In this document: one piece after another, positions 1 through 64,000 of the stretch
Layout of the letters: the number at the start of each line of letters is the position of its first letter
How positions within the stretch are numbered: position 1 is the first letter of the stretch
From: Candidatus Gottesmanbacteria bacterium
GTDB taxonomy: Bacteria > Patescibacteriota > Microgenomatia > 2-02-FULL-39-11
Reading direction: 5' to 3'
NCBI GenBank assembly: GCA_016186795.1
Contig: JACPKY010000002.1
Span: 350,748-414,747 of the forward strand
DNA: 64,000 nucleotides
Program-made: the position numbers and the translations under genes
Notes under the pieces: generated by a model
Database searches by the model: none
Told to the model about the DNA's origin: nothing
What the model saw: only the letters and a program-made list of their open reading frames with translations

Positions 1-167
1 TTAAAATAGGTATTTTTGCTTGTTCCAATACCTCATCAGTAATAAATCTGTCCGAGACGTCGGTACCCGTAACAGAAAACCCCGCTTGCTTCATGTATAT
101 TGCAAGTGGTGCCATACCGACTCCTTTTATTCCGACAAAATAAGCAACTTTTTTTTTCATACCGTAC
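1..167 (-). CDS. murC: UDP-N-acetylmuramate--L-alanine ligase MurC, N-terminal 55 aa only. The gene runs off the window start. It is not in the ORF track because it is shorter than 60 aa.
   Basis: Reverse-complement translation from the ATG at 165-167 gives MKKKVAYFVGIKGVGMAPLAIYMKQAGFSVTGTDVSD... This resembles the MurC N-terminal dinucleotide-binding motif (GIGGxGMSxLAxxLxxxGxxVxGSD). It follows pgeF in a dcw-like gene order. Confidence 0.55.
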
Positions 168-830
168 TTAGAGACGGAGTCCTATTCTACTTATCATTCT
201 GCCACCTTTTTTGCCTTCTCGTCTGTAAGAAAAATATTCTTGATGACAAGAAGTACAGATTGAAACATCGTCAATACGCTTTGATCTTACTCCCATTGAC
301 AGAAGATTTTGCGTGGCAATTTGTCCTAAATCTAAATACCATTTTCCCTTACGGTAGAAGCTAACTTTTCCTAACCCGTTTTTCGCAAATTTGTCAACAC
401 GCCCCTTGTCTACAGAGTAACAGCATGACTCAATATGAGGCCCAATGGCAATAACCATAGAAGATGTATTGCCACCGTATGTTTGAAACTTTTTTACTGC
501 TTCTTGAATAATGCCTGCATATAAACCTTTCCACCCAGCATGGAGAGCACCGACAATTTGAGCGATTGGATCGTAAAGGAATATGGGTAAACAATCGGCT
601 GTTCTTACTCCTAGATCCAAATGGTCAACGTCAGTTATTATCCCATCATATCCCTTTCCCAGAGAGTCATTTTTCCCTTTTAGAAAAAGCACTTTTTTCC
701 CATGTACCTGCTCAACCATTGAAAGGGGGGGCTTTTTTTGCTTTGACGCAATGGTAAATTGTTGATCAGATCGGTCAGGGAAAATATGAAATACTCCCTT
801 AAACGTTTGCAGAAGTTTTGACTGTATCAT
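168..830 (-). CDS. pgeF: YfiH/PgeF-family laccase-domain protein (DUF152; peptidoglycan editing factor / purine nucleoside phosphorylase-like)
   Basis: 220 aa with conserved HAGWKG and CxxC-H motifs typical of the YfiH/DUF152 family. It sits at the end of the dcw cluster. Confidence 0.8.
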   Translation of the reverse strand: MIQSKLLQTFKGVFHIFPDRSDQQFTIASKQKKPPLSMVEQVHGKKVLFLKGKNDSLGKGYDGIITDVDHLDLGVRTADCLPIFLYDPIAQIVGALHAGWKGLYAGIIQEAVKKFQTYGGNTSSMVIAIGPHIESCCYSVDKGRVDKFAKNGLGKVSFYRKGKWYLDLGQIATQNLLSMGVRSKRIDDVSICTSCHQEYFSYRREGKKGGRMISRIGLRL

Positions 831-2043
831 ACAACGCCTTTTCTATAGCTTTATGCTCATTCCAAGGATACTCTATTTTGCCATAACACATTGATTTTTC
901 GTGCCCTTTTCCAGTCACTAAAACAGTATCGCCCTTCAAAGCGAGCTTTTTGATAGCAAAATTGATCGCTTCTTGTCTATCGGGTATTTTCCAGTAGTAT
1001 TTTGTGTGACCTTCTTGGTACTTCAAACTTTCCTTCCTTCGATCAGCTTCCTTTACTCGGGCTTCTTTTAGGCCCTTTTCAATTTCAGCATTTATATTTC
1101 TCACGTCTTCAGTTCGCGGATCCTCAGCGGTAAGGATAACAAAATCCGCAAGCCTTCCCGCAATCTCCCCCATTATCGGACGTTTCAATCGGTCGCGAAG
1201 ACCTGCGCAGCCAAAAACGACAATCAATTTTTTCTTCGTAAGTAGCCGAAGTGTTGTAAGTACGGCCTCTAAGGCATTTGGTTTATGAGCAAAATCAATG
1301 TAGACATCAAACTCTTTCCTAGTCGGAATCTTTTCGAGTCTACCAGAAATACCAGGGAATTTACGTATTCCTTTTTCAATTGCCTCTACAGAAATATTTA
1401 AAATTTTAGCAACCGTTGTTGCAGCAAGAATATTGTATGTATTAAAAAGACCAGGAAGGTGAGGGGGCGAATATTTTTGAAATACATCTGATGGATTCAT
1501 TATTCCGAATGTCATGATTTTTGTGTGCAAAGTCTTCCGGAGGGTAGCAGTTGACGAATCATCAGCATTGAGTACTGCATACGATACCCCTTTGAGGATT
1601 TTTTCCTTTGAATGTCTATAGTGAGTGAGTGTTTTATGGTAATCAAGATGTTCATGACTAATATTTGTGATAACTGCAATATCAATTGATGTAGCAAAGG
1701 TTCGAAATTGATCAAGAGCATGAGATGTAACTTCAAGAATAAAAAACTTTGAGCCCCCATCCTTGGCTTTTCTCATAAACCGTTGCAGTGCCCAAGAAGA
1801 CGGTGTTGTTACATGAAACCCAGTGTCGAAGGATTTTCCGTTAATAACAGCTTCCACAGTCGAGATAAGAGAGACTTTTTTTTGATCTTCTTTAAGAATT
1901 TCATAAATGAGATGCGCAGTTGTTGTCTTACCTGATGTTCCGGTAACACCGATAACAGTCATATTTCTTCCAGGGAAAAGGTACCAGAGGGAGGCGCAAA
2001 CCGCATTCAATAAATGATACAAATTCTTGAGCGTGCGGATCAT
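799..2043 (-). CDS. Mur ligase family protein, MurE-like, lacking the usual N-terminal domain (P-loop at residue ~32)
   Basis: GVTGTSGKTTT P-loop, central Mur ligase domain, and a C-terminal ...TGKGHE...PWNE... segment as in MurE. At 414 aa it is shorter than canonical MurE/MurF. It lies immediately downstream of ftsI. Confidence 0.65.
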   Translation of the reverse strand: MIRTLKNLYHLLNAVCASLWYLFPGRNMTVIGVTGTSGKTTTAHLIYEILKEDQKKVSLISTVEAVINGKSFDTGFHVTTPSSWALQRFMRKAKDGGSKFFILEVTSHALDQFRTFATSIDIAVITNISHEHLDYHKTLTHYRHSKEKILKGVSYAVLNADDSSTATLRKTLHTKIMTFGIMNPSDVFQKYSPPHLPGLFNTYNILAATTVAKILNISVEAIEKGIRKFPGISGRLEKIPTRKEFDVYIDFAHKPNALEAVLTTLRLLTKKKLIVVFGCAGLRDRLKRPIMGEIAGRLADFVILTAEDPRTEDVRNINAEIEKGLKEARVKEADRRKESLKYQEGHTKYYWKIPDRQEAINFAIKKLALKGDTVLVTGKGHEKSMCYGKIEYPWNEHKAIEKALYDTVKTSANV

Positions 2044-2072
2044 AGAATAGAACCGTATTATAGCAGAACTTG

Positions 2073-3776
2073 TTATGAGGGAGAAACATTCAGGTAGGAG
2101 AAAATTTCCTTTGCGGTGGCAAAAAAAATGGGAGCTGCTGTTTCAGATCCCCACGGAGATGATGTTGGCTCCTGTATGGTTACCAGCATAGTAAATCGTG
2201 GGCTGTCAACTGGGCCGAAACCAACGAATGAGGCAATTGTTTTATCGCTGTCGTAATGGCCTGCAATTGGAATTTGAGCAGTACCCGTTTTTCCGGCGAT
2301 ACGAAATCCTGGCGGCTTTAGCCGTCTTGCCTCTCCACTATCGACAGCAGATACCATCATTTCTGTCACTATTCGAGCCACCTCTGGTCGAAAGACGGTA
2401 CGATCGACGTGGGGACCAATGGAAATCACTTCGCCTGTATCGAGACGAATTTCTTTTACAACGTATGGCCGCATAAGTTTTCCGCCGTTGGCAATTGCGG
2501 ATACCGCACGGACCATTTGAAGAGGTGTTACGGCAATTCCCTGGCCAAAAGAAGCTGTGGCGTAATCAATCTCATACCACATGCCTTTCGGCCTGAGATT
2601 CGGAGTCGATTCATCCTGCAAATCAATACCTGTAAGACTACCAATTCCCAATTCAGAAAGATACTTCAAAAAAACAGTATCCTCGAGGGTTTTCTGAACC
2701 ATAACCATACCAACGTTTGAGGAATATTGAAGAATTTCCGTTGGTGTTACCTCCCCATGATATTTTTGGTTCCAAGTACGAATCGTGAATCCTCCAATTT
2801 CAATCGGCCCATCTTCTTGAAACTTCATTGTAGACGTTATCTTCCGCTCATTGAATGCCGTCGCCATAACAAGAGTTTTAAATGTTGATCCCGGCTCATA
2901 TGATGCAGAAACTGCAGGGTTTTTATAATACATCTCTGGATAGTCAATAAAATCATTTTGGCCGTATGAAGGGTAGGATGCCATAGCGAGAATTCCACCC
3001 GTAATCGGATCCATCACGATAACGGTACCTCCTTTGGCACCGTAACGGGCAATTCCTGCTTTTAGGTTCTTTTCGACAATAAACTGTATTGTTTTATCAA
3101 GGTAAAGAACTAAACTCCTACCATTTTTTGGCGGTATGTTATTTCGATTCCCAGAAAGTATGGGGTTGCCGGAAGCGTCTACTTCCTCCCGAACTACACC
3201 ATCAACTCCCCGCAACTGTTCATCGTAATATCCTTCAATCCCAAAGTATCCTTGGTCATCACCTTTTGAGTTTTTTCCAACAAATCCAAGTAAATGTGCC
3301 GACATTGAACCTTCTGGGTAAAATCGTTTTGACTCTTCGGTAAAACTTATACCGGAAGCCAAGGATGCTTTAATACGCAATACGTCCTGTTCCTCAACCT
3401 TGTGTTTAATTGGAACCCATACGGAAGAAGACGATATGTGGGAAGAAATTGTCGATTCGGGAATATTAAGTATTTGCGAAAGCGCTGATATAGATTTTGA
3501 AACATCCGTTGACTTTGATGGCTCGATATAAACTCCAAATGCCTCCTGGTTAATAACAAGAGGACTACCGTCAGAGGCGAAAATTTCACCTCGGAGTGCA
3601 GGAATGGGAAGCTTCGTGTTTCGCTGTTTCTCAGCCTGCCCTCCCAATTCATCAGAGGAGAGAACTTGCCAATAGAATAATCGAAAAAGAATAAGGAGGA
3701 AAAAAATGACTATGCTTAAATATACTGCATGAATTCGCCATACCATATTACAATCGTAATTCGTGACCAATGGCAA
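2073..3776 (-). CDS. ftsI: Penicillin-binding protein 2 / FtsI-type peptidoglycan D,D-transpeptidase
   Basis: N-terminal TM anchor, SxxK (GSTFK), and the KTGT motif (AGKTGTAQ) of the transpeptidase domain. Position is after ftsL in the dcw cluster. Confidence 0.85.
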   Translation of the reverse strand: MPLVTNYDCNMVWRIHAVYLSIVIFFLLILFRLFYWQVLSSDELGGQAEKQRNTKLPIPALRGEIFASDGSPLVINQEAFGVYIEPSKSTDVSKSISALSQILNIPESTISSHISSSSVWVPIKHKVEEQDVLRIKASLASGISFTEESKRFYPEGSMSAHLLGFVGKNSKGDDQGYFGIEGYYDEQLRGVDGVVREEVDASGNPILSGNRNNIPPKNGRSLVLYLDKTIQFIVEKNLKAGIARYGAKGGTVIVMDPITGGILAMASYPSYGQNDFIDYPEMYYKNPAVSASYEPGSTFKTLVMATAFNERKITSTMKFQEDGPIEIGGFTIRTWNQKYHGEVTPTEILQYSSNVGMVMVQKTLEDTVFLKYLSELGIGSLTGIDLQDESTPNLRPKGMWYEIDYATASFGQGIAVTPLQMVRAVSAIANGGKLMRPYVVKEIRLDTGEVISIGPHVDRTVFRPEVARIVTEMMVSAVDSGEARRLKPPGFRIAGKTGTAQIPIAGHYDSDKTIASFVGFGPVDSPRFTMLVTIQEPTSSPWGSETAAPIFFATAKEIFSYLNVSPS

Positions 3777-4041
3777 CCGGGAGAGGTGATGATAAAGAAA
3801 GAGGTAGTGCCGTCTTTACTAGTCCATATCCTTGCGCTTTCGCACTTATATTTGCAATAGCTGAGGAGGAGGCAATATGCTGACTCAAGCGAATATTTTC
3901 TGCATCGAGGGTATTTAATTCCTGTTGCAACGTTGTTAATTTTTCTCCGGATGTTGAGTACGTATTCAACATAATAACTTGCGTAACAGCAAGAACAATA
4001 GTCATGATAAATAGAGTCAACTTAATGAACGTTCGAATCAT
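3748..4041 (-). CDS. ftsL: FtsL-like cell-division protein (small bitopic membrane protein with a coiled coil)
   Basis: 97 aa with one N-terminal TM helix followed by a heptad-like coiled-coil segment. It sits between rsmH and ftsI. Confidence 0.5.
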   Translation of the reverse strand: MIRTFIKLTLFIMTIVLAVTQVIMLNTYSTSGEKLTTLQQELNTLDAENIRLSQHIASSSAIANISAKAQGYGLVKTALPLSLSSPLPVAIGHELRL

Positions 4042-5042
4042 AATTTCATAGCCATCCGTAATTTAGCGGAATGTGACCTGCGATTTCTGGTAATTTCTTC
4101 CCTTGATGGCAGAATTGGTTTTTGGGTCATATTTCTCACAATGTTATTCATTTCGAACTCTTTTATTGTTGTTTTTACAATCCTGTCTTCGAGAGAATGG
4201 AATGTTACGACACAAAGTTTCCCACCTTTTTCTAAAAGACCAATTGCGTCACTTATAGCTCTTTTTAGAATTACAAGCTCTTCATTCACTTCAATTCGGA
4301 GTGATTGAAAAATCCTTGCAATACTTCTTCTAATTTTTTCTTCACGGACTCTGGGAGGTACCTTTGCATATTGCTTATTTAATACCCCCGTGATAATTCC
4401 CACTAACTGACCCGTTCTCTCAATCTCTCCTTCTAAACGACGGGCGCGAAAAGTAGCCTCAGCAATTGCCCCAGAATAGAGCTCTTCAGAATATTTACTA
4501 AAAATTTCATACAATGCCTCCTTCGAGTACGTATTAAGAATATTCTTTGCAGTTTTTCCTTTTCCTTTATCAAATCGTAGATCTAATGGTTCATCTTTCA
4601 GATATGAAAACCCTCTCTTTGCATATTCCAGCTGATTTGATGAAACCCCCAGGTCGAAAACGATTCCGGAAACGTTGGTAAAGCCGTATTTTTCTGAAAA
4701 ATACCGTATAGCTGAAAAATTTCCATGTACGAAATATCTATCTTTCCCGCTTAACCACTTCTTTGCGTATAAAATTGCATCGGAATCTGCATCAATTCCT
4801 AAAACCATACCTCCACTTTTTACAATTGCCGCAAGATACCCTCCGCCACCGACAGTTGCGTCAATGTACTTTTTCCCTTTTCGTACGGACAATCCTTCCA
4901 GAACTTCACGAAGAAGTACTGGAACATGCACATTTTTCGGTAAAATCATAGGCAGTATGATTTTACGCACCTTTTTCAAGGAACTTTTTGTACTCACTCC
5001 ATACGTTTTTACTCCAGATCTCAAAGTGATCGCCAGCGCCAA
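4038..5042 (-). CDS. rsmH: 16S rRNA (cytosine1402-N4)-methyltransferase RsmH/MraW. The true start is probably near 4949 (MILPKNVHVPVLL), which removes the overlap with mraZ.
   Basis: HVPVLLxEVLE and DATVGGGGY SAM-binding motifs characteristic of RsmH. It follows mraZ. Confidence 0.9.
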   Translation of the reverse strand: MALAITLRSGVKTYGVSTKSSLKKVRKIILPMILPKNVHVPVLLREVLEGLSVRKGKKYIDATVGGGGYLAAIVKSGGMVLGIDADSDAILYAKKWLSGKDRYFVHGNFSAIRYFSEKYGFTNVSGIVFDLGVSSNQLEYAKRGFSYLKDEPLDLRFDKGKGKTAKNILNTYSKEALYEIFSKYSEELYSGAIAEATFRARRLEGEIERTGQLVGIITGVLNKQYAKVPPRVREEKIRRSIARIFQSLRIEVNEELVILKRAISDAIGLLEKGGKLCVVTFHSLEDRIVKTTIKEFEMNNIVRNMTQKPILPSREEITRNRRSHSAKLRMAMKL

Positions 5043-5364
5043 TAAGTACTACCTCTCCACGTATACTTGCTACTTCCATCATCCGTATAGGAATAATAAA
5101 TCGCCCTTGTGAATCCAACTCGATATTTACTGCTTCGGAACACATTTTCCGCCTTAGATCTCTCCCCTCCTTATCAGAAAAAAGTGGCCGAGCAAGTTCG
5201 GGCCGGGTGACGTTTTCCCATTCCTTCTCTGTAAAGCCAAAAATGCATGAATCAAAGCCAACTGTTAACACCATCCTTCCTCCTCCGAGCTCCTCACGGA
5301 TTTTTTTGGGGAGTGCAACTCTCCCTTTCTCCATTACATTCGGCGCATACGTTCCAAGAAACAT
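4963..5364 (-). CDS. mraZ: Transcriptional regulator MraZ
   Basis: 133 aa with the duplicated MraZ/SpoVT-AbrB-like fold pattern (GxxxxxLDxKGRxxIP ... the same again). It is the first gene of the dcw cluster. Confidence 0.85.
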   Translation of the reverse strand: MFLGTYAPNVMEKGRVALPKKIREELGGGRMVLTVGFDSCIFGFTEKEWENVTRPELARPLFSDKEGRDLRRKMCSEAVNIELDSQGRFIIPIRMMEVASIRGEVVLIGAGDHFEIWSKNVWSEYKKFLEKGA

Positions 5365-5403
5365 AGTTTTCTACATTTTTCACCATTTTAAACCACTTTA
5401 TTC

Positions 5404-5433
5404 CATAATGCTACGAAATACCACCTCTGTCAA
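5404..5433 (-). promoter_or_regulatory. Candidate sigma70-type promoter for the mraZ operon. On the minus strand it is TTGACA, a 17-nt spacer, then CATTAT. GTGG-containing repeats lie downstream and may be an MraZ operator.
   Basis: Minus-strand TTGACA corresponds to plus 5428-5433 and the -10-like CATTAT to plus 5405-5410. GTGG/GGTG repeats (plus CCAC/CACC) occur at about 5381-5396. Confidence 0.35.
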
Positions 5434-5467
5434 GAGGAATTCATAGAGAAGAAAAGAAAGAGGATCT

Positions 5468-7006
5468 TTATGAGGAACCGAGGATAATAACAACATCAAA
5501 GCTACTGGTTAATTCTAGTTCTTCAATATCCGGGGCATTAAATTTCTCATAAATATCAGAGACAATCAGCTGTGTATACTCTTCTTTCGATTTCTTGACT
5601 CTGACGATTGTTGAGGAGTAGGTTGTCTTATCGGCATTTCCACGGGCTACATTTTTGTATCCCTTCTCTTCAAGAAACGAAGCGATTTCCTTCGCATATC
5701 CCGTTTTTTCTGTTCCGTTTTCCACGGAAACCTTAATATCTGTGCGTTTGAGGGATGGATTTACTGTTGGAGTAGGCGTATTTGTCGGAACAAGGGTAGG
5801 AGTTGGAGTCGCGGTCGGTTTTGATGCAAACGGAAGTGAAATACCGCTTCCACCGACTCTTCCAAGAAAGAAAATTCCAATAAGTAAAGCCATGATGACA
5901 CCTGCAAGAAATCCGACAGTCTTTTTGGTCAATAACCGTCCAACCGTAGACGTCTGTTTCACCACCATATCGGAACCGCTGACAAAATATGATGTAGACA
6001 TGTCACGCTTCTCTTTTTCTACTTCTGGACTATTTTTATCTTCCTCTTCATTCTCATCTTCGGAAGCTTGCGGAAGTTTCTCCTCTTTCTGGTTTGCGAT
6101 ATCTTTTGCAAAATTGGGCGCTGCTACATTTTGGCTCAAAAGAAGAGTTCCCAACGCATTTGCAAAGTGGACGATTGGAGTATTTCCTTTGTCAACAGTT
6201 ATTCCCAATTTTGGCAGTAAATCCTCCAAAAGACTAGAAAGTAACACAAGTTTGGGTCCCTCGCCCTCAGTTTCTTCTTTCTTCCCTCTCTCGTTTGAAT
6301 ATGACCCACCAACAACAATGTGCGATATTGAATGTCCAGTTTCAGCTGTCAGCTTTGCTGCTAATTCGTAAAGAGACGTTGTCGAAAGTGTACCGTATTT
6401 TTTCTCGTTAATAAGAAGTGGACCATGCTCGTCAAAAAGAGCGTACTGAAAATCTTTCTTTCCAACATCAAGATACAGAAGAGTTTTTCCTCCAATAATC
6501 TCGCTTTTCAAAAGCATGTACATCGCCTGAGATCTGGAGTACAGTAAGGTAAGTTGCAGATCAACTGTTTTTAAAAATTTCTGAAAGTGGGATATTGTAG
6601 CTTTGGACATGGCTGTATAAAAAATTCTTTTCCCCGACTCCGCTTCAATAACTTTGTAGAAGTTCTCAAGCTCTGTGGGTTCGTAGGGAAGAAACTTCTT
6701 TGCTTCAGACAAAACATACTGAGCAATTTTTTCTTTTTCTACCGTTTCTGGCAGGGGAAAAATTTTGGTGAAGACCTGTTTATCGGTAACCACAAATGCT
6801 ACCTCACCATGTGAAATTGGAGAAGGAATGCCTTTTGAAAGTAAATCAGTGAGTATTGTAGCAAGTTTTTTCTCATCATGGATAATTCCATTGGAGATAA
6901 CACCATCGGTTACAGGTCCGGAGATAATTGAATCCATCGAATGCGCTTCAGGACTCCGTGAGTATAGTACGGCAATTGACGTATCTGAAATATCAAGGAA
7001 AAGCAT
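5468..7006 (-). CDS. PilM/FtsA-like actin-fold ATPase domain fused to a TM segment, a Pro/Thr-rich linker and a C-terminal LytR_C-like domain
   Basis: N-terminus (FLDISDTSIAV...) resembles PilM/FtsA. A central TM helix (GFLAGVIMALLIGIFFLG) is followed by TPTPTLVPTNTPTPT. The C-terminal roughly 90 aa resemble the LytR C-terminal domain. Confidence 0.5.
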   Translation of the reverse strand: MLFLDISDTSIAVLYSRSPEAHSMDSIISGPVTDGVISNGIIHDEKKLATILTDLLSKGIPSPISHGEVAFVVTDKQVFTKIFPLPETVEKEKIAQYVLSEAKKFLPYEPTELENFYKVIEAESGKRIFYTAMSKATISHFQKFLKTVDLQLTLLYSRSQAMYMLLKSEIIGGKTLLYLDVGKKDFQYALFDEHGPLLINEKKYGTLSTTSLYELAAKLTAETGHSISHIVVGGSYSNERGKKEETEGEGPKLVLLSSLLEDLLPKLGITVDKGNTPIVHFANALGTLLLSQNVAAPNFAKDIANQKEEKLPQASEDENEEEDKNSPEVEKEKRDMSTSYFVSGSDMVVKQTSTVGRLLTKKTVGFLAGVIMALLIGIFFLGRVGGSGISLPFASKPTATPTPTLVPTNTPTPTVNPSLKRTDIKVSVENGTEKTGYAKEIASFLEEKGYKNVARGNADKTTYSSTIVRVKKSKEEYTQLIVSDIYEKFNAPDIEELELTSSFDVVIILGSS

Positions 7007-7051
7007 ACCCTATAAGCATAGCAAAGTTTCAGAAATTTTCAACCGATAAGC

Positions 7052-7702
7052 TTAATATGAGGCCAAATGAGATAGTACACGTCCACGCTCCTGTTTTAGT
7101 TGAAACGATTCTCCATGACCAGGATAAATAGAAGTCTCATCTGGTAACGCAAGAATACGGGTTAACGATTTACGCATATCCTCGGCACTACTATACGAAA
7201 AATCAGTTCTCCCTATTCCTCCACCAGAAAAAAGAAGATCGCCGCAAAAAAGACGCTGTTCATTTTCTACAGAAAGACAAACACTCCCAGGAGTATGTCC
7301 AGGGGTTCCCAGAATATTTATATTGATAGTCCCAAATGGAAAAGATTTTCCAGACAATAAATATGTATCAACACGTGGAGGTGGATCGACAGTAGTTCCA
7401 AGAAAATATCGTGCTGACTCTCGCATATTGTTGACAAGAAATGTATCATCTTTATGCAGTAAAAATGGAATTGAATAGGCAAGCTTCAACTCAGTAACTC
7501 CTAAAATGTGATCGAAATGACCATGTGTTGCAATAATCCCAATTGGTTGACAGTTGAGATCGGAAATTCTCCTAATAATAAAGTCTGCATCATCCCCTGG
7601 ATCAATAATCAGGGAATGATGTGTTTGAGAATTAACGAAAAGGTAACAGTTTGTTGAAAGTGCACCTACCCGTAAGGTGAAGATTTGAAGCGTAGGCTTC
7701 AT
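7052..7702 (-). CDS. MBL-fold metallo-hydrolase (glyoxalase II-like)
   Basis: The HxHxDH motif (ATHGHFDH) and downstream His/Asp ligands place it in the metallo-beta-lactamase superfamily. Confidence 0.8.
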   Translation of the reverse strand: MKPTLQIFTLRVGALSTNCYLFVNSQTHHSLIIDPGDDADFIIRRISDLNCQPIGIIATHGHFDHILGVTELKLAYSIPFLLHKDDTFLVNNMRESARYFLGTTVDPPPRVDTYLLSGKSFPFGTININILGTPGHTPGSVCLSVENEQRLFCGDLLFSGGGIGRTDFSYSSAEDMRKSLTRILALPDETSIYPGHGESFQLKQERGRVLSHLASY

Positions 7703-8154
7703 TGAAGTTGATACGTTTTATGAAAGACGGAAACGCCTGTTGGAGAGTTAAACTTAAGAGATAGATCAATACTGGTAACTCCACTATCGTAGACGCATTT
7801 TCCACTGCTACAAGTTCCTAAAACGATGTCGCTACGAACTATTTCTGTCTCACCGTTTGTTGTAATTTTGCCAAGAACTCCTCGTGGAAGACCGGCTCCT
7901 GTAATATATGTTAATTCATATTCGACTGTTTCGACAGTACTTGGTATTCCAACTATCCGAAGTCTCATGACTCCTGAGGAAACATTTGTCAGCTCAACAG
8001 TGATACTATCTGAAATTGTCGGAAAGGCAACCGTCGGGGTAGGTTCTCCCTCTTTTTTCTCTTGTATGTTTGATGCTCCTTTGAACCAAAGTCCCACAAG
8101 GATAGCGACAATAATAACGCCTACAATTGATGCTCCAAGGATAATTTTTTTCAT
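7699..8154 (-). CDS. Hypothetical membrane-anchored protein (N-terminal TM followed by a beta-rich extracytoplasmic domain)
   Basis: 151-aa ORF with N-terminal hydrophobic helix (IILGASIVGVIIVAILVGLWF). It is translationally coupled to the flanking genes. No recognisable family. Confidence 0.45.
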   Translation of the reverse strand: MKKIILGASIVGVIIVAILVGLWFKGASNIQEKKEGEPTPTVAFPTISDSITVELTNVSSGVMRLRIVGIPSTVETVEYELTYITGAGLPRGVLGKITTNGETEIVRSDIVLGTCSSGKCVYDSGVTSIDLSLKFNSPTGVSVFHKTYQLQ

Positions 8155-8159
8155 GAGGA

Positions 8160-9524
8160 TTATTTCTCCAACCGATCCTTAATATAGTTTACAATATTTG
8201 GGATTTTTACTCTATCTTGTTTCATGGTATCACGATCACGAATCGTTATAGCATCATCGTCAAGAGTCTGGTGATCGATTGTTGCACAAAAAGGGGTACC
8301 AATTTCATCTTGAGCAAAGTATCGCTTCCCAATATTTCCTCGATCATCCCAAGTGGCAGAAAAAAATGGCTTCAGGTTTTTATAAATAGTATGCGCTTTT
8401 GTCACAATCTCGGCATTATTTGCTACAAGGGGAAAAACTGCCACTTTGTACGGAGCAAGCCTTGGATGTAAACGAAGGACAATACGCTTTTCTTCTTCTA
8501 CAAAACTATCAATCAAGAAAAAGAGAGTAGAACGATCAACCCCTGCTGATGATTCAATATCCCATGGGATGTATTCTTCGTTTCTTTCCAGATCTTTATA
8601 TCGTAAATCCCGGCCACTATACTCTTGATGACGCCTCAGATCCCAATCACCACGATGATGAATTCCCATAAACTCCGACCAACCCCAGGGAGCATTGTAT
8701 TCAATATCGGTTGCCGCCCGTGCATAATGGGCCCGTTCAGAAGGTGCATGGTCTCGAAATCGAAGATTTTCTTTCTTCATGCCCAGTTTTAGATACCACT
8801 CCATCCGGTTATCCTTCCAATATTGAAACCACTTTTCGCCTTCTTTTTCATCAGGTCGAATATAGTACTGTACTTCCATCTGTTCAAATTCTCGTGAGCG
8901 GAATGTAAAGTTTCCGGGAGTTATCTCATTTCTGAATGCCTTCCCGATTTGTGCGATACCAAAGGGAATCTTGATACGAGTTGAGTCAACAACGTTTTTA
9001 AAATTCACGTGGACTCCGTTGGTAATTTCGCCTCGTAGATAGATTTTTTCTTTTGGTTCGGTTACTCCGATTAGAGATTCAACCAAAAGATTAAAAACTC
9101 TCGGTTCTGTCAATTTCTCCAATGCATGAGGTTTTCCATTACTACAGATAAATAAATCTTGATATTCTTTTTTAGGTGCAACGTTTCCCACACCTACTGG
9201 CACACTTTTCAAAAATTCCTTAAAATGATCTTCTCTAAACCTTTTATGGCAAATTTTACATTCAACTAATGGATCTACAAACGCTTCAACGTGACCTGAT
9301 GCTTCCCACGCTCGTGGGTTCATCATGATTGCTGCATCCACTCCAACAATATCATCGCGAAGGCTTACCATATCTTTCCACCATTCGTCTTTTACGTTTT
9401 TTTTCAAAAGGCAACCAACAGGACCATAGTCCCATGTTCCCCCTAATCCCCCATATATTTCGCTACCAGGAAAAATAAATCCCCTTCGTTTACTAAGACT
9501 AACTATTTTTTCAAGTACATCCAT
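8160..9524 (-). CDS. glyQS: Glycine--tRNA ligase (class II, dimeric GlyQS type). The listed ORF start at 9554 is a TTG inside the leader terminator. The ATG at 9524 (MDVLEKIVSLSKRRGF...) is the more likely start.
   Basis: N-terminus EKIVSLSKRRGFIFPGSEIYGGL and overall 455-464 aa architecture are typical of the alpha2 GlyRS. Confidence 0.9.
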   Translation of the reverse strand: MDVLEKIVSLSKRRGFIFPGSEIYGGLGGTWDYGPVGCLLKKNVKDEWWKDMVSLRDDIVGVDAAIMMNPRAWEASGHVEAFVDPLVECKICHKRFREDHFKEFLKSVPVGVGNVAPKKEYQDLFICSNGKPHALEKLTEPRVFNLLVESLIGVTEPKEKIYLRGEITNGVHVNFKNVVDSTRIKIPFGIAQIGKAFRNEITPGNFTFRSREFEQMEVQYYIRPDEKEGEKWFQYWKDNRMEWYLKLGMKKENLRFRDHAPSERAHYARAATDIEYNAPWGWSEFMGIHHRGDWDLRRHQEYSGRDLRYKDLERNEEYIPWDIESSAGVDRSTLFFLIDSFVEEEKRIVLRLHPRLAPYKVAVFPLVANNAEIVTKAHTIYKNLKPFFSATWDDRGNIGKRYFAQDEIGTPFCATIDHQTLDDDAITIRDRDTMKQDRVKIPNIVNYIKDRLEK

Positions 9525-9537
9525 AAGAAAATTTCCA

Positions 9538-9568
9538 CAAAAAAACTCGTCCAAGTATTAGGGACGAG
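9538..9568 (-). terminator. Rho-independent terminator, the expression-platform terminator of the glyQS leader. On the minus strand it is CTCGTCC, a 9-nt loop, GGACGAG, then seven T.
   Basis: A perfect 7-bp GC-rich stem followed immediately by a run of seven T on the minus strand. It ends 14 nt before the glyQS ATG. Confidence 0.6.
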
Positions 9569-9676
9569 TCCTTTGATTTCACTTAGGATCCGCGGTTCCA
9601 CCCTGTTTCCCCCCGATTCCTTCGGGGGACAACTTTATTTCCGATACTCCCCTATGCCTTTAGGATCGCCGTATCA
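9538..9676 (-). promoter_or_regulatory. T-box riboswitch-like leader of glyQS. It has a short stem I candidate, a stem III hairpin, the T-box sequence AAACAGGGUGGAACCGCGG, and an intrinsic terminator.
   Basis: Minus-strand 9590-9608 reads AAACAGGGTGGAACCGCGG, matching the T-box core AGGGUGGNACCGCG with UGGA (partner of tRNA-Gly UCCA). A stem III-like hairpin is at 9609-9628. The terminator is at 9538-9568. A candidate specifier hairpin (9643-9675) carries GGC followed by A. The element lies directly upstream of an aminoacyl-tRNA synthetase gene. Confidence 0.55.
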
Positions 9677-9681
9677 GTCTC

Positions 9682-9709
9682 ATTATATCGAAGATGTTAC
9701 TCTTGTCAA
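9682..9709 (-). promoter_or_regulatory. Near-consensus sigma70 promoter for the glyQS leader. On the minus strand it is TTGACA, a 16-nt spacer, then TATAAT. The -10 element overlaps the recO stop codon.
   Basis: Minus-strand TTGACA corresponds to plus 9704-9709 and TATAAT to plus 9682-9687. The predicted +1 is near 9675, giving a roughly 150-nt leader. Confidence 0.5.
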
Positions 9710-10240
9710 GAGACTATTACTTTTCAATTTTGTCTCAAGGATGTGTTCAAGAAAGCTTTCAAGTTTTTGACCCTCAATAGTTGTCGTACGAGGAAGATAC
9801 CCTAGTTCCCATAAAAGATTATGAGTGAAATCGAAAGACACGGTCTCGAAGTTACTTCCTTTGTTGGAAAGCATACGAAACGATTGCAGAAGTATTGGAA
9901 AAATAGTGATGTGGACCTCATTCTCCGGACAAAGTCGATCCACCTGTTCGACGATCCTATAAGCAAACGCAATACGGCGAATGTCTTTCCGAATGCGAGA
10001 AAAAATTTCAAGAGAAGTTGCCTCAATGAGAATTGGAATCGAGGAAGAGGAAGCAACAAACCCTTGGATATGGCGGAATAATTCAAGATGAGAAGCTTTT
10101 CGACTTGTGACCTTTCGAACACCTTTTGCTATAACAGTTAATTTCCCGTGACTTCGAGTAAAAAGAGTTAGAAGCTTATCTGCTTCTCCAATATTTGCTC
10201 TTTTGAGAACCACTGCCTCAATCTTGTAATACCCATGCAT
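9683..10240 (-). CDS. recO: DNA repair protein RecO (short form)
   Basis: N-terminal OB-fold region (EAVVLKRANIGEADKLLTLFTRSHGKLTVIAKGVRK) matches the RecO N-domain pattern. Confidence 0.75.
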   Translation of the reverse strand: MHGYYKIEAVVLKRANIGEADKLLTLFTRSHGKLTVIAKGVRKVTSRKASHLELFRHIQGFVASSSSIPILIEATSLEIFSRIRKDIRRIAFAYRIVEQVDRLCPENEVHITIFPILLQSFRMLSNKGSNFETVSFDFTHNLLWELGYLPRTTTIEGQKLESFLEHILETKLKSNSLLTRVTSSI

Positions 10241-12175
10241 TTACGTATTTATGAGAAGTTTTTTATCTTCATTGAGGACAAATTTTTCAACCTCGCGACC
10301 ATTAAGAAAGAGAGAATATGAATACCCGTCTGTCCCTGGTTGTTTTTGAATAAGAAGTGGATATTTTTCACCCTTCTTAAAGGGAGTTGCGAGCGTATAT
10401 GTAATTTTTACCTCTGATTGACCCTGAGGATTTACTTTCAGAAATCCTTCAAAGACAGTTTTTCCTAACTCATCATAGACTACTGGAGAGACCTCTGATC
10501 CTGTAAATTCAACCAGCTTTGCCCCTTGCGGAACGTACACTCTTACCCAATTTCGTAAAATCCCATTCAGACAAAGTTGACCAGCCTCAAGGTTGCAATT
10601 ACTCGCCGGAGATGGGTTCTTATACAATATGGTCACCGTTTTTTTTACCGTTCCGTTGGCCTCTATAGCTATTTCTTGTTTCACATCGTGTTTGACAAAA
10701 ATATTTGATTTTGCACCAGCAAAGTTCACATTGTTTATGTGAAGGTAATCACCGTCGAACGGAACTATTCGTCCTGCAAATCCAACAGCTTCTATTCCCT
10801 TTTGTGCTTCTTCGTCATGAAAATAGAACAATACATGTTTTTCTCTCGCTTCTGTTAATAACGTTTGAAACAATTTTCCCCAGTACTGCGATGGAGAAAC
10901 ACCAAGAGCTCTCTGCATGATCTGATAAAGAAGCACCCCGATAATGTCTTTTCGATCTTCTCGAACATACGCAACAGGTCGTGTTGAGTAATCCTCAAGC
11001 TCATATACTGCTTTGGGACAATCACAACGAGGATCATTTTCTGCGCTAAACGACCGACCATAGACGTTAAACTCTCCTAAAATTTTGATCGCCGATGCTA
11101 ATACATGGGTATCAACAGTGATAATACCATCAAACGTTGGAAGGTCAGCACCAGTTGACTTTACCAAGCTCTCAAACTCATTCATCGAAACAACGTAATC
11201 AGGCGAAAGATTGCTATCGCGAAGTTGATACTTCGTCACACCAACATGGTATGTCAATATGGGTTTCGGGGGAGACGGAGCAGTCTTCTTTGACTCATCT
11301 AGCTTGTAAATATCATCTGCTTTTAGAACCTTCATCTTCCCTTTATCAATATTAAAAAGAGCATATGCTGTCATAAATCCTCCTGTTGCCCGAAGCTCAG
11401 CATCGTTTTGGAAAAGTACGAGATACGTCCTTGATCCCTTTGTCCCTAAAATATCCGGAAGACGTTTCAAAAGAGGCTGTGCTTGGACAAAAAGTTGTGC
11501 AGTCTGGGCAAAGATATCTTTGACACTTTTTAGACGCGAACGAATGACAACAGAACCAAGTTTTTCCGGATATCGGTTCGGATCAATTTGATCAAGTTCA
11601 CTGCCTACAATTGCTACTTTATCGCCGATTTCACCAATTTTGGGTGTGACCTTATCGAGTGTTTCGACAGCTGTCTGAATTCTTTGATCTGCAGATCCAG
11701 AAACAAACGTTGATTTGCCTTTGAGTCCCAAAAGATCAGCATATGGAATAACTGTATCAGCAGTAATCTCTGCAGCTTGTACACCAGCGACAGCTCCTTT
11801 TACTATGTGTTCAAGATCTGCAATATAAAGCCCTGCAAACGGTATATGTTTCATCCAGACCATCCTACCTAAGCTTTCCTCTACCTTCGCAAGATCTTTC
11901 TCTACTTGACGGAATTTTTCGGAAGCTTGTTCAATATCTTGGGATTTTACTGCTTGAGATGCTTCCTGAGCGCTTTTGATTGTTGTCTGAAAATCTGCAT
12001 ACAATGCCTGTCCGGGAAGTACCACTCCAAAAAAAGAGAAAAGACCCAAAACAACGAGAAGAACCAAAACAATGGCAAACCATTTTTTCCTACGTTGAGG
12101 TTTTTGGGCCGTCTTATCAACATTCTTTTCTTCAACCGGGGCTACCCCTATATCAAGTTTTTTAAATCCATCCAT
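10241..12175 (-). CDS. Large N-terminally membrane-anchored extracytoplasmic protein (possibly DUF4012 family)
   Basis: 644 aa with a basic N-terminus, one TM helix (WFAIVLVLLVVLGLFSFFGVVL), then a long soluble region. It lies immediately upstream of the initiating sugar transferase. Confidence 0.4.
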   Translation of the reverse strand: MDGFKKLDIGVAPVEEKNVDKTAQKPQRRKKWFAIVLVLLVVLGLFSFFGVVLPGQALYADFQTTIKSAQEASQAVKSQDIEQASEKFRQVEKDLAKVEESLGRMVWMKHIPFAGLYIADLEHIVKGAVAGVQAAEITADTVIPYADLLGLKGKSTFVSGSADQRIQTAVETLDKVTPKIGEIGDKVAIVGSELDQIDPNRYPEKLGSVVIRSRLKSVKDIFAQTAQLFVQAQPLLKRLPDILGTKGSRTYLVLFQNDAELRATGGFMTAYALFNIDKGKMKVLKADDIYKLDESKKTAPSPPKPILTYHVGVTKYQLRDSNLSPDYVVSMNEFESLVKSTGADLPTFDGIITVDTHVLASAIKILGEFNVYGRSFSAENDPRCDCPKAVYELEDYSTRPVAYVREDRKDIIGVLLYQIMQRALGVSPSQYWGKLFQTLLTEAREKHVLFYFHDEEAQKGIEAVGFAGRIVPFDGDYLHINNVNFAGAKSNIFVKHDVKQEIAIEANGTVKKTVTILYKNPSPASNCNLEAGQLCLNGILRNWVRVYVPQGAKLVEFTGSEVSPVVYDELGKTVFEGFLKVNPQGQSEVKITYTLATPFKKGEKYPLLIQKQPGTDGYSYSLFLNGREVEKFVLNEDKKLLINT

Positions 12176-12181
12176 CGCTTT

Positions 12182-12841
12182 TTATACTGCTCCTTTTCCT
12201 GTAATCATAGCTGCCGGAGTCTTTAAAAGTATCCGTATATCATACCATAAAGATCGATGATCAACATAGGCTGCATCCATTGCGATCCTTTTATCAAAAT
12301 TTACCTCTGATCTGCCTGAAACTTGCCAATATCCCGTAATTCCTGGCTTGATCGACAATACCTTTTTTACTAAAATCTTCGTCTCTGGATATTTCCGTTG
12401 CTGATTGGATAACTCATCTGGATAGTAGGCACGAGGACCAACTAAACTCATATCTCCAGTAAAGACATTCAGAAGTTGTGGTATCTCATCAAGTGAGTGG
12501 CGACGAATAAAGCGGCCGAACAGGGTAACACGCGGATCTTCTTTTAACTTATAGCTATTTTTTTTGTATTGCTCATAAAGCGATCTCATTTTCGGATCCC
12601 TCCGAAGAAGTAAATGTGCGTTCTCGACCATAGAACGGAACTTGTACATTTTAAAGCGCTTTCCATTTTTGCCTACCCTTTCAGGAGTATCAGCAAAAAC
12701 TGGTCCTGGTGATTCAAGTTTTATAAAGATTGCCAAAAGAACACAAATTGGTGTAAATATTCCCAAAAGACATGCTGATCCAAATATGTCAATCAGCCGT
12801 TTTAATACCCGATCATAATTGGCACCTGTTAAAATTTTCAT
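12182..12841 (-). CDS. Polyprenyl-phosphate sugar-phosphate transferase. This is an initiating phosphoglycosyltransferase of the small monotopic Bac_transf / PglC-WbaP C-domain type.
   Basis: One N-terminal re-entrant helix, then the KxxSPGPxF....KFRSM...[22 protein letters not shown] signature of the bacterial sugar transferase family. Confidence 0.85.
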
Positions 12842-12842
12842 A

Positions 12843-13925
12843 TCAGACTAAATGATCATTTTCTGACCGAGCAAGATTTTCAACTAATTTTTTAATTTTC
12901 GGTACAGAATTTTTATGGCAAATTAAAACAACATCATGCGTATTGATGACAAGAAATCCGTTCAAATCGATCGTTACCACCATTTGATTTGTATAGTTAT
13001 AGATAAGACTATCCTGACAGTCAGTTACGAGAACTTTCCCTTGTATAACGTTTTGATCTGGTGTTGATTGTAAGGCCTCTTTTAACGCTTCCCATGCACC
13101 AACATCGCTCCATTCCAAGTTTTCTGAGATGACCATTGCATCATTGGTTGTGATTTTTTCCAAAATAGCATTATCGAAAGAAATCTTTGAAAGCTTCGGG
13201 TAGATTTCTTTTAAAACTCGTTTGAAATTTGGTTTTCCGTAAGCGCGGTGAATTTCCTCAAGAAGGGAAAACATCTCAGGCTGGAACCGTTTATATAGAC
13301 TCCATAAGAATGAGGGTGTCGTTACAAAATACCCTACATTCCAGGCGAAATTTCCACTTTTATAGAATTTGTCGGCTGTTTCCAAATCTGGACGGTAATG
13401 AAACTCATCAAATGCATAAAGTTCAAATCCATTACTTCGTCCTACCTTTTTTCCATATTTGATCCATCCCAAATTCTGACTCGCAAATCGAGGTTTTTGG
13501 CTGATAAAAATTATCTTGTTTGGTTTTTGAGAAACGATCTTGCTGCTTTCGGAAAGAATTTTCCGAAACAGAGCGTCTTTTCTCACTAGATGATCACTCC
13601 AAACAATAGCAATTGGCTCTCTTGGATGTATTTTTGTAAGGACTGCAGAAACAAGTCCTACCGCCGGACCGACATCTCTGCTTTCCGGCTCGCAAATAAT
13701 ATGAGACGAGGTAAGTTTTGGTAACTGTTCCGCAACAATTTTTTCATATTGGCTACTTGTGGCAATATAGATATCATCCCAAGCAAAATCAGGCAGTAAC
13801 CTTTCAACTGCAAGCTGCAACGTCGATTTTTCCCCGATGACTTTCTCAAATTGTTTGGGAGAGCGTCGTCTGGACAATGGCCACAAACGAGTTCCTACCC
13901 CACCTGCAAAAATAATTGCTTTCAT
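12843..13925 (-). CDS. manC: Mannose-1-phosphate guanylyltransferase (GDP-mannose pyrophosphorylase, no PMI domain)
   Basis: MKAIIFAGGVGTRLWPLSRRRSPKQF... nucleotidyltransferase N-terminus typical of ManC/CpsB. 360 aa. Confidence 0.8.
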   Translation of the reverse strand: MKAIIFAGGVGTRLWPLSRRRSPKQFEKVIGEKSTLQLAVERLLPDFAWDDIYIATSSQYEKIVAEQLPKLTSSHIICEPESRDVGPAVGLVSAVLTKIHPREPIAIVWSDHLVRKDALFRKILSESSKIVSQKPNKIIFISQKPRFASQNLGWIKYGKKVGRSNGFELYAFDEFHYRPDLETADKFYKSGNFAWNVGYFVTTPSFLWSLYKRFQPEMFSLLEEIHRAYGKPNFKRVLKEIYPKLSKISFDNAILEKITTNDAMVISENLEWSDVGAWEALKEALQSTPDQNVIQGKVLVTDCQDSLIYNYTNQMVVTIDLNGFLVINTHDVVLICHKNSVPKIKKLVENLARSENDHLV

Positions 13926-15040
13926 ATTATAGCTTTTGAATCTCTGTAGTATTTTCCAATGAGTTCCCGAATGTTCTTCTGAAAATGTCGTTTGGAAAAC
14001 CGAGAGGCATGAGTATAACAGTCTTCAGATAAATACTCCTTTGAGTTGAAGCGTAGAACCTTCTCGGAAAGACACTCCATAGATTCCTCTTCGTACAATT
14101 CACCAGTTTTCCCCACTTGTATAGTTTCTGCCACTCCCCCTTTCTTATATGCAATCACGGGTCTTCCACACGCTTGAGCTTCAACTGCAGTAATACCGAA
14201 ATCTTCTTCTCCCGGATAGATCAAAGCTTGACAATTTTGATAATACCAACAGAGTTTTGCATCTGTCAAATCACTACCAATAAATTCAATCGTTGGGCCG
14301 GCGAGTTTTCTTAACCGCTTACTATCAATGCCAGTTCCAATAATCTTGAGTGGGAATCCAAGGTTATTGAATACCTCAATAGCATAATCAATTCGCTTAT
14401 AAGGAACAAGCCGGGACACAATGAGAAAATAACGACCTGATGATAAGGTGTGATCGGGAGTAAACGTTTTCGTATCAACTGGAGGATAGATTACTTCTGC
14501 GTGTTGTTGGTAGTATACATCAATTCTTTCTGCTACAGCTTTCGAGATAGCAATGTACTTATCAGGCCTCTTCGAAGAGATATAATCCCAGTTCCGAAGT
14601 AGTGGAGCAGCAGACCTAATAAGAAATCGTGCCAAACCATTTGCCCAACCTAATCCGGGTTCCCGGATGTACTCGTCATACCCACTCCACAGATATCTGG
14701 TAGGAGTTAAGCAGTAACACACATGAAGAGTTCCTGGCTTTGTGAGAATTCCCTTTGCCTCGGCAGAGGTAATGGTTAGAACAAGATCAAAATCATCAAA
14801 CGTCATTGATTCGTAAAAAAAGGGGAGAAGTGGGGGAAGAATTTCATGGGGAACGACATTTAGAGGCCACCTACTTAACACCGAAGTTTTGACATGAAAG
14901 ACGTCTGCATAAGGTGCCGTCTTTGGATTATAGACCGGAGTAAAAAGTGGAGCTTCCGGCCAAATCTCATGAAGAGCAAGAAGTACTCGCTCTGCACCTC
15001 CAAATTTGTTGACTCTATCATAGACAAAGGCTATCTTCAT
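13922..15040 (-). CDS. Glycosyltransferase family 4 (GT-B, retaining)
   Basis: C-terminal EEDFGITAVEAQACGRPVIA (the E-x7-E motif region) and a GT4-like N-terminus. Confidence 0.8.
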   Translation of the reverse strand: MKIAFVYDRVNKFGGAERVLLALHEIWPEAPLFTPVYNPKTAPYADVFHVKTSVLSRWPLNVVPHEILPPLLPFFYESMTFDDFDLVLTITSAEAKGILTKPGTLHVCYCLTPTRYLWSGYDEYIREPGLGWANGLARFLIRSAAPLLRNWDYISSKRPDKYIAISKAVAERIDVYYQQHAEVIYPPVDTKTFTPDHTLSSGRYFLIVSRLVPYKRIDYAIEVFNNLGFPLKIIGTGIDSKRLRKLAGPTIEFIGSDLTDAKLCWYYQNCQALIYPGEEDFGITAVEAQACGRPVIAYKKGGVAETIQVGKTGELYEEESMECLSEKVLRFNSKEYLSEDCYTHASRFSKRHFQKNIRELIGKYYRDSKAII

Positions 15041-15043
15041 GTA

Positions 15044-16162
15044 CTACTGAGTAGTATACATTGTTTCATATAAGGAACGTGTTATCTTGGCTGTTTTTTC
15101 CCAATCATAGAACGGAAGATTTTTCTTTGCCCGTGAGACAAGTTGCTTGTATTTTGCTGGCGACATTTTCAAGATCTCTACCATTTTTCCAGCTATATCG
15201 GTAGAACTATACGGATTAAACATCGGAAGTTTTTCCCCCCAGATTTCCCGAAAGACTGGTATGTCAGAAATAACTGGTAGTATATTACAGTAAAGAGCTT
15301 CGAGATTTGGAAGACCAAACCCCTCCATAAGAGATGGAAATACGAGGAAAGAACAAAATGAATAGAGGTTAAAAAGATCGTGATCATTGGCGTTTCCGAA
15401 AAAAATAACCGCGTCTCCCAAACCTAATGACTTCGCATACCGTTCTAGTCTTGGATAAAAATAGAAATCAGAGCCCGCACAAACGAGTTTAATCAGAGAA
15501 TGTTTTCGAACGATTTTCAGTGCTTGCAAAAGACGCTCCAGATTTTTGTGGGGATATGCATTTCCCACGTATAAAATGTACTTATTGGGAAAAAGCCGCA
15601 CCGGAGTTTCTGTATCAACGGTTTTTTGAAAATGTGTATCAAGGGCGTCGTACGTTACGAACAGTTTTTCCGAAGGTACGTGATAATGATCATATACCTC
15701 TGCTTTGGTAGTATTTGATATTACTGTTATTGCGGATGCTCTCCTAACTGCTAGTTTTGTAGCAAAGGAATAGCCCAGACGCTTTATTCGGTAGAGAGGT
15801 TTTGGTAGAGTACTTGCTCGACCGGTATCAAAGTGATCCAAAATAAGATCGTGAATGGTAAGTAAGTATTTCTTGGGGTAACTAATTGGAACATTAAAAT
15901 AGGGGAAATGGACAACATCGAGATGATCTCTTAAAAGCACGTATGGTACAACAATCTGCTCGGTAATGGTATGCCAGGAAATATCGAGTAATTTCTTGTG
16001 CCAGTGACGACTTACTGGTTGGAATAAATCCCAATCTTTTTTCCGGAAATACACAATGTATTCATCTGATACGTCAAGCTTTTGAAGCGCCCGAAGAATG
16101 TTTTTGAGATATCTTCCTACACCTGTCTGAGTATATAATCTTGCATCGATTCCAATTCTCAT
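15044..16162 (-). CDS. Glycosyltransferase family 4
   Basis: MEGFGLPNLEALYCNILPVIS motif region. GT-B architecture. Confidence 0.8.
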   Translation of the reverse strand: MRIGIDARLYTQTGVGRYLKNILRALQKLDVSDEYIVYFRKKDWDLFQPVSRHWHKKLLDISWHTITEQIVVPYVLLRDHLDVVHFPYFNVPISYPKKYLLTIHDLILDHFDTGRASTLPKPLYRIKRLGYSFATKLAVRRASAITVISNTTKAEVYDHYHVPSEKLFVTYDALDTHFQKTVDTETPVRLFPNKYILYVGNAYPHKNLERLLQALKIVRKHSLIKLVCAGSDFYFYPRLERYAKSLGLGDAVIFFGNANDHDLFNLYSFCSFLVFPSLMEGFGLPNLEALYCNILPVISDIPVFREIWGEKLPMFNPYSSTDIAGKMVEILKMSPAKYKQLVSRAKKNLPFYDWEKTAKITRSLYETMYTTQ

Positions 16163-16165
16163 GGG

Positions 16166-17137
16166 TTACCTATATTGAAGAAGGGCGAAATACTTTTTAA
16201 TTGAAATAACAGCAAAAATACAGTATGTTACAACTTCCGGATATTTTGTCCTATAGTGCTTCTTGTAGAATATTTTCATAACATCAAAACGAGCCTCTGT
16301 TGCCTGTTTTTGAATAGATACATCTGCCTTAGAAAGAAATCGTGAATGGGTTTTGATCCCACTTGACGCACCTTTTAGATGAATAATCTCGCATGATGGT
16401 TGATAAAGGATCTTCCACCCTTTCTCCTTCAATGTATAACAAAGATCAATATCCTCACCATACCAGAAATAATCCTCATCGAGCCATCCGACTTCATCAC
16501 CTGCCTTTTTACGTACGAGCATAAAGGCTCCACAACAGCTATCGACCTCGTGAAGAATATCCATATTTTGATATCCTAAGTGATACCCGTTAAACAATAA
16601 ACTTTTCGGAAAACACCTTCCCAACCCTACAAAGTGACAGAATGCATTCCAAGCCGTTGGAAAACCTCGGTGACTTGCATCGTCAATTTCCCCCGACAAT
16701 AACTTCACCTTGCACGTCACAATACCTGCGTCGGGATGTGACTGTAATGTGTCTAATGCACATGCAAGAGATTCTTTGGAGACTATGGTATCGGGATTGA
16801 GAAGGAGAATATACGAACCTTTCGCACGTCTTATTCCTCGATTATTCGCTTTTGAAAAACCTTCGTTTGAAGAGTTTGCGAATACCTTCACCCAGGCATA
16901 TTTTTTCTTTATTAATATGGCTTCTTTCCCGTAAGATGCATTGTCAACAACGATTACTTCGTAATCATTCTTTGTTAATGAGGACTTTGCAATTGAATTT
17001 AAACAATTTTCAAGGAGATGAAATGAATTATAGTTCACAATAACAATAGAGATCTTCAAATTTTTCTTCATACTTGAAACCAAAAATTTACATATGATGA
17101 GCTGCTTCTTTATAGATCCGATCAAGTTTGTTCGCAA
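16166..17137 (-). CDS. Glycosyltransferase family 2 (GT-A). The probable true start is near 17071 (MKKNLKISIVIV).
   Basis: ISIVIVNYNS...VIVVDNAS (DxD-type GT2 N-terminal signature). Confidence 0.8.
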   Translation of the reverse strand: MRTNLIGSIKKQLIICKFLVSSMKKNLKISIVIVNYNSFHLLENCLNSIAKSSLTKNDYEVIVVDNASYGKEAILIKKKYAWVKVFANSSNEGFSKANNRGIRRAKGSYILLLNPDTIVSKESLACALDTLQSHPDAGIVTCKVKLLSGEIDDASHRGFPTAWNAFCHFVGLGRCFPKSLLFNGYHLGYQNMDILHEVDSCCGAFMLVRKKAGDEVGWLDEDYFWYGEDIDLCYTLKEKGWKILYQPSCEIIHLKGASSGIKTHSRFLSKADVSIQKQATEARFDVMKIFYKKHYRTKYPEVVTYCIFAVISIKKYFALLQYR

Positions 17138-18278
17138 TCATTTCCCAGTTGAATTGTCTTTCAACAAGCTCACGACCATTTTTTGCAAGTTTCCTATATA
17201 ATGAAGGGTTTGTAAGAACCGTAACAGTTTCACTCGCTAGTACTTTCACATTGTCAGAAATTATGGCGTGTTTATTGTGAACTGCACCTAGCCCTTCAAT
17301 ACCAGTGGTGGTTGTCACAACAGGAAGTCCAGTTGCCATCGCCTCGAGAATCTTATATCGTGTTCCCCCGGGGCCATAGATTGGTGCAAGAAGTACATCA
17401 GACTTTATATAGGCCTTGCGAATGTCTTCCATATCTTCAGTTATTCGTACGGAACTTGATTGGTAAGAGCGAATTGATTTCGGAGGATGTCTACCAATAA
17501 TCCATAAAGTCGCCTTGGGAATTCTTGAAACAATCTGGGGCCAAATGTCTTTCATAAGAATTGAAACAGCTTCACGATTTTGTAGCCATTTAAAATTCCC
17601 TACAAACAATATAGTTGGCCGTGTGGAGTCTATTTTATCTTTCCTCTTTTCAAAAAATGATACGTCAACCCCATTGGGCACAAGATCCACTGGGAGATTC
17701 GGAATGAGACTTTGCATGATTTTCTTATCAGGAAGGGACATTGTGACAACTCGTGTTGCTTTCTGCCAGAACCGTTTCTCCCAAAATTTTATTTTTACTA
17801 CATCCCACTCCATTAAAAGCTTCAGTAGAAGGAACTGAATGCTTTTGGTGTAATGTTTATATACCAAATATTCTATCGTCTGCTCTGCCAGAATCGTCGG
17901 AATTGTATTCGGAGGAATATTGGGCATCACATAAAATGTTTCAGCATGAATAATATCAAAGCGTTGCCGCTCCAACTCTTTTGCAATAGCTTTTTTTACT
18001 TCTTGTATGTAATACATACACACCACAAGAGGATAGTAAGTAACAGCAGACAGAAACAAACTCTTCGGTGCCCATGGGGGTCTTTTTTTGAATACCTTTA
18101 CATCAATACAATATTTTTTGAGACGTGGAATGTACTCTTTTTCCTGTTCATCTCGGATAAAAGAGTAGAGAGTTATTTCATGTTTTTTTGAAAGGTTCTT
18201 TAATAGATTGTATGTCCGAATTTGTCCACCAGACCAGATCGGATACGGCAGATACGGTGTCAACATGAGAATTTTCAT
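17088..18278 (-). CDS. Glycosyltransferase family 4
   Basis: MKILMLTPYLPYPIWSGGQIRTYNL... N-terminus and a C-terminal ILEAMATGLPVVTT motif. Confidence 0.8.
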   Translation of the reverse strand: MKILMLTPYLPYPIWSGGQIRTYNLLKNLSKKHEITLYSFIRDEQEKEYIPRLKKYCIDVKVFKKRPPWAPKSLFLSAVTYYPLVVCMYYIQEVKKAIAKELERQRFDIIHAETFYVMPNIPPNTIPTILAEQTIEYLVYKHYTKSIQFLLLKLLMEWDVVKIKFWEKRFWQKATRVVTMSLPDKKIMQSLIPNLPVDLVPNGVDVSFFEKRKDKIDSTRPTILFVGNFKWLQNREAVSILMKDIWPQIVSRIPKATLWIIGRHPPKSIRSYQSSSVRITEDMEDIRKAYIKSDVLLAPIYGPGGTRYKILEAMATGLPVVTTTTGIEGLGAVHNKHAIISDNVKVLASETVTVLTNPSLYRKLAKNGRELVERQFNWEMIANKLDRIYKEAAHHM

Positions 18279-18286
18279 GGCTATGC

Positions 18287-21200
18287 TTATTGTGGTAATT
18301 TATTATCCGAAACAAGTTGGATAAGAACATACGTAGGGGTGAAATCGATGATCTTGTAATGCCGAAGCGTTAGATCGGGATTGGTTGCGTCGTTTATTAG
18401 TTCTTTCGTCAAATCGTCAAAGGCAACACTGACGTAATAATCTGCACCTTTCCCGATAAGCTCGTCAATTGAACCTTGAACAATCGGCCATCCAGCTCTT
18501 CGTGTTTGATATAAAAAGGCTGTATCTCCACCGTATGGTGCAATTACTAGTGCTTTGGTGGAGGTCTTTCGCTCCACGATACTCCCTGCTTCAACAATTT
18601 CAGGATGATTGATATTGTAGTAATCGCGTACGTGATACCAACCGAACATGAATGAAAAGACCAAAATAGCAAGAAGAATAACTATTCGTAAGACTCGTGA
18701 TATAAGTTTTGTTGGTATTTCAAAAAGAAAGACTATGCCTTTGGCAGCAAAAATAGAGATTATAGGTATTGTCAGTACTTGGTAATAATCATGCCGTACA
18801 TTTCCTGTTGCAAAAACAATAAGATACAAAAGAGTCCCAATTCCAAACCAATAGAGAAACCATCCTTCTTTTTTGGGCCGTGCCAATATACCGAAAAGAA
18901 GAAGCGGCAATCCCCAGTACCCGGCAATGAGTCGGACTAATCGGTCTGCAAAAATCCAATAAAAGAAAGCCCCCTTAAACCGAATTCCATCCCCATTCAA
19001 AAGCCACATACTTGCAGGAATCCCCTCGGGGAAATGGCTTATCCAATAGCGCCAGAAAAGAAAAGGCACACTAATAATTACAAAATACAACATAAGAATA
19101 AGAATTGATTTTTTCGTATATCCATAGGCTTTAAACCAAATGTATACAAGGGGCAAAAATAAAAAGAGGGCGTATGGTTTTACGAGGAGCGCTGAGGCGC
19201 AAAAGAGAACGCTTACAATAAATAGTAATCCTGCTTTGAGTATTACTCTATTTTCAAAAGACAGTAATGTTTTGAATGTCGATACCAACCGATCAAAGAA
19301 ATAGATACTTCCAAGTGTTGTAAATACAAGAAACGGCTCTGGAAGAATGACTCTACTGAAATAAATATTATAGGGAAGGAATCCGAAAATTATAACGGAA
19401 AGGAACGCCTCGACCCTTCCTACGTATTTTCGTATGAGTGCAAAAAGAAATACCATGCTCCCTAAAGAAGCAAAAATCGAAGTCAACCTTCCTGAAACCT
19501 CAATATTGTACCCAACGAAAATCTTATCAATAATAACTGCTGCAAAGTTATACAGTGGAAACTCAACAAAACGGTATCCTTTGGGATTATCTTGTCCGGA
19601 AGCTACGTTGGAAAGATCATCATATGTTGGATACAAGAGATTCACGCCGTATTTTACGAAATTTCTGGTAACTGCCGATGTATCTGCTTGTCGCCATGAA
19701 TGCCAATCTGCCAGAGGAGTATTAATCTTATACAAACGAGCGTACAGTGAAAATGCTAAGACGACTCCTAAGAGAAAAGTATCACTTTTTATCATTGTAA
19801 GAGTCTTTGTTCGTATAGTATTTACAGTATCGGCAAGACCAGGAACTTGTGGCATTCCAACCTTTTCCTTATTCTGAGTTTGAAGTAAACGAATACCTGC
19901 AACTATTATGCCGACAATTGCCCAATACATGAATGCTACTTTCGAGGATTCATAGACGTCAATATAGATTGCGTTTACCAAAAGCCCAGCAACAATCCCT
20001 CCTAATCCCGCAGCTCCAGCAAAAAGAACTGGATCTTTCATGATTGGAATATTTCTCCAAAGATAGAACAAAATGATGGCTTGAATACTAAAAAATGCAA
20101 GGAATCCTAATATTCCTGTTTCACCAAGAGCACGGAGATAATCATTATCTGTCGATTCTGCTTCTGTAAATTGGTTGAATTGAGTTTTATTGAGTGTTGA
20201 GTATCCGCTTCCAAGCACCGGATTTTTTTTAAAGCCTGCAATTGCCATAGGCCAAAGGGCATCAAAACGAATTGCAGTTGAAAGATCATAGGTAAACGCA
20301 GTTTTTGAGTATGTCCGAGGAACAGCTGAAAGAGTACCTCCAGTTGGAATCATGAGAGGAAAATCCTCATTGACGTCACTTGGACGAAGAGGAGTTGGCG
20401 GTTGATCGCTTGAAGACGTTATCTGTGATAACTGATCTTTCGGATTATTCACGAGAAAGACGGCTCGATTGTCGGGAGGTTTACCAAATGGAGATAATAC
20501 CAAAAGCTTGATACCACCTAATCGTTCCTCAATTTTAAGAAGTTTCGTAAACCGTTCAGACAAATCTCCAAATGAAAGCATGACAAATATCGAAAGTAAT
20601 AGGACAAAAATCCACCGTTTCATTGACCAAAAAAAACCTTTGCGAAACATCCAAAAGAAAAACATCATGGTAATTCCCGCAATGTACGCAAGAAAGGAAG
20701 TCCTTGATGCAGTAAGGATAAGTGTCCAAAATACAGCTGCAATTGCACCGAGGAGGGCAATTTTTCCCAAAACATGTTTAATCGAGAAAAAAAGACTCCA
20801 GAAAAGAATCAGTACCATCATGGTAAATGCCGCCAGATCATAATGGCCTCCAAATGTGGATAGCACGCGGGCATGCTGAGTAAGGTAGAGCATCCATCCT
20901 TTTGCAAACTCTCGGTTCATCGTGGAGAATGCTGGCCAGTAGAGGTATTTTTGACCAAACCCATAGAAGGCAACAGCCAGAGAGGTGATAATCAAAATGC
21001 CAAGGTATATTTTTAGAGTCTTCGTATTTTTGATAGATGAGTAAAACACAAAAAAGAGAGAGAAATACTCAATACGTCGAAGAAAATGTAATATAACTTT
21101 CTGAATATGTAGAAGCTCAAATGGAACGGTCCGAATGATAAATACGGCCGAAATAAGTGAGAGTAGTCCTATGGTCAAATACAATGCGATGGGTTTAGCG

Positions 21201-21427
21201 AGCGGATTTCCTCGTAGTTCGACTTTTTTCCGCCATAGAGAAATTAACCAGAGGATAAGGGTAACTGAAACAAAAAAATCCTCAAGTCTGACACGCACAA
21301 TATATCCCGGCAACACGTCAAACAACGGAAGCTTCGGATACAATGGTATAAAAATGAGAAGAAATCCGGCTAGAAGAGAGAGATGGTTATTGTCTAGCCA
21401 TTTCAAAAGCTTTCGCATAAAGACCAC
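18287..21427 (-). CDS. 1046-aa polytopic membrane protein. It is a fusion of an O-antigen ligase/polymerase-like (Wzy_C) N-terminal half and a GT-C (PMT/ArnT-like, polyprenyl-phosphate-sugar dependent) C-terminal half.
   Basis: N-terminal half has more than 10 TM helices with a Wzy_C-like segment (STFGGHYDLAAF...). The C-terminal half begins with another TM bundle and a conserved acidic loop (YPTYDDLSNV...FVEFPLYNF) like GT39/GT83 enzymes, followed by a soluble C-terminal domain. Confidence 0.5.
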   Translation of the reverse strand: MVFMRKLLKWLDNNHLSLLAGFLLIFIPLYPKLPLFDVLPGYIVRVRLEDFFVSVTLILWLISLWRKKVELRGNPLAKPIALYLTIGLLSLISAVFIIRTVPFELLHIQKVILHFLRRIEYFSLFFVFYSSIKNTKTLKIYLGILIITSLAVAFYGFGQKYLYWPAFSTMNREFAKGWMLYLTQHARVLSTFGGHYDLAAFTMMVLILFWSLFFSIKHVLGKIALLGAIAAVFWTLILTASRTSFLAYIAGITMMFFFWMFRKGFFWSMKRWIFVLLLSIFVMLSFGDLSERFTKLLKIEERLGGIKLLVLSPFGKPPDNRAVFLVNNPKDQLSQITSSSDQPPTPLRPSDVNEDFPLMIPTGGTLSAVPRTYSKTAFTYDLSTAIRFDALWPMAIAGFKKNPVLGSGYSTLNKTQFNQFTEAESTDNDYLRALGETGILGFLAFFSIQAIILFYLWRNIPIMKDPVLFAGAAGLGGIVAGLLVNAIYIDVYESSKVAFMYWAIVGIIVAGIRLLQTQNKEKVGMPQVPGLADTVNTIRTKTLTMIKSDTFLLGVVLAFSLYARLYKINTPLADWHSWRQADTSAVTRNFVKYGVNLLYPTYDDLSNVASGQDNPKGYRFVEFPLYNFAAVIIDKIFVGYNIEVSGRLTSIFASLGSMVFLFALIRKYVGRVEAFLSVIIFGFLPYNIYFSRVILPEPFLVFTTLGSIYFFDRLVSTFKTLLSFENRVILKAGLLFIVSVLFCASALLVKPYALFLFLPLVYIWFKAYGYTKKSILILMLYFVIISVPFLFWRYWISHFPEGIPASMWLLNGDGIRFKGAFFYWIFADRLVRLIAGYWGLPLLLFGILARPKKEGWFLYWFGIGTLLYLIVFATGNVRHDYYQVLTIPIISIFAAKGIVFLFEIPTKLISRVLRIVILLAILVFSFMFGWYHVRDYYNINHPEIVEAGSIVERKTSTKALVIAPYGGDTAFLYQTRRAGWPIVQGSIDELIGKGADYYVSVAFDDLTKELINDATNPDLTLRHYKIIDFTPTYVLIQLVSDNKLPQ

Positions 21428-22328
21428 GACGCTTTGGGTATTTTCCGATTATACCAAATACAATAATGCGTAACAACGCTCCTAATGCTAGAATCATCCG
21501 AAGAATTATACGTCTTCCAAAAGAGTAGTGCTTTTTATATAGTGATAGAAGACCTTGAAATTCCTCTACAATTCCGCTCTCTCCCTTTTCTTTTGATGAA
21601 CCGCCTTTGTAGTGATAGAGAGGACTAGAAGAAGTGAAAAGCACTCTATACCCGGCTTTCCGTATGCGGTAACACCACTCAACTTCCTCTCCGTACATAA
21701 AGAAACGTTCATCCAAAGGTCCAACTGCATCAATCACGTCTCTTCGGATGCAAAAACATGCACCGCTCACCCAATCGACCAACGTATCTTTCTGATACAA
21801 AGATGTATCGGTTATATGATACGGTCGTATCAGACGTTGGATCCATGGAATATCATCCAAAAATAACATCCAGAGAACTACGCGCAAAAGTGTGGGAGAA
21901 AATCCGGCAGACGGTTGGATTGAGCCGTCTGCATTAAGAAGTTTTCCCCCTGTTACTGCAAGATGTTTGAGGTGGAAAAAGGGGGAGATGATATTTTTAA
22001 GTGTTGTGGGAAATACTTTTGTATCACTATTTAATAGAAGAATAAACTGTCCAGATGCCTTTTTTATCCCTTGATTATTTGCTTTGGCAAACCCGACATT
22101 TCTCGTGTTTTTAATAACTTGAACAAAAGGAAATCTTGTCCGAACCATCTTTATACTTCCATCTTTTGATGCGTTGTCAACAACAATAATCTCAATCGGT
22201 ACCCAGTTTTTCTTTTCGTACTCTTCTTTAAGCGAGAAAAGACAATCAGATAGAAGATTCCTCGTATTGTAGTTTACGATTATGACACTCAACGTAAGGA
22301 TCCCGGAAACGTAAGACTTCTTCTTCAT
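21387..22328 (-). CDS. Glycosyltransferase family 2
   Basis: LSVIIVNYNTRNLL...IIVVDNASKDGS signature. Confidence 0.8.
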   Translation of the reverse strand: MKKKSYVSGILTLSVIIVNYNTRNLLSDCLFSLKEEYEKKNWVPIEIIVVDNASKDGSIKMVRTRFPFVQVIKNTRNVGFAKANNQGIKKASGQFILLLNSDTKVFPTTLKNIISPFFHLKHLAVTGGKLLNADGSIQPSAGFSPTLLRVVLWMLFLDDIPWIQRLIRPYHITDTSLYQKDTLVDWVSGACFCIRRDVIDAVGPLDERFFMYGEEVEWCYRIRKAGYRVLFTSSSPLYHYKGGSSKEKGESGIVEEFQGLLSLYKKHYSFGRRIILRMILALGALLRIIVFGIIGKYPKRRGLYAKAFEMARQ

Positions 22329-22351
22329 ACAAAGGGGCAGGATTTAGGCGA

Positions 22352-22981
22352 TTACTGAAAGAGTCTTGCTCGGCCTATTCGGTAGTTGGGTTTTGATAAT
22401 TTCCTCTCTCCAATTTTTTCGGCTGGAACACCAGCAACAATAGTAAAAGGATCTACATCTTTTGTTACAACAGCTCCAGCTGCAACGACAGCACCAATCC
22501 CAATATGAACTCCTGGAAGGATCGTAACTCTCGGACCAATAAATACATAGTTGGAAATATTGACTTCTCCATACTCAACAGCGAAATCTTGACTATGAAT
22601 ATCGTGTTGCGAGTTGTATATCAAAACTTGCGAAGAAATAGCAACGTGACTACCAATAATTAATCGCGCTCGACCATCGAGAAATGCGTGGTCTCCGACA
22701 ATTGTATCTTCTCCAATCGTTATTCCTCCTGGTTGATAAAAGTTAGCAAACATATGAATGGTTGAGCTTTTTCCAATTTTAATACCGACCAAACGATACA
22801 GAAGTCTCCTCACCCAATGAATGGGAATATGCCCAACAAATCGCAATATCATAAGCTCAAAATCAAGGAAAATATTAAACACTCGAGTGATAAACTTTCC
22901 CATGGCTTGATTTACCGTGAGCGGTTTCCCCATTCTATCTCGTATTACTACCATAGAGGGAAATTCTACTTTATATATCAA
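22352..22981 (-). CDS. Sugar O-/N-acetyltransferase of the left-handed beta-helix (hexapeptide repeat) family
   Basis: Tandem hexapeptide repeats (IGEDTIVGDHAFLDGRARLIIGSHVAISSQVLIYNSQHDI...IGPRVTILPGVHIGIGAVVAAGAVV). Confidence 0.75.
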   Translation of the reverse strand: MIYKVEFPSMVVIRDRMGKPLTVNQAMGKFITRVFNIFLDFELMILRFVGHIPIHWVRRLLYRLVGIKIGKSSTIHMFANFYQPGGITIGEDTIVGDHAFLDGRARLIIGSHVAISSQVLIYNSQHDIHSQDFAVEYGEVNISNYVFIGPRVTILPGVHIGIGAVVAAGAVVTKDVDPFTIVAGVPAEKIGERKLSKPNYRIGRARLFQ

Positions 22982-22987
22982 AATATA

Positions 22988-24118
22988 TCAAATATGTACA
23001 TTTTCTAGGACTTTTAGCGTTTGCTTCGCACATTGACCCCAATCGAAGCGTTTCACCTCCTCTAACCCTCGTCTTATCATTATATCTCGGAAGTTTCTCT
23101 CTGCCATAACTTTTGAGAGTCCCTCGGCAATACTTTCGGATTGTAAGGGATCTACCAAAACCCCAGCGTTTCCGACAATTTCGGGAAGAGATGTCGTTTT
23201 ACTTACAACAACAGGGCATCCACAAGCCATAGCTTCAATAGCGGGTATACCAAATCCTTCGTAGAGACTAGGTAAGACAAAACACTGGGCACCACGGTAT
23301 AATACCGAAAGAATTGAGTTGGAAACGTAGTTGAGCCAAATGATCCTGTTTTTTAGAGGTGATCTTCCTATTTTTTCAAAAATTGGCTCGGTAAGCCAAC
23401 CTTTTTTTCCTACAAGAACAAGTGATATATCATGTTCTTTTTGAATTGTTTCAAACGCATCAAGAAGTTTTGTGATGTTTTTTCTTGGCTGTATCGTCCC
23501 GACAAAGAGGATATATCGGCCACGAATTCCAAGACGTTTTATAAGATCTTGGTCTTTTGTTTTGAGTCTATCTTTGCGGAAACTTTTTTTATCATACCCT
23601 GGGTAGGTAACAACAACTCGATCGGGAGAAACTTTATACGCATCAATGATAGAATTTCGTGAGAAGTGACTAATCGTAAGAATAGAAACAGCTTTTTTCA
23701 CAGAATATGCTGTCCACTCTTTTAATTGATATAGATCTTTTTTTCGGAAAAGTTCTGGAAAGAAGAGAAATGATACGTCCATAATAGACATAACGTGAGG
23801 AAGTGGGGAGAATCGAGGTACATAATGAGAGGGACTAAAAAATACATCTATCTTATCTCTTGAAAGATATAGCTCCAGTGGTAAAGCTATTTGAGTCCAT
23901 AATTTTGATGGTCCAAAAACTTTATATCTCCAAAAATCGGAAATTTTCGGCAAATCGGGAGATGGAGCGTTCTTAAGATATACAATATAGCGATTGGTGG
24001 GCTTATTTATCCTTCTCCTTTCAAGATCATTCAGGTGAGAAAGAAGTTGATATGCATATTGTCCAATTCCAACACGCTCTTTCGTATTCGCCTCGTTTCC
24101 ATCGATACCGATTGTCAT
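22988..24118 (-). CDS. Glycosyltransferase family 4
   Basis: YEGFGIPAIEAMACGCPVVVS motif. GT-B architecture. Confidence 0.85.
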   Translation of the reverse strand: MTIGIDGNEANTKERVGIGQYAYQLLSHLNDLERRRINKPTNRYIVYLKNAPSPDLPKISDFWRYKVFGPSKLWTQIALPLELYLSRDKIDVFFSPSHYVPRFSPLPHVMSIMDVSFLFFPELFRKKDLYQLKEWTAYSVKKAVSILTISHFSRNSIIDAYKVSPDRVVVTYPGYDKKSFRKDRLKTKDQDLIKRLGIRGRYILFVGTIQPRKNITKLLDAFETIQKEHDISLVLVGKKGWLTEPIFEKIGRSPLKNRIIWLNYVSNSILSVLYRGAQCFVLPSLYEGFGIPAIEAMACGCPVVVSKTTSLPEIVGNAGVLVDPLQSESIAEGLSKVMAERNFRDIMIRRGLEEVKRFDWGQCAKQTLKVLENVHI

Positions 24119-25269
24119 ATCTGACGTTTTCCAATCATTTCGTATAAGTGAATAACTTTTCGTGCATGACTATTCCAGTTAAAACGGGCTACATATCCTG
24201 AAGTATCTTTAATAAGATTTGTCCGTAAATCACTATCTACGATTAACTGAACTAGTTTTTGAGAGATCTCAACAGAGTCTGTGGGGTCAATGATAAGTGC
24301 GTGGTCTTTTACCAACTCCTTGAGACTTCCTCGATTTGAAGCAATAACAGGACACCCACAGGCCATGGCCTCAAGAATCGGCAGTCCAAAACCCTCATAA
24401 AGGGAGGGATAGACAAATACCCGTGCGCCACTAAAGAGAGCCGGTAAATCTCTTTGTTCAACGAAACCAAGAGTACGGACGTATTTTGAAGAAGAAATTT
24501 TTTCTCCCCAGCCAGGATTTCCTACAATAACGAGCTCAAGAGGCTTTCGCATTGCCTTTATAAGTGGATGTCTCTCAAATTCCAGAAACGCGGCGATGAG
24601 TGTTTTGAGATTCTTTCGCGGTTCAACAATGCCGACACTCAAAACATAATCGTCAAAAAGCGAATATTTTTGCTTTACTCGTTCTATTTCCTGCTTTGAC
24701 TGCGGTTGAAAGTCATTCGATACTCCCGGATAGATAACATGCACAATGGTATCAGAAACTTTCAAGATACGGGTAATATCTTCTTTTGTACTATATGAAT
24801 CTGAAATAATACAGTCCACCTCTTTTTGCACCCATCCCAGTCTTTTTTTTTGCGTGTCAACAATATATTGACTTGAAGTCTCTGGGTATTTGAGCGGAAT
24901 AACATCATGTACTGTCGTTATTTTCACTGCTTTTGTTGGCGGTTGAATCCAGTCTGATGAGTGAAAGATGTCAATATCGGGAAGAAAAATATCAACCGGG
25001 AGTATGTGGAGAGAGTTCCATACAAAATTAATAACACTTGGCGGAAGGAAAATAAATTTTTTAGAAACTCCGTTATGAATCTTTTTCATCTCGGAATGAA
25101 ATTGTTCAAGTATATTCATCTGATGAAAAGCCACACCAAAGAGGATATACTCGTTTTTCTTATCAACAGATAGAAGCGATGAAATAAGGTTCCGCGTATA
25201 CGTAGCGACGCCACTTCCTTGATATACAATTTGTGAAATATCAATTGCGATTTTCATAGAAGAATTCAA
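24115..25269 (-). CDS. Glycosyltransferase family 4
   Basis: YEGFGLPILEAMACGCPVIAS motif. Paralogous to the upstream GT4. Confidence 0.85.
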   Translation of the reverse strand: MNSSMKIAIDISQIVYQGSGVATYTRNLISSLLSVDKKNEYILFGVAFHQMNILEQFHSEMKKIHNGVSKKFIFLPPSVINFVWNSLHILPVDIFLPDIDIFHSSDWIQPPTKAVKITTVHDVIPLKYPETSSQYIVDTQKKRLGWVQKEVDCIISDSYSTKEDITRILKVSDTIVHVIYPGVSNDFQPQSKQEIERVKQKYSLFDDYVLSVGIVEPRKNLKTLIAAFLEFERHPLIKAMRKPLELVIVGNPGWGEKISSSKYVRTLGFVEQRDLPALFSGARVFVYPSLYEGFGLPILEAMACGCPVIASNRGSLKELVKDHALIIDPTDSVEISQKLVQLIVDSDLRTNLIKDTSGYVARFNWNSHARKVIHLYEMIGKRQI

Positions 25270-26011
25270 GTTGAAAAATCTGTCTGTATGTGGGTCCCCT
25301 TGTGATCATAAGAAGAGGCAGGAAAAAAAGCAAAATTTTCCGAAAAAATATATCCACAAAAAAACTTCTTGTCATCCACCCCTGCATAAGAAAATAACGA
25401 ATGCGAAAATCCTCATTCCCAAAAATAGAGATTGTAAATGGAATATGTTTCTTTTTTGCATATCGTCTCAAACGGGCAACAAAATCAGATTGTTCCGGAA
25501 GACCATATTTTACCTGTTCTTCTAAAAAAAAGTACGATCTGCCAAATTTCTCCTGATACTTTTTATCAAGAAGTACATCTTGTTGGTAAGATCTCCTCCC
25601 ACAAGGTACTGCAAGAATGATTTTGTACTTTCCAACTCGAACTAACTCTTTAATCACCCGATCTCGAGAAGAGGGAAGGATATGCTCAAGAGCATCAATG
25701 CTAATTACAACATCAAACGCATTATCTGAAAAAGGGAGGTTTGTAGCATTTGCCACAACTTGTTGTAGTAATTTATGAAATGGTGGAGAAAAATGCGTAT
25801 CGACGCCTACCACCTTCCGCTTTAAGTATGGAGCAATACCTAGTCCTCCTGACCCAACCTCCAAAACTGAAACATTGTCTCCAAGAATTTTTATTTTTTC
25901 CACAATTGGAAGATACCGGATAGCAACTTCTGGATGCCAACGAGAGAAATGCCCGAAGTTGGCAAAAACGCCCGCAATATCAGATTTTTTCATACCGATA
26001 AATAAACCCAA
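25241..26011 (-). CDS. Class I SAM-dependent methyltransferase
   Basis: Motif I LEVGSGGLG and the post-I motif DVVISIDALEHI. Confidence 0.65.
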   Translation of the reverse strand: MGLFIGMKKSDIAGVFANFGHFSRWHPEVAIRYLPIVEKIKILGDNVSVLEVGSGGLGIAPYLKRKVVGVDTHFSPPFHKLLQQVVANATNLPFSDNAFDVVISIDALEHILPSSRDRVIKELVRVGKYKIILAVPCGRRSYQQDVLLDKKYQEKFGRSYFFLEEQVKYGLPEQSDFVARLRRYAKKKHIPFTISIFGNEDFRIRYFLMQGWMTRSFFVDIFFRKILLFFLPLLMITRGPTYRQIFQLEFFYENRN

Positions 26012-27377
26012 CTCCAGGAAAATCTCGAATCTCCTTCTCCTCGTATGAGTGAGTAGAAAGATATAATCGTATCATACCCTTCTGGTCCGTAAGTCCTGTA
26101 AGATACTGAAAAAAATACACAGTATTCTTTCCAGAAATTTTCTCCTCCAATATGAGAAGATCGTCGTCACTAACAATAAATGATGGAGCGATTCCAAAAG
26201 ATGGAGAATTACCTTTGTAGTACCAAAGATAAGGGGCAAATGGACTGGGAAATGCAAATAAGACTACGCTTTTTGGGGTTTCTGTTTTTTCAATAAATGA
26301 AATTGCTGCTCTCCAATTTTCTCTTTGAACATAGGAATTAGTATAGTATTGCCAAAGTCCGATGGCGCTCGTTGTAACGATAATTAAGATTCCCAAAATT
26401 AATAATCGGAAACGCAACTTTAGTATCCAGGTTGCAAGAATCAGATAAAAGAGTGGAAGTAAAAAGAGAAGTCGTTGTGGAGCAACAACTGGTATGAATG
26501 CGTTTGCTATTACGGCAGCAACAAATGGAGTAAAGAAAAGAGAAAGTAAGATTTTTCCACTCTTTTCTCTCCAAAACGTAAGACAACTTATGATAAAAAG
26601 CGCCATTTCAGGAATGAGAACAAGTGATGCGCTTATATTGTTTGAGACTGTTATCTTGCCAAGAATAAATTTCGCAAATGTTGAAGGAATTAACGAAACA
26701 TTTGCAACAGAAACAACACTCGTCCATCCATGGAATTGTCCTCCCAAACCCACTCTTAATTGTTGAGCAAAAAACGGAATCCACGCCCAAAAAATAATTG
26801 CAGCTATAGTTAATGCGATTATAATATTTTTGATATCTTTTCTTTGGAAAAAAAGAATATAGAAAAGATGTGATAAAAAGACAAAAAACGTAAAGTAGTT
26901 AGTTAAAATCGCAAAAATTCCCAAAATTGTGTACCAAAACCACCGGCTTTTTAATATTAAATATGTTGCAAAAAGAGAAAGAAAAACAAAAAGCATGTAA
27001 GGACGAGCTTCTTGTGAATACCATACATGATAGGAAGAAACGGTAAGAAAGAGGCTTGCTAAAACTCCTGTTCGTTTATTTGCAAGACGTGTACCGATCA
27101 GATAGGTCATCACAATTGAACCCAGTGAAAAAATTACACTCGGGAGTCGAATCCAGACTTCGGAAGACCCACCAAGGAGCCAAAAATGAAGAAAAAGATG
27201 GTAAAAGGGTGGATGAAAATCGGCTGCAATATCAAATTGCTGCCAAAATGGTCGTGATGATTCTATAACTTGGGCTGCCTCGTCAAGCCATAAGCTTTGA
27301 TTTAACGTAATGAGACGAAGAAATAAAGCTAAAAGTAGAATACTAAATAGAATTCTATTTTTCATGAAATAGTTCAT
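25980..27377 (-). CDS. GT-C glycosyltransferase, family 39/83-like (PMT/ArnT-type, polyprenyl-phosphate-sugar dependent)
   Basis: About 12 TM helices with the first-loop acidic motif LWLDEAAQV (DE motif) and a C-terminal soluble domain. Confidence 0.6.
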   Translation of the reverse strand: MNYFMKNRILFSILLLALFLRLITLNQSLWLDEAAQVIESSRPFWQQFDIAADFHPPFYHLFLHFWLLGGSSEVWIRLPSVIFSLGSIVMTYLIGTRLANKRTGVLASLFLTVSSYHVWYSQEARPYMLFVFLSLFATYLILKSRWFWYTILGIFAILTNYFTFFVFLSHLFYILFFQRKDIKNIIIALTIAAIIFWAWIPFFAQQLRVGLGGQFHGWTSVVSVANVSLIPSTFAKFILGKITVSNNISASLVLIPEMALFIISCLTFWREKSGKILLSLFFTPFVAAVIANAFIPVVAPQRLLFLLPLFYLILATWILKLRFRLLILGILIIVTTSAIGLWQYYTNSYVQRENWRAAISFIEKTETPKSVVLFAFPSPFAPYLWYYKGNSPSFGIAPSFIVSDDDLLILEEKISGKNTVYFFQYLTGLTDQKGMIRLYLSTHSYEEKEIRDFPGVGFIYRYEKI

Positions 27378-27380
27378 AGG

Positions 27381-28283
27381 TTATCTTTTATATTTCACTT
27401 CTCCAAATACCGAACCAACTATACTTTGTATTACAGCAATAGAATATATCAGTTGAAAGGGAATCTGATAGAAATGACGGAATTTGACCCCAAGTATAAC
27501 TCCATTGAAAACCTGAAAAAGCGGATTATACCTTATCAGATTGAAAATAATTCGGGGAAATGAACCCGTTATAAATTCGTTTTTTCCAATCCACCGTGCT
27601 TGAGCGTATACCTCCAAAATAGATGAAGGATTTTTATGGTAACAAACTGCAGTAGTTACAGAAGCTAAATATCCCAACTTACGAGATAATGTCCAATCAT
27701 CTGTAAATCCGATATCATCAAATCCACCAACTTTTCTAAACTCCATTGTTTTAATTGCACGAAATACTGGAGATTTATCCGGGTAGTCCTGGGGAATTCG
27801 TCTTTTTGATGATATTCCTTCGTTATAATTCCATGAGCGTGCCCATGGATTATTCCAATTTTCTACGTATTCAGCCTTGGTAAAGGTACCTCTACTTTTT
27901 TGCCCTCGGATTGGTTTTGTCAGCTCATCAACAAAATTTTGAGCAAATATCATATCACCATCAACAAATACGAGAATTTCTCCCGAAGCTCTTGATACGC
28001 CTAAGTTTCTAGCCTTTGCAGTTCCCTGGTGAGATGACTGGAGAAAAATGATTTTGGCAAGCATACCTTTCTCATCTAAATACTTTTGAATTATCTTTTG
28101 ACTATTATCACTTGAGCCATCATCCACAAGAATAATTTCTAACGGCTTATACGTTTGGCTTTCCAATGATGAAAGACAAAATTTTATGGATTTTTCTTCG
28201 TTATATACCGGAATTACAATAGAAATAAGGAGGTTAGATTTCATATTTACACTCTTGAAGTTCGTTATTTGTTTCTTTAACAT
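27381..28283 (-). CDS. Glycosyltransferase family 2. The probable start is near 28244 (MKSNLLISIVIP).
   Basis: ISIVIPVYNEEKSI...IILVDDGSSDNS signature. Confidence 0.8.
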   Translation of the reverse strand: MLKKQITNFKSVNMKSNLLISIVIPVYNEEKSIKFCLSSLESQTYKPLEIILVDDGSSDNSQKIIQKYLDEKGMLAKIIFLQSSHQGTAKARNLGVSRASGEILVFVDGDMIFAQNFVDELTKPIRGQKSRGTFTKAEYVENWNNPWARSWNYNEGISSKRRIPQDYPDKSPVFRAIKTMEFRKVGGFDDIGFTDDWTLSRKLGYLASVTTAVCYHKNPSSILEVYAQARWIGKNEFITGSFPRIIFNLIRYNPLFQVFNGVILGVKFRHFYQIPFQLIYSIAVIQSIVGSVFGEVKYKR

Positions 28284-29727
28284 CCTCGTTTCTTTTTAAA
28301 AGATATGCCTCCCCTTTTTGGACTATAACAGAAAATTTCTTGTTCAGTAATAAATCTTCAAAACAAACCTTCATTTGATTTTTGGTTAGCGGAGAAAATG
28401 CATTCGGACTCTCATGCATATCAATTGCGATATACGAAGCATTCCTAATTTCTGGAAGGAGAGAAATATTGTCTCTTTGGGAAATATGTGGTACTAAGTT
28501 ATTTTGAGAAGAAACGGGAGCATCATGAGGAATCTTCTTCAGTACTTCTTCTATATCACTCATCCAAGACTGATTTTCATACAATTGCATCTTCGCAATT
28601 GAGTGTATCGGTCCACGAAAATATACATCTTGTGCTAAAGCAAAAAAAATAACATACACTCCAAACAAAACAAAAACATTTTTCCTTCCTAATTTGATTC
28701 TTCTACTTATCAAATCAGAATATTTAGATATCGAATACACTGATGCAATAGAGAGTAAAATCCCAAGGGGTGCTGCGTGATGATTTACATTCACCCACTT
28801 GGTAAATTGTGGACCGGCATAGATAAAACGTGAAGCAAAATGCCCGATGATTGGAATCATATGTATAGGAGAAAAAAGCGGAAGAAATCCGTATGAGAAA
28901 AGAGAGGAAATGACCGTTCGGAGCTTTACTTCAGGAATTATCATACTACGTATAAAAAACAGAGGATCGGAAATACTCTTTTTCAAAACATCGGAAACTG
29001 TATACCCTGCCACACCAAAATCGTTATGGGAATATATTCCCCGAACAGAGAAAAATGGCATAATAATATAAATAAGTGTGAAAAATGATAGAAGACCAAT
29101 AGCCATCGTTACAAGTCCTAAACGCTTCTTTTTATAAAATAACCAGACAACAAGTCCAAGTGGAACAACTAGTAGTCCTAATTCTTCCTTCGTTCCGATA
29201 AGACCACCAAGGGATACCCAATACATGATGGTTCGTCTTGTTTCCAAAGAATAAAAAAAGAGAGCTAAAAAAAGGGGGGCGAATGCCATCTGGTGAAACT
29301 CATTTAAAATTGTCCACTGTGTGCCGATAAAAAGAAGATACGACATGCATATTGAAAATGAAAAAAACAGACTTTTTGTTGTCTTTTTCGTAAGAAGGTA
29401 TAAGGGAAGTGCAGCCATAACGACAATAAATGCTTGTCCAATAAGAATCATTCTGACATCAGTTTTGATCATGTATAGAGGTGCAAGAAAGTAAAGAACT
29501 GGTTGAAAATGATCGGCAAGTAAGTTTTCATGTGCAATCGTACTATATGCAATAAGATCTCCACGACTTACTTTCCAGATAATCTGATCAAAAAATCCTA
29601 AATCCCATCCGAATGTCTGGAAATGATTATGTGTTTGAATTGAGATGATAGAAAATATCCCCCACACAAGAAGAAGTAACGCGAAAACTGCGCCTATATC
29701 ACGTGGGAAATTTCGGATGCGTTCCAT
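28234..29727 (-). CDS. Polytopic membrane protein, DUF2079-like (GT-C-like fold)
   Basis: N-terminal region FGWDLGFFDQIIW...HENLLADHFQPVLYFLAPLYM matches the pattern remembered for the DUF2079 family. 10-12 TM helices. Confidence 0.5.
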   Translation of the reverse strand: MERIRNFPRDIGAVFALLLLVWGIFSIISIQTHNHFQTFGWDLGFFDQIIWKVSRGDLIAYSTIAHENLLADHFQPVLYFLAPLYMIKTDVRMILIGQAFIVVMAALPLYLLTKKTTKSLFFSFSICMSYLLFIGTQWTILNEFHQMAFAPLFLALFFYSLETRRTIMYWVSLGGLIGTKEELGLLVVPLGLVVWLFYKKKRLGLVTMAIGLLSFFTLIYIIMPFFSVRGIYSHNDFGVAGYTVSDVLKKSISDPLFFIRSMIIPEVKLRTVISSLFSYGFLPLFSPIHMIPIIGHFASRFIYAGPQFTKWVNVNHHAAPLGILLSIASVYSISKYSDLISRRIKLGRKNVFVLFGVYVIFFALAQDVYFRGPIHSIAKMQLYENQSWMSDIEEVLKKIPHDAPVSSQNNLVPHISQRDNISLLPEIRNASYIAIDMHESPNAFSPLTKNQMKVCFEDLLLNKKFSVIVQKGEAYLLKRNEDVKETNNELQECKYEI

Positions 29728-29751
29728 GTATTTTTATACTACAATGATACC

Positions 29752-31425
29752 GTGAGAGTAACAAAACCGCTCCTTTTCCTTTTGCTAATCATACTTACTT
29801 ATCCTTTTCTGATCAAATATGTCTATGTAGCTCATAATCAGTACGAGCAAATTCCCCTTATACTTCGTATCCTTGATCCGTCATATCTCTCAAATGATTG
29901 GATTGTGAATGTCAACTCTCACTTTTCACCTCGGTATTTCTTTACCCTTTATATCGGTACAATATCCAGATTTATTCCTCTACACTTGACATATTTTATA
30001 CATTATATTCTTACTATCGGTCTAGTTACATTAGCTACATATTACCTGGCTGTTAAAATCTTTCGCTCATCACTTACATCAATCCTTACTACGATGTTTA
30101 TTCTTTTTGGCCAGAAGTATACCCTTGGAGGAAATGATCTCGTAGGGCGGGATTTTGATCCACCACGATTTGCCTTCGGTTTGGCTAGTTCAGCAATTAC
30201 ATTATTCTTTTACCAGAAGTACTTAATTTCTTCTTTTCTATTATCCCTGGCAACATACATCCATCCTCTCATTGGGTTTGAAGTAGCAACGGTTTACTTT
30301 TTAACTTTAGCTGTAATTTTCTTGCGGATTAAACTTCAAGGGAAAAGCATATATTTTCAGGTTAAAAAATTTATCTCATCATTTCTTCTTTTTTCTTTGC
30401 TTTCTTCATTTTCTCTAATAACTTATTTGAAGTCTTTCTCTTCGTATTCACAAATTACGATAGATAAAGAAACGGTAGTAACTATTCTTGCCAAAATTCG
30501 TGCTCCGGCACATTATCTTCCATCAAGCTGGGCGATAAGTGATTTCATACTCTTCGGACTTATACTCTTGGCAGGATTTATCTGTTTCCGCTTACTTTGC
30601 CGAACAATGAACTTTATGGAAAAGTGGCTACTTATTATCCCTGTTATTTTTATACTCATTCTGTGTTTATTGGCAAGCAATTCTGCTGAAATAGATCTCT
30701 TGTACCCTATACTTTTTGCGCAGTTCTTCCGCTTAACAGTAATTATTTATTGGCTTTTTGCAATCCTTATTTATGGTACATGTTTCACTCACATGTTAGT
30801 TCCAAGAAAAAAAATAATTTTCCTGTTTCTCCCCGTACTTCCATTTTTTATCAGTCATCCAGAAGTTATTACTGCATCTGGTTTTACTCATTCACTTTAT
30901 ATTTTTTTAGCAGTAACATTTCCTTTATGGATCATACTTTTACGAAAGAAAGTAATCGGAATATTCGTATTTTCCATATTCTATGTAATTGTTGCACTTT
31001 CGCTTCTTTTTAAAAATTTTCCATTCCATTTTGAACAGTTGTACCCCTTACCTACTCCGGAAACAAAAATTGCATCATGGGCAAGAGAAAATACGGTACC
31101 GAATGCAATTTTCCTTACGCCACTCGATTTTTATACTTTTCGCTTAACCGCAAATCGCGCTATAGTAGTTGATTGGTTGGTTATGCCATTTGAACAGAGT
31201 GCAATGGTTGAATGGGCTCAAAGAATTGCAGATGTTTCGAGTATTGACTCAATCTTTGAAATTTCCGAAGAGAAAGCACGCGCAGGATTTAAAACTATAA
31301 CATATGAGAGATTGACAAGTTTACGAAGAAAATATCCTTTCAATTACGTTATTACAGAATCTACAATAAATCTCCCTTTGGAAAAAATTTACACAACTGA
31401 TCAATTTTTCATCTATAAATTTTAA
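29752..31425 (+). CDS. Polytopic membrane protein with a C-terminal soluble domain (uncharacterised, candidate GT-C-like). GTG start. One of only two plus-strand genes in the window.
   Basis: 557 aa, at least 12 predicted TM helices, and a C-terminal roughly 130-aa hydrophilic domain. It is convergent with the DPM1-like GT2. Confidence 0.45.
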   Translation: MRVTKPLLFLLLIILTYPFLIKYVYVAHNQYEQIPLILRILDPSYLSNDWIVNVNSHFSPRYFFTLYIGTISRFIPLHLTYFIHYILTIGLVTLATYYLAVKIFRSSLTSILTTMFILFGQKYTLGGNDLVGRDFDPPRFAFGLASSAITLFFYQKYLISSFLLSLATYIHPLIGFEVATVYFLTLAVIFLRIKLQGKSIYFQVKKFISSFLLFSLLSSFSLITYLKSFSSYSQITIDKETVVTILAKIRAPAHYLPSSWAISDFILFGLILLAGFICFRLLCRTMNFMEKWLLIIPVIFILILCLLASNSAEIDLLYPILFAQFFRLTVIIYWLFAILIYGTCFTHMLVPRKKIIFLFLPVLPFFISHPEVITASGFTHSLYIFLAVTFPLWIILLRKKVIGIFVFSIFYVIVALSLLFKNFPFHFEQLYPLPTPETKIASWARENTVPNAIFLTPLDFYTFRLTANRAIVVDWLVMPFEQSAMVEWAQRIADVSSIDSIFEISEEKARAGFKTITYERLTSLRRKYPFNYVITESTINLPLEKIYTTDQFFIYKF

Positions 31426-32131
31426 GTCCCATCTTTTGTTGCCAAGTTATAATTTCGTCTCCCCACCTAAACCAAAAAAGGTTCTTTAGAAATTCAATAA
31501 CCGTACCAATTCTCACTGTAGATTTTCCTCCGGCACGATCGAGATTTCTCATTGGTATCTCTTTTATTTTCCAATCCAGATAATGAGCTTTCACAGCAAA
31601 TTCTGTATCAATAAAAGAATCAGCATATGTAAGTGAAAGCACTTTAAGGCGATCGCGTAAAAATATTCGAGGGCTTCCATTTATGTCTTCAACATCTATG
31701 GGAAGAAAAAGTCGTGCAAGCTTGTTATAGATTTTAGACCGAATATACCGTATAAAATTCTCGCGGTTTACTCTTTTGATTTTAACAAGGTCAAACTTTC
31801 TCTCTTTTATTTCCGAAAAAAGGATGGGGATAATTTTTTCATCAACCTGTCCATCTGAAGGCATGTAACAAACATATTTTCCAGATGCAACCATAAGTCC
31901 CTTATAAACTGCACTACCGTATCCTCTCTTTGCCCGAATAATTCTGAAATGTGTATTTTCTTTTGCAATTTTTTTAAGCACATCCCATGTTTTATCTGTT
32001 GATCCATTTTCAACTAAAACAAGTTCGTAGGTAATGTTGTTTTGATCAAGTACTTTTTTTATTTTATGTGAAATGTTCTCTATAATATCCTCTTCATTGA
32101 GAACCGGCAAGACAATTGTGAGATCAAGCAT
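31409..32131 (-). CDS. GT2 polyprenyl-phosphate glycosyltransferase (DPM1/GtrB-like). It would make the lipid-linked monosaccharide donor for GT-C enzymes.
   Basis: 240 aa. LTIVLPVLNEEDII...ELVLVENGSTDKT, and no C-terminal TM extension, as in dolichyl/undecaprenyl-phosphate mannose/glucose synthases. Confidence 0.7.
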   Translation of the reverse strand: MLDLTIVLPVLNEEDIIENISHKIKKVLDQNNITYELVLVENGSTDKTWDVLKKIAKENTHFRIIRAKRGYGSAVYKGLMVASGKYVCYMPSDGQVDEKIIPILFSEIKERKFDLVKIKRVNRENFIRYIRSKIYNKLARLFLPIDVEDINGSPRIFLRDRLKVLSLTYADSFIDTEFAVKAHYLDWKIKEIPMRNLDRAGGKSTVRIGTVIEFLKNLFWFRWGDEIITWQQKMGLKIYR

Positions 32132-33053
32132 ATTTTGTAAAATCTTTCAATATCCTGCGAACAATCGTTTCAATTGAAAGTCCGTAGATATGTCGTAAAT
32201 ATTCTTGGTTTCCAACCGTTTCAATAAATGTATCGTTAATTCCTAAGCGCTTAAAATAAATTTTTTCCTTACCTTTCTCAGACAACACCTCTGATACTGC
32301 AGTACCTAACCCTCCGACGATTGAATGCTCTTCGAGTGTGAAAATTGCCTTCGTTGCCTTAGCTACTTTGATAATCACATCTTCATCGAGAGGTTTCACT
32401 GTATGCATATCGATAATACCAGTGTCAACTCCTTTTTGAGAAAGAATTCGTGCTGCCTGAAGCCCATTGTAGACCATGTTTCCAGTAGCAATAAGAGTAA
32501 GATCAGCACCCCGTTTCAAGATAATACCCTTTCCGATTGTAAATGGAGATGTTGGTGTATATATGTCCGGTTCTCCTTTTTTCCCGAGTCGAAAATAAAC
32601 CGGTCCTTTGTGTTTTAGGATTTCGACAAATGCTGCTTTTACTTGATTTCTATCAGAGGGACACACAATGATAATATTGGGAAGACTCCTCATGATTGCG
32701 ATATCTTCAAGAGAATGATGTGTTGCTCCTGCATGTCCATACGATAAACCTCCACCGGTTCCAATAATTTTAACATTTGCATAATGAAGACAGATATCAT
32801 TTCGTATTTGCTCAAATCCTCTCATAGTAACGAATGTCGCTATACTATAAACAATAGGAGTAAATCCAGTGAGAGCAAACCCACAGGCAACTCCCATCAT
32901 ATTTGCTTCTGCAACTCCAACGTTTAAAAATTGTTTTGGGAATTTTGATTTGAAATCTTCAAAGACCGTATATCCCAGATCACCAGTTAGAAGAATTAGC
33001 TTCTTATCTCTCTTGGCAAGGATTCCTAATGACTGGACAAAGGCGTTTCTCAT
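32124..33053 (-). CDS. Transketolase, C-terminal (pyrimidine-binding) subunit of a split enzyme
   Basis: 309 aa with the transketolase pyrimidine-binding and C-terminal domains. Immediately downstream of the N-terminal subunit gene. Confidence 0.85.
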   Translation of the reverse strand: MRNAFVQSLGILAKRDKKLILLTGDLGYTVFEDFKSKFPKQFLNVGVAEANMMGVACGFALTGFTPIVYSIATFVTMRGFEQIRNDICLHYANVKIIGTGGGLSYGHAGATHHSLEDIAIMRSLPNIIIVCPSDRNQVKAAFVEILKHKGPVYFRLGKKGEPDIYTPTSPFTIGKGIILKRGADLTLIATGNMVYNGLQAARILSQKGVDTGIIDMHTVKPLDEDVIIKVAKATKAIFTLEEHSIVGGLGTAVSEVLSEKGKEKIYFKRLGINDTFIETVGNQEYLRHIYGLSIETIVRRILKDFTKYA

Positions 33054-33056
33054 TAT

Positions 33057-33959
33057 TTAATCTATTTCTTCTAACGCAGCGTAATACTGTTCTTTTTTAG
33101 GGTTAAGGTAGTGCCAGTCAATTGTATGCTCCATAAATGTCACACCTTTCCCCCGCACAGTATGACAGATTATGATTGAAGGTTTGTTGGCCGAAGCTGC
33201 TGTTTTTTTAATAGTTGATAGTAATTTTGGCATACTATGGCCATCAACTTCGAGTACATTCCATCCAAAAGCTCGCCATTTGCTAGTTAGTGGTTCAAGT
33301 TGCAAAACCTCTTCAATGCTCCCAAATGCTTGCACTTTATTGTAATCAAGGAGAACTATTAAATTCTGCAAATGGTGATGTGAGGCAAAAAGTGCTGATT
33401 CCCACGTCTCTCCTTCGTCACATTCAGCATCTGACATCAAAACAACAACCCGAAAATTTTTCTTTCTAAGCTTAGCAGATATTGCCATTCCGGCACCTAT
33501 TGATATCCCATGACCAAGAGAACCCGTTGAAATCTCTATCCCTAATACAGTATGTTTAGGGTGTTCCTCAAGAAGTCCTTTATCTTTACAATATTTGGAA
33601 AGATTTCTTTGGGGAAAAAATCCACGCAGAGCAAGCGTTGCATAAAGAGCAGGAGCGGCATGACCTTTACTTAGGATAAAACGATCACGATCATGCCATT
33701 TTGGTTTCCTAGGATTTATACGAAGAAAACTAAAGTACAAAATAACAAGAATTTCTACAATAGAGAAAGATGATCCAATATGTCCAACTTTTGACTCATA
33801 CGAAATCGTTAGAATTATCTTCCGTATAGTCTTTGCGATATTTTCAAGATCTAGTGGCTTTTTCATACAGTTTTCCATTATTTCTAAACCAATTAATTGT
33901 TTTTTTGAGGCCTTCATGAATTGAATGGCGTGGCCTCCAAGAAAGTTGCTTTTTGGCAA
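33057..33959 (-). CDS. Transketolase, N-terminal (TPP-binding) subunit of a split enzyme. The true start is probably near 33866.
   Basis: GHIGSSFSIVEILVILYF...GSLGHGISIGAGMA TPP-binding motifs. Confidence 0.85.
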   Translation of the reverse strand: MPKSNFLGGHAIQFMKASKKQLIGLEIMENCMKKPLDLENIAKTIRKIILTISYESKVGHIGSSFSIVEILVILYFSFLRINPRKPKWHDRDRFILSKGHAAPALYATLALRGFFPQRNLSKYCKDKGLLEEHPKHTVLGIEISTGSLGHGISIGAGMAISAKLRKKNFRVVVLMSDAECDEGETWESALFASHHHLQNLIVLLDYNKVQAFGSIEEVLQLEPLTSKWRAFGWNVLEVDGHSMPKLLSTIKKTAASANKPSIIICHTVRGKGVTFMEHTIDWHYLNPKKEQYYAALEEID

Positions 33960-34830
33960 GAGTTATATCTGCAACCCAGAATTCAGTATCCCATGGCCGA
34001 GGATTATACTCTCCATAAATAATTTTTGCAGAACTATTTGTGATTTTATTAATCATTGATACAACTTTTGACACGGAATATTGTTTTCCGGAACCAATGT
34101 TTATAACTTTTGCTTTCACACGTTTCGGGTTTTGCGTAAGAAGTAAAAGAGCATCAACAAAGTCATCAATGAAAATGAAATCACGGGATTCATGACCGGA
34201 AGTTATTAAAATATCCTTTTTCATCAGAGCTGATTGAATAACTGTAGGAATCAGTCTTGTCGGCTCCTCAAAGGGACCATATACTGAAAATGGTCGTACT
34301 GTTATAACTGGTTTTTCAAGCATATGTGAATAGACATTTGCAATATAAGTTGAGCCGGCTTTTGCTGCGGCATATAAACTAATTGGGTCCAAAAAATCGG
34401 TTTCTTTCATTGGTTTTCTTTTCCGACCATACTCTGATGAACTTCCAAAATTCACAAATACGTCAAAATCTATAGTTTTCAACGAAGAAAGCATATTAAC
34501 CGTACCTCCAATATTTGTATTAATGATTGATAAGGGATCCGATTGGAATGGATAGCCACCAAATGATGCAAGATGATAAATGATGTGTGGTCGGATCTTA
34601 GTAACAAGCCGATGCACTGCATCTTTTTTATTTATATCGATATCAAAATAATTAAATGAGTGCATGACATCGTCAAGTCGCCAGGTATTACTCTTTTTTT
34701 TAGAAAAACCATAAACATCGTATCCAAGATTTACCATTTTCCTTACAATATTTGCCCCTATAAATCCGGAAATCCCAGTTATAATTACCCGATTTCTTTT
34801 CATATAGATCTTCATTATAATACGACTCAC
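33844..34830 (-). CDS. NAD-dependent sugar epimerase/dehydratase (extended SDR)
   Basis: VIITGISGFIGANIV Rossmann motif, SSSEYG and YAAAK (YxxxK) catalytic motifs. Confidence 0.85.
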   Translation of the reverse strand: MSRIIMKIYMKRNRVIITGISGFIGANIVRKMVNLGYDVYGFSKKKSNTWRLDDVMHSFNYFDIDINKKDAVHRLVTKIRPHIIYHLASFGGYPFQSDPLSIINTNIGGTVNMLSSLKTIDFDVFVNFGSSSEYGRKRKPMKETDFLDPISLYAAAKAGSTYIANVYSHMLEKPVITVRPFSVYGPFEEPTRLIPTVIQSALMKKDILITSGHESRDFIFIDDFVDALLLLTQNPKRVKAKVINIGSGKQYSVSKVVSMINKITNSSAKIIYGEYNPRPWDTEFWVADITLAKKQLSWRPRHSIHEGLKKTINWFRNNGKLYEKATRS

Positions 34831-34850
34831 AAACAGTAAATTAAATCCCT

Positions 34851-35747
34851 ATGCAAAAGATGCGCTGCGCTTTGTGTGGAAGAGATGAAAAACCACAGCT
34901 TCTATACCCAGAGAGTATAAATTTCGAGCGTATTAGCAAAGAAACTTTCTCAGCAAGACGTATTCCCGAAAAAGTTCATTATCGCCTCATGCGATGCCAA
35001 AGATGTACACTTATCTATTCTTCACCCATACTTACAGAGGACAAAATAAAACTCCTATATAAGCAAAGCAAACTTACCTATGCCGAAGAAATTCCAAGTC
35101 TAAAAAAAACATACGGAGATTATCTTTCTAAAACACTTCCTTTTGTAAATAAAAATCCCCATCTTCTTGAAATTGGAGGAGGAAATGGTTTTTTCCTTGA
35201 AAAAGCACTGGAGTTGGGAGTAACAAAAGTCAATGGAATTGAACCCAGTCGCAGTGCAATTAATGCAGCAAGAAGTGATATCAAAAAAAAATTGATTGCT
35301 GATTTTTTTCCTTCAGAGAAAATAAAACCCTCTTCATATGACATTATCTGTATATTTCAAACACTTGATCATGTCACTGACCCAAACCGATTTTTACGCG
35401 CGTGTCATACCGCACTGCGAAAAAATGGAGTAGTGCTTTGCATTCTGCATGATACCGAGGGTCTGTCAGTAAAAATTTTAGGTGAGCATTCACCTATTTT
35501 TGATATAGAACATATCTATCTTTTCAATAAAAAAACACTCCAGTTGATTTTTGAGAAGAATAACTTTACACCTCTTGTTACTTTTAGCGTGGTTAATACA
35601 TTCCCACTTCGATATTGGATACGAATGTTCCCATTCCCCTCTATAATCAAACCATTATTTCTATCACTACTTCAAAACATTCACCTTGACAATTTACCAC
35701 TTAGTATGCGCGCGGGAAATATTGGAATTATTGCGAGGAAATCATAA
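34851..35747 (+). CDS. SAM-dependent methyltransferase with an N-terminal zinc ribbon (sugar C-/O-methyltransferase-like)
   Basis: CALCG...CQRC Cys4 pattern at the N-terminus, then motif I LLEIGGGNGFF. Plus strand, divergent from the SDR gene. Confidence 0.6.
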   Translation: MQKMRCALCGRDEKPQLLYPESINFERISKETFSARRIPEKVHYRLMRCQRCTLIYSSPILTEDKIKLLYKQSKLTYAEEIPSLKKTYGDYLSKTLPFVNKNPHLLEIGGGNGFFLEKALELGVTKVNGIEPSRSAINAARSDIKKKLIADFFPSEKIKPSSYDIICIFQTLDHVTDPNRFLRACHTALRKNGVVLCILHDTEGLSVKILGEHSPIFDIEHIYLFNKKTLQLIFEKNNFTPLVTFSVVNTFPLRYWIRMFPFPSIIKPLFLSLLQNIHLDNLPLSMRAGNIGIIARKS

Positions 35748-36729
35748 CTTTATTATACTTTTTAGCAATTTTACTCCAGGAAAATTTTTCTGCCTGTTTT
35801 CGGGGTTTAGTTCTGAAATCGTAAGATATAGCTTGTTGTAAAACTCGGGCGTATTCCTTCTTGTTTTCCGGATCAGCATACAAACCAGCTTTTCCTATAA
35901 TTGCACGTCTGTTCTCATCATCTGGTGCAACAACCGGTATATTGCAAGCTAGAGCCTCAAGGTAGACAAGACCAAATGCTTCTGACTCTCTACTAGGCAG
36001 GGAGAAAACAGATGCACTTCTATACAGACTTGGCAACTCACTGTGAGATAGATGTTCAATATAGATAAATCTCGTACCTAAAAGCTTCTTCCCTTGGGCA
36101 ATTAATTCTTTTTTGCGGGGTCCATTCCCTACAAGAACAAGATTTGCCTTAGGTAAAAAAGAGACTGCGTATATTAACCTGTCAATTCGTTTATAAGTAT
36201 CAAGAGCAGAAACACAAAGGATGATCGGGTGTGACATATGTAAAGGATATTTTGGTCCTTGCGGAATAAAAAGATCCGTATCAATCCCATTAGGAATATA
36301 TTCGACTTTTTTGCCGTTTCGAAGTTTTTTTGCCCAACTGGCTGCATAAGGTGAAAGCGCTACAAAAATATCAGGATTTCCGAAAACGATATTCCACAAG
36401 TCATCTTTCCCAACACCAGCATGACCGCTTATGAGAATTTTTGATTTTGTAAAATAGCGGATTATTCTTACTAGAAGAGCTTGCAATCCACCATTGACAG
36501 GAATAATCCAATCATATTTTCCGGCATGTAGTTTCGGAAAAACCCGTAAACTAAAAATAAATACTAAGAAATGATAGAAAAGTGTCGTATGTGAAACAAC
36601 CGGTAAACTTCTAGTTTGAAATATATCCACCTTGTGAGAAGAAGATAACTCTTTTTCCATTGCAGATACGAACACTTCTGCTCCTCTTTCAACTTTTCCG
36701 TTATAGATATTTAGAAATGCAATTTTCAT
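35728..36729 (-). CDS. Glycosyltransferase family 4
   Basis: C-terminal SEAFGLVYLEALACNIPVVAPDD motif. Confidence 0.75.
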   Translation of the reverse strand: MKIAFLNIYNGKVERGAEVFVSAMEKELSSSHKVDIFQTRSLPVVSHTTLFYHFLVFIFSLRVFPKLHAGKYDWIIPVNGGLQALLVRIIRYFTKSKILISGHAGVGKDDLWNIVFGNPDIFVALSPYAASWAKKLRNGKKVEYIPNGIDTDLFIPQGPKYPLHMSHPIILCVSALDTYKRIDRLIYAVSFLPKANLVLVGNGPRKKELIAQGKKLLGTRFIYIEHLSHSELPSLYRSASVFSLPSRESEAFGLVYLEALACNIPVVAPDDENRRAIIGKAGLYADPENKKEYARVLQQAISYDFRTKPRKQAEKFSWSKIAKKYNKVMISSQ

Positions 36730-37583
36730 AGCAAGCTATTCCAAAGCTTTCTCTTTATCCTTTTTATTGGGGTAATGAATGCGGCGGTAATTTGGTATGC
36801 TCTTGAACGTCCACTAGCAACGTCTGCAATGTATGCGGGATGTCTTTGGAAAACTTTGGGAATTTGCGATTTGTCAATTCTGTATCCTGTCTCTATTTTA
36901 AACTTGTTCCTATGAAATGTATCAAAAAGTGCTTTACCTTTTGAGGAACGTTCCAGATACATGGCATGAAATAATTTTCCATGGGTTACGGCAAATTTTT
37001 CCTTTGTATGATCTATAATCGGCTTCTCTTTATCATCATAGTAACCTTCATATGGATATATTCCCTTAACGGTTATTTGAGGAATATTTTTTTTATTAAA
37101 AAGACGTAGAACTAAATGTCCAGATTGTCCGAAAAGAGAATATGACCCCACATTTTCATCCTGATAGTGATAGATGTCTCCCAGCAAATCAAATCTTCTA
37201 ACAACAATCCCTTTGAGCGTTTCCCCAGATTTTATAATAATGTGTAAAATCTCTTTACAGAGGGTTTCTGGGTAAATTTCATCACCGTCAACGATCCAAA
37301 ACCAGTCAGTTTCTGTCTTTTCAATTTGCTTATTACGAATAGCACCAATTTCTGAAGGGTGTGAAATAGTTTTTTGTTCAAAAATAACTTTTGCCGTCTT
37401 AAAACTTTTGATGAGTTTAACGGTATTATCTGAAGAACCGGTATCAGTCACGAGTATTTCTTTGGCATAAGGAAGTACAGAAGAAATTGCATACCAGATA
37501 AACCTATCCTCATTTTTTACCACCATATGAATAGTCAAAGAATTACTCGCTTTCATGTTTTTTCCGAAGATATATAAAAACAA
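36726..37583 (-). CDS. Glycosyltransferase family 2. Probable start near 37556.
   Basis: LTIHMVVKNEDRFI...ILVTDTGSSDNT signature. Confidence 0.7.
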   Translation of the reverse strand: MFLYIFGKNMKASNSLTIHMVVKNEDRFIWYAISSVLPYAKEILVTDTGSSDNTVKLIKSFKTAKVIFEQKTISHPSEIGAIRNKQIEKTETDWFWIVDGDEIYPETLCKEILHIIIKSGETLKGIVVRRFDLLGDIYHYQDENVGSYSLFGQSGHLVLRLFNKKNIPQITVKGIYPYEGYYDDKEKPIIDHTKEKFAVTHGKLFHAMYLERSSKGKALFDTFHRNKFKIETGYRIDKSQIPKVFQRHPAYIADVASGRSRAYQITAAFITPIKRIKRKLWNSLL

Positions 37584-38841
37584 GATATGCAGTAAAAAAA
37601 AGTGTTATGCCGTAAGCAATAATAAGTGAATATGCTGTACCCATCCTTCCAAATCGTGGAATAAAAAACAGATTACCAATAATAACGACAAACAATTGAA
37701 TAATGCTGTTTACTGACAATATATGAGGTTTGCGAAGATAATAAATTGCAAGACTTACAACTGGAATAGAGGCAACAAAAAAAATCATAGCGAGTAAAAG
37801 AAGTTGAAATACAGAAACTGCACTTTCCGCTTTTTGCCCAAAGAGAACGGTAATAAATGGGTGTGCAAAAAGAATAAGAACTAAAATTGTAGTGACAATT
37901 CCACCAGTGCCGATGGTTACTTTTATCATGAAGTCTTTTAATCTCTTTCTATCAGTTGTGGCAGTAAGTTTTGGAGCAATAACAGTTGAAAAACTTCCAG
38001 AAAGGAGTGGGTATATAGACACAACGCGAGAAGCAGTCGAGTAAATCCCTGCTTCAGTTGGATTTGTCAATGCAATAAGCATAAGTACATCTAACCTACT
38101 TGCCAAAGCCGTAAGTCCCCTTGCAACTCCAAGAAATGATGTAAATGAAATAAGATTTTTCAAATCAGAGATTGAGAAACGCGCTTTAAGAAATTTCACT
38201 CCAACAAATTTTATTGCTAATATTAGTAGAAGAATAACCATTACGGTATGAGCCCATAGGGCGTTATCAACGTTAAGAGTAGAAAATCCTAAAACCAGAA
38301 GGAGAAGAGCAAATCGGCTAGCTCCTCCAAAAGAAGAAAGAATCGAGACTTTAAAAAACATTTGCCGTGCTGAAAGAACATACTGCAAAAAATTAGCCAA
38401 AATCGTGCAAAAAATTCCTAGAGAGGTAATTTGGACAAGATAGGTAAGGTCTCTTGTATGAAAAAAAATTATAGAGAGAAAAGAAGATAAGAAAAATATT
38501 AATATACTTACGGTTCCTGCAACTCCCGCCTGAAGAAAAAAAGATGTTTTTAAAAATACCAGCAATTTCTGACGATCAGCCTCAAGCTTTGGAATAAATG
38601 CGGAAAGAGAGCTTCCGATACCTATATCAGTAAGATCAGATACTAAAAGAAGAAAAGATAAAAGTGCAGAAAAATATCCAAAATCTGCAAAACTTAAACC
38701 GCGAACAAGAACAACGGTAAACAGAAAAGCAAAAAAAGCAGAAATAATGTTTCCAGCAAAAACCATATATGTGTTTCGTGCTGTTGTTGAGAAAGCAAGA
38801 ATCCACGCTTTTCTTGTTATATGGGATATATATTTCTTCAT
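37543..38841 (-). CDS. wzx: Wzx-type oligosaccharide flippase (MOP/PST family)
   Basis: 432 aa, about 12-14 TM helices. N-terminal region typical of polysaccharide biosynthesis (PST) transporters. Confidence 0.65.
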   Translation of the reverse strand: MKKYISHITRKAWILAFSTTARNTYMVFAGNIISAFFAFLFTVVLVRGLSFADFGYFSALLSFLLLVSDLTDIGIGSSLSAFIPKLEADRQKLLVFLKTSFFLQAGVAGTVSILIFFLSSFLSIIFFHTRDLTYLVQITSLGIFCTILANFLQYVLSARQMFFKVSILSSFGGASRFALLLLVLGFSTLNVDNALWAHTVMVILLLILAIKFVGVKFLKARFSISDLKNLISFTSFLGVARGLTALASRLDVLMLIALTNPTEAGIYSTASRVVSIYPLLSGSFSTVIAPKLTATTDRKRLKDFMIKVTIGTGGIVTTILVLILFAHPFITVLFGQKAESAVSVFQLLLLAMIFFVASIPVVSLAIYYLRKPHILSVNSIIQLFVVIIGNLFFIPRFGRMGTAYSLIIAYGITLFFTAYLVFIYLRKKHESE

Positions 38842-39968
38842 GCGTATTTTCGGATTATAGCAGCTATTACTTCTATTTCCTCGTTTCTCAAAAATACTGA
38901 AGATGGAAGACTTACTCCATGACGAGAGAGATAATTTGAGACTGGAAATTCACCTTTCATTCTATAAGGTGGAAGTATGTGAAGAGGATAAAAAAACGGG
39001 CGAGTTTCAATATTTTCTTTACCGAGATTCTTCATAAGCTTATCGGAAGTCAGAGAATATGGTTTACGAACAAGGATAGAGTACATCCAATAAACACTTC
39101 TTTCACCCGCTTTTCTTGGATGGGGTATGATCCCCGGAATATCTTTTAATTTCATGGTATATTTTTGAGCAATCAAAACTCTTTTTTGCAAAAACTGATC
39201 AATTCTTTCAAGTTGAGCACATCCAAGAGCAGCTTGGATATTCGTCATACGATAATTAAATCCAACAACTGAATGATAATACTGTCTCTTTAAGTCCTGT
39301 CCATGGTTCCGAAGCATTCTCATCTTCTCCACTAAGCTAGAATTATTTGTCGTTATCATTCCTCCCTCACCGGTAGTTATTATTTTATTTCCATAAAAAC
39401 TAAAACACCCGACATCGCCAATCGATCCTACTTTTTTCCAATTTGTCTTATTTTTATTCTTTAAACTGACCTCGGCTCCGTGTGCTTCTGCTGCATCCTC
39501 AATAATTTTTAAATTGAATTTTTGTGCAATCGGTATAATACTTTCCATATCTGCTGGTCTCCCGTATAAATGGACAACGATTATTGCTTTCGTATGCTTT
39601 GTCACTTTCTTCTCCAGCATTTGTGGAGAAATTCCCCATGACGAGTCGTCAACATCAATAAAAACCGGAGTGGCTCCAGTAAAAGTTACCGCATTTGCTG
39701 TTGCCACAAATGTTAAATCTGGAATGAGCACTTCATCTCCTTTTCCAATCCCCAATCCAACAAGTGATAAATGGAGGGCAACTGTTCCATTTGACACAGC
39801 TATTGCATACTTAGTGCCTATATATTTTGCAAATTGTTCTTCAAACTTGGTGATAAAATTCCCTTTGGAGGAAATCCACGATGAGGAAAGGCATGACTCT
39901 ACATACTTCGCCTCGTTTCCGTGTAAATCGGGGTGAGCAATTGGTATAAATGCTCTTTTCTGCTTCAT
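38838..39968 (-). CDS. DegT/DnrJ/EryC1/StrS-family PLP-dependent sugar aminotransferase
   Basis: DLHGNEAKYVxxCLSSSWISSKG...AIAVSNGTVALHL, and the catalytic-lysine region FSFYGNKIITTGEGG. Confidence 0.9.
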   Translation of the reverse strand: MKQKRAFIPIAHPDLHGNEAKYVESCLSSSWISSKGNFITKFEEQFAKYIGTKYAIAVSNGTVALHLSLVGLGIGKGDEVLIPDLTFVATANAVTFTGATPVFIDVDDSSWGISPQMLEKKVTKHTKAIIVVHLYGRPADMESIIPIAQKFNLKIIEDAAEAHGAEVSLKNKNKTNWKKVGSIGDVGCFSFYGNKIITTGEGGMITTNNSSLVEKMRMLRNHGQDLKRQYYHSVVGFNYRMTNIQAALGCAQLERIDQFLQKRVLIAQKYTMKLKDIPGIIPHPRKAGERSVYWMYSILVRKPYSLTSDKLMKNLGKENIETRPFFYPLHILPPYRMKGEFPVSNYLSRHGVSLPSSVFLRNEEIEVIAAIIRKYA

Positions 39969-41566
39969 GATTTGGGCTTGAGGATAAAGACGTGAATCGA
40001 TCGAAATCGCTCTCTTGATAGAACTGTATAGTTTGAGAGGAATTGATACTTACGTTCCTGCCACTTTGCAATATCTTCGTTTTTCCCTCGGGAATCTATC
40101 AGAGAAAGTAAAACAGTATACTGCGGAGATTCCTTTTTTAGAGATGACCTGTAAAGCCAAGCAAAATAACTATCCATGTATGAGCTGACTGGTGTTCCAA
40201 TTGTATATTCAGAAAGATACCTATACCCTCCAAATCGAGGACACTCTCCAACTGCTTCCAGCGAATAAGTACTGTCTCCTATATATGCACGAACGTATGA
40301 AAGTGCGGCAATTTTCTCTTGATACGAATAGCTGGAATAGGATGTGAAGAGAGTTATTGAGTTTTGCACAATAAAAATAGTAAGAAAAACGATACCTGCC
40401 ACTTTCCCTTCTTTTTTCTTCCATATACGATCGAGAAGATAGGCAAGAATAAGGGCAAAGTAAGGAAAGAAGTAAAGTAAATAGTACTCATAGAATCTCC
40501 GTGTAAACAAAAAAAGCACTATCCCTGTTATAAAAAGAATTCTGTATATATGAACGCAAAAAAGATACTCCAACCTTCCAAAAAGTTGTTGTCGTCTGTT
40601 TCTTCTCATTTGAAAAAAGAGAAAGAGAAATACTCCTAAAGACAGAAGAGAGATAGTCCATATCTCCGGTGGTGCAATTCTCTGTATCGCAGAAAGTTCT
40701 TTGCACTGACCAGTTTCAACAAACATATCACTTGATGCTGGCATCCACAAAAATCTTCCTAGTGAGGAGACAAAAATACCCAGACGGTCAGAAAGTGTAG
40801 AGATAGAGTTCCCTGGTGAGGTTTGAATAATTAGATGAACAAGTGCACGAGTATTCGTAAAATTATGGCGAAGATCAAAAAGAATAATGGAAAGTTGTAG
40901 GGCCAAAAAAATTCCAATAGATAAAAGTGCTGCTTTTTGTGAAATATGTTTCCGCTTACTCCATAAGACAAGGAAAATTAACGGAGCAAATACAACAAAC
41001 GAAAGATGGCTTTGAATACCAAGTCCAAATACTAACGCCAGAAGTAGTAGATACTTATAAGTATTGGTAGAAAATTTTACAAGGATATACCCCATAAGCA
41101 CTGACAAAAGGGGTATTGGAGTAGGATTCCAAAAGTTCCTATCATAATAAGAAGCTAAAAAGGAACAACCATAAAGGAGTGCTCCTATGAAACCAACACG
41201 TTCGGAAAATAAAGATCGACCCACATGGAAAATAAGGTATGTCGTCAATACTCCAAGAATGGATGCGGTAATTCCCCACCCCACGGGATTTCCATCAAAA
41301 AGGGCGAAGGGAATAGCGGCAAAGTAAATAAACGCAGGCCCCAGATACAAACCTGTATCTGAAGCATTTACTCCAATAAGAGGAAAATGGCGAAATGAGA
41401 CAATATTCTTTACAATAAAAGCTTCATATTCTTGATCCATTCCAAAAAAGAGAAAACTTTGGAAGTTATAAAAACGAAATAAAAGACTTGCACCAAGAAG
41501 AAAAAGTAGCCAAAGTTTTTTCTTTTTTGTAAAAACCGTGGAAATTTTCTGAAATTCCTTAGACAT
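39965..41566 (-). CDS. Polytopic membrane protein, candidate GT-C-like glycosyltransferase
   Basis: 533 aa, more than 12 TM helices, an acidic first-loop segment (FFGMDQEYEAF) and a C-terminal soluble domain. Confidence 0.4.
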   Translation of the reverse strand: MSKEFQKISTVFTKKKKLWLLFLLGASLLFRFYNFQSFLFFGMDQEYEAFIVKNIVSFRHFPLIGVNASDTGLYLGPAFIYFAAIPFALFDGNPVGWGITASILGVLTTYLIFHVGRSLFSERVGFIGALLYGCSFLASYYDRNFWNPTPIPLLSVLMGYILVKFSTNTYKYLLLLALVFGLGIQSHLSFVVFAPLIFLVLWSKRKHISQKAALLSIGIFLALQLSIILFDLRHNFTNTRALVHLIIQTSPGNSISTLSDRLGIFVSSLGRFLWMPASSDMFVETGQCKELSAIQRIAPPEIWTISLLSLGVFLFLFFQMRRNRRQQLFGRLEYLFCVHIYRILFITGIVLFLFTRRFYEYYLLYFFPYFALILAYLLDRIWKKKEGKVAGIVFLTIFIVQNSITLFTSYSSYSYQEKIAALSYVRAYIGDSTYSLEAVGECPRFGGYRYLSEYTIGTPVSSYMDSYFAWLYRSSLKKESPQYTVLLSLIDSRGKNEDIAKWQERKYQFLSNYTVLSRERFRSIHVFILKPKS

Positions 41567-41605
41567 TTATTTCATTATAGCAAGTTATAGAAAAAACCAC
41601 TTTTT

Positions 41606-43171
41606 TTATTTCCCTTTACCTCTGTCAGTTACATAGGTAAGCAAAAAGGTGACCAATGAAATTATTGTAACCAACCAAAGGAAAATCGAGTATACACCTT
41701 TAAAAAACCATGGCTTGTACTGACTTACTTGTGTAAGGAAAATGGAAAAGGAAGAGATATCATAATATGTTTTTGCGATGGTGTATAAAGCATAGATATT
41801 TAAACAAATCATCAAGAGAGATAAAATAAAAATACTCCACGTATGAAGAGTACTATTGAAAGAAAAAAGTTGTCGCCATCCTATAAGAAGTATAACCATA
41901 TAGATCGAAATCGTAGGAAATAGGTACCTTCCTTGCACTCCCAAAACGTATCCTCCGGTATACCAGGAAAACCAATCGTAGTAAAAAATACTTGCGATGT
42001 ATACAAAAGCAACTCCCGCAAGAAAAAGGAGTGATTGGACTCTTCGGGAATACCACATCTTTCTTTTTACAAAGATAAAAAATGCAGGAATTAGTCCAAC
42101 AACTGCCACAAAAACTATGCGATTTATAATTCTGTGAATAGAACGAGGGTATGTCACTCCTAACCAATCATAAATGCCCCAAAACCAAGGCATTACCTCT
42201 CTTACGCTATGAGGTAGAGAATACTCCCATGTAAATTTCAATAAACTTGAAATATTATTTGTCTTCATAAACTGATCAATAAGTCCTACTGATCCAAAAT
42301 TTTTCTTGTATAACAAGATAAAGACCGCACAGATGATAAATGGAAGTATTATGACTCTTTTTGAAAAATCTTTTCGTCGTAAATCTCGAACGGCTACAAA
42401 GAAAAATAGAAGTACAACGAGAGGAAGTGTAATAATAAACTGAGGTTTCGAAAGGACACAAAAAAGAGAAGAAATAGAAAGAAATAACGCTCTATTCAGA
42501 TTAATCCCTTTTAATACCATAAGTGTTCCCGCAATAAGAAAAACAATGAAAAGAAAATTTCCCAGCGCATCACTATTTACTCCAACATTGGCAAATATCA
42601 TCATCGGCTGGAATCCTACGAGGGCAGCAATAGCGATACTTTCTTGGGTTTTTTGAAAAATACGCTTTGCAAGAGAGTAGGTGATATATATGGTACCCAT
42701 AAAAAGGAATAAGGACCATATACGTGTTGTGACAACTCGAGTAAAAAGGTCAAAGTGGTAGAAAAATTTATAAAAAAAACTTGCTGGAATATAGTACAGA
42801 GGAGGGTACCGGGTGGATTCGCGATGAACCAACTGTTTTCTTGTGTCCTCTTTTGATAAAGCTGCTAGGCTTGCCTCATACATACCATAGAACGAATCGG
42901 TATATTCAATCCGATATTCAGGATGGTGAGTAAAACGATTCTTTCCCAAATTATCCCGAAACGTACCTAAGAGTATTTCTGACGTATAGACTTCTTGTGT
43001 AAGATCGTTTTCTTCATCAATTGGCATACGTCCATTTTCAGCAAAAAAAGCTACTTGTCCAAAATGTGCTTGTTCATCAGGAAAATGCCAGAGTGGCACC
43101 AGGGACACCCATACCAGTGCATTGAAAAATACTGCGAGGAAAAAACTTGTCATTATCCTTGGGCGAACCAT
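41606..43171 (-). CDS. Polytopic membrane protein, DUF2142-like (GT-C-like)
   Basis: N-terminal WHFPDEQAHFGQV motif (the PDExAH pattern remembered for DUF2142) right after TM1, then multiple TM helices. Confidence 0.45.
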   Translation of the reverse strand: MVRPRIMTSFFLAVFFNALVWVSLVPLWHFPDEQAHFGQVAFFAENGRMPIDEENDLTQEVYTSEILLGTFRDNLGKNRFTHHPEYRIEYTDSFYGMYEASLAALSKEDTRKQLVHRESTRYPPLYYIPASFFYKFFYHFDLFTRVVTTRIWSLFLFMGTIYITYSLAKRIFQKTQESIAIAALVGFQPMMIFANVGVNSDALGNFLFIVFLIAGTLMVLKGINLNRALFLSISSLFCVLSKPQFIITLPLVVLLFFFVAVRDLRRKDFSKRVIILPFIICAVFILLYKKNFGSVGLIDQFMKTNNISSLLKFTWEYSLPHSVREVMPWFWGIYDWLGVTYPRSIHRIINRIVFVAVVGLIPAFFIFVKRKMWYSRRVQSLLFLAGVAFVYIASIFYYDWFSWYTGGYVLGVQGRYLFPTISIYMVILLIGWRQLFSFNSTLHTWSIFILSLLMICLNIYALYTIAKTYYDISSFSIFLTQVSQYKPWFFKGVYSIFLWLVTIISLVTFLLTYVTDRGKGK

Positions 43172-43175
43172 AGCA

Positions 43176-44279
43176 TTACCTTTTTTTTGTTCCTATTATC
43201 GAAACACCATGATCTTGGAAATTTGCAGGCGCTTCGATACCAGGAATTGCATAAGCATCGAATTTTTCATCACGAAACCATTTGATAACCTCCTGATACG
43301 TATGATGCCAATCAAATTTTATTGCAAATTGATCATAGATAATTAACCGATGTTCTCTCATATTAAGATTAAGATAGAACGAATCACCTCTGTTTAGAAA
43401 ATTTCTGAAGTTATGAAATAAGCGCATGAGAAAAACCCAAACATAGGAAAATATATAGATACCTCCTGAACCAAAAGGAGTAAGAGCATACCGCAACATC
43501 CGATTTATGGTGTAAACAGTCCGATTATAGAGGCTTTTATTCTTAACATATAGCCAGATATAAAACTTCCCGCTTTTCCTTACAAGCGGAGTTAATTTAT
43601 TGAAGGATTTTTTAGTGGAAGAAGTATGGTGGAGTACACCGTTTGAGTAGATGATGTCAAATACATTTTTCCTAAACGGAGGGTTCTCAACACTACCTTG
43701 GATAAAATGGATCCGCTCTCTCCCTTTCATTTTCTTTTTTTTGCAGAAGGAAGCACAAGTATCGACACCAGAAGTAATATCCATAGCAACAACTTGTCCT
43801 TCCGTTTTTAGAAAAGCAATTGATGTTACGCCATTACCACATCCAGCATCAAGCACCCATTTTCCCTTAAGGTTAGAAGACCCAATATGAAAAATCCGTT
43901 TTAAATCTTTTACTATTTGCTCTCCTTTCACACCCCACACAGATAATCCTTCAATTTGATACGAATGAAGTTTACTCCAATGTCTCGAGAATGTTTCAAT
44001 ATTTACTGTCTCATATTCCTTTGTAGAAGGAAATGATAGGTTTTTGATAATCGTTTGAATCCGTTTTTGATATTTTTTTTCAAATTGAAGATTCCGATAT
44101 CCGATGAGGAGTCTTGGAATGCCATTGATGATCGGATAGTAGTACTTTCTGGCCTTGGGAATAAGAATTCCAGATATGACATCTTCCGATTTGCCTTGTC
44201 TTTTGGATTTGAATACATGAAGAATAAAAGGCTGATACGTTTTTGGATCAGAAATAATTGTGAGAAGAACTTTATACAT
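43176..44279 (-). CDS. Class I SAM-dependent methyltransferase with an N-terminal extension
   Basis: Motif I WVLDAGCGNGVTSIAF and the post-I motif. Confidence 0.65.
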   Translation of the reverse strand: MYKVLLTIISDPKTYQPFILHVFKSKRQGKSEDVISGILIPKARKYYYPIINGIPRLLIGYRNLQFEKKYQKRIQTIIKNLSFPSTKEYETVNIETFSRHWSKLHSYQIEGLSVWGVKGEQIVKDLKRIFHIGSSNLKGKWVLDAGCGNGVTSIAFLKTEGQVVAMDITSGVDTCASFCKKKKMKGRERIHFIQGSVENPPFRKNVFDIIYSNGVLHHTSSTKKSFNKLTPLVRKSGKFYIWLYVKNKSLYNRTVYTINRMLRYALTPFGSGGIYIFSYVWVFLMRLFHNFRNFLNRGDSFYLNLNMREHRLIIYDQFAIKFDWHHTYQEVIKWFRDEKFDAYAIPGIEAPANFQDHGVSIIGTKKR

Positions 44280-45235
44280 TATGTTCTCCCTCTATGTTTC
44301 ATAACAATTGGAATACCTAAAATTGAATAAAAAAATCCAGCAGAAAAAAAGAGGGGACCAACCCTTTCAACAATCCAACGCTGAATAAATGGATAGCGAA
44401 AGAGAGTGAGGGGGCAAAGGAGGAAAGAAATTATCGTGTAGAGGAGAACTTTTAAAATGAGGGTAACTTTTTTGGAGAAAGGTGTGGCAGTATTTCTCGC
44501 AAAGTATGATTGACCAGACGCAAATAAGCGCTTGAGTCGATAGTGAATAGTCATTTTATAGGGGTGGATAAGATGGTAGACAATTGCCCCTGGTGTATAG
44601 TAAAGGGAAGGTGGTCTCGGACCATTTTCCCACATTCTCTCAAATAATTTTGTTTCTTCTCCAACTGCAATGATGTCTCCTTTCATATCAATAGACTCAT
44701 CAAACCCTCCAAAAATGTGTATGGCGTCTTTTTTGAAAATCATGTTTGGGCCAGAAAATGCTTCACCGCCTTTTAAAAATCGTGGAGTATCTCCTTTGAT
44801 GTCAGCCTCATAGTTGTCATTAAACCAAGCAGGCTTTTTTGTCTGGTAGTAAGGCACAACTGGACCAGAAACAGCCTGGGGAGTCGGCTTCACATGGTCA
44901 AAGCAATACAAAGCATTTTTAAGCCAATTTTTGTCTGCCTTCGCATCATCATCAATAAAAGCAACATAGAGGCTTTTGAGTTTTTTCACAATTACATTTC
45001 TGGAATTGGCAAGTCCAACATTCGTTTTCTTTTTGTAGTATTTAATAACTGGTATCCTTACTTTTTTTTGTAGCTTACCTATTGTAACTTGTGTATCATC
45101 AGTAGAACCATCGTCAATAACAACTATTTCAAAGAGAGAGGGTGAGATTGTCTGATGCAAAAGACCCTGAATTGTTTGCATGAGAAGCTCGGATCTATTA
45201 TATGTACATACCACAACGGATAGAATTGGATTCAT
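44279..45235 (-). CDS. Glycosyltransferase family 2
   Basis: LSVVVCTYNRSELL...IVVIDDGSTDDT signature. Confidence 0.8.
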   Translation of the reverse strand: MNPILSVVVCTYNRSELLMQTIQGLLHQTISPSLFEIVVIDDGSTDDTQVTIGKLQKKVRIPVIKYYKKKTNVGLANSRNVIVKKLKSLYVAFIDDDAKADKNWLKNALYCFDHVKPTPQAVSGPVVPYYQTKKPAWFNDNYEADIKGDTPRFLKGGEAFSGPNMIFKKDAIHIFGGFDESIDMKGDIIAVGEETKLFERMWENGPRPPSLYYTPGAIVYHLIHPYKMTIHYRLKRLFASGQSYFARNTATPFSKKVTLILKVLLYTIISFLLCPLTLFRYPFIQRWIVERVGPLFFSAGFFYSILGIPIVMKHRGRT

Positions 45236-45238
45236 AAC

Positions 45239-46183
45239 TCATGGAACAAATGTTTTTATACCTCTTTTCAGTTTTCCTATTAATTGATTTTGCAAATTAT
45301 ATCCTTTCTGCAAACTGATCGTTCTCTTTTCTTTGGAAATGTTCCTATTTTCCCACTGGTGTATTTTTGTCGTCATGTAGGGAAAGAATTGATATTTTTC
45401 TAAAATAAGATTTCTTGCGTTTGCAACGTACTTCAAATTTTTTTTCCATATATCACTTTTTATGATCTTATTGAGTTTCTCAATACAGTCTTTGTCATTA
45501 ATATCTATGGAAACAAACGATTCTTTTGGGAAAAAATCAGTGATATTCGTACAACCAAAGTATATAGGCATAGTAAAAGCAAGATAAGCATCAGAAAGCT
45601 TTTCACTCCAATAATAGGGACCGCTATAGTTTTCTACAACAAGTGTATACCGGTAAGGGGCAAGTCCCTCCCATTTATCCGCAATCTCTTTAAACCCAAA
45701 CCCATATAAATCAAAATGTACCCTTCCTTTTATTTTTTCCAAGAATCTCATTCGATCTCTGTGTCCTTGGAAACTCATCTTTTTACTCGTTATAAAAGAA
45801 ACATTCCGAGTTTTTGAAGGCATCTTCATTTTTTTTAGCGCATCGTAATCCCGATCTATAAGCCAAGGAGTCGCTGGCTGACTCAAAATAAATTTCTCTC
45901 CGTGGAGCGATGTATCTTGGGTAAAAATTCTGTGATAATTCTTATCAAAAGAAAGAGCGTATTTGAAAAATTCATTCGGTGGTTCCTGAACTAAACACCA
46001 AACATTTTTAGGGTAGCTTCGGACTTTTACACTTTCCTTGGGATAATTTAAGACCAAAACATAGTCGTATTCTTCAATTGGATCAAGGGTAAACCTTACA
46101 TCATCCCAAATTCCCAGCGACTTTGGAGTTTGACGCAGGATATTGGGATCTTCCCAGTTTTTAATTATGCGTACATATTTCAT
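45239..46183 (-). CDS. Putative alpha-1,3/4-fucosyltransferase-like protein (GT10-like)
   Basis: C-terminal segment YRYTLVVENYSGPYYWSEKLSDAYLAFTMPIYFG resembles the GT10 motif (FYLAFENS...YVTEK...G.VPVV.G). Confidence 0.4.
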   Translation of the reverse strand: MKYVRIIKNWEDPNILRQTPKSLGIWDDVRFTLDPIEEYDYVLVLNYPKESVKVRSYPKNVWCLVQEPPNEFFKYALSFDKNYHRIFTQDTSLHGEKFILSQPATPWLIDRDYDALKKMKMPSKTRNVSFITSKKMSFQGHRDRMRFLEKIKGRVHFDLYGFGFKEIADKWEGLAPYRYTLVVENYSGPYYWSEKLSDAYLAFTMPIYFGCTNITDFFPKESFVSIDINDKDCIEKLNKIIKSDIWKKNLKYVANARNLILEKYQFFPYMTTKIHQWENRNISKEKRTISLQKGYNLQNQLIGKLKRGIKTFVP

Positions 46184-47088
46184 ACTTTTCGAAGAAAGAG
46201 CATAATACCACCTTGTGGATCGGGATTTCGAAGGGATTGTGGGATATTTCTATAAAAGCCGGGAATATTTTTCACAGCCTTTTTCCCTTCAACATCTTTT
46301 CTGGTAGCTCGTTTTCCAAGTAAACTATAGTTAGCTTTTACAATTTTGAATTTTTTTGTTATGAGAGACACTCTCCCCTGATCGTAAATACGATGAATAT
46401 TGTAGACAACCGTTGGATAGCCATAGGGTATAGTAACGATAGCATGCCCGTTTTTTTTAAGAATTCTGTGAATTTCATCCATTGTCTTTATATCACCGTT
46501 TGTATCCTGAGGGTCACCGTATCTACCAAGTCCTACATGTTCTAGTGTAGAAATTATAGTAACAATATCAACAGAATTTGAGGGAAGATTTGTATCCTGA
46601 CAATTACCGAAGATATATTCAATACCAAATCTTGATCTGAAAGGAAAATGAAGGACATCAATTGAGAGAAGCCTCTCATATGGAAGTTTTAAAAGGAAAG
46701 GTAAAATGGTAGACATACTTCCCCCTCCTCCCAAGTCAACAATTGTCTTTTTCTTTACAGTTCTATTTATCAAACAATCCGCTTGGAAGATATACTCGAA
46801 TTTGCGCAAATGGTCACCGGCATAGGCGTCCCTCAAATACTTTTTTACACCTTGGTACGTATGTTCCCCATATTTTTCCCTTATCTCATCTTGAAGCTTT
46901 TCTATAAACGTATCTCTTCTCCAAAGGACATATGAAGCAGCCACCTTTTTAACCAAAGGTGGTATATATTTTCCAATAGAGAGCTTGTCAGCAAACGACC
47001 GCTCATCAATAAGAAAATAAATCAGTTCTGCACGTTTTTTAGGACTAAATTTATATAAAAAATCTGTTGGCTTTATAGTCTTACCCAT
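46180..47088 (-). CDS. Putative SAM-dependent methyltransferase (class I, divergent)
   Basis: Gly-rich motif VDLGGGGS and post-I-like DIVTIISTLEHVG...LKKNGHAIVTIP. Confidence 0.4.
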   Translation of the reverse strand: MGKTIKPTDFLYKFSPKKRAELIYFLIDERSFADKLSIGKYIPPLVKKVAASYVLWRRDTFIEKLQDEIREKYGEHTYQGVKKYLRDAYAGDHLRKFEYIFQADCLINRTVKKKTIVDLGGGGSMSTILPFLLKLPYERLLSIDVLHFPFRSRFGIEYIFGNCQDTNLPSNSVDIVTIISTLEHVGLGRYGDPQDTNGDIKTMDEIHRILKKNGHAIVTIPYGYPTVVYNIHRIYDQGRVSLITKKFKIVKANYSLLGKRATRKDVEGKKAVKNIPGFYRNIPQSLRNPDPQGGIMLFLRKV

Positions 47089-47942
47089 GTTGGAGGAAGG
47101 ATGTCCTTGCTATTAAGAGTTGGCGTACGAAACCACTTCTCTGGCCCAATAACTATTTTTCCCTGTGAGAGCCATGCAGCCCACCAACTGAATGTACTAT
47201 TGGCAATTATATGATATTTGCACGCACTCATCAGTCGGAAATCCTCATACTCATCAATAGCATCGTTAAAATCAATGTATGTAAATACACCTTTAGGTTT
47301 GAAGTATTTTTTTACCCAATCGATACTATCAGAAAAAATATAGAAATGGGGATTCTTTACTTTCCTTTTTATAAATTCGACTGCTTTATAATAATAATCT
47401 AGAGATAACACCCCATGAATTATATTTGCTTTTACATGCTCCATGTAATCACCTCGACGAAAATGGATCGATACTGCGTGACTTTTTGGAATTTTCTTCA
47501 GAACTAGTCGATTCTTGTAAGAAGGGGGGGATTTAGGAGTGAATTCTTTGAGAAGGACTGGTCGAATTTCTTGGAAATACTTTTCGCTTTGCCAGAAACC
47601 TGATAGATAGCTATTGTCCGAAACCGTCAGAATTCTTTTATCAAAAGTGAATGCCTTTTCATAAAAAATATTGGGAAACATAGTTTCAAAAAAAATTTTA
47701 ACTTTGCGAAGAAATATACGCGGCACATAATATCCCCAGCCTAAGATAAACCTTAGGTCATCCTTTGAGGCAAAATCTTCTACAATATTAAATTTATGAA
47801 GTCTGTATGGATATAAATGTTGCTTTTTAAATTCGGTTAAATCTATTTTGAGCTGTGTATTACAGACTATAGCTAGTTTCTTTCCAAGAGCATACTGAAA
47901 CATCTGATTGCCCAACCCACCCATTAATTCAGTGATAATCAT
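47073..47942 (-). CDS. Alpha-1,2-fucosyltransferase (GT11)
   Basis: N-terminal GGLGNQMFQYA motif and HFRRGDY motif, both diagnostic for GT11 alpha-1,2-FucTs (FutC/WbsJ-like). Confidence 0.85.
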   Translation of the reverse strand: MIITELMGGLGNQMFQYALGKKLAIVCNTQLKIDLTEFKKQHLYPYRLHKFNIVEDFASKDDLRFILGWGYYVPRIFLRKVKIFFETMFPNIFYEKAFTFDKRILTVSDNSYLSGFWQSEKYFQEIRPVLLKEFTPKSPPSYKNRLVLKKIPKSHAVSIHFRRGDYMEHVKANIIHGVLSLDYYYKAVEFIKRKVKNPHFYIFSDSIDWVKKYFKPKGVFTYIDFNDAIDEYEDFRLMSACKYHIIANSTFSWWAAWLSQGKIVIGPEKWFRTPTLNSKDILPPTWVRL

Positions 47943-47947
47943 ATAAT

Positions 47948-49249
47948 TTAGTAAGAAAGTAAACTTTTATACTTTGCCAATCTCTTTTCTATTATCTCCA
48001 TACTTGTATCCTTATCATCTCTTTCTACAAAAAGACTTAAATTTAACATAGTAATAATCTTTATCACACTAGCTTTGAACTTATATTTTAGGCCTTTATA
48101 TTTTTGATTGCGTAAATATGCCTCAATGATTTCTTTTGTGCCTGTCTTTTCTTGAGAGTTTTGTTTGGCAGTTGCTAAAAATTTCGCTAATCCTTTTATA
48201 GGGTCCCCCTTTTTGAGAAAATGATTCACAGCCCAATTTCGAAGCTGAATATACGTATTTTTATTTGATTTCAACATTCGTAAAAGTTCTTCTTTCGTTT
48301 TCGCTTTTGGCACGTATCCGTACCACTCTCCTATTAGATCTTTCGGTAGCGGAAACGGCTCTAGCATAAGTATTGGTTTTTTTGCAATTGCTGCTTCAAT
48401 GAGACTCGTAGAGAAGGAAGAAACGACAATATCGCTTGCAAGTATCCAATCTCGAACGGTGTAGTCTTTGAGAATGTGTATTCTTTTTCCAAGTTCTGGC
48501 TCGAATTTTTGTACGGTTTCTAAAAACGTAGTATAGGAAGTGGCCGGTCGTGGCCGGATAATAATTTCTACATTGTCACTTTTTTTTAGAAATCGTAACC
48601 AATGGAGCACCTCGATAAGCGATTTACCGCAATAATCTCTCATTTGATAGACAGCTTTCCTGTCTTGGCCATTTTTTATTATCTCTTCAATCAAATGGTC
48701 AGAGTAAAAGTACCAAGAATAATTCTCTGGGAAAAATATCCATTTTTTCCGTTGGTCTATATCAAATTTTTTCCCTAAGATTTCTCTTGACGCGAATACT
48801 TTCCTGTATGGAGGGAAATAAAGGTAGTAAGCTGGTTGACCATTCACGAATATGTGGCTCTCTGGGACTCCTCTATCCTGTAAGAATATCGCCCGCTGTT
48901 TACTCCACGCATGATGGAGAACGCATTTCTTCGCAAAAGAGTCTCGAGGTGCTTTATATTCAATGTTTGCTCTATAAAATACTTGTTCCCAGGAAAGATT
49001 TACAAATGTTGCATCGTTCCAAGATGAAAGGTAATGTTTGAGTCCAGAATCATGTATGGAGTAACAATACGGTAAAAGAACAATTGTGGGATGAAATTGT
49101 TGAGTAAAAGAGGTAGGACGGGGATGGAAAAAGGGGAGAATCTTTACCTTCTTTTGATATTTTGATTCCAAAAGTGCTGTGGTTGCACAAGCTACGTCAA
49201 GTTCTCTCGCAAAGTGTTCAATAAACCAGACAATATCTAATTTCTCCAT
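47948..49249 (-). CDS. GT-B-fold protein of the KpsC/KpsS/TagF-like type (CMP-/CDP-activated donor transferases)
   Basis: IIRPRPATS ... ILASDIVVSSFSTSLIEAAIAKKPILML resembles the HP....NS/T-x-G-x-E-A...G-KP-v core of Capsule_synth/TagF-like enzymes. It is paralogous in pattern to 60269-61915 and 62806-end. Confidence 0.4.
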   Translation of the reverse strand: MEKLDIVWFIEHFARELDVACATTALLESKYQKKVKILPFFHPRPTSFTQQFHPTIVLLPYCYSIHDSGLKHYLSSWNDATFVNLSWEQVFYRANIEYKAPRDSFAKKCVLHHAWSKQRAIFLQDRGVPESHIFVNGQPAYYLYFPPYRKVFASREILGKKFDIDQRKKWIFFPENYSWYFYSDHLIEEIIKNGQDRKAVYQMRDYCGKSLIEVLHWLRFLKKSDNVEIIIRPRPATSYTTFLETVQKFEPELGKRIHILKDYTVRDWILASDIVVSSFSTSLIEAAIAKKPILMLEPFPLPKDLIGEWYGYVPKAKTKEELLRMLKSNKNTYIQLRNWAVNHFLKKGDPIKGLAKFLATAKQNSQEKTGTKEIIEAYLRNQKYKGLKYKFKASVIKIITMLNLSLFVERDDKDTSMEIIEKRLAKYKSLLSY

Positions 49250-51180
49250 AGTCGATGTATTGTCTGCTGGATGGTATTGCTATCAAGGCCTAAATACTTT
49301 AATACCTCTTCTCTAAATCCGGTTTGTGGAAAATCTCTCAAAGCAATATGCTCAACACGAGGAAACTGTATGCCATGAATAGTAAGATAGGCAAGTAAAC
49401 TCTCTCCAAATCCTCCTTTTTTATAGTGATCTTCAACAATGAGAAGCGGAATGCCACGTTTTGAAGCATCAAGCAACTGCTTTCTATCAAATTCTATCAA
49501 CCACGGCTGATTCCAAACTTCAACAGATATTCCATCTCTTTCCAGATTGATAGCAGCAACTATCGATTCGGCGATAACAACCGGACCGATTCCAATAACA
49601 AGAATATTTTTCCCTTCTCGTAAAATATGAGCTTTTCCCTTTTCCAGATTTTTGGAAGGTGTATTTAATTCTACTTTTCCAGAAGCCATAGACAGCCGCA
49701 CATACAAAATGTTTCCCAGCTCATTATTGAAATAACGTCCGAGAACGTTCTCTACATCTTTCGGTGTTATTGGTTGATACATGGTAACACCTGGAATATT
49801 TTTTATACAGGCAATATCACGAAATGCCTGATGTGATTTTCCGGGTGTTGCCGGAATTACCCCGGACATATTTCCGACAATAATCGCCTTTCCACCCTCA
49901 GTTGCAAGATTATAAAGTTGCTCATTCGCTCGTGAAGTGAGAAACGCAGCATAGGTAGAAACAATCGGTATTGTCCCTGATCTTGAAAACGCAGCTGCTG
50001 TTGAAACCATGTGCTGCTCCATAATCCCCATCTCAAAAAACCGTGTGTGATTTCTTTTATGGAATTCTACAAACCCTGAGTCTTCCTCAAGGTCTCCATC
50101 GAGCGTTACAAATTGATACTTTTTTGCAAAGTCTAAAAGAGCATCTGAAAATCCTGTAATAAGACTTGAACCACGCACATCTTTTTGCATTGGCTCTTTC
50201 GGAATATCCTTAAGTGATAAACTTAAATCAATGACGAAGCCAAAACTACTCATTAAATCCTTCACTCTTTTATAAATTTCTCTTAATGCCTGGTCTAACT
50301 GTTTCCTGTCAGGAGCTTTGTTGTGCCATATATATCGATCTATTTTGCTTTTTAAAACATTAGGATGCTCCATGTAAGAAACACCTTGACCTTTCACGGT
50401 GCGCATATAGAGTAATTTCGGTTTCTTTGACTTTGCAAGTTTCATGAATCCATCATGGATATTTTTAATCTTTTTACCGTTTTTTTCTACGACAGTAAAA
50501 CCAAGGGACGACAGTGTATGTACTATATCGTTATACTTAAGAATATTTTGAGTGAACTGGTCCGTCTGAACGCTATTATCATCAATAATGATGTAGAGGT
50601 TATCTACTTTGAAACTTACTGCCGAAAGAAGCGATTCCCACAATTGACCCTCTTGAAGTTCTCCATCTCCAACAATCACGATGACGCTTCCTTTATACCC
50701 CATACGCTTTTTAAAAAGTGCGAAACCAACAGCTTTTGAAATTCCCATAGCAAGGGATCCCGTGTTTGCTTCAATTCCAGGAGTTTCAATATCACAATGT
50801 CCGGAAAGACCATGAAGACGGCGCAACCGGTTAAGATTTTCGATTGGAAAGTAGCCTTTTGCAGAAAGTGTAGCATAAAGAGATGGGACGGCGTGACCTT
50901 TGGAAAGGATAAAAATATCTCTGTCTTTGGAGGAACTCTCTTTGGGGGAAAAGGAAAATGATCGAAAATATATTTCTGTAAGGAGTTCAATGATGCTAAG
51001 GGAAGCTCCCAGATGTCCAGTCCCTGCCCTTGCTACACTAAGTAGTGTATTGTATCGGATCAAATCTGCGATGGCACTCAAAATCTTTGCTTTTCCTTTT
51101 CCTCCCTGAGATTTTTTTTCAAGAAAGAGAAAACTTTCTTGGGAAATAAAACCTAGATTATTTAATAGATTCATAATCAA
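49237..51180 (-). CDS. Transketolase-like enzyme with N- and C-terminal sections fused (647 aa), the second transketolase in the locus
   Basis: TPP-binding N-terminus (ARAGTGHLGASLSIIELLTEIYF, GSLAMGISKAVG), then pyrimidine-binding and C-terminal domains. Confidence 0.8.
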   Translation of the reverse strand: MIMNLLNNLGFISQESFLFLEKKSQGGKGKAKILSAIADLIRYNTLLSVARAGTGHLGASLSIIELLTEIYFRSFSFSPKESSSKDRDIFILSKGHAVPSLYATLSAKGYFPIENLNRLRRLHGLSGHCDIETPGIEANTGSLAMGISKAVGFALFKKRMGYKGSVIVIVGDGELQEGQLWESLLSAVSFKVDNLYIIIDDNSVQTDQFTQNILKYNDIVHTLSSLGFTVVEKNGKKIKNIHDGFMKLAKSKKPKLLYMRTVKGQGVSYMEHPNVLKSKIDRYIWHNKAPDRKQLDQALREIYKRVKDLMSSFGFVIDLSLSLKDIPKEPMQKDVRGSSLITGFSDALLDFAKKYQFVTLDGDLEEDSGFVEFHKRNHTRFFEMGIMEQHMVSTAAAFSRSGTIPIVSTYAAFLTSRANEQLYNLATEGGKAIIVGNMSGVIPATPGKSHQAFRDIACIKNIPGVTMYQPITPKDVENVLGRYFNNELGNILYVRLSMASGKVELNTPSKNLEKGKAHILREGKNILVIGIGPVVIAESIVAAINLERDGISVEVWNQPWLIEFDRKQLLDASKRGIPLLIVEDHYKKGGFGESLLAYLTIHGIQFPRVEHIALRDFPQTGFREEVLKYLGLDSNTIQQTIHRLWRN

Positions 51181-51934
51181 GTGTGAAAGGCGTGTGTAAA
51201 ATTTTTGGCAATGTTGCTTTTCCCTCCTTTATAAGCCGCTGGGCATAGTACCAATCATACTCCGTGTTCACATCGACTCCTTCATCATCTTTGGTAAAAA
51301 ATGGCATGATTGCCTCTCCCGAAATAGAATGGTGTTCAAATACACATCGAGTTTTTGCAATCTCCAAACTTGCATTCTGCATATACACTTCTGGAAGAGA
51401 TGGGTACTGAAGACTGTGCCAGAGAATACCTTTTTTATGAGGATTTTCCATGACGGGTTTCATTCGATTTTTTTCCTTATCCACAATCCACATTTTCGCT
51501 GGATGATGCGTGGTTTTCTCTACCGCACGAAGAGAATCTACGTTTGGATTATTAAGGATCATATTCCATGCTCGCTTAAGTGTTTCTGGTTTTCTAAAAG
51601 GACTAGTTGGTCTTAAAATTGCAAAATAGTCATATAACTCTCCTTTTTCTCTCAAAAATTGAAGAGTGTAGGATATCCACTCGATATCAGGAGATGTTTC
51701 TTGGGCAAATTCAGATGGGCGTAAGAATGGAACATCTGCTCCATAATATCTCGCAACATCTGCATAGAGTTTACTATCCGTTGAAACAATAACTTTTGAG
51801 AAAATGTTTGACTCCAAAGACGATACTATACTGTATGCAAGGAGTGGATGGCCATACAGTTCTCTGATATTTTTGTGTTTAATTCTCTTCGAACCGGACC
51901 TTGCAGGAATAAGAGCTATGCAAGAATGTTTCAT
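51158..51934 (-). CDS. CMP-sugar synthetase (acylneuraminate/pseudaminate/Kdo cytidylyltransferase family, CTP_transf_3)
   Basis: N-terminal IALIPARSGSKRIKHKNI motif typical of NeuA/PseF/KdsB-like cytidylyltransferases. Confidence 0.85.
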   Translation of the reverse strand: MKHSCIALIPARSGSKRIKHKNIRELYGHPLLAYSIVSSLESNIFSKVIVSTDSKLYADVARYYGADVPFLRPSEFAQETSPDIEWISYTLQFLREKGELYDYFAILRPTSPFRKPETLKRAWNMILNNPNVDSLRAVEKTTHHPAKMWIVDKEKNRMKPVMENPHKKGILWHSLQYPSLPEVYMQNASLEIAKTRCVFEHHSISGEAIMPFFTKDDEGVDVNTEYDWYYAQRLIKEGKATLPKILHTPFTLDYESIK

Positions 51935-51945
51935 ATGATTCTCTT

Positions 51946-53955
51946 TTACTTATAACCTCTCTTGCCGATTTTCACCAGAACATATGAACTATTCTGAATT
52001 ATTAATTTGGCATTGTTCGTTTCGATGAGTTTTTGAATATAAGTATCGGGATTTATCGATAATTCTGAAGTGTCTATAAGTAAATAAACCGGATCATTCT
52101 TTATCTCAAAGACCATGTTTTGAAGTAACCTTTCATTTTCAGGATATAATACTAGATTTTCAATGATCTTTTGTCTTTGGGCATATTGAGAATGTCCTTG
52201 GATGTATAAATCTGATGTTTTGGCGAAATAAATTCTTCGCTGCACGATTGCGCTCAAGAGTTCTTGTTGTCTTGGCAAAGCGGCAACAATGGCGTTAGGT
52301 TCACTATTTTTTCTTATCCATACTGCTACTTCCTCCAATTTTCTATCTGTGGAAATGATCTTCGTACCCTGACTCTCAATGCCTGATGGAAACTGCTGAC
52401 GAGACGACGTATATGCGACGAGTATAAAAAGATACTGAAGAAAAGTGAAAATGAAAAAACCATAAAGAATAATCTTCTTAACTTTCTTTCCAAATATATT
52501 CGCATTATGCTCAATACCCTTGATAGTGAGGATAGAGAGAGGAATACTGGAAAGAAAAACAAATTTATATTGGTTATTATCCGGTAAAAGAAGAAATATA
52601 CTCAAAGAGAATAGCACAAAAAAAAGAACCGCTAGTGCAAAAAGTTTGATGGAGTTACTCTTGCCTATCATTGCCTTTAAACCATCATATGCAAAAGGAA
52701 GAAAGAGAAGATAGGTGAACTGGAAATCTAATAGAGAATATACCCGAAACGATAATCCAATATTAAATTCCTTAAATGCTTGCTGAATAGGTTGGATATA
52801 GGGATATATTAGAACAGAAACTGTTAAAATCGAGGCAAGTATGAAAAGAGATGTTTTCTCCGGTAACATGGAAGCTTTTTTCAAGGAGCCGAATATATCA
52901 ATAAGAGCAAAAAAGAATAAGAAAATTACAGCTGGAATGAATGAGACGGGATGAAATAAAGCCAAACCCAGAAGAGTTATGAAAAGAGGGATCACTAGTT
53001 TTCGTATGGGAAGCTCAGTTAACTTTACAATGATTAGAACTAAGGTGAGATTCAAAACAAATCCAAGTCTGAATCCATCAATACTCAGAAATTTATGGAC
53101 AAGGTCTAGCAATCGCCCGTCAACAGGAAATATCTTAGCGATATTCGTGATCGCACTAGGATCTAGAGTTTTAAATGTACTATAAATACCTGGATTTCTT
53201 ATTAATCTCACTAAAAAAACAGTCCCATTATATAATCCTGGTCCCATCACCAAAAGGAAAGCACCAAGAATTTGTAGACTTGAATTTTGAACAAAATTTC
53301 TTGAGAGTAAAAATCCAATGGTAAAGACAGAAAATATTGACATCAAACCAACAATTACGCTGACTTGCAACGCTGACATATTGAGAATAATTGATCCAAC
53401 GGCAAGATACAAAGAATACAACCAATATGTGTTTATGGGGATACCTGCCAGAGCAAAATGGTCAGGAGGTATGATACCATTCATAATTTGATAGACTATT
53501 GGCAAGTGTATGTTTCCTTCATAAGACTGTTGTACCCGTATAAATGACAAAGGTATTACAACCAAAGAAGATAAACAAAGCATAAGAACCAAAATTTCTT
53601 TTTCTTTAGCTAAGGATATGTACCTGGCCTGTTTCTTTGTAATTAAAAGATAGAAAGAGGAAAGAAGAGTATAAGCGATAATAGATCCAGTGGTGAAGGA
53701 AAGAGAAAAATGCATAAGGTAAGAAATGAAATAGCCCATTATAACAATCAAAGAGGAAGAAAGAGGGAAGGCAAGTGCACTTACTTCTAGAAGAGTCAAA
53801 TGAGATGGCACTGCAATGGCTAATAAATTAAATCCATTTAAGAAAAAGAGTACTGGCAATACATAAAGATTTGCTTGGAGAGAGAAAATTTTTTGGATAA
53901 TAAATAATACAAAAGAACAAATGAGCGAAATTATGACTATTCTCTTTACGGACAT
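51946..53955 (-). CDS. Polytopic membrane protein with a C-terminal soluble domain (candidate Wzy-like polymerase or GT-C)
   Basis: 669 aa, more than 12 TM helices, and a roughly 150-aa hydrophilic C-terminal domain. Confidence 0.4.
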   Translation of the reverse strand: MSVKRIVIISLICSFVLFIIQKIFSLQANLYVLPVLFFLNGFNLLAIAVPSHLTLLEVSALAFPLSSSLIVIMGYFISYLMHFSLSFTTGSIIAYTLLSSFYLLITKKQARYISLAKEKEILVLMLCLSSLVVIPLSFIRVQQSYEGNIHLPIVYQIMNGIIPPDHFALAGIPINTYWLYSLYLAVGSIILNMSALQVSVIVGLMSIFSVFTIGFLLSRNFVQNSSLQILGAFLLVMGPGLYNGTVFLVRLIRNPGIYSTFKTLDPSAITNIAKIFPVDGRLLDLVHKFLSIDGFRLGFVLNLTLVLIIVKLTELPIRKLVIPLFITLLGLALFHPVSFIPAVIFLFFFALIDIFGSLKKASMLPEKTSLFILASILTVSVLIYPYIQPIQQAFKEFNIGLSFRVYSLLDFQFTYLLFLPFAYDGLKAMIGKSNSIKLFALAVLFFVLFSLSIFLLLPDNNQYKFVFLSSIPLSILTIKGIEHNANIFGKKVKKIILYGFFIFTFLQYLFILVAYTSSRQQFPSGIESQGTKIISTDRKLEEVAVWIRKNSEPNAIVAALPRQQELLSAIVQRRIYFAKTSDLYIQGHSQYAQRQKIIENLVLYPENERLLQNMVFEIKNDPVYLLIDTSELSINPDTYIQKLIETNNAKLIIQNSSYVLVKIGKRGYK

Positions 53956-53975
53956 ATTTTTTCCTGGCTGTTTGT

Positions 53976-55439
53976 TTATACACGAGAGGGATTGTATTTA
54001 ATGTACACAGTTTTCCATTCGGAATAAACATCAAGTGCTTCTGTCCCTGGTTCTCTGTGACCGTTGCCTGACTTTCCTACACCTCCAAAGGGCAAATGTG
54101 GTTCGCTCCCAAAGGTAGGCCCATTCACTGATACCAGTCCAACCCGTACTCTATGTATAAATTCTTGTATTCTATGAATACTTCTTGTATGAATTGCAGA
54201 TGTCAAACCATAATCAGTTGCATTAACAAGTCTTACTGCTTCCTCAAAATTTTTCACCTTAAATAGACATGTCACCGGACCGAAGAGCTCGCTTTGAGAA
54301 ATGGATGCATCCACTTTTGCTCCTTCAACAATTGTTGGTTCTATAAAAAAACCATTTTTCTTCTCACCTTTGACCAACCTCTTTCCACCCGCAATTACAT
54401 TCGCTCCCTGGAGTACAGCATGATCAATCTCTACAAGAATTTTATTCATTTGACTCTCATTAATCACAGGTCCTACATCATCTTTATCACCTGATCCAAC
54501 TTTTAACTGTTTTGTTTTTTGCACAAATTCTCTTTTAAACTGATCATATATTTTTTCAAAAATGATGAGTCTACTCCCGGACGAACACCGCTGGCCAGCG
54601 TTTGAGAAAGCAGATAAGACAGCGTAAGAGACAGCATCCTTCATATCTGCATCATCACATACAAGAAAAGCATTTTTTCCCCCCAGTTCCAGACTCACTT
54701 TTGCAATCCTACCACCCGCAACTTTTGCGATATACTCACCTACTTCACATGAGCCGGTAAAACTTACGAGATCCACTCTATCATCCTCGACAAGCGATCG
54801 ACCAACCTCCTCTCCAGATCCTTGAACAACATTAAAAACTCCTTTGGGAAGTCCGGCTAGTTGCAATATTTTTGCAAACCAGACAGGTGTGAATGGCGTA
54901 TCTTTTGCAGCCTTCAACACACAAGTATTTCCACAAAGAAGTGCTGGAAATGCTTTCCAGGAAACATTGGCAATCGGTGTGTTAAACGGAACAATGAGTG
55001 CACAAACTCCTATAGGTTGACGCATTGTATATGCGAAGCGGTTAAGTACCGCTGAAGTTGTCGTCCTTCCATAAAACCTTCTTCCCTCCCCTGCCATAAA
55101 AAATCCAAGCTCAATAGCTCCTGAAACTTCCACAAGTGAATCTTTGAAAGATTTTCCAGTTTCGGAAGATACAATAAAAGCAATTTCCTCTCTTTTTTCT
55201 TGGAGAATCAAAGCTGCGGTTCTTAGTATATCGGCTCTTTGAATAACGGGAGTATATGCCCACCGAAAGAAATGATCAGAAGCATAAGTTACAGCACTAT
55301 CTACATCTTCGCCTGTCCCCTTTTCTATGCGCGCGACTACTTTTCCACTCGTTGGAGAGATTTTTTCAATATACTTTCTCGAAGTGCTTTCAACTTCATT
55401 CCCATTAATAAAATGATAAATTCGTGAAGGGTATTTCAT
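53976..55439 (-). CDS. NAD(P)-dependent aldehyde dehydrogenase
   Basis: ELGGKNAFLV (catalytic Glu region), the Cys region FSNAGQRCSSGSR, and EPTIV...ELFGPV ALDH motifs. Confidence 0.9.
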   Translation of the reverse strand: MKYPSRIYHFINGNEVESTSRKYIEKISPTSGKVVARIEKGTGEDVDSAVTYASDHFFRWAYTPVIQRADILRTAALILQEKREEIAFIVSSETGKSFKDSLVEVSGAIELGFFMAGEGRRFYGRTTTSAVLNRFAYTMRQPIGVCALIVPFNTPIANVSWKAFPALLCGNTCVLKAAKDTPFTPVWFAKILQLAGLPKGVFNVVQGSGEEVGRSLVEDDRVDLVSFTGSCEVGEYIAKVAGGRIAKVSLELGGKNAFLVCDDADMKDAVSYAVLSAFSNAGQRCSSGSRLIIFEKIYDQFKREFVQKTKQLKVGSGDKDDVGPVINESQMNKILVEIDHAVLQGANVIAGGKRLVKGEKKNGFFIEPTIVEGAKVDASISQSELFGPVTCLFKVKNFEEAVRLVNATDYGLTSAIHTRSIHRIQEFIHRVRVGLVSVNGPTFGSEPHLPFGGVGKSGNGHREPGTEALDVYSEWKTVYIKYNPSRV

Positions 55440-55464
55440 AAATTTTTAATTTTTATAAACGTAA

Positions 55465-56259
55465 CTACCAAGCGGTAAACCCTCCGTTTACCTGCAGATT
55501 AGTCCCAGTGACGTAGGCAGATGCATCTGAAGCAAGGAATACCAAGGGGCCTCCCAAATCTGTTTCTTTTTGAGCCATACGGCTCAAAGGAATACGTGAT
55601 GAATATTTTTGGATAAATGTTTTATCCTGATTATTGAATACTCCTCCAGGAGATAATGTGTTGATCCGGATATTCCATTTTGCCAGGCGGGTTGCAAAAT
55701 AACGAGTCACTTGCATAAGTGCAGCTTTCGTTGCCCCATAATCCCATGGTTTATCAAACTGAAGATGAGTGTAGAATCTCTCATTGGGAGATCTCTCTCC
55801 ATAGAGGGATCCGATGTTTATAATTGACCCTTTCTTCTTCTTTTTCATATCCGCAATAAATTCATTGATACAATTGACCGCTCCAGATACATTCACATCC
55901 CACATCTTTTTTGCGTGAGGACGATTTTCCATGTATATTCCTATTTTTTGCGGAGGGATATCAATTCCAGCATTATTAACAAGAATATCAATAGGACCTA
56001 ATTCATTAAGTATTTTTTTATGAATTGTTTTTAACTGCCTAGGATTTGTAATATTACCTTTATAAAAAAGAAGGGAGGAAGAATGAAGAGTAAGAGTTGA
56101 AGGAATTGTCCTTTTGGGCAAGTCAATAATTGCAACATGTGCCTTTACATCAAGAAGTGCTTGTACAAACCACGGTCCTAAATTTCCACAACCCCCAGTA
56201 ACAACTGCAGTTTTTCCTCTGAGTAGAAATCGATCTAAAACAGGAATATATTTCTTCAT
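55465..56259 (-). CDS. Short-chain dehydrogenase/reductase (classical SDR)
   Basis: TAVVTGGCGNLG cofactor motif. YGATK (YxxxK) active site. Confidence 0.85.
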   Translation of the reverse strand: MKKYIPVLDRFLLRGKTAVVTGGCGNLGPWFVQALLDVKAHVAIIDLPKRTIPSTLTLHSSSLLFYKGNITNPRQLKTIHKKILNELGPIDILVNNAGIDIPPQKIGIYMENRPHAKKMWDVNVSGAVNCINEFIADMKKKKKGSIINIGSLYGERSPNERFYTHLQFDKPWDYGATKAALMQVTRYFATRLAKWNIRINTLSPGGVFNNQDKTFIQKYSSRIPLSRMAQKETDLGGPLVFLASDASAYVTGTNLQVNGGFTAW

Positions 56260-57320
56260 AAAACATCACCGAGAATAAACGCTTCATCTTTTTTTAATGT
56301 TCGCTTTAATTTCTTTCCTATCAATTCATCTACTTGATAGGGATGGAGTCCGCCTCCAGGAGATTTAAATGCAATATCATTTATTTCCAATACATGCCAT
56401 TTGGGTAGATTTTTTGTGGCAACAATCTTTTTCTGCATCTTTATGATGGCCTTTTTCTCACTCTCGTATACCTTTTTTACTCCATCTCCTAAAGCAGTTT
56501 TGACGCGCCGAAGATCTCGTACAAGTTTTCGCATTCCAATCGGCTCAAGAGAAAATACGTGATCAGTGCCTTTCATAACACGGTTGAGGGTAAAGTGCTT
56601 CTCAATAATACGTGCCCCCAAAACAAATGCAGCAACAGACATGGCAATGCCATTATCGTGTGCAGAAAATCCTATGATATTTTCTGGAAAATATTTATGA
56701 TATGAACGTATCACATGAAGATCAAGCTCTGAAAAGTCACTTGGATAACTTGCGGTACATTGAAGAATTGCAAGTTGTGGGTTTATAGACATAATAGATT
56801 CTTGCGCACGTCTCACATCATCAAGCCTTGCCCCGCCTGTTGACATTATCATCGGTTTACCTGCCTTTGCAATGTAGCGAAGAAGAGGAAGATGGACAAC
56901 ATCTGCTGAGGCAATCTTAAATGCTGGCATGGATAAGTCTTCTAAAAAATCTACGCTCTCAAAATCAAATGCTGTGGCAAAAAAGATTAAGTCAAGCTTT
57001 TTGGCATAATCTTGGAGTTCTCTATATTGAGATTTATCAAATTCAAGCGCTTCCCTGTGTCGTCCGTATGTCGGACCAAAAGCATTTTCCGAATTATAGA
57101 CTGAATTATAAAATTCTTTTGTATAGAGTTTTTTATTGTGACGCTTTTGAAGTTTCACCGCATCTACACCACACTCTTTTGCAGCTTTAAAAAGCTGTTT
57201 GCATATTTCTACACTTCCTTGGTGGTTGTGACCTATCTCTGCAATAACAAAACAGTCACTTGATTCAGAGATTGTATAATTTTTGATCCGTAAGATTCGC
57301 TTCTTGTTTTCCCCAACCAT
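56256..57320 (-). CDS. NeuB/PseI/LegI-family ulosonic acid synthase (PEP-dependent condensation; TIM barrel plus C-terminal SAF/antifreeze-like domain)
   Basis: DCFVIAEIGHNHQGSVEICKQLFKAAKECGVDAVKLQKR, and the C-terminal SAF domain (KSPGGGLHPYQVDELIGKKLKRTLKKDEAFILGDV). Confidence 0.9.
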   Translation of the reverse strand: MVGENKKRILRIKNYTISESSDCFVIAEIGHNHQGSVEICKQLFKAAKECGVDAVKLQKRHNKKLYTKEFYNSVYNSENAFGPTYGRHREALEFDKSQYRELQDYAKKLDLIFFATAFDFESVDFLEDLSMPAFKIASADVVHLPLLRYIAKAGKPMIMSTGGARLDDVRRAQESIMSINPQLAILQCTASYPSDFSELDLHVIRSYHKYFPENIIGFSAHDNGIAMSVAAFVLGARIIEKHFTLNRVMKGTDHVFSLEPIGMRKLVRDLRRVKTALGDGVKKVYESEKKAIIKMQKKIVATKNLPKWHVLEINDIAFKSPGGGLHPYQVDELIGKKLKRTLKKDEAFILGDVL

Positions 57321-57357
57321 ATATCAAACTGCTATTATAACAGATAATACGGGTATT

Positions 57358-58425
57358 CTAGGTTATCCCCTTAAAAAGTCTATCCAGAGCTGCAAATGCC
57401 CCCTTTCTGTATATCTTATTTGGATTTCCTGGGGGGAAAGGTTTACGCGTTTTATCTAAGGCCTCTTTGAATGAATCGACTGAGTGAATATCCACAACAA
57501 AACAATAAGGCTGAAGAATGGAGGGAAGCCTTTCGTAGAGTCTTTTCGTAACCAATATATAACATTTGCAAGCAATTGCTTCTATTATCTTTGTCTTAAA
57601 TCCCGTACCAAAGTCAGAAAATATTGCGATTGCCCTTGCTTCTCCAAGTAAATCAAACGGTCTCTCAACAACTCCACTCAATTTTACTCTTTTCGGTAAC
57701 GTTTTCCGAAATACATTACTCCCGGTCATTGAAAATGTCCAATCATATTTCTTTGAACCCAATTTCTCTACAAGCTTTATAAAAAATCTTGCTGAGTCTT
57801 TAATGAACTCATTGGGCGATGTCGACATGTAACAAATACACCTTCTTTTTTTCTTTCTGTTTCGGGGAATAAATCGTTCATAGGATTTTGGGAGAAAATA
57901 AGGAAGATATACAATTTTCTTTGCCCCCAGAAATTGCCAGTATTCTTGGGAATCCCACTCTGATATTGATAAGATTTTATCAGAATTTCTTGCGCAGATA
58001 ATATCATCTTTCAATCGTAAAAATCCTTCTTCGAGAGAGCGTATATTTTCCTTTAAAATATTTACAAAACTCCGAGAAAAGGAAACAATGCCTCTTGAGA
58101 GAATCTGATGTAGTCTGTGATAAAATTCTGCGTTGTGCACACGAATATAAAGACGGCAACTTGGAAAATACTTTCTTATATACATCATGGATTGTGGATA
58201 TCGGGAGTATTCGAAGAAGATATGTGTATATTTCCCAAATTGAATGTCTTCTATATTTTCCATCAGAAGTTTATCGGACCGCTCTCTCACCCAATATTCA
58301 TCAACTGGTATTTTCCTTGCTTTAAAATATTCAGTTCTCCCTCGTACGTCTTTCGTACTCCCTAAAAACATATTACTTGGCTTTGTCAATGGTTTATCAA
58401 ATATATGAAGGACTCTCGTTTGCAT
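57358..58425 (-). CDS. Hypothetical protein, possibly a divergent GT-B glycosyltransferase
   Basis: C-terminal ARAIAIFSDFGTGFKTKIIEAIACKCYILV resembles the donor-binding C-terminal motif of GT-B enzymes. Confidence 0.35.
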   Translation of the reverse strand: MQTRVLHIFDKPLTKPSNMFLGSTKDVRGRTEYFKARKIPVDEYWVRERSDKLLMENIEDIQFGKYTHIFFEYSRYPQSMMYIRKYFPSCRLYIRVHNAEFYHRLHQILSRGIVSFSRSFVNILKENIRSLEEGFLRLKDDIICARNSDKILSISEWDSQEYWQFLGAKKIVYLPYFLPKSYERFIPRNRKKKRRCICYMSTSPNEFIKDSARFFIKLVEKLGSKKYDWTFSMTGSNVFRKTLPKRVKLSGVVERPFDLLGEARAIAIFSDFGTGFKTKIIEAIACKCYILVTKRLYERLPSILQPYCFVVDIHSVDSFKEALDKTRKPFPPGNPNKIYRKGAFAALDRLFKGIT

Positions 58426-58429
58426 ACAA

Positions 58430-60265
58430 TTAATTGCTTCCTTTCTCTACATACCAGTTCCCAATACTTATTCCATCAACCCAACCGTTTATAAGATGTT
58501 CTAAGCAATCTTTGGGAGATGCGACAATTGGTAATCCATGCCTGTTGAAAGATGTATTAAGAAGTACTCCGATACCGGTCTTTCGCTTAAATTCAATCAA
58601 AAGATTGTACACCCATGGATGGAAATTTTTATCCACTACCTCAGGACGCATCGTACCATCGACATGTACAGCTGCAGGGATTGTTTTTTTAGCAAAAGTA
58701 TTTGCCTTGACGATGAATGTCATATATTTATAATTTGCATCTCCTGACCAATATTTATGAGCATCTTCCTTTAGTAGAACTGGTGCAAAGGGAACAAACA
58801 GTTCTCTCCCTTTGAGGATTCGATTAATTCTATCCTTTATCGATATGTCTCGTGGATCAGCAAGGACAGATCGGTTCCCAAGAGTACGGGGCCCCATTTC
58901 AAGTCTTCCTTGGAATGTACCAATTACCTTTCCCTTTGTCAGTTCTTGAGAAAGATGTGATACTGAACCGTTTCTTATCGTTATTGGATATTTCTGTCTG
59001 AAAGATTGAAGGGTTTTCTCAATCTCAGAATCAGTGAATTGTGTCCCCAAAAATGGATTCTCCCAAGCAAGTGAAGAAGTTATAAATCCTTCCTGATACA
59101 GTGCTTCAAGTGCAGCACCAGCTGCAAGACCACTGTCTCCACTATCCGGATAAACAAAAAAAGCTGACGGAGTAAGTCTATTTTTAATAAGTGAATTTCC
59201 TTTCACATTTAGAAATACTCCTCCTGCCGCTGCAATATTTTTGCTCTTTGTTAAATGCATGGCGTCTTTTACGTATTCGAACATACATCTCTCACATACC
59301 TTTTGGGCAAAAAACGCAAGATCTTCTCGGGAGTACGTTTTAAGTAATCTCTCAAAATCTTCTGCCTGAGACACAGATGAAAGTGGATTTGGAACTTTTT
59401 TATCGGGATGGGCAAGATTGAAACTGCGCCACTTCCAGGCAATGTGTGACTTCAATCTCCCATCATGACTTGAAACTATATGATGAAAAGGGTTTTTCTT
59501 CCCTCGAGAGCTCCCAAATGCAGCAAGACCCATTGTTTTATATTCACCATCAACCGGAATAAATCCAAGAGCTTCTGTGACTGCTTGATAAAAAGCTCCA
59601 AGACTATCATCTGCTTTTGATGCCCGCTGAAGGACCATTTGGCCATCTGAAAATCCTTTATAGATTGTTCCGCTCAAGCCATCACCTTTTCCATCAAGAG
59701 TTACTACGCATGCATTTTTAAAGCCAGAGAGCCGAAATGTAGAGGAGGCGTGTGCACGGTGATGGGAGATGTAGTAATAAGAAATCCGAGGATGGAAAAG
59801 ACCTATTTCAGAGAGGAATTTCTCATTGAAAAGATAATGCCGTTTGTAGTATTTTCCCCAATTCTTTTTAATAAGTTCTTCTAATCCTATTCTCCTTTTA
59901 TCATGCATTCCCCATCCAAAATCTTCTAATAAATTTTTCCTCATCCAATCATGAATGATTTGCATTTTGGAGACAATTCTTTTCTTTCTGCCATAAACAT
60001 CAACGATAATACTTCTTTGATATTTGGGATAAAATATACTACTTGAAGTAAATGCAACGATAGAAATATCGGCAGGTGTGAGATTACAAAAGTCTAAAGC
60101 CGCAAGAATAGACTTTTTCGGAAACCCATAATAGTGTTTTATACGAGATATCCTCTCCTCCTGAATAGAGAAGAGAATTCCTTTGGGTGAACAGACACTA
60201 ACAGATGCATCGTGCGCCCAGTGTATTCCTAGTGCATATGGGCCATTGTTATTTACTCGGATCAT
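58430..60265 (-). CDS. NodU/CmcH/TobZ-family carbamoyltransferase (O-carbamoylation of a sugar)
   Basis: N-terminus ALGIHWAHDASVSVCSPKGILFSIQEERISRIKHYYGFP matches the Carbam_trans_N pattern (L-G-x-x-x-HD-[SA]-[AS] ... EER..R.KH...FP). 611 aa. Confidence 0.85.
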   Translation of the reverse strand: MIRVNNNGPYALGIHWAHDASVSVCSPKGILFSIQEERISRIKHYYGFPKKSILAALDFCNLTPADISIVAFTSSSIFYPKYQRSIIVDVYGRKKRIVSKMQIIHDWMRKNLLEDFGWGMHDKRRIGLEELIKKNWGKYYKRHYLFNEKFLSEIGLFHPRISYYYISHHRAHASSTFRLSGFKNACVVTLDGKGDGLSGTIYKGFSDGQMVLQRASKADDSLGAFYQAVTEALGFIPVDGEYKTMGLAAFGSSRGKKNPFHHIVSSHDGRLKSHIAWKWRSFNLAHPDKKVPNPLSSVSQAEDFERLLKTYSREDLAFFAQKVCERCMFEYVKDAMHLTKSKNIAAAGGVFLNVKGNSLIKNRLTPSAFFVYPDSGDSGLAAGAALEALYQEGFITSSLAWENPFLGTQFTDSEIEKTLQSFRQKYPITIRNGSVSHLSQELTKGKVIGTFQGRLEMGPRTLGNRSVLADPRDISIKDRINRILKGRELFVPFAPVLLKEDAHKYWSGDANYKYMTFIVKANTFAKKTIPAAVHVDGTMRPEVVDKNFHPWVYNLLIEFKRKTGIGVLLNTSFNRHGLPIVASPKDCLEHLINGWVDGISIGNWYVEKGSN

Positions 60266-60268
60266 TCG

Positions 60269-61915
60269 TCATAAATCCTCATGAGGAAATACAAATGGTG
60301 TACCTTTGAGTATTCCGTCACACATAGTTGTAAGACCTGGATATTTTCCTGTTAGCAAATCATGTAGTCCCTCTAAATTCAAAGTAAACGTGAACTTTTC
60401 TTTGGATTCAATGAAAGGTAGTGGAATCATACGTCTGAAAAAGAAATGAAATGCATATTTTTTTGCCATATTTACTTGACGATCTGTTAATTTCTTCTTA
60501 AACGGTAGTTTGTCAAGAATCTTTTTGTACTCTTTTTTACTTGTTACGTCAATAGAAAAGCCTTTATTTCTGATCCATGACTCTCCACATACGATCATGG
60601 GTATTCCAAGTGGGGAAAGTTCAATACCGGTTTTTGTATTGTAGATAATAACGGCATTACACTTTTCCATAACCGCATAAGTACTGATTGTGCTTTCAGG
60701 AGGAATAATTTTTATGTTGGAGGCAAGATGAGGATAGTATTTTTTTATTTCTGAAAGTAATGGCTGTCGAGAAGGAACCAACCCATGTATTTCTGCAGGA
60801 TGAATTCGTATAAGAAGTTGAATACTTTTCCTTTTTGAAAAATATGAAATTGTTGTCAAAACCCAATCTATCATATTATCAAAAGCAACCGAATTGTAAT
60901 GAAGACGTGCATCCCACATAACGTTTGTCAACACCCCAATACAAGGCTTTTTAAAATCTATACCAATGTTGTACTCTATCTTACCAACGTCCTCTAATGG
61001 ATTTTCATGAAACCATATCCAATCAGAAGTACCAGAACGTCTTGAGTAAAGATACGTATCTAACCGTTTTTCAAGTTTTGGAGTTAATTGTAAGTTCTTC
61101 CATACATCCGCTTTCTCCTCTAACATCGTATGATGGTACGTATCACCATGACTAAAAATGAATGTATGGCGCCTGTATGCTGGGTTCCAATTAACAATAC
61201 GTACTTTTTCCCTTCGACAAATCTCGCCAATAATACCTTGTGGGATATAAATACCATGATGAAAACAGGCTATATCATACTTTTTTTTCTTAAGTAAATT
61301 CTGCAAAGCATACGCAGAAAGAAATCCTGCATGGATGTATCTTTTTAGAACATCATTTCCAAAACGCTCTCCTTCAAGATCACCGCGGCCAAAATAGCGA
61401 AGAGTTCCCGCATATGCATGTTCTCCTAAAGCAACATGCTTATACATATACTCATCAACATGAGGCAGTGGCACATTATATGCGTTTGCTCTTGCTTGCT
61501 TTTGCTCTTTCTTACCAACTAACTCACTGTAGTAATGAATAGGAAGACCAAGAGGAGTAAAAACTTTTTTGCCGGCACTTAAACAGGAATCACAAATATT
61601 CAATTGACCTTTTTCTACTAGTTTTTGGGGATCAATTTTTGCAATTTTCGTCATTTGGCATGCCGGTAGAAATTTATCGCAAAGAAGTATATCAACACTG
61701 GCTCCCCGAAGAGTAAGGGAAACGGCCAAAGTACTTTCAAGTACTGTAGCATGGTTATACCCTCCAAGACTTGTTGCTATAAGGACGCGAGGACTTTTTG
61801 CTCTCTTTTTGGCATCTTCCCAATAGGATTTATTTTTTGCAATTATTTTTAACCAATCTACATGGAGATTTTTTCCTCGTCTGTTAAGTTTGGGAAATAT
61901 GGGTATGTCTACCAT
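60269..61915 (-). CDS. KpsC/KpsS/TagF-like GT-B-fold protein (paralog 2)
   Basis: IRIHPAE ... STISTYAVMEKCNAVIIYNTKTGIELSPLGIPMIV matches the Capsule_synth-like HP...v.t.nS/T.G.E.....G.P core. Confidence 0.4.
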   Translation of the reverse strand: MVDIPIFPKLNRRGKNLHVDWLKIIAKNKSYWEDAKKRAKSPRVLIATSLGGYNHATVLESTLAVSLTLRGASVDILLCDKFLPACQMTKIAKIDPQKLVEKGQLNICDSCLSAGKKVFTPLGLPIHYYSELVGKKEQKQARANAYNVPLPHVDEYMYKHVALGEHAYAGTLRYFGRGDLEGERFGNDVLKRYIHAGFLSAYALQNLLKKKKYDIACFHHGIYIPQGIIGEICRREKVRIVNWNPAYRRHTFIFSHGDTYHHTMLEEKADVWKNLQLTPKLEKRLDTYLYSRRSGTSDWIWFHENPLEDVGKIEYNIGIDFKKPCIGVLTNVMWDARLHYNSVAFDNMIDWVLTTISYFSKRKSIQLLIRIHPAEIHGLVPSRQPLLSEIKKYYPHLASNIKIIPPESTISTYAVMEKCNAVIIYNTKTGIELSPLGIPMIVCGESWIRNKGFSIDVTSKKEYKKILDKLPFKKKLTDRQVNMAKKYAFHFFFRRMIPLPFIESKEKFTFTLNLEGLHDLLTGKYPGLTTMCDGILKGTPFVFPHEDL

Positions 61916-61916
61916 C

Positions 61917-62819
61917 TTAGGGAAAAAACCTTTTTAGAAATAAAATCAATCTATTCATGTATCCCTTTTTCCGTACGAAATACCAAAACGCCATATAAAA
62001 TCCGATGAAAAAATTGGAATAGATGTGACGTCGGGGAAATAAACTGATAAAAACGATAAGTCCGATCATGTGAGTAAGTACAGGAAACCTCGCCCAAAAG
62101 GGTATTTTCCCATCTTCAAACAAACTCAAGTATTGATGGTGTATTTCATCATCAGCCGTACGTTTTAATTGAAAAAAACGTCGTTTCCACAGATATTTTT
62201 TTACTTGCTTAAACTGTCCCCAAACTGATAATTCCATCAGTACAAGTCTATCTGGCATTAGACAGTAGGGGTAAATACTTGTTCTTCTTAGTATATCTCT
62301 CCGCATAAGGCCATACGCCATATTGCCAACGTTGACCATCTTTTGACAAACAAGTTTTACTCTCTTCATCTTCGGAACTCTTGCTGTATCGAAATCGGAA
62401 AATCGGTATGAGAGTACTTTCCCTTTTTCATTTATAGCCTTTGTACGAGGATATGCAAGAACAACATCTCTATTTTCCTCGAGTATCAAAACTAGGATTT
62501 TAACAAAATTCTTATGCCAGATATCGTGATTTGAACCCCACATAAAGTATTCTCCATGAGTATAGTTAAAGACTTTGCGAAAATTTAAAATCGCACCCCT
62601 GTTTTTATCGCTTTGCAAAATCTTAATTCGTTTATCTTTCCTTGCAAACTCTTTACAAATCGAAAGAGTTGCATCGGTTGATGCATCATCTGAAACGATG
62701 ATTTCAATATGTTTGTATGATTGGGTAACTAATGATTGAAGCGCCTCTCGAATATATGGTTCTCCGTTATACGCTGGTATACCAATTGAGACGAGTTTTT
62801 TGTTATTAATTTTTTTCAT
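61917..62819 (-). CDS. Glycosyltransferase family 2
   Basis: VSIGIPAYNGEPYI...EIIVSDDASTDAT signature. Confidence 0.8.
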   Translation of the reverse strand: MKKINNKKLVSIGIPAYNGEPYIREALQSLVTQSYKHIEIIVSDDASTDATLSICKEFARKDKRIKILQSDKNRGAILNFRKVFNYTHGEYFMWGSNHDIWHKNFVKILVLILEENRDVVLAYPRTKAINEKGKVLSYRFSDFDTARVPKMKRVKLVCQKMVNVGNMAYGLMRRDILRRTSIYPYCLMPDRLVLMELSVWGQFKQVKKYLWKRRFFQLKRTADDEIHHQYLSLFEDGKIPFWARFPVLTHMIGLIVFISLFPRRHIYSNFFIGFYMAFWYFVRKKGYMNRLILFLKRFFP

Positions 62820-64000
62820 TTATCATTCGTAAACTTTCGATAATATCGGAGGCAGCCTCACCAGCTGAGGTATTGAGACCATAGGGCTGAATATAATTTC
62901 GAATAAAAAGATTTTGTGATTTTTTTAGTTCGTTACCCATCTTTTCTATTCTCTTTATATGCGCTATTGCTTGACCGATGGTATTGGCTTGCAAGTAAAT
63001 ATTTTTCTTTAAGAGATATTGAAAATGAAGAGCTTTTATGGCATTTGTACGTTCATACTCGTGAGGCCGAAGTGCAATAACCGGTTTTCCTATAATGACT
63101 GCATCAATCATTGCGCTTGTATTTATTCCAATAGAACAGATAGCATACTTTAAACTGAGACAAAATTCTTCTATCGCCTCTTTTGTGTCAGCTATTTCAA
63201 AGGAGCGAAAAAGCACTTTCACATTCCTGAGCTTTATTTGTTTAAATATCTCCTGATTTGCTCCATGAGGTCGTACGAGTAGAATTAAATTGCGAATTTC
63301 TTGATTGGGAGATTTTGCAATTTCTCTTGCAAGATTTTTAACAAGCCATGTCTCATCAAATGCAATATTTGCAGAAGATCCAAGATAGATAATATACTGC
63401 TGCCCCTCTTTGATACCTAATTTTCCAAAAAACTGTTTCCGCGTCTGGATCTTTTTACCGATTGTAAACCATTTGTCAAAAAGCGGCGCTCCCATGATTT
63501 TAATTAAAGACGAGGACACTTTATGGATCTGAGTTAATTCCTTCTTATGGATAGAATTCCAGGCTAAAAAAGTTCCTGGTCTCACATGAAAAAGTCCTTT
63601 TGTTGTGAGGTTATCCCAGCTATGAATAGCTATCACTGTCGGAATATTGAGTGCATTTGCTGCTTTTATATATTCGACTTCTTCCGAATAACGCATATTG
63701 ACCGGAGAAGCAACGACCACATGAGGTTTTTTTCCAATTAACTCCTTCATAATCTGACTATCAGGAGGTGCACTTTTTTCCAAAGAATGTAATACTCTCT
63801 CTATGAAATTCGAAGTTATGTATCTCTTAATAAGGCTCAATCGAAAGAGGAAACGAAGTATTCTCGGTTGGTACCCCTCCCATCTTTTAAGGTAAAATCC
63901 TGGATAACTTTTTTGTTTACAGTAGTATATATATGTTAATAACTCTCGGGACGGAAAAAGAATTTTTCTCCATAAATCGTCTCTTCGTTTAAGCCAACCA
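62806..64000 (-). CDS. KpsC/KpsS/TagF-like GT-B-fold protein (paralog 3). The N-terminus lies beyond the window end. The frame is open from 63840 to 64000 with no stop, and the listed TTG at 63840 is not the real start.
   Basis: LLVRPHGANQ ... KYAICSIGINTSAMIDAVIIGKPVIAL core. In-frame translation continues without a stop to position 64000. Confidence 0.4.
   Translation of the reverse strand, partial: GWLKRRDDLWRKILFPSRELLTYIYYCKQKSYPGFYLKRWEGYQPRILRFLFRLSLIKRYITSNFIERVLHSLEKSAPPDSQIMKELIGKKPHVVVASPVNMRYSEEVEYIKAANALNIPTVIAIHSWDNLTTKGLFHVRPGTFLAWNSIHKKELTQIHKVSSSLIKIMGAPLFDKWFTIGKKIQTRKQFFGKLGIKEGQQYIIYLGSSANIAFDETWLVKNLAREIAKSPNQEIRNLILLVRPHGANQEIFKQIKLRNVKVLFRSFEIADTKEAIEEFCLSLKYAICSIGINTSAMIDAVIIGKPVIALRPHEYERTNAIKALHFQYLLKKNIYLQANTIGQAIAHIKRIEKMGNELKKSQNLFIRNYIQPYGLNTSAGEAASDIIESLRMINEKN

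Follow-up and report, generated by a model that had tools for sequence, protein, structure and literature searches.

A GT11, DUF268 and GT10-like gene cassette in a Candidatus Gottesmanbacteria surface-glycan locus: a proposed module for fucosylation and fucose O-methylation

Introduction

In the rhizobial nolK-noeL-nodZ/noeI/noeE system, a fucosyltransferase is encoded with fucose-modifying enzymes: nodZ fucosylates, noeI methylates the fucosyl residue (2-O-methylation) and noeE sulfates it (PMC4881576). Nematodes offer a second point of comparison. There, genes for DUF268 proteins lie in glycogene clusters with GT11 fut-2 homologues, sulfotransferases and methyltransferases, and lectins of fungal and animal innate immunity recognise methylated fucose; according to the glycomics literature, the fucose methyltransferases and alpha1,2-FUTs of nematodes, C. 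elegans included, are still to be identified (PMC7614267). The nematode DUF268 proteins are 310-380 aa long and mostly have signal peptides or anchors (PMC3534327).

We have analysed a 64,000-nucleotide stretch of a Candidatus Gottesmanbacteria genome (hereafter the window), in which a DUF268 methyltransferase gene stands between a GT11 and a GT10-like glycosyltransferase gene. An earlier note had read these genes as a Lewis-antigen-like fucosylation cassette that brackets a methyltransferase. Here we compare the locus with its relatives and with the described systems, and propose a different product.

Results

Organization of the cassette

An ORF check of the window recovers on the minus strand the three ORFs that the earlier note had described, with exactly the boundaries given in Table 1 and with all the motifs it had quoted. 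Translational coupling joins the three genes into a sub-operon: GT11 overlaps the methyltransferase gene by 16 nt, the methyltransferase gene overlaps the GT10-like gene by 4 nt (ATGA), and a gap of 3 nt separates the latter from the next gene, a GT2. It lies within a locus for surface-glycan biosynthesis that spans more than 60 kb of this genome, which belongs to the CPR. A second methyltransferase, whose N-terminal segment matches NCBIfam Trm112_arch (24 bits across residues 1-58), is part of the same tightly packed operon, and its ortholog is kept in the closest relative, L001 (704 bits).

Table 1. Genes of the cassette and of the adjoining part of the operon
Feature	Position	Strand	Details
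GT11-family glycosyltransferase, predicted alpha1,2-fucosyltransferase	47073..47942	-	289 aa; Pfam PF01531
DUF268-family class I SAM-dependent methyltransferase	46180..47088	-	302 aa; predicted O-methylation of fucose/fucoside; PF03269
GT10-like GT-B glycosyltransferase, predicted fucosyltransferase	45239..46183	-	314 aa; Pfam PF00852
GT2-family glycosyltransferase, conserved partner downstream of the GT10-like gene	44279..45235	-	318 aa; Pfam PF00535 88.1 bits
Second SAM-methyltransferase, Trm112-like N-terminal segment	43176..44279	-	367 aa; Methyltransf_11 59.7 bits

The order GT11, DUF268, GT10-like, GT2 is common to the CPR relatives L001, L009, L012 and L093. The four-gene block is contiguous in L001 and L093, L009 has an extra GT2 gene between GT11 and DUF268, and the spacing in L012 is the same. 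A promoter and terminator scan of positions 37000-56500 gave counts equal to the shuffle expectation and was uninformative, and tRNA and Rfam scans across the window returned no matches.

The surrounding cluster encodes a Wzx flippase and GT-C-type transferases (PMT_2, DUF2142) as neighbours of the cassette, sugar-modifying enzymes (DegT, SDRs, a C-methyltransferase, transketolase-like proteins) and at least five methyltransferases besides DUF268. There are many GT2 and GT4 genes, none of which reaches the curated score of any model for a lactosamine-forming enzyme, and no genes for type 1/2 lactosamine (LacNAc, Gal-GlcNAc) synthesis are identifiable in the window. The right end could be extended by 8.8 kb through L091, which adds PglF/E/D-like genes, a C-methyltransferase and another SDR; a search from the left end yielded nothing but a short contig with cell-wall genes.

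The GT11 glycosyltransferase

The GT11 assignment is borne out by Pfam PF01531 (116.9 bits against a cutoff of 23.9, E=1.4e-33). Of the motifs conserved in the family, the protein has GGLGNQMFQYA at the N-terminus (residues 8-18, nt 47889-47921), HFRRGDY, of the HxRRGD(Y/F) type (residues 160-166, nt 47445-47465), FYIFSDSIDW (residues 200-209, nt 47316-47345) and NSTFSWWAAWL (residues 248-258, nt 47169-47201). A PDB sequence search with this ORF found no significant match and hence no solved homolog. PF01531, HxRRGDY and the other GT11 motifs are common to the alpha1,2-fucosyltransferases H. pylori FutC, E. coli WbsJ/WbgL and FUT1/FUT2, from which the window protein differs in that its gene runs into that of a DUF268 methyltransferase; such a pairing is not known for the characterised enzymes.

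The GT10-like protein and its clade

The HMM check also places the third ORF in GT10, as had been suggested from a C-terminal motif: the GT10 C-terminal domain PF00852 is found over residues 122-240 (34.6 bits against a gathering cutoff of 23.9, E=2e-8), and it is carried by 119 of 120 homologs among the matches listed for this ORF. Sequence matches in the PDB are to GT10 enzymes only, save one non-significant match, with H. pylori FutA at E=1.6e-7, and a profile of the clade matched only GT10 fucosyltransferases. Comparison of a structure model with FutA, which the earlier note had recommended, led to the same family. The AF2 model has a pLDDT of 94.3, and its best Foldseek match in the PDB is FutA with GDP-fucose (2nzy, E=3.4e-9); FutA and human FUT9 take ranks 1-9, AtFUT11 and mango FT13 come next, and generic GT-B folds rank lower. 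As modelled, the GT-B fold is thus closest to solved GT10 fucosyltransferases.

In FUT9, donor binding involves Arg202, Asn246 and Lys256 (PMC12717137). These align with R144, N185 and K195 of the window protein, of which R144 and K195 are invariant in the clade and N185 is at least 90% conserved. R144 lies in the motif ITSKKMSFQGHRDRMRF (nt 45743-45793), and N185, E194 and K195 belong to YTLVVENYSGPYYWSEKLSDAYLAFTMPIYFG (nt 45554-45649); the quoted ENYSGPYYWSEK...AYLAFTMPIYFG lies within residues 179-210, at the same nucleotides. A further donor-binding position, FUT9 Asn195, is Lys134 in the window protein and Asn in the clade consensus. The candidate base is E67 of the motif VQEPPNE (nt 45971-45991), which is invariant across 50 clade members. 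When compared with the catalytic-base region (FUT9 Glu137), E67 falls opposite E97 in the ENESP region of FutA, in a non-significant segment; the catalytic-base glutamate in H. pylori is Glu95.

The clade is a distinct bacterial group of proteins of 310-335 aa with about 17% identity to FutA. H. pylori FutA and FutB, GT10 alpha1,3/4 enzymes with solved structures (PDB 2nzw/2nzx/2nzy, 5zoi), have PF00852 in common with the window protein, which also shares with FutA the C-terminal nucleotide-sugar motif (YTLVVENYSGPYYWSEK in the window protein, FNLCFENTQGYGYVTEK in FutA) and is 17-18% identical to it with a TM-score of about 0.47. The two differ in size (314 aa versus 371-420 aa in the FutA PDB chains) and in the N-domain motif (QEPP versus ENESP). 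FutA ends in heptad repeats and an amphipathic tail, both of which are missing from the window protein.

Unlike FutA, the clade also has conserved genomic partners. A GT2 gene lies directly downstream in 43 of 78 surveyed loci, with direct homologs of the window GT2 adjoining the GT10-like gene in about 20 loci. Upstream, about a third of 80 loci have a sulfotransferase (10), an FkbM methyltransferase (8) or another methyltransferase (about 10). The survey defines a large group of bacterial GT10-like proteins in which the GT2 partner is fixed and methyl- and sulfotransferase partners can replace one another. In Phycisphaerae, Pontibacter and a Bacteroidetes MAG, gmd and fcl lie on the same strand within about 6 kb of the clade gene, and Methanocorpusculum has the order gmd-fcl-GT10-like-GT11, in which gmd and fcl are about 0.9 kb apart and the last three genes are directly adjacent. 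The adjoining gmd-fcl genes in several phyla point indirectly to GDP-L-fucose as the putative donor of the clade.

The DUF268 methyltransferase

The protein encoded between the two transferases, named 'DUF268 domain-containing protein' by NCBI, passes Pfam PF03269 (67.9 bits against a cutoff of 25), a model built on the nematode family, and also matches Methyltransf_11 (29.3 bits). It has a glycine-rich SAM loop, VDLGGGGS (nt 46717-46740), and the further motifs EHVGLGRYGDP (nt 46510-46542) and PYGYPTVVYN (nt 46399-46428). Its AF2 model (pLDDT 92.1) gave Foldseek matches to generic class I methyltransferases, and a PDB sequence search had no significant match.

The genomic context of the family argues against a gene that just happens to be bracketed. 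In an independent survey, 24 of 35 non-redundant DUF268 loci have a GT11, GT10-like or Gmd/Fcl gene within 3 kb. Of the 114 immediate neighbours of DUF268, 16 are GT11 genes, versus 2 of 158 in a control set (odds ratio 12.7, p=3e-5), statistics that overstate independence, as at 50% identity the DUF268-GT11 linkage reduces to about two deep lineages. Either gene order is seen. In addition, Fcl directly adjoins DUF268 in L118, L130 and L133, and in the first two there is no fucosyltransferase match nearby. The DUF268 methyltransferase therefore recurs beside GT11 and GT10-like genes and is not a passenger; here it is coupled to both. A literature search for DUF268 function or for a fucose methyltransferase found no paper, and when a nematode-type DUF268 protein was sought among long representative matches, all ten examined were bacterial or metagenomic.

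GDP-fucose supply

No ortholog of Gmd or Fcl is encoded in approximately 73 kb, comprising the window and the 8.8 kb beyond it, which agrees with the earlier failure to see such a pair within the window. The closest Gmd/Fcl-like proteins in this region are generic SDRs with at most 24% identity to Gmd/Fcl and 32% to the Fcl-like paralog of relatives. The SDR at 33844-34830 had been thought a possible substitute, which we reject: against cutoffs of 415 bits for gmd and 500 for fcl it scores 62.8 and 75.2, its identity to the E. coli Gmd and Fcl proteins is 22-23%, and its best match is a LegB-like 4,6-dehydratase. When a Gottesmanbacteria Fcl was used as a probe against the protein database, nothing from the 1,118,283-bp contig was among the best 120 matches, all of them at least 68% identical to the probe. 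The ManC-like gene reported at 12843-13925 is present, with NTP_transferase and ManC beta-helix domains; its score for TIGR01479 (235 bits) lies under the cutoff of 373 because the PMI domain is missing.

Among CPR relatives with the cassette, L002 and L009 have an Fcl ortholog on the cassette contig, and for three more the evidence points the same way. These orthologs share 59-64% identity with Fcl proteins encoded in complete gmd-fcl operons. In the CPR relatives the gene beside Fcl encodes an Fcl-like paralog instead of a canonical Gmd; this SDR was considered as a Gmd and rejected on this ground.

Discussion

On their own, the two fucosyltransferase genes are unremarkable additions to known families, from a CPR bacterium that has not been cultured; what adds value is the methyltransferase between them. 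Building on the gene structure, the family memberships, the fold, the conserved donor-binding residues and the conserved gene neighbourhoods, we propose that the three genes constitute a module for fucosylation and fucose O-methylation, whose product would be a glycan decorated with methyl-fucose. On balance we hold this to be probable, if narrowly so, and every activity named in it, with its donor, linkage, acceptor or target, is a prediction. GT11 would transfer fucose from a GDP-sugar, presumably GDP-L-fucose and most likely in alpha1,2 linkage, onto a growing lipid-linked glycan, and the GT10-like enzyme, together with the GT2 encoded directly downstream, may add a second fucose at a different position. 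The DUF268 protein would then O-methylate a fucose residue or a fucosylated disaccharide in a SAM-dependent reaction, and the Wzx flippase and the GT-C-type transferases could export and attach the methyl-fucose glycan.

The recurrent partnership of DUF268 with GT11 and GT10-like genes leads us to predict methylated fucose and not a Lewis epitope. The earlier note's two family calls stand, but its Lewis b/y-like cassette is not supported. In that reading, a GT11 alpha1,2 and a GT10 alpha1,3/4 enzyme would act on Gal-GlcNAc to yield a difucosylated epitope of Lewis b/y type as in Helicobacter pylori, the methyltransferase being unrelated. We consider this very unlikely, even though H. pylori FutA is the nearest solved structure to the GT10-like protein and the many other GTs of the cluster leave room for a Gal-GlcNAc acceptor. 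Genes forming lactosamine were not identified in the window, nor GDP-fucose genes in the 73 kb; the clade is shorter than FutA, only distantly related to it and accompanied by conserved GT2 and modifier genes of its own; and the methyltransferase is coupled to both fucosyltransferase genes, with a family linked to fucose genes elsewhere. The futA, futB and futC genes of H. pylori are not known to be adjacent or to have an associated methyltransferase. Host mimicry has no obvious rationale either, since the organism is an environmental CPR bacterium. Moreover, GT10 acceptors are diverse, including those of core alpha1,3-FucTs and of the protein O-fucosyltransferases FUT10/11, so that an alpha1,3/4 linkage to GlcNAc does not follow from membership of the family (PMC11949838).

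Two further explanations compete with the proposed module. Both transferases could use another sugar, either a GDP-6-deoxyhexose or some other donor, such as colitose, D-rhamnose, 6-deoxytalose or a sugar made by the cluster, in which case there would be no fucosylation module here. The failure to find a gmd/fcl ortholog in the 73 kb fits this, as do the ManC-like gene, the many sugar-modifying enzymes and the lack of a canonical Gmd beside Fcl in CPR relatives, and GT11 does include a GDP-colitose transferase, E. coli O55 WbgN. Colitose, D-rhamnose and 6-deoxytalose, however, need the equally absent Gmd too; relatives with the same cassette have Fcl orthologs close to those of gmd-fcl operons, the GDP-binding residues are conserved in the GT10-like clade, and no characterised GT10 enzyme is known to use a donor other than GDP-fucose. 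We therefore regard a non-fucose donor as quite improbable. It is somewhat easier to imagine, while still unlikely, that the fucosyltransferase calls are right and that DUF268 has a methylation target other than fucose, whether the acceptor hexose, a different sugar of the repeat unit or a chain-terminating sugar at the non-reducing end that controls glycan length. Adjacency does not separate fucose, the acceptor sugar and other sites as methyl targets. The other methyltransferases of the cluster imply that methylation is widespread in the glycan, several loci have genes for ABC transporters and Wzt_C on the flanks of DUF268 or GT10-like genes, as would suit terminal capping, and in nematode glycans Gal and Man are methylated in addition to Fuc. 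Against this, the enrichment around DUF268 is specific to GT11, GT10-like and Fcl/Gmd genes and does not extend to glycan genes at large, and Fcl adjoins DUF268 in two loci (L118 and L130) that gave no nearby fucosyltransferase match.

Returning to fucose methylation, we tentatively extend the proposal to DUF268 as a whole, with less confidence than for the cassette itself: the family may consist of fucose/fucoside O-methyltransferases, acting in bacteria with GT11 and GT10-like enzymes, while the Caenorhabditis paralogs would make 2-O-methylfucose on alpha1,2-fucosylated galactose. DUF268 is in this sense a candidate fucose-methylating enzyme of both bacteria and nematodes. The window protein was compared with the nematode family through the PF03269 model, to which its core alone aligns (profile positions 60-144 of 176), and the bacterial protein is without the N-terminal signal or anchor feature of the nematode ones. 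The bacterial linkage of DUF268 to fucose genes narrows the nematode question to a few candidates that can be tested, and with its predicted activity the soluble bacterial enzyme offers itself for the synthesis of methyl-fucosylated oligosaccharides.

The proposed module follows the same logic as the rhizobial one, in that fucosyltransferases are encoded with fucose-modifying enzymes, and the GT10-like clade shows the same choice between methyltransferase and sulfotransferase neighbours as rhizobial fucose decoration. The protein families differ: NodZ is a GT23 enzyme and NoeI is of FkbM type, whereas the window has GT11 and GT10 transferases and a DUF268/Methyltransf_11 protein, and is thus not a member of the NodZ/NoeI/NoeE system. 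The predicted substrate differs as well, being a lipid-linked surface glycan in place of a lipochitooligosaccharide. A NodU-type carbamoyltransferase is also encoded in the window, a further likeness to the rhizobial Nod-factor system.

Gene structure of the cassette

Within a nearly co-directional, minus-strand gene array, three consecutive genes encode a predicted GT11 fucosyltransferase, a DUF268 methyltransferase and a GT10-like transferase, and we propose that together they form a module for fucosylation and O-methylation. Gene structure, protein families, fold, and the conservation of residues and of the neighbourhood are all directly observed. An ORF check of the window returned exactly the coordinates claimed for the three ORFs in the earlier note, and every motif quoted there is present in them. 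The cassette genes are translationally coupled: in the junction sequence the GT11 stop lies 16 nt within the methyltransferase ORF, the methyltransferase stop and the GT10-like start overlap as ATGA, and the next gene, the GT2, begins only 3 nt after the GT10-like stop and itself shares 1 nt with the gene of another methyltransferase. Promoter and terminator scans (37000-56500) gave counts at the shuffle expectation and are uninformative on operon boundaries. In the methyltransferase at 43176-44279, N-terminal residues 1-58 form a Trm112-like segment (NCBIfam NF038101) that is joined to a class I methyltransferase domain.

Features of the cassette and of the surrounding locus (window positions)
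Feature	Position	Strand	Size or remark
GT11 ORF	47073-47942	minus	289 aa
DUF268 methyltransferase ORF	46180-47088	minus	302 aa
GT10-like ORF	45239-46183	minus	314 aa
GT2 gene, next after GT10-like	44279-45235	minus	
Housekeeping cell-wall/replication genes (mraW, PBP, Mur ligase, RecO)	left end of window		
Glycan locus	12182-64000 and on into L091	almost all genes on one strand	>60 kb
Legionaminic/pseudaminic-type set, including PtmA-like SDR	33844-34830, 38838-39968, 51158-51934, 55465-56259, 56256-57320		scattered

Two fucosyltransferase families and the Lewis-antigen reading

The GT11 protein scores 116.9 bits against the Pfam GT11 model (cutoff 23.9) and contains HFRRGDY together with all remaining motifs of the family. 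The GT10-like protein, 100% identical to NCBI 'hypothetical protein HYW55_03135 [Candidatus Gottesmanbacteria bacterium]', scores 34.6 bits against the Pfam GT10 C-terminal domain (cutoff 23.9). Its sequence matches in the PDB are H. pylori FutA (E=1.6e-7), a plant core alpha1,3-fucosyltransferase and mango FT13, and a profile built from 50 members of its clade retrieves GT10 fucosyltransferases only (FUT9, 9e-12; FutA, 1.3e-10; AtFucTA, 4e-10). Foldseek places its AlphaFold2 model (pLDDT 94.3, pTM 0.91) closest to GDP-fucose-bound FutA (E=3.4e-9) and then to FUT9, AtFUT11 and FT13, with generic GT-B enzymes ranking lower. FUT9 binds the diphosphate of GDP and the donor through Arg202, Lys256 and Asn246 (PMC12717137); these residues align to R144, K195 and N185 of the GT10-like protein, the first two invariant in the clade and the third at least 90% conserved. 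Glu67, invariant in a 'QEPP' motif, is a candidate catalytic base, placed by a weak alignment.

The two family calls of the earlier note are correct, and the two checks that it named, HMM placement and comparison of the model with FutA, are both favourable. Its further interpretation, that the pair makes a Lewis-type epitope, is unsupported. Membership of GT10 and GT11 is all that speaks for such an epitope, and membership of GT10, a family that also holds core alpha1,3-fucosyltransferases and the protein O-fucosyltransferases FUT10/11 (PMC11949838), leaves an alpha1,3/4 linkage to GlcNAc unfixed. A lactosamine-forming enzyme is not recognisable in the locus, and GDP-fucose genes are absent from the window and contig L091, which extends its right end (~73 kb together). 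The methyltransferase integral to the cassette and the host, an environmental CPR bacterium, likewise argue against a Lewis-type product.

GDP-fucose as the probable donor

Support for GDP-fucose as the probable donor of the GT10-like enzyme comes from the genomes of relatives, not from this locus. Across the window and L091 there are no orthologs of Gmd and Fcl, the GDP-fucose synthesis pair, the best matches being generic SDRs of at most 24% identity; the earlier note had likewise seen no obvious pair in the window. The SDR at 33844-34830, put forward earlier as a possible substitute, has to be discarded in this role: it is LegB-like, shares 22-23% identity with the Gmd and the Fcl of E. coli, and reaches 62.8 bits against 415 for gmd and 75.2 against 500 for fcl. 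When a Gottesmanbacteria Fcl (L002:422-1378), which aligns with E. coli Fcl over its full length at 34% identity and keeps the catalytic residues, was used as a probe, no protein from the 1.118-Mb source contig appeared among the best 120 matches, whose identity to the probe was in every case 68% or more.

In a Phycisphaerae MAG, in Pontibacter and in a Bacteroidetes MAG, gmd and fcl lie on the same strand as, and within ~6 kb of, GT10-like genes. The clearest natural link of the GT10-like clade to GDP-fucose synthesis is the run in Methanocorpusculum petauri, ordered Gmd, Fcl, GT10-like, GT11, where ~0.9 kb lies between the first two genes, and Fcl, GT10-like and GT11 are immediate neighbours. 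In this cultured archaeal methanogen, ManC and these four genes fall within ~6.6 kb (L086:1009-7582).

Closer to the window, Fcl orthologs sit on the cassette contig in two CPR relatives (L002 and L009), and the data suggest the same for L012, for which the Fcl look-up gave a different assembly, and for two further relatives. These orthologs are 59-64% identical to the Fcl of complete gmd-fcl operons. The gene beside Fcl in the CPR relatives is an Fcl-like paralog, whose best match in the window and L091 is only 32%, and because Fcl pairs with this paralog and not with a canonical Gmd, a GDP-fucose supply in the CPR lineage is putative. In two contigs of such relatives (L173:5043-6065 and L174:4964-5986), a 340-aa Fcl-like paralog, ~32% identical to Fcl, follows a GDP-L-fucose synthase gene.

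Distribution and neighbours of the GT10-like clade

The GT10-like clade is a large bacterial group of proteins of 310-335 aa, ~17% identical to FutA, and is so far wholly uncharacterised. Its hosts are CPR, Chloroflexota, Cyanobacteria, Bacteroidota, Planctomycetota, Desulfobacterota and Proteobacteria, and also one methanogen. Among cultured organisms, Geomonas propionica, Geotalea sp. SG265, Pontibacter sp. H249 and Methanocorpusculum petauri have either a GT10-like gene or DUF268 paired with one. We surveyed its neighbourhoods in 80 species-representative loci, together with the non-redundant loci fetched before. A GT2 gene lies directly downstream in 43 of 78 loci, and a sugar-modifying enzyme directly upstream in about one third of the 80: a sulfotransferase in 10, an FkbM methyltransferase in 8 and Methyltransf_11/Methyltransf_23 in ~10, five of these DUF268. 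The closest CPR relatives (L001, L009, L012, L093) keep the order GT11, DUF268, GT10-like, GT2, ..., DUF2142, PMT_2, DegT, Wzx, some with an additional GT2 separating GT11 from DUF268. The upstream sulfotransferases (L006, L018, L024, L029 and other Chloroflexota and cyanobacterial loci) have a PRTGSHWL P-loop, and their presence suggests sulfated, not methylated, fucosides there.

The DUF268 family: candidate fucose O-methyltransferases

The central protein of the cassette, named 'DUF268 domain-containing protein' by NCBI, scores 67.9 bits against Pfam DUF268 (PF03269; cutoff 25), and Methyltransf_11 also matches. Modelling (pLDDT 92.1) gives it the fold of class I SAM-methyltransferases, and no solved structure is closely related to it. 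Pfam entitles the family 'Caenorhabditis protein of unknown function', and we found no paper on its function in the literature searched. An exhaustive profile search returned 2,660 clusters (50% identity, E≤1e-10), of which only ~10 form the full-length, ~300-aa subfamily; ten long representative matches examined were all bacterial or metagenomic.

An independent survey that began from DUF268 and took in 80 metagenome loci shows neighbourhoods with a strong relation to fucose. Of the 35 non-redundant loci that extend 3 kb or more to both sides of the gene, 24 have GT11, GT10-like or Gmd/Fcl within 3 kb of it, 18 of them GT11, and Fcl directly abuts DUF268 in three loci (L118, L130, L133). Among 114 immediate neighbours, an unbiased count by Pfam ranks the ubiquitous GT2 first (18) and GT11 second (16). 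Compared with the immediate neighbours of GT10-like genes as a control, GT11 is enriched both by neighbour (16/114 versus 2/158; odds ratio 12.7, p=3e-5) and by locus (18/35 versus 9/83; p=5e-6). The link is seen in 19 of the 62 clusters formed at 70% identity but shrinks to two deep subfamilies at 50%, so that these p-values overstate independence. GT11 lies downstream of DUF268 in 17 loci and upstream in 5.

This bacterial linkage to GT11 nominates DUF268, through guilt by association, as a candidate fucose O-methyltransferase family. C. elegans has 11 DUF268 members, most with signal peptides or anchors (PMC3534327), and genes of the family occur there in glycogene clusters with GT11 fut-2 homologues, sulfotransferases and methyltransferases (PMC7614267, text and Figure S15 legend). 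Methylfucose in this nematode is found solely on alpha1,2-fucosylated bisecting galactose, and according to the same authors the fucose-modifying methyltransferase and the alpha1,2-fucosyltransferases are yet to be identified (PMC7614267). The main value of the cassette finding is this lead, a directly testable candidate.

Proposed mechanism and likeness to Nod-factor decoration

For the cassette we infer donor, linkages, acceptors and methylation site. GT11 would add fucose to a lipid-linked glycan, as may the GT10-like enzyme with its GT2 partner; the DUF268 enzyme would methylate a fucose or the fucosylated unit, and the Wzx and GT-C proteins encoded just downstream would see to glycan export and attachment. 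In function the cassette comes closest to the decoration of rhizobial Nod factor, in which the fucosyl residue introduced through nodZ receives a methyl group through noeI and a sulfate through noeE (PMC4881576). The pairing of a fucosyltransferase with fucose-modifying enzymes is thus known, and the cassette is a variant of it; however, as the protein families differ throughout, it resembles the Nod-factor system in its working without being a member. A NodU/CmcH-type carbamoyltransferase (58430-60265) in the glycan cluster is another parallel to Nod-factor decoration and suggests O-carbamoylated sugars.

The surrounding glycan locus

The contig that encodes the GT10-like protein measures 1,118,283 bp and belongs to a CPR/Patescibacteria genome; the glycan locus takes up at least 5% of this roughly 1.1-Mb genome. 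Annotation with Pfam and NCBIfam identified a priming Bac_transf, a 1046-aa Wzy_C protein and Wzx, a ManC-like gene, ~17 GT2, GT4 and other transferases, at least six methyltransferases and the carbamoyltransferase, and GT-C-type membrane proteins (PMT_2, DUF2142, DUF2079). The locus reaches at least 8.8 kb beyond the window, where L091 has PglF/E/D-like genes and a C-methyltransferase. It also holds a nonulosonic-acid set comprising the LegB-like SDR, a LegC-like aminotransferase (384 bits, cutoff 420), NeuB and a PseF-like cytidylyltransferase.

Two sets of transketolase-like genes (32124-33959, 49237-51180) adjoin sugar-nucleotide genes; one consists of separate N and C halves, while the second encodes a fused 647-aa protein, the gene for which is kept in L001. 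ORFs 51946-53955 and 60269-61915 (669 and 548 aa) have no Pfam or NCBIfam match, and both are conserved in Logan contigs L091 and L092. The minus-strand array of the cluster is broken by its sole two plus-strand genes, for a DUF6798 membrane protein (29752-31425) and a Methyltransf_23 methyltransferase (34851-35747).

Follow-up and report, generated by a model that had tools for sequence, protein, structure and literature searches.

A conserved five-gene cassette with an atypical transketolase and a predicted role in ulosonic acid biosynthesis in Candidatus Gottesmanbacteria

Introduction

Which sugar acid is made by a locus that combines a NeuB-like synthase and a cytidylyltransferase with an SDR oxidoreductase and an aldehyde dehydrogenase (ALDH)? 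The locus is found in Candidatus Gottesmanbacteria, a CPR bacterium with a tiny genome, in a 64-kb window, which is the whole stretch of DNA that was analysed. The original prediction was that these genes serve to make, CMP-activate and, plausibly, transfer a non-canonical 2-keto-3-deoxy-ulosonic acid. Our analysis upholds this core idea, which is strengthened by a collinear cassette, a synthase scoring below family cut-offs and the relatives of the candidate transferases. On balance we favour, with modest confidence, a reading in which the product of the cassette is a CMP-activated 3-deoxy-2-ulosonic acid of non-amino type, the side chain of which is probably shortened oxidatively by the SDR, a transketolase (TK) and the ALDH, and which is then transferred by GT-B enzymes. 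No earlier account of this pathway was found in open-access literature text.

Gene content of the locus

All module genes are located on the minus strand of the window, a strand not stated in the original prediction, and each open reading frame named there is present at its given coordinates. Neighbouring genes overlap or sit at most 37 bp apart, and the arrangement therefore looks like a single operon. NCBIfam equivalog cut-offs were used as the yardstick for assigning the module proteins to subfamilies.

The synthase (56256–57320) belongs, as predicted, to the NeuB family of PEP-condensing ulosonic acid synthases (Pfam NeuB, 257.5 bits) and carries a SAF domain. It scores 299.5 bits against NeuB_NnaB (cut-off 399.65) and 245.6 bits against PseI (cut-off 340.25), and its closest solved relative is Bacillus subtilis SpsE (E 2e-50). 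Homologues that are 57–78% identical occur in many phyla. Among the plasmid hits, identity to genes annotated as neuB or pseI does not exceed 37%. Pfam also agrees with the earlier assignments of the classical SDR (55465–56259; adh_short, adh_short_C2), the NAD(P)-dependent ALDH (53976–55439; Aldedh, 513.9 bits) and the NeuA/PseF/KdsB-type cytidylyltransferase, a CMP-ulosonic acid synthetase (51158–51934; CTP_transf_3, 76.2 bits). The SDR and synthase genes share 4 bp. The SDR matches NCBIfam models including gluconate 5-dehydrogenase, KduD and PtmA, all under cut-off and weakly discriminating. The same holds for the ALDH, which best matches the models of two 2-keto-acid semialdehyde dehydrogenases (alpha-ketoglutaric semialdehyde and 2,5-dioxovalerate dehydrogenases). 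The cytidylyltransferase reaches 142.3 bits against PseF (cut-off 205.7) and matches the KdsB models weakly.

The earlier inventory is correct for the genes it listed but omitted a full-length transketolase gene (49237–51180), located between the cytidylyltransferase and a 433-aa GT-B protein. Also absent from it were a weakly GT1-like gene (57358–58425), a GT2 gene (61917–62819) and a gene for a polytopic membrane protein of 669 aa (51946–53955), inserted between those for the ALDH and the cytidylyltransferase. The transketolase is complete, with 647 aa, of the short human type, and has three Pfam transketolase domains; against the NCBIfam transketolase model it scores 342 bits (cut-off 488). 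Elsewhere in the window, a second transketolase, which is split, and a 4,6-dehydratase-like gene are neighbours (33057–33959, 32124–33053 and 33844–34830 for the group).

A cassette conserved across phyla

The grouping of synthase, SDR, ALDH and CMP-type cytidylyltransferase (CTP3) proposed originally is kept as a collinear cassette across many phyla. The NeuB-like synthase is its founding member, and the atypical transketolase completes a conserved core of five genes. The order NeuB-SDR-ALDH-CTP3-TK recurs in many of 80 loci from more than 10 phyla, among them Melainabacteria, Acidobacteriota, Chloroflexota, Gemmatimonadota, Actinomycetota, Desulfobacterota, Alphaproteobacteria, Cyanobacteria, Planctomycetota, Elusimicrobia and CPR. 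Strains that bear the cassette include Moorena bouillonii PNG, Tistlia consotensis USBA 355 and Geminicoccus harenae. The SDR gene adjoins the synthase gene in 70 of 83 loci, and the ALDH (about 52% identity), the cytidylyltransferase (about 55% identity) and the transketolase are found in 58, 55 and 40 of them, respectively. Where the downstream sequence extends for at least 7 kb (58 loci), all four partners are present in 24. Partial sets also occur: ALDH and TK without SDR (7 loci), SDR and ALDH without TK within 10 kb (at least 15 loci), TK without ALDH (a few loci), and NeuB-SDR-TK only on a Streptomyces megaplasmid. A second NeuB/CTP3 pair, 28–30% identical, lies beside the cassette in loci L027 and L078.

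Aminotransferase, N-acetyltransferase and epimerase genes are absent from the cassette, as are acyltransferase, ligase, carrier protein and amino-sugar genes. A YrbI-family (KdsC/YrbI-type) phosphatase gene adjoins the synthase gene in 16 of 80 loci, and also in the sister genome L087, and no such gene is present inside the 64-kb window.

NeuB, a YrbI phosphatase and a cytidylyltransferase together make up the known Kdn-9-P route, as in Bacteroides thetaiotaomicron (BT1713/1714). The locus might thus encode an ordinary ulosonic acid pathway, for CMP-Kdn or a Neu/Leg/Pse variant, with SDR, ALDH and TK as unrelated neighbours. The cassette phosphatase does match the KDN-9-phosphatase model (83.6 bits), and some loci are reduced to NeuB and SDR, or to NeuB-CTP3-TK. 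However, the order and orientation of SDR, ALDH and TK beside the synthase are constant over more than 10 phyla, with genes overlapping or abutting; the synthase falls under the NeuB and PseI cut-offs; and the transketolase has a family-wide altered substrate pocket, unexpected in a housekeeping enzyme. We consider this explanation unlikely.

An atypical transketolase

The most unusual enzyme of the cassette is the transketolase. Residues were numbered by alignment to human TKT, and 33 cassette orthologues were compared. The cofactor and catalytic residues are kept (H37, H77, H110, D155, N185, H258 and E366), whereas in the window protein R318 is deleted and H416, D424 and R474 are replaced by Met, Pro and Met. 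None of the 33 orthologues retains any of the three sugar-phosphate-binding residues (R318, H416, R474), and sugar-phosphate substrates are disfavoured for this reason. D424 is lost (Pro) in 32 of 33. In Escherichia coli transketolase, the engineered changes R358I/H461S/R520Q confer activity on 5-keto-gluconate, a substrate without phosphate, with tartaric semialdehyde as the product (PMC12016104). These substitutions are at exactly the three phosphate-binding positions that are lost in the cassette enzyme.

The transketolase could also act upstream and provide the synthase with an aldose phosphate that is in short supply (erythrose-4-P or ribose-5-P, for instance). SDR and ALDH would then convert the CH2OH end of the dephosphorylated product into a carboxylate, with the chain length kept. 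In shikimate-type clusters, PEP-condensing enzymes come with transketolases of their own, the YrbI phosphatase implies that an intermediate is phosphorylated, and the loci with SDR and ALDH but no TK point in the same direction. Against this stand the loss of the phosphate-binding residues in every orthologue and the fact that SDRs seldom oxidise primary alcohols of sugars, and we regard an upstream role as about as unlikely as a set of unrelated neighbours.

Candidate transferases and accessory genes

The original prediction linked three supposedly paralogous proteins to the beta-Kdo transferases and TagF-type enzymes. These are the 433-aa protein (p433; 47948–49249), a 548-aa protein (p548; 60269–61915) and a protein of which the 3' 1195 bases are inside the window (62806–64000), the full 456 aa of which were read in an identical contig (L001:3145–4515). 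Pairwise BLASTP among the three detected no similarity, and they belong to two remote families rather than to a set of close paralogs. Profile-profile comparison of the 548-aa and 433-aa families gave a weak C-terminal match (probability 52%, E 1.4e-4, 119 columns) that spans both the HP/RP and the S/T-x-x-I-E motif. Taken singly, the three window proteins match neither PF05159 nor PF04464. Homologues of p548 do match PF05159, its HP motif is IRIHPAE, and its nearest structures are the beta-Kdo transferases KpsC and WbbB, so that for this protein the predicted link is supported by structural similarity. It is a KpsC/WbbB-like candidate ulosonic acid transferase.

The other two candidates point to a different family. 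The p433 protein scores 91.7 bits against TIGR04396 (cut-off 125) and 63.6 bits against the BFO_1060 family (cut-off 200), which is a knock-out-validated Pse/Leg transferase of Tannerella (PMC5420450). Its AF2 model has a generic GT-B fold (pLDDT 89.1), and its gene comes after the transketolase gene in Chloroflexota loci and in L087. The 456-aa protein matches the BFO_1060 family with 27.6–28.2 bits (E about 1e-6; cut-off 200), and relatives are found in 19 loci, at times in 4–5 copies per locus. Judged by sequence, both are remotely related to the nonulosonic-acid transferase of Tannerella, the 456-aa protein very remotely.

The carbamoyltransferase (58430–60265; Carbam_trans_N, Carbam_trans_C), of NodU/CmcH type, is real, and scores 129 bits against the NodU equivalog (cut-off 1000). 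Only 1 of 80 other loci has it, at 31% identity; it is a lineage-specific accessory outside the conserved cassette, and the predicted O-carbamoylation of the sugar lacks a supporting tie. The GT1, GT2 and membrane protein genes are likewise lineage-specific additions. The 669-aa membrane protein has no family match above threshold (weak DUF6541 match) and, among the loci compared, is confined to contigs of the same organism and is not a cassette member. The 355-aa GT1-like protein (Glyco_trans_1_4, 27.6 bits, E 4e-6) is likewise confined to that organism's contigs, and in locus L085 a GT1 holds the equivalent position. Relatives of the GT2 (Glycos_transf_2, 104.9 bits) are located near the cassette in 14 loci.

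Proposed pathway

In the pathway that we favour the synthase, by family membership, would join PEP to a phosphorylated aldose; mannose-6-P, for example, would yield a Kdn-like acid. The phosphatase, where present, would release the free ulosonic acid. The SDR may then turn the penultimate side-chain hydroxyl into a terminal ketol, from which the transketolase, acting on a non-phosphorylated keto sugar acid, would take off a C2 ketol unit, and the ALDH would oxidise the resulting aldehyde to a carboxylate. The side-chain cut thus probably leads to a dicarboxylic, Dha-like 3-deoxy-2-ulosaric acid, C7H10O8 if a C9 acid is the start. By our own reasoning 8-keto-Kdn would have the D-threo configuration required of transketolase donors. 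The Asp that reads the acceptor 2-OH, D424, is lost from the pocket together with the phosphate-binding residues, and this would fit the C6 oxygen of 8-keto-Kdn being the ring oxygen. A comparable series of dehydrogenase, transketolase cleavage and semialdehyde dehydrogenase has been proposed, as yet unproven, for plant tartrate (PMC7970118). The cytidylyltransferase would finally form the CMP-sugar, and GT-B proteins of the two remote families (548 aa; 433 and 456 aa) may attach it to a surface glycan.

The original prediction placed an oxidation either before or after PEP condensation. Most of the co-occurring features, namely the altered transketolase, the ALDH and the phosphatase of 16 loci, suggest tailoring after condensation and not oxidation of the precursor.

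In some deoxysugar pathways, keto sugars are extended by C2 units through transketolase/E1-like enzymes, and the split transketolase beside the 4,6-dehydratase-like gene may do the same. Tannerella NulOs bear glyceroyl groups (PMC5420450), yet that SDR, TK and ALDH build a glycolyl- or glyceroyl-type substituent, or a C2 extension or branch, on the ulosonic acid without truncation is likewise an unlikely explanation, since the cassette is without acyltransferase, ligase, carrier protein and amino-sugar genes and the ALDH would have no role once the ketol had been added. Under oxidative shortening, the product would be an acidic, sialic-acid/Kdo-like surface sugar, made in a CPR bacterium by a tight gene set common to more than 10 phyla.

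Comparison with known systems

With the Kdn pathway of B. thetaiotaomicron (KDN-9-P synthase, KDN-9-P phosphatase, CMP-Kdn synthetase) and the Kdo pathway (KdsA/KdsC/KdsB) the cassette shares a PEP-condensing synthase, a CTP_transf_3 enzyme and the absence of amino-sugar steps. The YrbI-family phosphatase is shared in 16 of 80 loci and L087 but absent from the window copy. The cassette differs in its conserved SDR, ALDH and atypical transketolase, and its synthase has the NeuB fold, not the KdsA fold, while scoring under the cut-offs of the known NeuB/PseI equivalog models. The Neu5Ac, legionaminic and pseudaminic acid pathways (NeuB, LegI, PseI; NeuA, LegF, PseF) have the same synthase and cytidylyltransferase families, whereas the cassette scores under the NeuB_NnaB, PseI and PseF cut-offs and is without dehydratase, aminotransferase, acetyltransferase and hydrolysing epimerase.

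Like the retaining beta-Kdo transferases KpsC/KpsS (GT107) and WbbB (GT99), p548 has the HP motif and homologues matching PF05159, but it is only 9–14% identical to them, has no PF05159 match of its own and differs in its N-terminal part, which is larger and contains conserved cysteines. The p433 and 456-aa proteins resemble the Tannerella forsythia NulO transferases (Tanf_01245/BFO_1060) in matching the family model, in the GT-B fold and in adjoining a CMP-ulosonic acid pathway, but with scores of 63.6 and 27.6 against a cut-off of 200 their donor sugar is presumably different.

The enzyme trio and its chemical logic are shared with the proposed tartaric route of plants and Gluconobacter, in which L-idonate dehydrogenase yields 5-keto-gluconate, transketolase yields tartaric semialdehyde and an ALDH follows; the three positions changed in E. 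coli R358I/H461S/R520Q are non-basic in the cassette transketolase too. In the cassette, however, the trio is tied to a NeuB synthase, a cytidylyltransferase and transferases, which suggests that it serves the biosynthetic tailoring of a glycan sugar.

Gene content of the module

Comparative genomics and structure prediction bear out the central claim of the original prediction, namely synthesis, CMP activation and transfer of a non-canonical ulosonic acid. The genes of the module are all located on the minus strand, with the operon running from the window end downwards, and neighbouring genes overlap or lie at most 37 bp apart. The open reading frames that had been named are all present: a NeuB-family synthase with a SAF domain (56256-57320), a classical SDR by Pfam and NCBIfam (55465-56259), an aldehyde dehydrogenase (ALDH; 53976-55439, 513.9 bits), a CTP_transf_3 cytidylyltransferase (51158-51934), a two-domain NodU/CmcH-type carbamoyltransferase (58430-60265) and three GT-B proteins, here called p433 (47948-49249), p548 (60269-61915) and the 456-aa protein (62806 to the window end). 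Four module genes had been missed, including the key enzyme, a complete transketolase of 647 aa (49237-51180). The others encode a polytopic membrane protein of 669 aa (51946-53955), a weak GT1-like protein (57358-58425) and a GT2 (61917-62819).

The gene of the 456-aa protein is cut by the window, and its full length was read in an identical contig. A 344-aa open reading frame with a TTG start (62806-63840) was discarded as an edge effect, as its frame has no stop before the window end; the real gene encodes 456 aa. The identical contig extends past the window end (L001:1-3084) with a further p433-like gene, 41% identical, together with genes for a GT2 and a methyltransferase of the Methyltransf_13/14 type. 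The locus thus goes on, and the module is larger than the window shows.

A conserved cassette in distant lineages

Homologues of the synthase with 57-78% identity are found in very many lineages. An alignment of the synthase clade, run against one genome per species, confirmed at least 581 relatives, and 80 loci were kept, each with 10-kb flanks. Since clustering of open reading frames was noisy in high-GC genomes, we used tblastn counts of the window proteins against 83 loci, three of them from the window's own species. This revealed a recurring collinear order of synthase, SDR, ALDH, cytidylyltransferase and transketolase, which is the usual setting of the synthase among the 80 loci examined. 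The SDR was matched in 70 of the 83 loci (median identity 43%), the ALDH in 58 (52%), the cytidylyltransferase in 55 (55%) and the transketolase in 40 (35%). Composition was scored in the 58 loci that have at least 7 kb downstream of the synthase. All four partners were present in 24 of these, 11 of which also carry a phosphatase; SDR, ALDH and cytidylyltransferase were found in ten, ALDH, cytidylyltransferase and transketolase but no SDR in seven, from Chloroflexota, and the SDR as sole partner in six. A plain known pathway, with SDR, ALDH and transketolase as unrelated neighbours, is disfavoured by this collinear conservation and by the altered transketolase.

The hosts belong to Melainabacteria/Vampirovibrionales, Acidobacteriota, Chloroflexota, Gemmatimonadota, Actinomycetota, Desulfobacterota, Alphaproteobacteria, Cyanobacteria, Planctomycetota, Elusimicrobia and CPR, and include the cultured Moorena bouillonii, Tistlia consotensis and Geminicoccus harenae. 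A YrbI-family HAD phosphatase of about 185 aa adjoins the synthase in 16 of the 80 loci. It scores 106 bits against the KdsC model and 84 bits against the KDN-9-phosphatase model, both below cut-off, and its closest solved structure is 3mmz. In a sister Gottesmanbacteria genome (L087), the cassette takes the full six-gene form of synthase, SDR, HAD phosphatase, ALDH, cytidylyltransferase and transketolase, with p433-like genes on the flanks; tblastn found no YrbI phosphatase in the 64-kb window.

The 669-aa membrane protein and the GT1-like gene are not conserved with the cassette. Neither is the carbamoyltransferase, which has both Carbam_trans_N (112.5 bits) and Carbam_trans_C (185.8 bits) and fails the NodU equivalog (129 vs 1000 bits); one other locus of the 80 has a copy, 31% identical. 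The proposed O-carbamoylation as a step of the pathway is not supported.

In the plasmid collection, the sole relative of the cassette was found on a 1.6-Mb linear plasmid of Streptomyces sp. NBC_01237 (821718-822746 region). The synthase there, with 49% identity, precedes an SDR and a transketolase of the atypical type; ALDH and cytidylyltransferase are absent nearby, and the region carries no annotation in the collection. Four loci from Vicinamibacterales/Acidobacteriota (L036, L052, L058 and L065) have only synthase and SDR close together, surrounded by four to five GT-B copies of the 456-aa type, which may point to polymerising or multiple transfer steps.

Synthase and cytidylyltransferase

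The synthase was compared with known equivalogs through NCBIfam cut-offs and PDB relatives. It is a member of PF03102 (NeuB 257.5 bits, cut-off 22.1; SAF 27.2 bits, cut-off 21) and scores below the equivalog models of NeuB/NnaB (TIGR03569, 299.5 bits vs a cut-off of 399.65) and PseI (TIGR03586, 245.6 bits vs 340.25). Its closest solved relative is SpsE of B. subtilis (E 2e-50), followed by PseI and the NeuB of N. meningitidis (E 1e-40 to 1e-35; the solved PseI 8h2c, E 1.5e-40). Annotated neuB and pseI genes among the plasmid matches are at most 37% identical to it. By these criteria, the synthase is predicted to be no known equivalog of NeuB/NnaB or PseI. Two loci (L027 and L078) carry a second NeuB/cytidylyltransferase pair beside the cassette that is just 28-31% identical, and the synthase clade is therefore functionally distinct from those pairs.

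The cytidylyltransferase has a CTP_transf_3 domain (76.2 bits) and scores 142.3 bits against PseF (cut-off 205.7) and 23-36 bits against the KdsB models (cut-offs 155-281). Its predicted assignment is to the CTP_transf_3 family.

An atypical transketolase

The transketolase of the cassette belongs to the short, human-type enzymes (4kxu, E 1e-64). It has all three domains, Transketolase_N, Transket_pyr and Transketolase_C, and scores 342 bits against the NCBIfam transketolase model (cut-off 488). In human TKT, R318, H416 and R474 bind the substrate phosphate, and D424 binds the 2-OH of the acceptor. Judging from motif context, we take these four residues to be R358, H461, R520 and D469 of the E. 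coli enzyme.

Alignment with human TKT and 33 cassette orthologues (human numbering) showed that the residues which bind ThDP and metal or act in catalysis (H37, H77, H110, D155, N185, H258 and E366) are kept. In the window enzyme, R318 is missing, and Met, Met and Pro stand at H416, R474 and D424. R318 is deleted in all 33 orthologues; H416 survives in one of them and is Leu, Tyr or Phe in the other 32; R474 is replaced by Ser, Ile, Cys or Thr; and D424 is Pro in 32 of 33. This pattern makes a role in the pentose phosphate pathway unlikely. An E. coli transketolase engineered to R358I/H461S/R520Q is more active on non-phosphorylated 5-keto-D-gluconate, which it converts to tartaric semialdehyde (PMC12016104). 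By its residues, the enzyme of the cassette looks like a natural counterpart of this mutant. The loss of the phosphate site also speaks against a transketolase acting upstream as supplier of an aldose phosphate, with SDR and ALDH oxidising the terminus, and we disfavour this reading.

A second transketolase in the window is split (33057-33959 and 32124-33053) and adjoins a LegB/RmlB-like NAD-dependent 4,6-dehydratase/epimerase (33844-34830). It too is without the phosphate-binding residues, with a gap, Gly and Lys at R318, H416 and R474, and has Ala at D424. Such an enzyme may add a C2 unit to a nucleotide keto sugar or remove one from it.

Product and proposed pathway

The cassette combines a PEP-condensing synthase with an activator that forms the CMP-sugar and contains no amino-sugar enzymes. 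In many relatives it is joined by a phosphatase of the type acting on ulosonate omega-phosphates. This predicted enzyme set points to a non-amino 3-deoxy-2-ulosonic acid as the product. The first intermediate of the pathway is probably phosphorylated.

Any explanation of SDR, transketolase and ALDH has to accommodate a transketolase that lacks the phosphate site. The most coherent one we found is oxidative truncation of the side chain. The SDR would oxidise the penultimate hydroxyl, giving a terminal ketol; its sub-threshold NCBIfam matches include KduD and gluconate 5-dehydrogenase, enzymes that oxidise a penultimate hydroxyl. The transketolase would then take off the two terminal carbons of the ketol, and the ALDH, whose best NCBIfam models are dehydrogenases of 2-keto-acid semialdehydes, would oxidise the newly formed aldehyde. 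This would end in a dicarboxylic 3-deoxy-2-ulosaric acid. For tartrate synthesis in plants, the same logic of three enzymes has been proposed (PMC7970118). On stereochemical reasoning, 8-keto-Kdn would have the D-threo arrangement required of a transketolase donor, and since C6 supplies the ring oxygen of its pyranose, D424 would be superfluous.

Co-occurrence of SDR, transketolase and ALDH as a test of truncation gave mixed patterns within the limits set by the 10-kb flanks, which are neither proof nor disproof of the model. A rival reading, in which the three enzymes serve C2 addition or the synthesis of an acyl substituent, has against it that the cassette is without an acyltransferase or ligase. 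Carried to a specific product, the truncation reading would make the cassette a first route to a Dha-like sugar, in which the glycerol side chain of a Kdn-type nonulosonic acid loses C8-C9 and the acid is CMP-activated and transferred by KpsC-like enzymes; we regard this full scheme as tentative and rather unlikely. We know of no biosynthetic route to Dha, and should the product be a heptulosaric acid, this class would have its first route in the cassette.

Candidate transferases

The three GT-B proteins had been described as paralogues. They have no significant mutual BLASTP similarity, which does not support close paralogy, but the shared motif is real: profile-profile comparison of the p548 and p433 families gave a weak match, with 52% probability, over the C-terminal nucleotide-binding half, and the match covers the HP/RP and S/T-x-x-I-E motifs. 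The motif sharing would thus reflect a remote GT-B kinship of two families and no paralogy. PF04464 (TagF-type Glyphos_transf) matched none of the three proteins, and TagF turned up just among generic GT-B structural matches. As p548 and p433 have no direct Pfam or PDB sequence match, structure prediction was needed.

The p548 of the window does not match PF05159 (Capsule_synth, GT107) at E <= 0.1, and neither of the other two GT-B proteins has a match to it, but all 35 aligned homologues of p548 match it weakly (best E 1e-7), and two of them (P0124 and P0128) pass with 26.8 and 32.2 bits (gathering score 20). The AF2 model of p548 is confident (pLDDT 89.8) and has KpsC as its top Foldseek match, so the predicted fold is KpsC-like. 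H372 and P373 of its HP motif IRIHPAE are invariant in the family alignment, and the gene comes after the cassette in 20 loci. In KpsC-KpsS enzymes the catalytic Asp nucleophile belongs to a QxxxKD motif, and D335 of p548, part of an invariant W-D-A motif, is a candidate for this role. The N-terminal half of the family has invariant C86, C108 and C111 and a nearly invariant C79, which suggests a metal (zinc) site; we know of no such site in KpsC.

p433 reaches 91.7 bits against TIGR04396 (cut-off 125) and 63.6 bits against the BFO_1060 family NF046086 (cut-off 200), and the 456-aa protein matches the BFO_1060 model weakly (27.6 bits, cut-off 200). From these sub-threshold scores, both are putative distant relatives of BFO_1060-type families. 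The BFO_1060 family is that of a Tannerella forsythia transferase for Pse/Leg derivatives, validated by knock-out and complementation (PMC5420450). The model of p433 (pLDDT 89.1) shows a generic GT-B fold, with UDP-GlcNAc 2-epimerases, TagF and GT4 enzymes as top matches. A NeuC-like hydrolysing epimerase was considered because UDP-GlcNAc 2-epimerases are the best Foldseek matches; it is unlikely, since the structural match is generic GT-B, the sequence is related to the validated Tannerella family and the gene lies outside the core cassette.

The surrounding glycan island

The module is embedded in a continuous glycan-biosynthesis island (10241-64000), which measures at least 54 kb and makes up about 5% of a CPR genome of about 1.1 Mb. 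The island is on the minus strand except for 29752-31425 and 34851-35747. It contains DUF4012, a Bac_transf initiating transferase, a ManC-like nucleotidyltransferase, many GT1 and GT2 genes, a 1046-aa Wzy_C protein, a flippase, a DegT aminotransferase, several methyltransferases and five GT-C-like or unknown membrane proteins (two PMT_2, DUF2079, DUF6798 and DUF2142). Directly downstream of the module (47073-47942, 46180-47088 and 45239-46183), GT11-type and GT10-type fucosyltransferase-like genes flank a DUF268 methyltransferase, which suggests a fucosylated, methylated glycan. The start of the window (168-7006) carries genes of cell-wall and division type (a Cu-oxidase_4 family protein, a Mur ligase, a class B PBP, MraW and a PilM/LytR_C protein), and RecO and a class II tRNA synthetase stand between these and the island.

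Comparison with known pathways

Kdo, the sialic acids, Leg, Pse and Kdn are ulosonic acids and key surface sugars, and to our knowledge their pathways all follow a few templates. We found no paper describing the cassette in the open-access literature, and the NCBI labels of its parts are generic ("N-acetylneuraminate synthase family protein", "capsule biosynthesis protein", "hypothetical protein"). With the cassette, bacterial glycobiology, CPR included, would gain a further template and probably an acidic monosaccharide that is new. Two small families of ulosonic acid transferases would be enlarged by the KpsC/WbbB-like and BFO_1060-like proteins. The transketolase subfamily without the triad is a directly testable question of enzymology, and its members may be natural biocatalysts for non-phosphorylated keto acids.

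The succession of a NeuB-type synthase, CMP activation and a GT-B transferase is a known type of pathway, and the conserved tailoring trio with its phosphate-independent transketolase appears to be new. Side-chain truncation, if true, would be a biological counterpart of the periodate truncation of sialic acids, carried out by what would be the natural equivalent of the engineered R358I/H461S/R520Q enzyme.

What the first reader, a model, noticed from the sequence alone, without database searches (positions are those of the whole stretch)
58430..60265. O-carbamoyltransferase (NodU/CmcH family) in a surface glycan locus
The N-terminal Carbam_trans_N signature is clear. Carbamoylated sugars are known from Nod factors, from some antibiotics (tobramycin, novobiocin) and from rare O-antigens. 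A carbamoylated surface polysaccharide or glycoprotein glycan in a CPR-like organism would be new. Translational coupling to the flanking KpsS/TagF-like genes suggests it modifies the same ulosonic acid or its acceptor.
Basis: partly seen in the sequence, partly recalled or inferred. Interest (0 to 1): 0.5.

Follow-up and report, generated by a model that had tools for sequence, protein, structure and literature searches.

The report
Sugar carbamoyltransferase in a glycan cassette
The gene is a real, apparently intact TobZ/NodU-type carbamoyltransferase in a huge cell-surface glycan island of a Candidatus Gottesmanbacteria (CPR) genome; it belongs to a gene cassette shared by many bacterial phyla that probably adds a carbamoyl group to an acidic-sugar-containing surface glycan, so it is a new member of a known enzyme family rather than a new kind of system.

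Summary
Confirmed. Window 58430..60265 (-) encodes a 611-aa protein with both carbamoyltransferase domains (PF02543 3.7e-32, PF16861 6.1e-55). Its AlphaFold model matches TobZ, GdmN, NovN and VtdB (TM 0.75-0.80). Every TobZ/GdmN catalytic residue I could map is present and conserved: H18, H168xxxH172, D191, D377, K485xR487, S572xN574.

The exact protein is already in NCBI as a "hypothetical protein" of Candidatus Gottesmanbacteria.

New here is the context. The enzyme falls in a clade of 22 loci from Acidobacteriota, Planctomycetota, Nitrospirales, Methylomirabilota, Thermodesulfobacteriota and CPR. Of these, 21 carry at least one of the window's neighbours:
- a GT4-like protein (355 aa);
- a 456-aa protein weakly related to Tannerella nonulosonic-acid transferases;
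- Wzm/Wzt exporters.

None of 61 other carbamoyltransferase loci has the first three. Elsewhere the carbamoyltransferase is fused to the GT4-like protein, and the GT2 to the KpsC-like protein.

A NeuB-like synthase, NeuA-like CMP-transferase, SDR, aldehyde dehydrogenase and transketolase follow in the same operon.

Most likely the enzyme carbamoylates a sugar of this glycan in the cytoplasm. The target residue and the carbamoyl-phosphate source are unproven.

The parts
58430..60265 (-). Carbamoyltransferase gene (611 aa), TobZ/NodU/CmcH family. This is the finding.
   Evidence: ORF. Pfam PF02543 + PF16861. PDB sequence hits NovN 2e-60, VtdB 7e-59, GdmN 2e-54, TobZ 5e-50. AF2 model pLDDT 87.8. 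Foldseek TobZ E 1.8e-43, TM 0.75/0.80.
59108..60232 (-). Kae1/TsaD-like transfer domain (residues 12-386). Holds the catalytic base H18, the metal site H168, H172, D191 and D377, and the oxyanion-hole pair G192-K193. A long, partly helical linker (residues ~73-167; lowest model confidence at 112-120) lies where GdmN has its substrate-pocket helix.
   Evidence: Pfam. H18 aligns to GdmN H27 and D191/G192-K193 to GdmN D156/G157-R158. H168/H172/D191 align to TobZ chain positions 120/124/143 and D377 to 344, i.e. 114/118/137/338 after the 6-residue chain offset. These residues are invariant, and H18 is in at least 90%, of 34 homologues. Linker lengths.
58442..58948 (-). YrdC/TsaC-like adenylation domain (residues 440-608) with the K485-x-R487 / S572-x-N574 tetrad and M515.
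   Evidence: Pfam. K485, M515 and S572 align to TobZ chain positions 449, 479 and 536. Minus the 6-residue offset these are K443, M473 and S530, the residues mutated in PDB entries 3vez, 3vf2 and 3vf4. The KxR/SxN tetrad is essential for ATP binding in TsaC/Sua5. Invariant in alignment A1.
60269..61915 (-). 548-aa KpsC/KpsS-like GT-B glycosyltransferase, a putative CMP-ulosonic-acid-dependent transferase. NCBI name: 'capsule biosynthesis protein'.
57358..58425 (-). 355-aa divergent GT4-like glycosyltransferase, the closest functional partner of the carbamoyltransferase.
   Evidence: PF13692 at 4e-6; all 11 orthologues tested match it. Present in 12 of 22 clade loci and 0 of 61 others. Fused to the carbamoyltransferase in P0064 (1037 aa). 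Fused to a methyltransferase in L009, L019 and L021.
61917..62819 (-). GT2 glycosyltransferase (300 aa).
   Evidence: PF00535 at 5.8e-30. Fused N-terminally to the KpsC-like protein in P0144 (853 aa; 43% and 55% identity). Present in 11 of 22 clade loci.
62806..64000 (-). 3' part of a 456-aa gene that runs off the window end. Weakly related to the BFO_1060 family (Tannerella nonulosonic-acid transferases).
   Evidence: The full gene is seen in L001:6090-7460. NF046086 gives 27.6 bits against a cut-off of 200; orthologues reach up to 48 bits. BFO_1060 is aligned with the Pse/Leg-derivative transferases in PMC5420450. Present in 11 of 22 clade loci.
56256..57320 (-). NeuB/SpsE-like ulosonic-acid synthase (PEP + aldose condensation).
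   Evidence: PF03102 at 1.5e-76. TIGR03569 scores 299.5 against cut-off 399.65 and PseI 245.6 against 340, so it is neither Neu5Ac nor Pse synthase by NCBI thresholds. The nearest PDB entry is B. subtilis SpsE, 2e-50. Orthologues at 57-58% identity occur in L008, L019, L021 and L022.
55465..56259 (-). Short-chain dehydrogenase/reductase.
   Evidence: PF13561/PF00106. Orthologues at 39-43% identity in five clade loci.
53976..55439 (-). Aldehyde dehydrogenase. Not in every version of the cassette.
   Evidence: PF00171 at 4.4e-154. Orthologues only in L022 (53%) and L010 (41%). An SDR-ALDH-transketolase set also lies beside a KpsC-like gene in L091.
51946..53955 (-). 669-aa polytopic membrane protein specific to this genome's version of the cassette. 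Role unknown.
   Evidence: 11 hydrophobic segments. Weak DUF6541 match only. No homologue in the 89 loci held when compared (L001-L089).
51158..51934 (-). NeuA-like CMP-ulosonic-acid synthetase.
   Evidence: PF02348 at 4.1e-21. PDB hits are NeuA / CMP-Neu5Ac synthetases at 2e-23 to 4e-15, against KdsB at 5e-6. Orthologues at 55-57% identity in L008, L019, L021 and L022.
49237..51180 (-). Full-length transketolase-family enzyme, part of the conserved sugar-precursor set.
   Evidence: PF00456/PF02779/PF02780. PDB transketolases at 1e-64. Orthologues at 33-37% identity in five clade loci (L008, L010, L019, L021, L022); a sixth counted hit (L020) is only 23% identical.

Best explanation
The gene encodes an active, cytoplasmic, two-domain carbamoyltransferase of the TobZ type.

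Mechanism, by homology: the C-terminal YrdC-like domain uses carbamoyl phosphate and ATP to make carbamoyl-AMP. This intermediate passes to the N-terminal Kae1-like domain. There a metal held by H168, H172, D191 and D377 positions it, and H18 deprotonates an acceptor hydroxyl, which attacks to give an O-carbamate plus AMP.

Acceptor, inferred from gene neighbourhood and fusions: a sugar residue of the surface glycan assembled by the four glycosyltransferase-like genes around it (456-aa, GT2, KpsC-like 548-aa, GT4-like 355-aa). It is modified on the cytoplasmic face before export.

The downstream genes (NeuB-like synthase, SDR, aldehyde dehydrogenase, NeuA-like CMP-transferase, transketolase) supply a CMP-activated 2-ulosonic acid that the KpsC-like enzyme most likely transfers. 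The carbamoylated residue is that acid or the sugar next to it.

Shown: enzyme family, intact catalytic residues, fold, conserved synteny, fusions. Inferred: activity, O- rather than N-linkage, identity of the acceptor, cytoplasmic timing.
For: - Family and fold.
- Catalytic residues mapped to TobZ and GdmN and conserved in 34 homologues.
- The carbamoyltransferase has no hydrophobic segment, and it needs ATP and carbamoyl phosphate, so it should act in the cytoplasm.
- Operon packing with 3-4 nt spacers.
- An NJ tree of 81 carbamoyltransferases puts the window protein in a 22-locus clade. In that clade 12 loci have the KpsC-like gene, 12 the GT4-like gene, 11 the 456-aa gene and 13 Wzm/Wzt. 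The figures for 61 other loci are 0, 0, 0 and 5.
- Fusions: carbamoyltransferase with the GT4-like protein (P0064), and GT2 with the KpsC-like protein (P0144).
- The KpsC-like assignment of the 548-aa neighbour.
- NeuB-like and NeuA-like assignments. The same NeuB-SDR-NeuA-transketolase set follows the carbamoyltransferase in L008, L019, L021 and L022.
Against: - No biochemical data exist for any member of this clade.
- About half of the clade loci lack a NeuB/NeuA set within 10 kb, so the ulosonic acid is not an obligatory partner. The acceptor could be another sugar.
- L091 has the SDR-ALDH-transketolase-KpsC-like-CMP-transferase set with no carbamoyltransferase, so the enzyme is an accessory tailoring step.
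- Three literature searches found no carbamoylated ulosonic acid, so there is no chemical precedent.
- CPR genomes are metabolically reduced. I could not check whether this one makes carbamoyl phosphate.
- The loci compared are not phylogenetically independent, so the Fisher p-values overstate the support.
Confidence: 0.6

Rival explanations
1. The enzyme acts on a soluble precursor rather than on the assembled, lipid- or protein-linked glycan. The precursor could be the free or CMP-activated ulosonic acid, or the aldose made by the transketolase and SDR. The carbamoylated sugar would then be transferred by the neighbouring transferases.
For: The characterised relatives TobZ, NovN, GdmN and VtdB all act on small soluble molecules. 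The gene lies between transferases and a complete precursor/activation set. A transketolase accompanies carbamoyltransferases in two sister clades, which could mean the enzyme targets a transketolase-derived hydroxyl.
Against: The fusion is with a glycosyltransferase-like protein, not with a precursor enzyme. Many clade loci have the transferases but no NeuB/NeuA/transketolase within 10 kb.
Confidence: 0.2
2. It is an N-carbamoyltransferase that turns an amino sugar of the glycan into a ureido sugar.
For: From my own knowledge, not tested here: some NodU/CmcH-family members (VioL/CmnL of viomycin and capreomycin biosynthesis) carbamoylate amines. The island encodes a DegT-type sugar aminotransferase at 38838-39968.
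Against: The conserved cassette has no aminotransferase; DegT lies 18 kb away. The His base used for hydroxyl deprotonation in GdmN and TobZ is conserved. All solved relatives are O-carbamoyltransferases.
Confidence: 0.1
3. The carbamoylated residue is a non-reducing-end cap that terminates chain growth and is recognised for export. This would parallel the beta-Kdo cap added by WbbB or the methyl/phosphate caps of ABC-transporter-dependent O-antigens. It is a special case of the best explanation.
For: 13 of 22 clade loci have Wzm/Wzt within 10 kb. In six Acidobacteriota loci they lie roughly 1.3 kb upstream of the carbamoyltransferase, with room for one short intervening gene. Wzt of L008 has a weak Wzt_C hit. 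The KpsC-like partner resembles the WbbB Kdo-capping domain. The GT4-like partner is fused to a methyltransferase in three loci.
Against: The window itself has no Wzm/Wzt. It has instead a Wzx-like flippase and a Wzy_C protein. KpsC-type enzymes also build internal poly-Kdo linkers.
Confidence: 0.15
4. It is not a sugar-modifying enzyme at all. It could be a HypF-like maturase, a t6A-type enzyme, a nucleic-acid 5hmC carbamoyltransferase or a secondary-metabolite tailoring enzyme.
For: The family also holds 5-hydroxymethylcytosine carbamoyltransferases (PMC8670742) and antibiotic tailoring enzymes. HypF scores 28.6 bits.
Against: HypF scores 28.6 against a cut-off of 466 and ranks 48th in the fold search with TM 0.22. 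The domain order is TobZ-like. There are no hydroxymethylase, phage, PKS/NRPS or hydrogenase genes in 64 kb; the island is glycosyltransferases and sugar-nucleotide enzymes.
Confidence: 0.03

Closest known systems
TobZ (tobramycin 6''-O-carbamoyltransferase, PDB 3ven) and the solved relatives GdmN, NovN and VtdB
   Same: Same two-domain architecture and fold (TM 0.75-0.80). Same metal site, His base and KxR/SxN adenylation tetrad. The same two-step carbamoyl-AMP mechanism is expected.
   Different: Only 23-26% identity. The window protein has a longer linker between the first beta-sheet and the HxxxH helix: 96 residues, against 32-71 in most of the other carbamoyltransferases compared, though some also have 76-103. 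It lacks GdmN's C-terminal dimerisation domain. Its genomic context is glycan assembly, not antibiotic biosynthesis.
NodU / NolO (Nod-factor O-carbamoyltransferases)
   Same: Same Pfam families; both carbamoylate a sugar hydroxyl. NodU is the best NCBIfam hit.
   Different: 129 bits against the equivalog cut-off of 1000, and only residues 318-578 align, so it is not a NodU orthologue. There are no nod genes nearby.
WapO (PA5005) of Pseudomonas, the putative carbamoyltransferase for 7-O-carbamoyl-heptose in the LPS core
   Same: It is the main precedent, among the papers I read, for a NodU-family enzyme assigned to decorating a cell-surface glycan, encoded among core glycosyltransferase genes (PMC8005017).
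   Different: WapO's target is an LPS inner-core heptose in a diderm. The sequence relationship to the window protein was not tested here. The window's organism is a CPR bacterium and the partners are KpsC-like and GT4-like transferases.
KpsC/KpsS (GT107) and WbbB (GT99) retaining beta-Kdo transferases. These are the closest relatives of the 548-aa neighbour, not of the carbamoyltransferase.
   Different: About 10% identity. The window protein itself has no PF05159 hit. Q of the QxxxD motif is N or S. The CMP-sugar supplied is made by NeuB/NeuA-type, not KdsA/KdsB-type, enzymes.

Membership tests
TobZ/NodU/CmcH carbamoyltransferases (PF02543 + PF16861) | Kae1/TsaD-like N-domain followed by a YrdC/TsaC-like C-domain in one chain | tested here: met
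   Pfam residues 12-386 and 440-608, both above cut-off. Foldseek whole-chain TM 0.75-0.80 to TobZ.
TobZ/NodU/CmcH carbamoyltransferases (PF02543 + PF16861) | Metal site HxxxH + Asp + Asp in the Kae1-like domain (TobZ H114, H118, D137, D338; these residue numbers are from my memory of Parthier et al. 2012 and are consistent with the 6-residue chain offset) | tested here: met
   H168, H172, D191 and D377 align to TobZ chain positions 120, 124, 143 and 344. Invariant in 34 homologues.
TobZ/NodU/CmcH carbamoyltransferases (PF02543 + PF16861) | Catalytic His base near the N-terminus (GdmN H27, TobZ H14) | tested here: met
   H18 aligns with GdmN H27. GdmN H27N is inactive. The TobZ H14N variant is PDB 3vex. 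H18 is present in at least 90% of alignment A1.
TobZ/NodU/CmcH carbamoyltransferases (PF02543 + PF16861) | KxR / SxN tetrad of the YrdC-like adenylation site | tested here: met
   K485, R487, S572 and N574 align to TobZ K443, R445, S530 and N532 (chain numbers 449, 451, 536, 538). The tetrad is described in PMC6004061. Invariant.
TobZ/NodU/CmcH carbamoyltransferases (PF02543 + PF16861) | ATP- and carbamoyl-phosphate-dependent carbamoyl transfer | not testable with these tools
   Needs an enzyme assay.
NodU proper (NCBIfam NF041651, equivalog) | Score at or above the curated cut-off of 1000 bits | tested here: not met
   129.3 bits, partial alignment.
HypF carbamoyltransferase (TIGR00143) | Score at or above 466 bits; acylphosphatase, zinc-finger, YrdC and Kae1 domains in that order | tested here: not met
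   28.6 bits. No other Pfam domains. HypF ranks 48th with TM 0.22.
KpsC/KpsS retaining beta-Kdo transferases (PF05159, GT107), for the 548-aa neighbour | Match to PF05159 | tested here: inconclusive
   The window protein has no hit even at E<=10. A 49%-identical orthologue hits at 1.4e-9. About half of the close homologues carry PF05159.
KpsC/KpsS retaining beta-Kdo transferases (PF05159, GT107), for the 548-aa neighbour | KpsC-type GT-B fold | tested here: met
KpsC/KpsS retaining beta-Kdo transferases (PF05159, GT107), for the 548-aa neighbour | QxxxD nucleophile motif, HP motif and Glu base | tested here: inconclusive
   D335, H372-P373 and E60 are invariant with KpsC-like spacing, but Q is replaced by N or S. 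I made this alignment by hand against the KpsC peptide quoted in PMC10148158.
Neu5Ac synthase / pseudaminic acid synthase (TIGR03569, TIGR03586), for the NeuB-like gene | Score above the equivalog cut-off | tested here: not met
   299.5 against 399.65, and 245.6 against 340.25. It is a NeuB-family member (PF03102, 1.5e-76) of unknown specificity.

The most novel reading that the evidence does not exclude
The window holds one copy of an undescribed, horizontally shared cassette: GT2, KpsC-like transferase, carbamoyltransferase and GT4-like transferase, sometimes with a methyltransferase, with a dedicated NeuB-like / NeuA-like / SDR / transketolase sugar pathway in part of the loci. Outside CPR, about six in ten of the clade loci have a Wzm/Wzt exporter within 10 kb. 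The cassette would install an O-carbamoylated 2-ulosonic acid, possibly as a chain-terminating cap, on surface glycans of Acidobacteriota, Planctomycetota, Nitrospirota, Methylomirabilota, Desulfobacterota and CPR bacteria. My literature searches found no carbamoylated ulosonic acid and no carbamoyl chain terminator.
Probability: 0.25. Interest if true: 0.6.

Novelty: new member of a known kind. Interest (0 to 1): 0.35.

Why it matters
The surfaces of CPR bacteria are almost unstudied, yet they are thought to mediate attachment to host cells.

A carbamate on an acidic sugar would add an uncharged, hydrogen-bonding group next to the carboxylate and change how the surface is recognised.

The more general value is the comparative result. 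This carbamoyltransferase clade travels with KpsC-like and GT4-like transferases across many phyla, and is fused to one of them. That gives a concrete, testable prediction of a +43 Da modification on an ulosonic-acid-containing glycan. It can be checked in a cultured carrier (Humidesulfovibrio mexicanus) rather than in an uncultured CPR organism.

The enzyme itself is an ordinary member of a well-understood family.

Tried and rejected
- Rfam scan of the whole window: nothing.
- Promoter and terminator scan of 47-64 kb: no more than in shuffled sequence, so no operon boundaries could be set.
- Profile searches of PDB sequences with the 548-aa and 355-aa families found nothing significant. Only fold comparison placed the 548-aa protein.
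- Literature searches for 7XB6/8HIU, carbamoyltransferase + KpsS/capsule, carbamoyl + ulosonic/nonulosonic acid and carbamoyltransferase + O-antigen/NodU gave no paper on this cassette or on a carbamoylated ulosonic acid.
- The 2026 review of carbamate-bearing carbohydrates does not cover polysaccharides.
- The AFDB fold library was unavailable.
- HypF/t6A and phage 5hmC-carbamoyltransferase readings were considered and rejected on score, domain order and context.
- I considered naming the ulosonic acid (Kdo, Kdn, Neu5Ac, Pse/Leg, a heptulosaric acid) and rejected doing so. The synthase is below all equivalog cut-offs, and the SDR / ALDH / transketolase combination matches no pathway I could document.
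- I could not search the rest of the genome for a carbamoyl-phosphate source.
Full report
**Observation.** Pfam finds Carbam_trans_C (E 6.1e-55, residues 440-608) and Carbam_trans_N (E 3.7e-32, residues 12-386), both far above their curated cut-offs. The C-terminal domain is the stronger match. Homologues align end to end, so the gene is full length. The identical protein is encoded on contigs from at least five sequencing runs and on a 1.118-Mb NCBI contig. There it is annotated 'hypothetical protein HYW55_03190 [Candidatus Gottesmanbacteria bacterium]'. NCBI taxonomy places that name in the Microgenomates group of Patescibacteria, i.e. CPR.

- By sequence, the best solved relatives are NovN (2e-60), VtdB/7xb6 (7e-59), GdmN (2e-54) and TobZ (5e-50).
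- An AlphaFold2 model built on 34 homologues (pLDDT 87.8) matches TobZ at E 1.8e-43 with TM 0.75/0.80, followed by GdmN, NovN and VtdB. Kae1/TsaD proteins match only the N-domain. HypF is rank 48 with TM 0.22.
- NCBIfam gives NodU 129 bits (cut-off 1000) and HypF 28.6 bits (cut-off 466). The protein is neither a NodU orthologue nor HypF-like.
- Residue mapping from the HMMER alignments: H18 aligns with GdmN H27, the general base whose H27N mutant is dead. TobZ H14 is presumed equivalent, by analogy with GdmN H27; the H14N variant is PDB 3vex, but no alignment to the TobZ N-terminus was obtained. H168 and H172 align with the HxxxH pair. D191 aligns with GdmN D156, and G192-K193 with the oxyanion-hole pair G157-R158. 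D377 aligns with TobZ chain position 344.
- In the C-domain, K485, M515 and S572 align with TobZ chain positions 449, 479 and 536. After the 6-residue chain offset these are K443, M473 and S530, the residues mutated in PDB entries 3vez, 3vf2 and 3vf4. With R487 and N574 they form the KxR/SxN tetrad that binds ATP in TsaC/Sua5.
- All these residues are invariant in an alignment of 34 homologues at 49-59% identity, except H18, which is present in at least 90%.

The active site is intact, so the refutation test fails.

**Surroundings.** The first 10 kb of the window are housekeeping genes: a Mur ligase, a PBP, MraW, a class II tRNA synthetase and RecO. From 10.2 kb to the window end, and at least 6 kb beyond, almost every gene is on the minus strand and belongs to glycan synthesis. 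These include:
- an initiating Bac_transf phosphoglycosyltransferase;
- about twenty GT2/GT4/GT10/GT11 glycosyltransferases;
- a Wzx-like flippase and a 1046-aa Wzy_C protein;
- several large GT-C-like membrane proteins;
- methyltransferases and a DegT aminotransferase.

The finding lies in a tightly packed run: 456-aa gene, GT2, 548-aa gene, carbamoyltransferase, 355-aa gene, NeuB-like, SDR, aldehyde dehydrogenase, 669-aa membrane protein, NeuA-like CMP-transferase, transketolase. The carbamoyltransferase is separated from its neighbours by 3 and 4 nt, with Shine-Dalgarno-like sequences inside the upstream coding regions. Promoter and terminator scans gave no more than chance.

**The neighbours.**
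- The 548-aa protein has no Pfam hit of its own. It is 49-50% identical to proteins in other loci. The L008 one matches PF05159 Capsule_synth (KpsC/KpsS) at 1.4e-9, and the L009 ones carry a weak precomputed hit. NCBI calls it 'capsule biosynthesis protein', and about half of its close homologues carry PF05159.
- The family keeps an invariant Asp (D335) where KpsC has the nucleophile of its QxxxD motif, an invariant HP (H372-P373) about 37 residues later, and an invariant N-domain Glu (E60). The Q is N or S. It is therefore KpsC/KpsS-like but not a confirmed family member.
- The 355-aa protein is a divergent GT4-like glycosyltransferase. All 11 orthologues tested match PF13692.
- The gene listed as 62806..63840 is really a 456-aa gene cut by the window end. 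It scores weakly against the BFO_1060 family. That family is built around the Tannerella forsythia pseudaminic/legionaminic-acid-derivative transferases, which carry a TagB-superfamily domain and an HP motif.
- The synthase is NeuB-family but below the Neu5Ac and Pse equivalog cut-offs. It is closest to B. subtilis SpsE.
- The cytidylyltransferase resembles NeuA far more than KdsB.

**Comparative evidence.** A pattern scan of one genome per species returned 80 loci encoding relatives of the enzyme. I compared all their ORFs with the window's proteins and built an NJ tree of 81 carbamoyltransferases.
- The window protein falls in a clade of 22 loci. They come from Acidobacteriota, Planctomycetota, Nitrospirales, Methylomirabilota/Rokubacteria, Thermodesulfobacteriota, Humidesulfovibrio and CPR Sungbacteria, and one is labelled Bifidobacterium.
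- Within the clade, 12 loci have the 548-aa orthologue, 12 the 355-aa orthologue, 11 the 456-aa orthologue and 11 the GT2, usually right beside the carbamoyltransferase. None of the 61 loci outside the clade has any of them.
- 21 of the 22 have at least one partner. The exception has the gene at a contig edge.
- Wzm/Wzt ABC-exporter genes occur in 13 of 22 clade loci and 5 of 61 others.
- Four to six clade loci (L008, L019, L021, L022 and in part L010) also carry orthologues of the NeuB-like (57-58%), NeuA-like (55-57%), SDR and transketolase genes. In L022 and L008 they are in the window's order.
- Natural fusions link the genes. P0064 (1037 aa) is the carbamoyltransferase joined to the 355-aa protein. 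P0144 (853 aa) is the GT2 joined to the KpsC-like protein.
- A related locus has SDR, ALDH, split transketolase, Wzm, Wzt, the GT2::KpsC-like fusion and a CMP-transferase but no carbamoyltransferase. The enzyme is thus an accessory to an ulosonic-acid/KpsC-like system rather than its core.
- The loci are not independent samples, so the p-values (6.7e-9 and so on) are only indicative.

**Mechanism.** By homology, the YrdC-like domain makes carbamoyl-AMP from carbamoyl phosphate and ATP. The Kae1-like domain then transfers the carbamoyl group to a hydroxyl activated by H18 at the metal site. The protein has no hydrophobic segment and needs cytoplasmic co-substrates, so the reaction should precede export. 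The fusion to a glycosyltransferase-like protein favours action on the growing glycan. Action on a soluble CMP-sugar or its precursor remains a serious rival. Whether the carbamoylated residue is the ulosonic acid itself is not shown: about half of the clade loci have no NeuB/NeuA set within 10 kb. The frequent Wzm/Wzt neighbours, a weak Wzt_C hit in L008, the WbbB-like partner and the methyltransferase fusions make a chain-terminating cap an attractive but unproven special case. This window has Wzx and Wzy_C genes instead of Wzm/Wzt.

**Comparison with what is known, and novelty.** The enzyme is a clear member of the TobZ/NodU/CmcH family, and the sequence is already public. NodU-family enzymes have been assigned to decorating surface glycans before, for example the putative WapO/PA5005 for 7-O-carbamoyl-heptose in the Pseudomonas LPS core. 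I therefore rate it a new member of a known kind. What appears undescribed, within the limits of seven literature searches, is the conserved association of this clade with KpsC-like and GT4-like transferases and a NeuB/NeuA-type pathway. The implied carbamoylated ulosonic-acid glycan also appears undescribed. Because the cassette is shared with many non-CPR phyla at 45-61% identity, it is not a CPR-specific invention.

**Verdict.** Observation confirmed and interpretation largely right. The target sugar and the carbamoyl-phosphate supply are untested. Interest is moderate to low (0.35). The conserved cassette is the lead worth following, preferably in the cultured carrier Humidesulfovibrio mexicanus.

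Noticed in passing
window 10241-64000 (continues at least 6 kb beyond, L001:1-6090): One continuous glycan-biosynthesis island of at least 54 kb, almost entirely on the minus strand, starting right after RecO. It holds Bac_transf, about 20 glycosyltransferases, Wzx, a 1046-aa Wzy_C protein, methyltransferases and DegT. That is roughly 5% of a 1.1-Mb genome.
   Followed up: partly
window 25980-27377, 28234-29727, 29752-31425, 39965-41566, 41606-43171, 51946-53955: Six large polytopic membrane proteins with GT-C-like or unknown-function domains (PMT_2 twice, DUF2079, DUF6798, DUF2142, weak DUF6541). This suggests extracytoplasmic glycosyl transfer to proteins or wall polymers. The 669-aa one inside the cassette has no homologue in the 89 loci held when compared (L001-L089).
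   Followed up: no
window 32124-33959 and 33844-34830; L026:17542-21264: A second, split transketolase plus an epimerase/dehydratase. Its C-terminal subunit is 44-48% identical to split transketolases lying 2-8 kb from carbamoyltransferases of the alphaproteobacterial sister clade (Chelatococcus, Methylocystis). There the context is radical-SAM/SPASM, an MFS sugar transporter, GT4 and a PIG-L deacetylase. Transketolase and carbamoyltransferase genes thus lie near each other in two related clades.
   Followed up: partly
window 62806-64000: The ORF listed as 62806..63840 (TTG start, 344 aa) is an artefact of the window edge. The called gene in L001 is 456 aa and runs past base 64000.
   Followed up: yes
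window 47948-49249 and 44279-45235: A 433-aa protein with no Pfam match and a GT2 also recur (29-37% identity) in six loci of the carbamoyltransferase clade. The shared cassette may therefore extend to about 20 kb (44.3-64.2 kb).
   Followed up: partly
window 45239-47942: Adjacent GT10-like and GT11-like (fucosyltransferase families) genes with a DUF268/methyltransferase gene between them. This hints at a fucosylated, methylated glycan, unusual for a CPR genome.
   Followed up: no
L009:9823-11706, L019:11631-13661, L021:11309-13315: In Humidesulfovibrio, Rokubacteria and Methylomirabilota the GT4-like partner carries a C-terminal methyltransferase domain. L008 has a separate methyltransferase between the KpsC-like gene and the carbamoyltransferase. 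The glycan may therefore be both methylated and carbamoylated.
   Followed up: partly
L011 (CALQBJ020000018.1): A contig labelled 'MAG: Bifidobacterium breve' carries the carbamoyltransferase, KpsC-like and GT4-like trio at 47-51% identity to the window. Given the other carriers, this may be a mis-binned contig.
   Followed up: no
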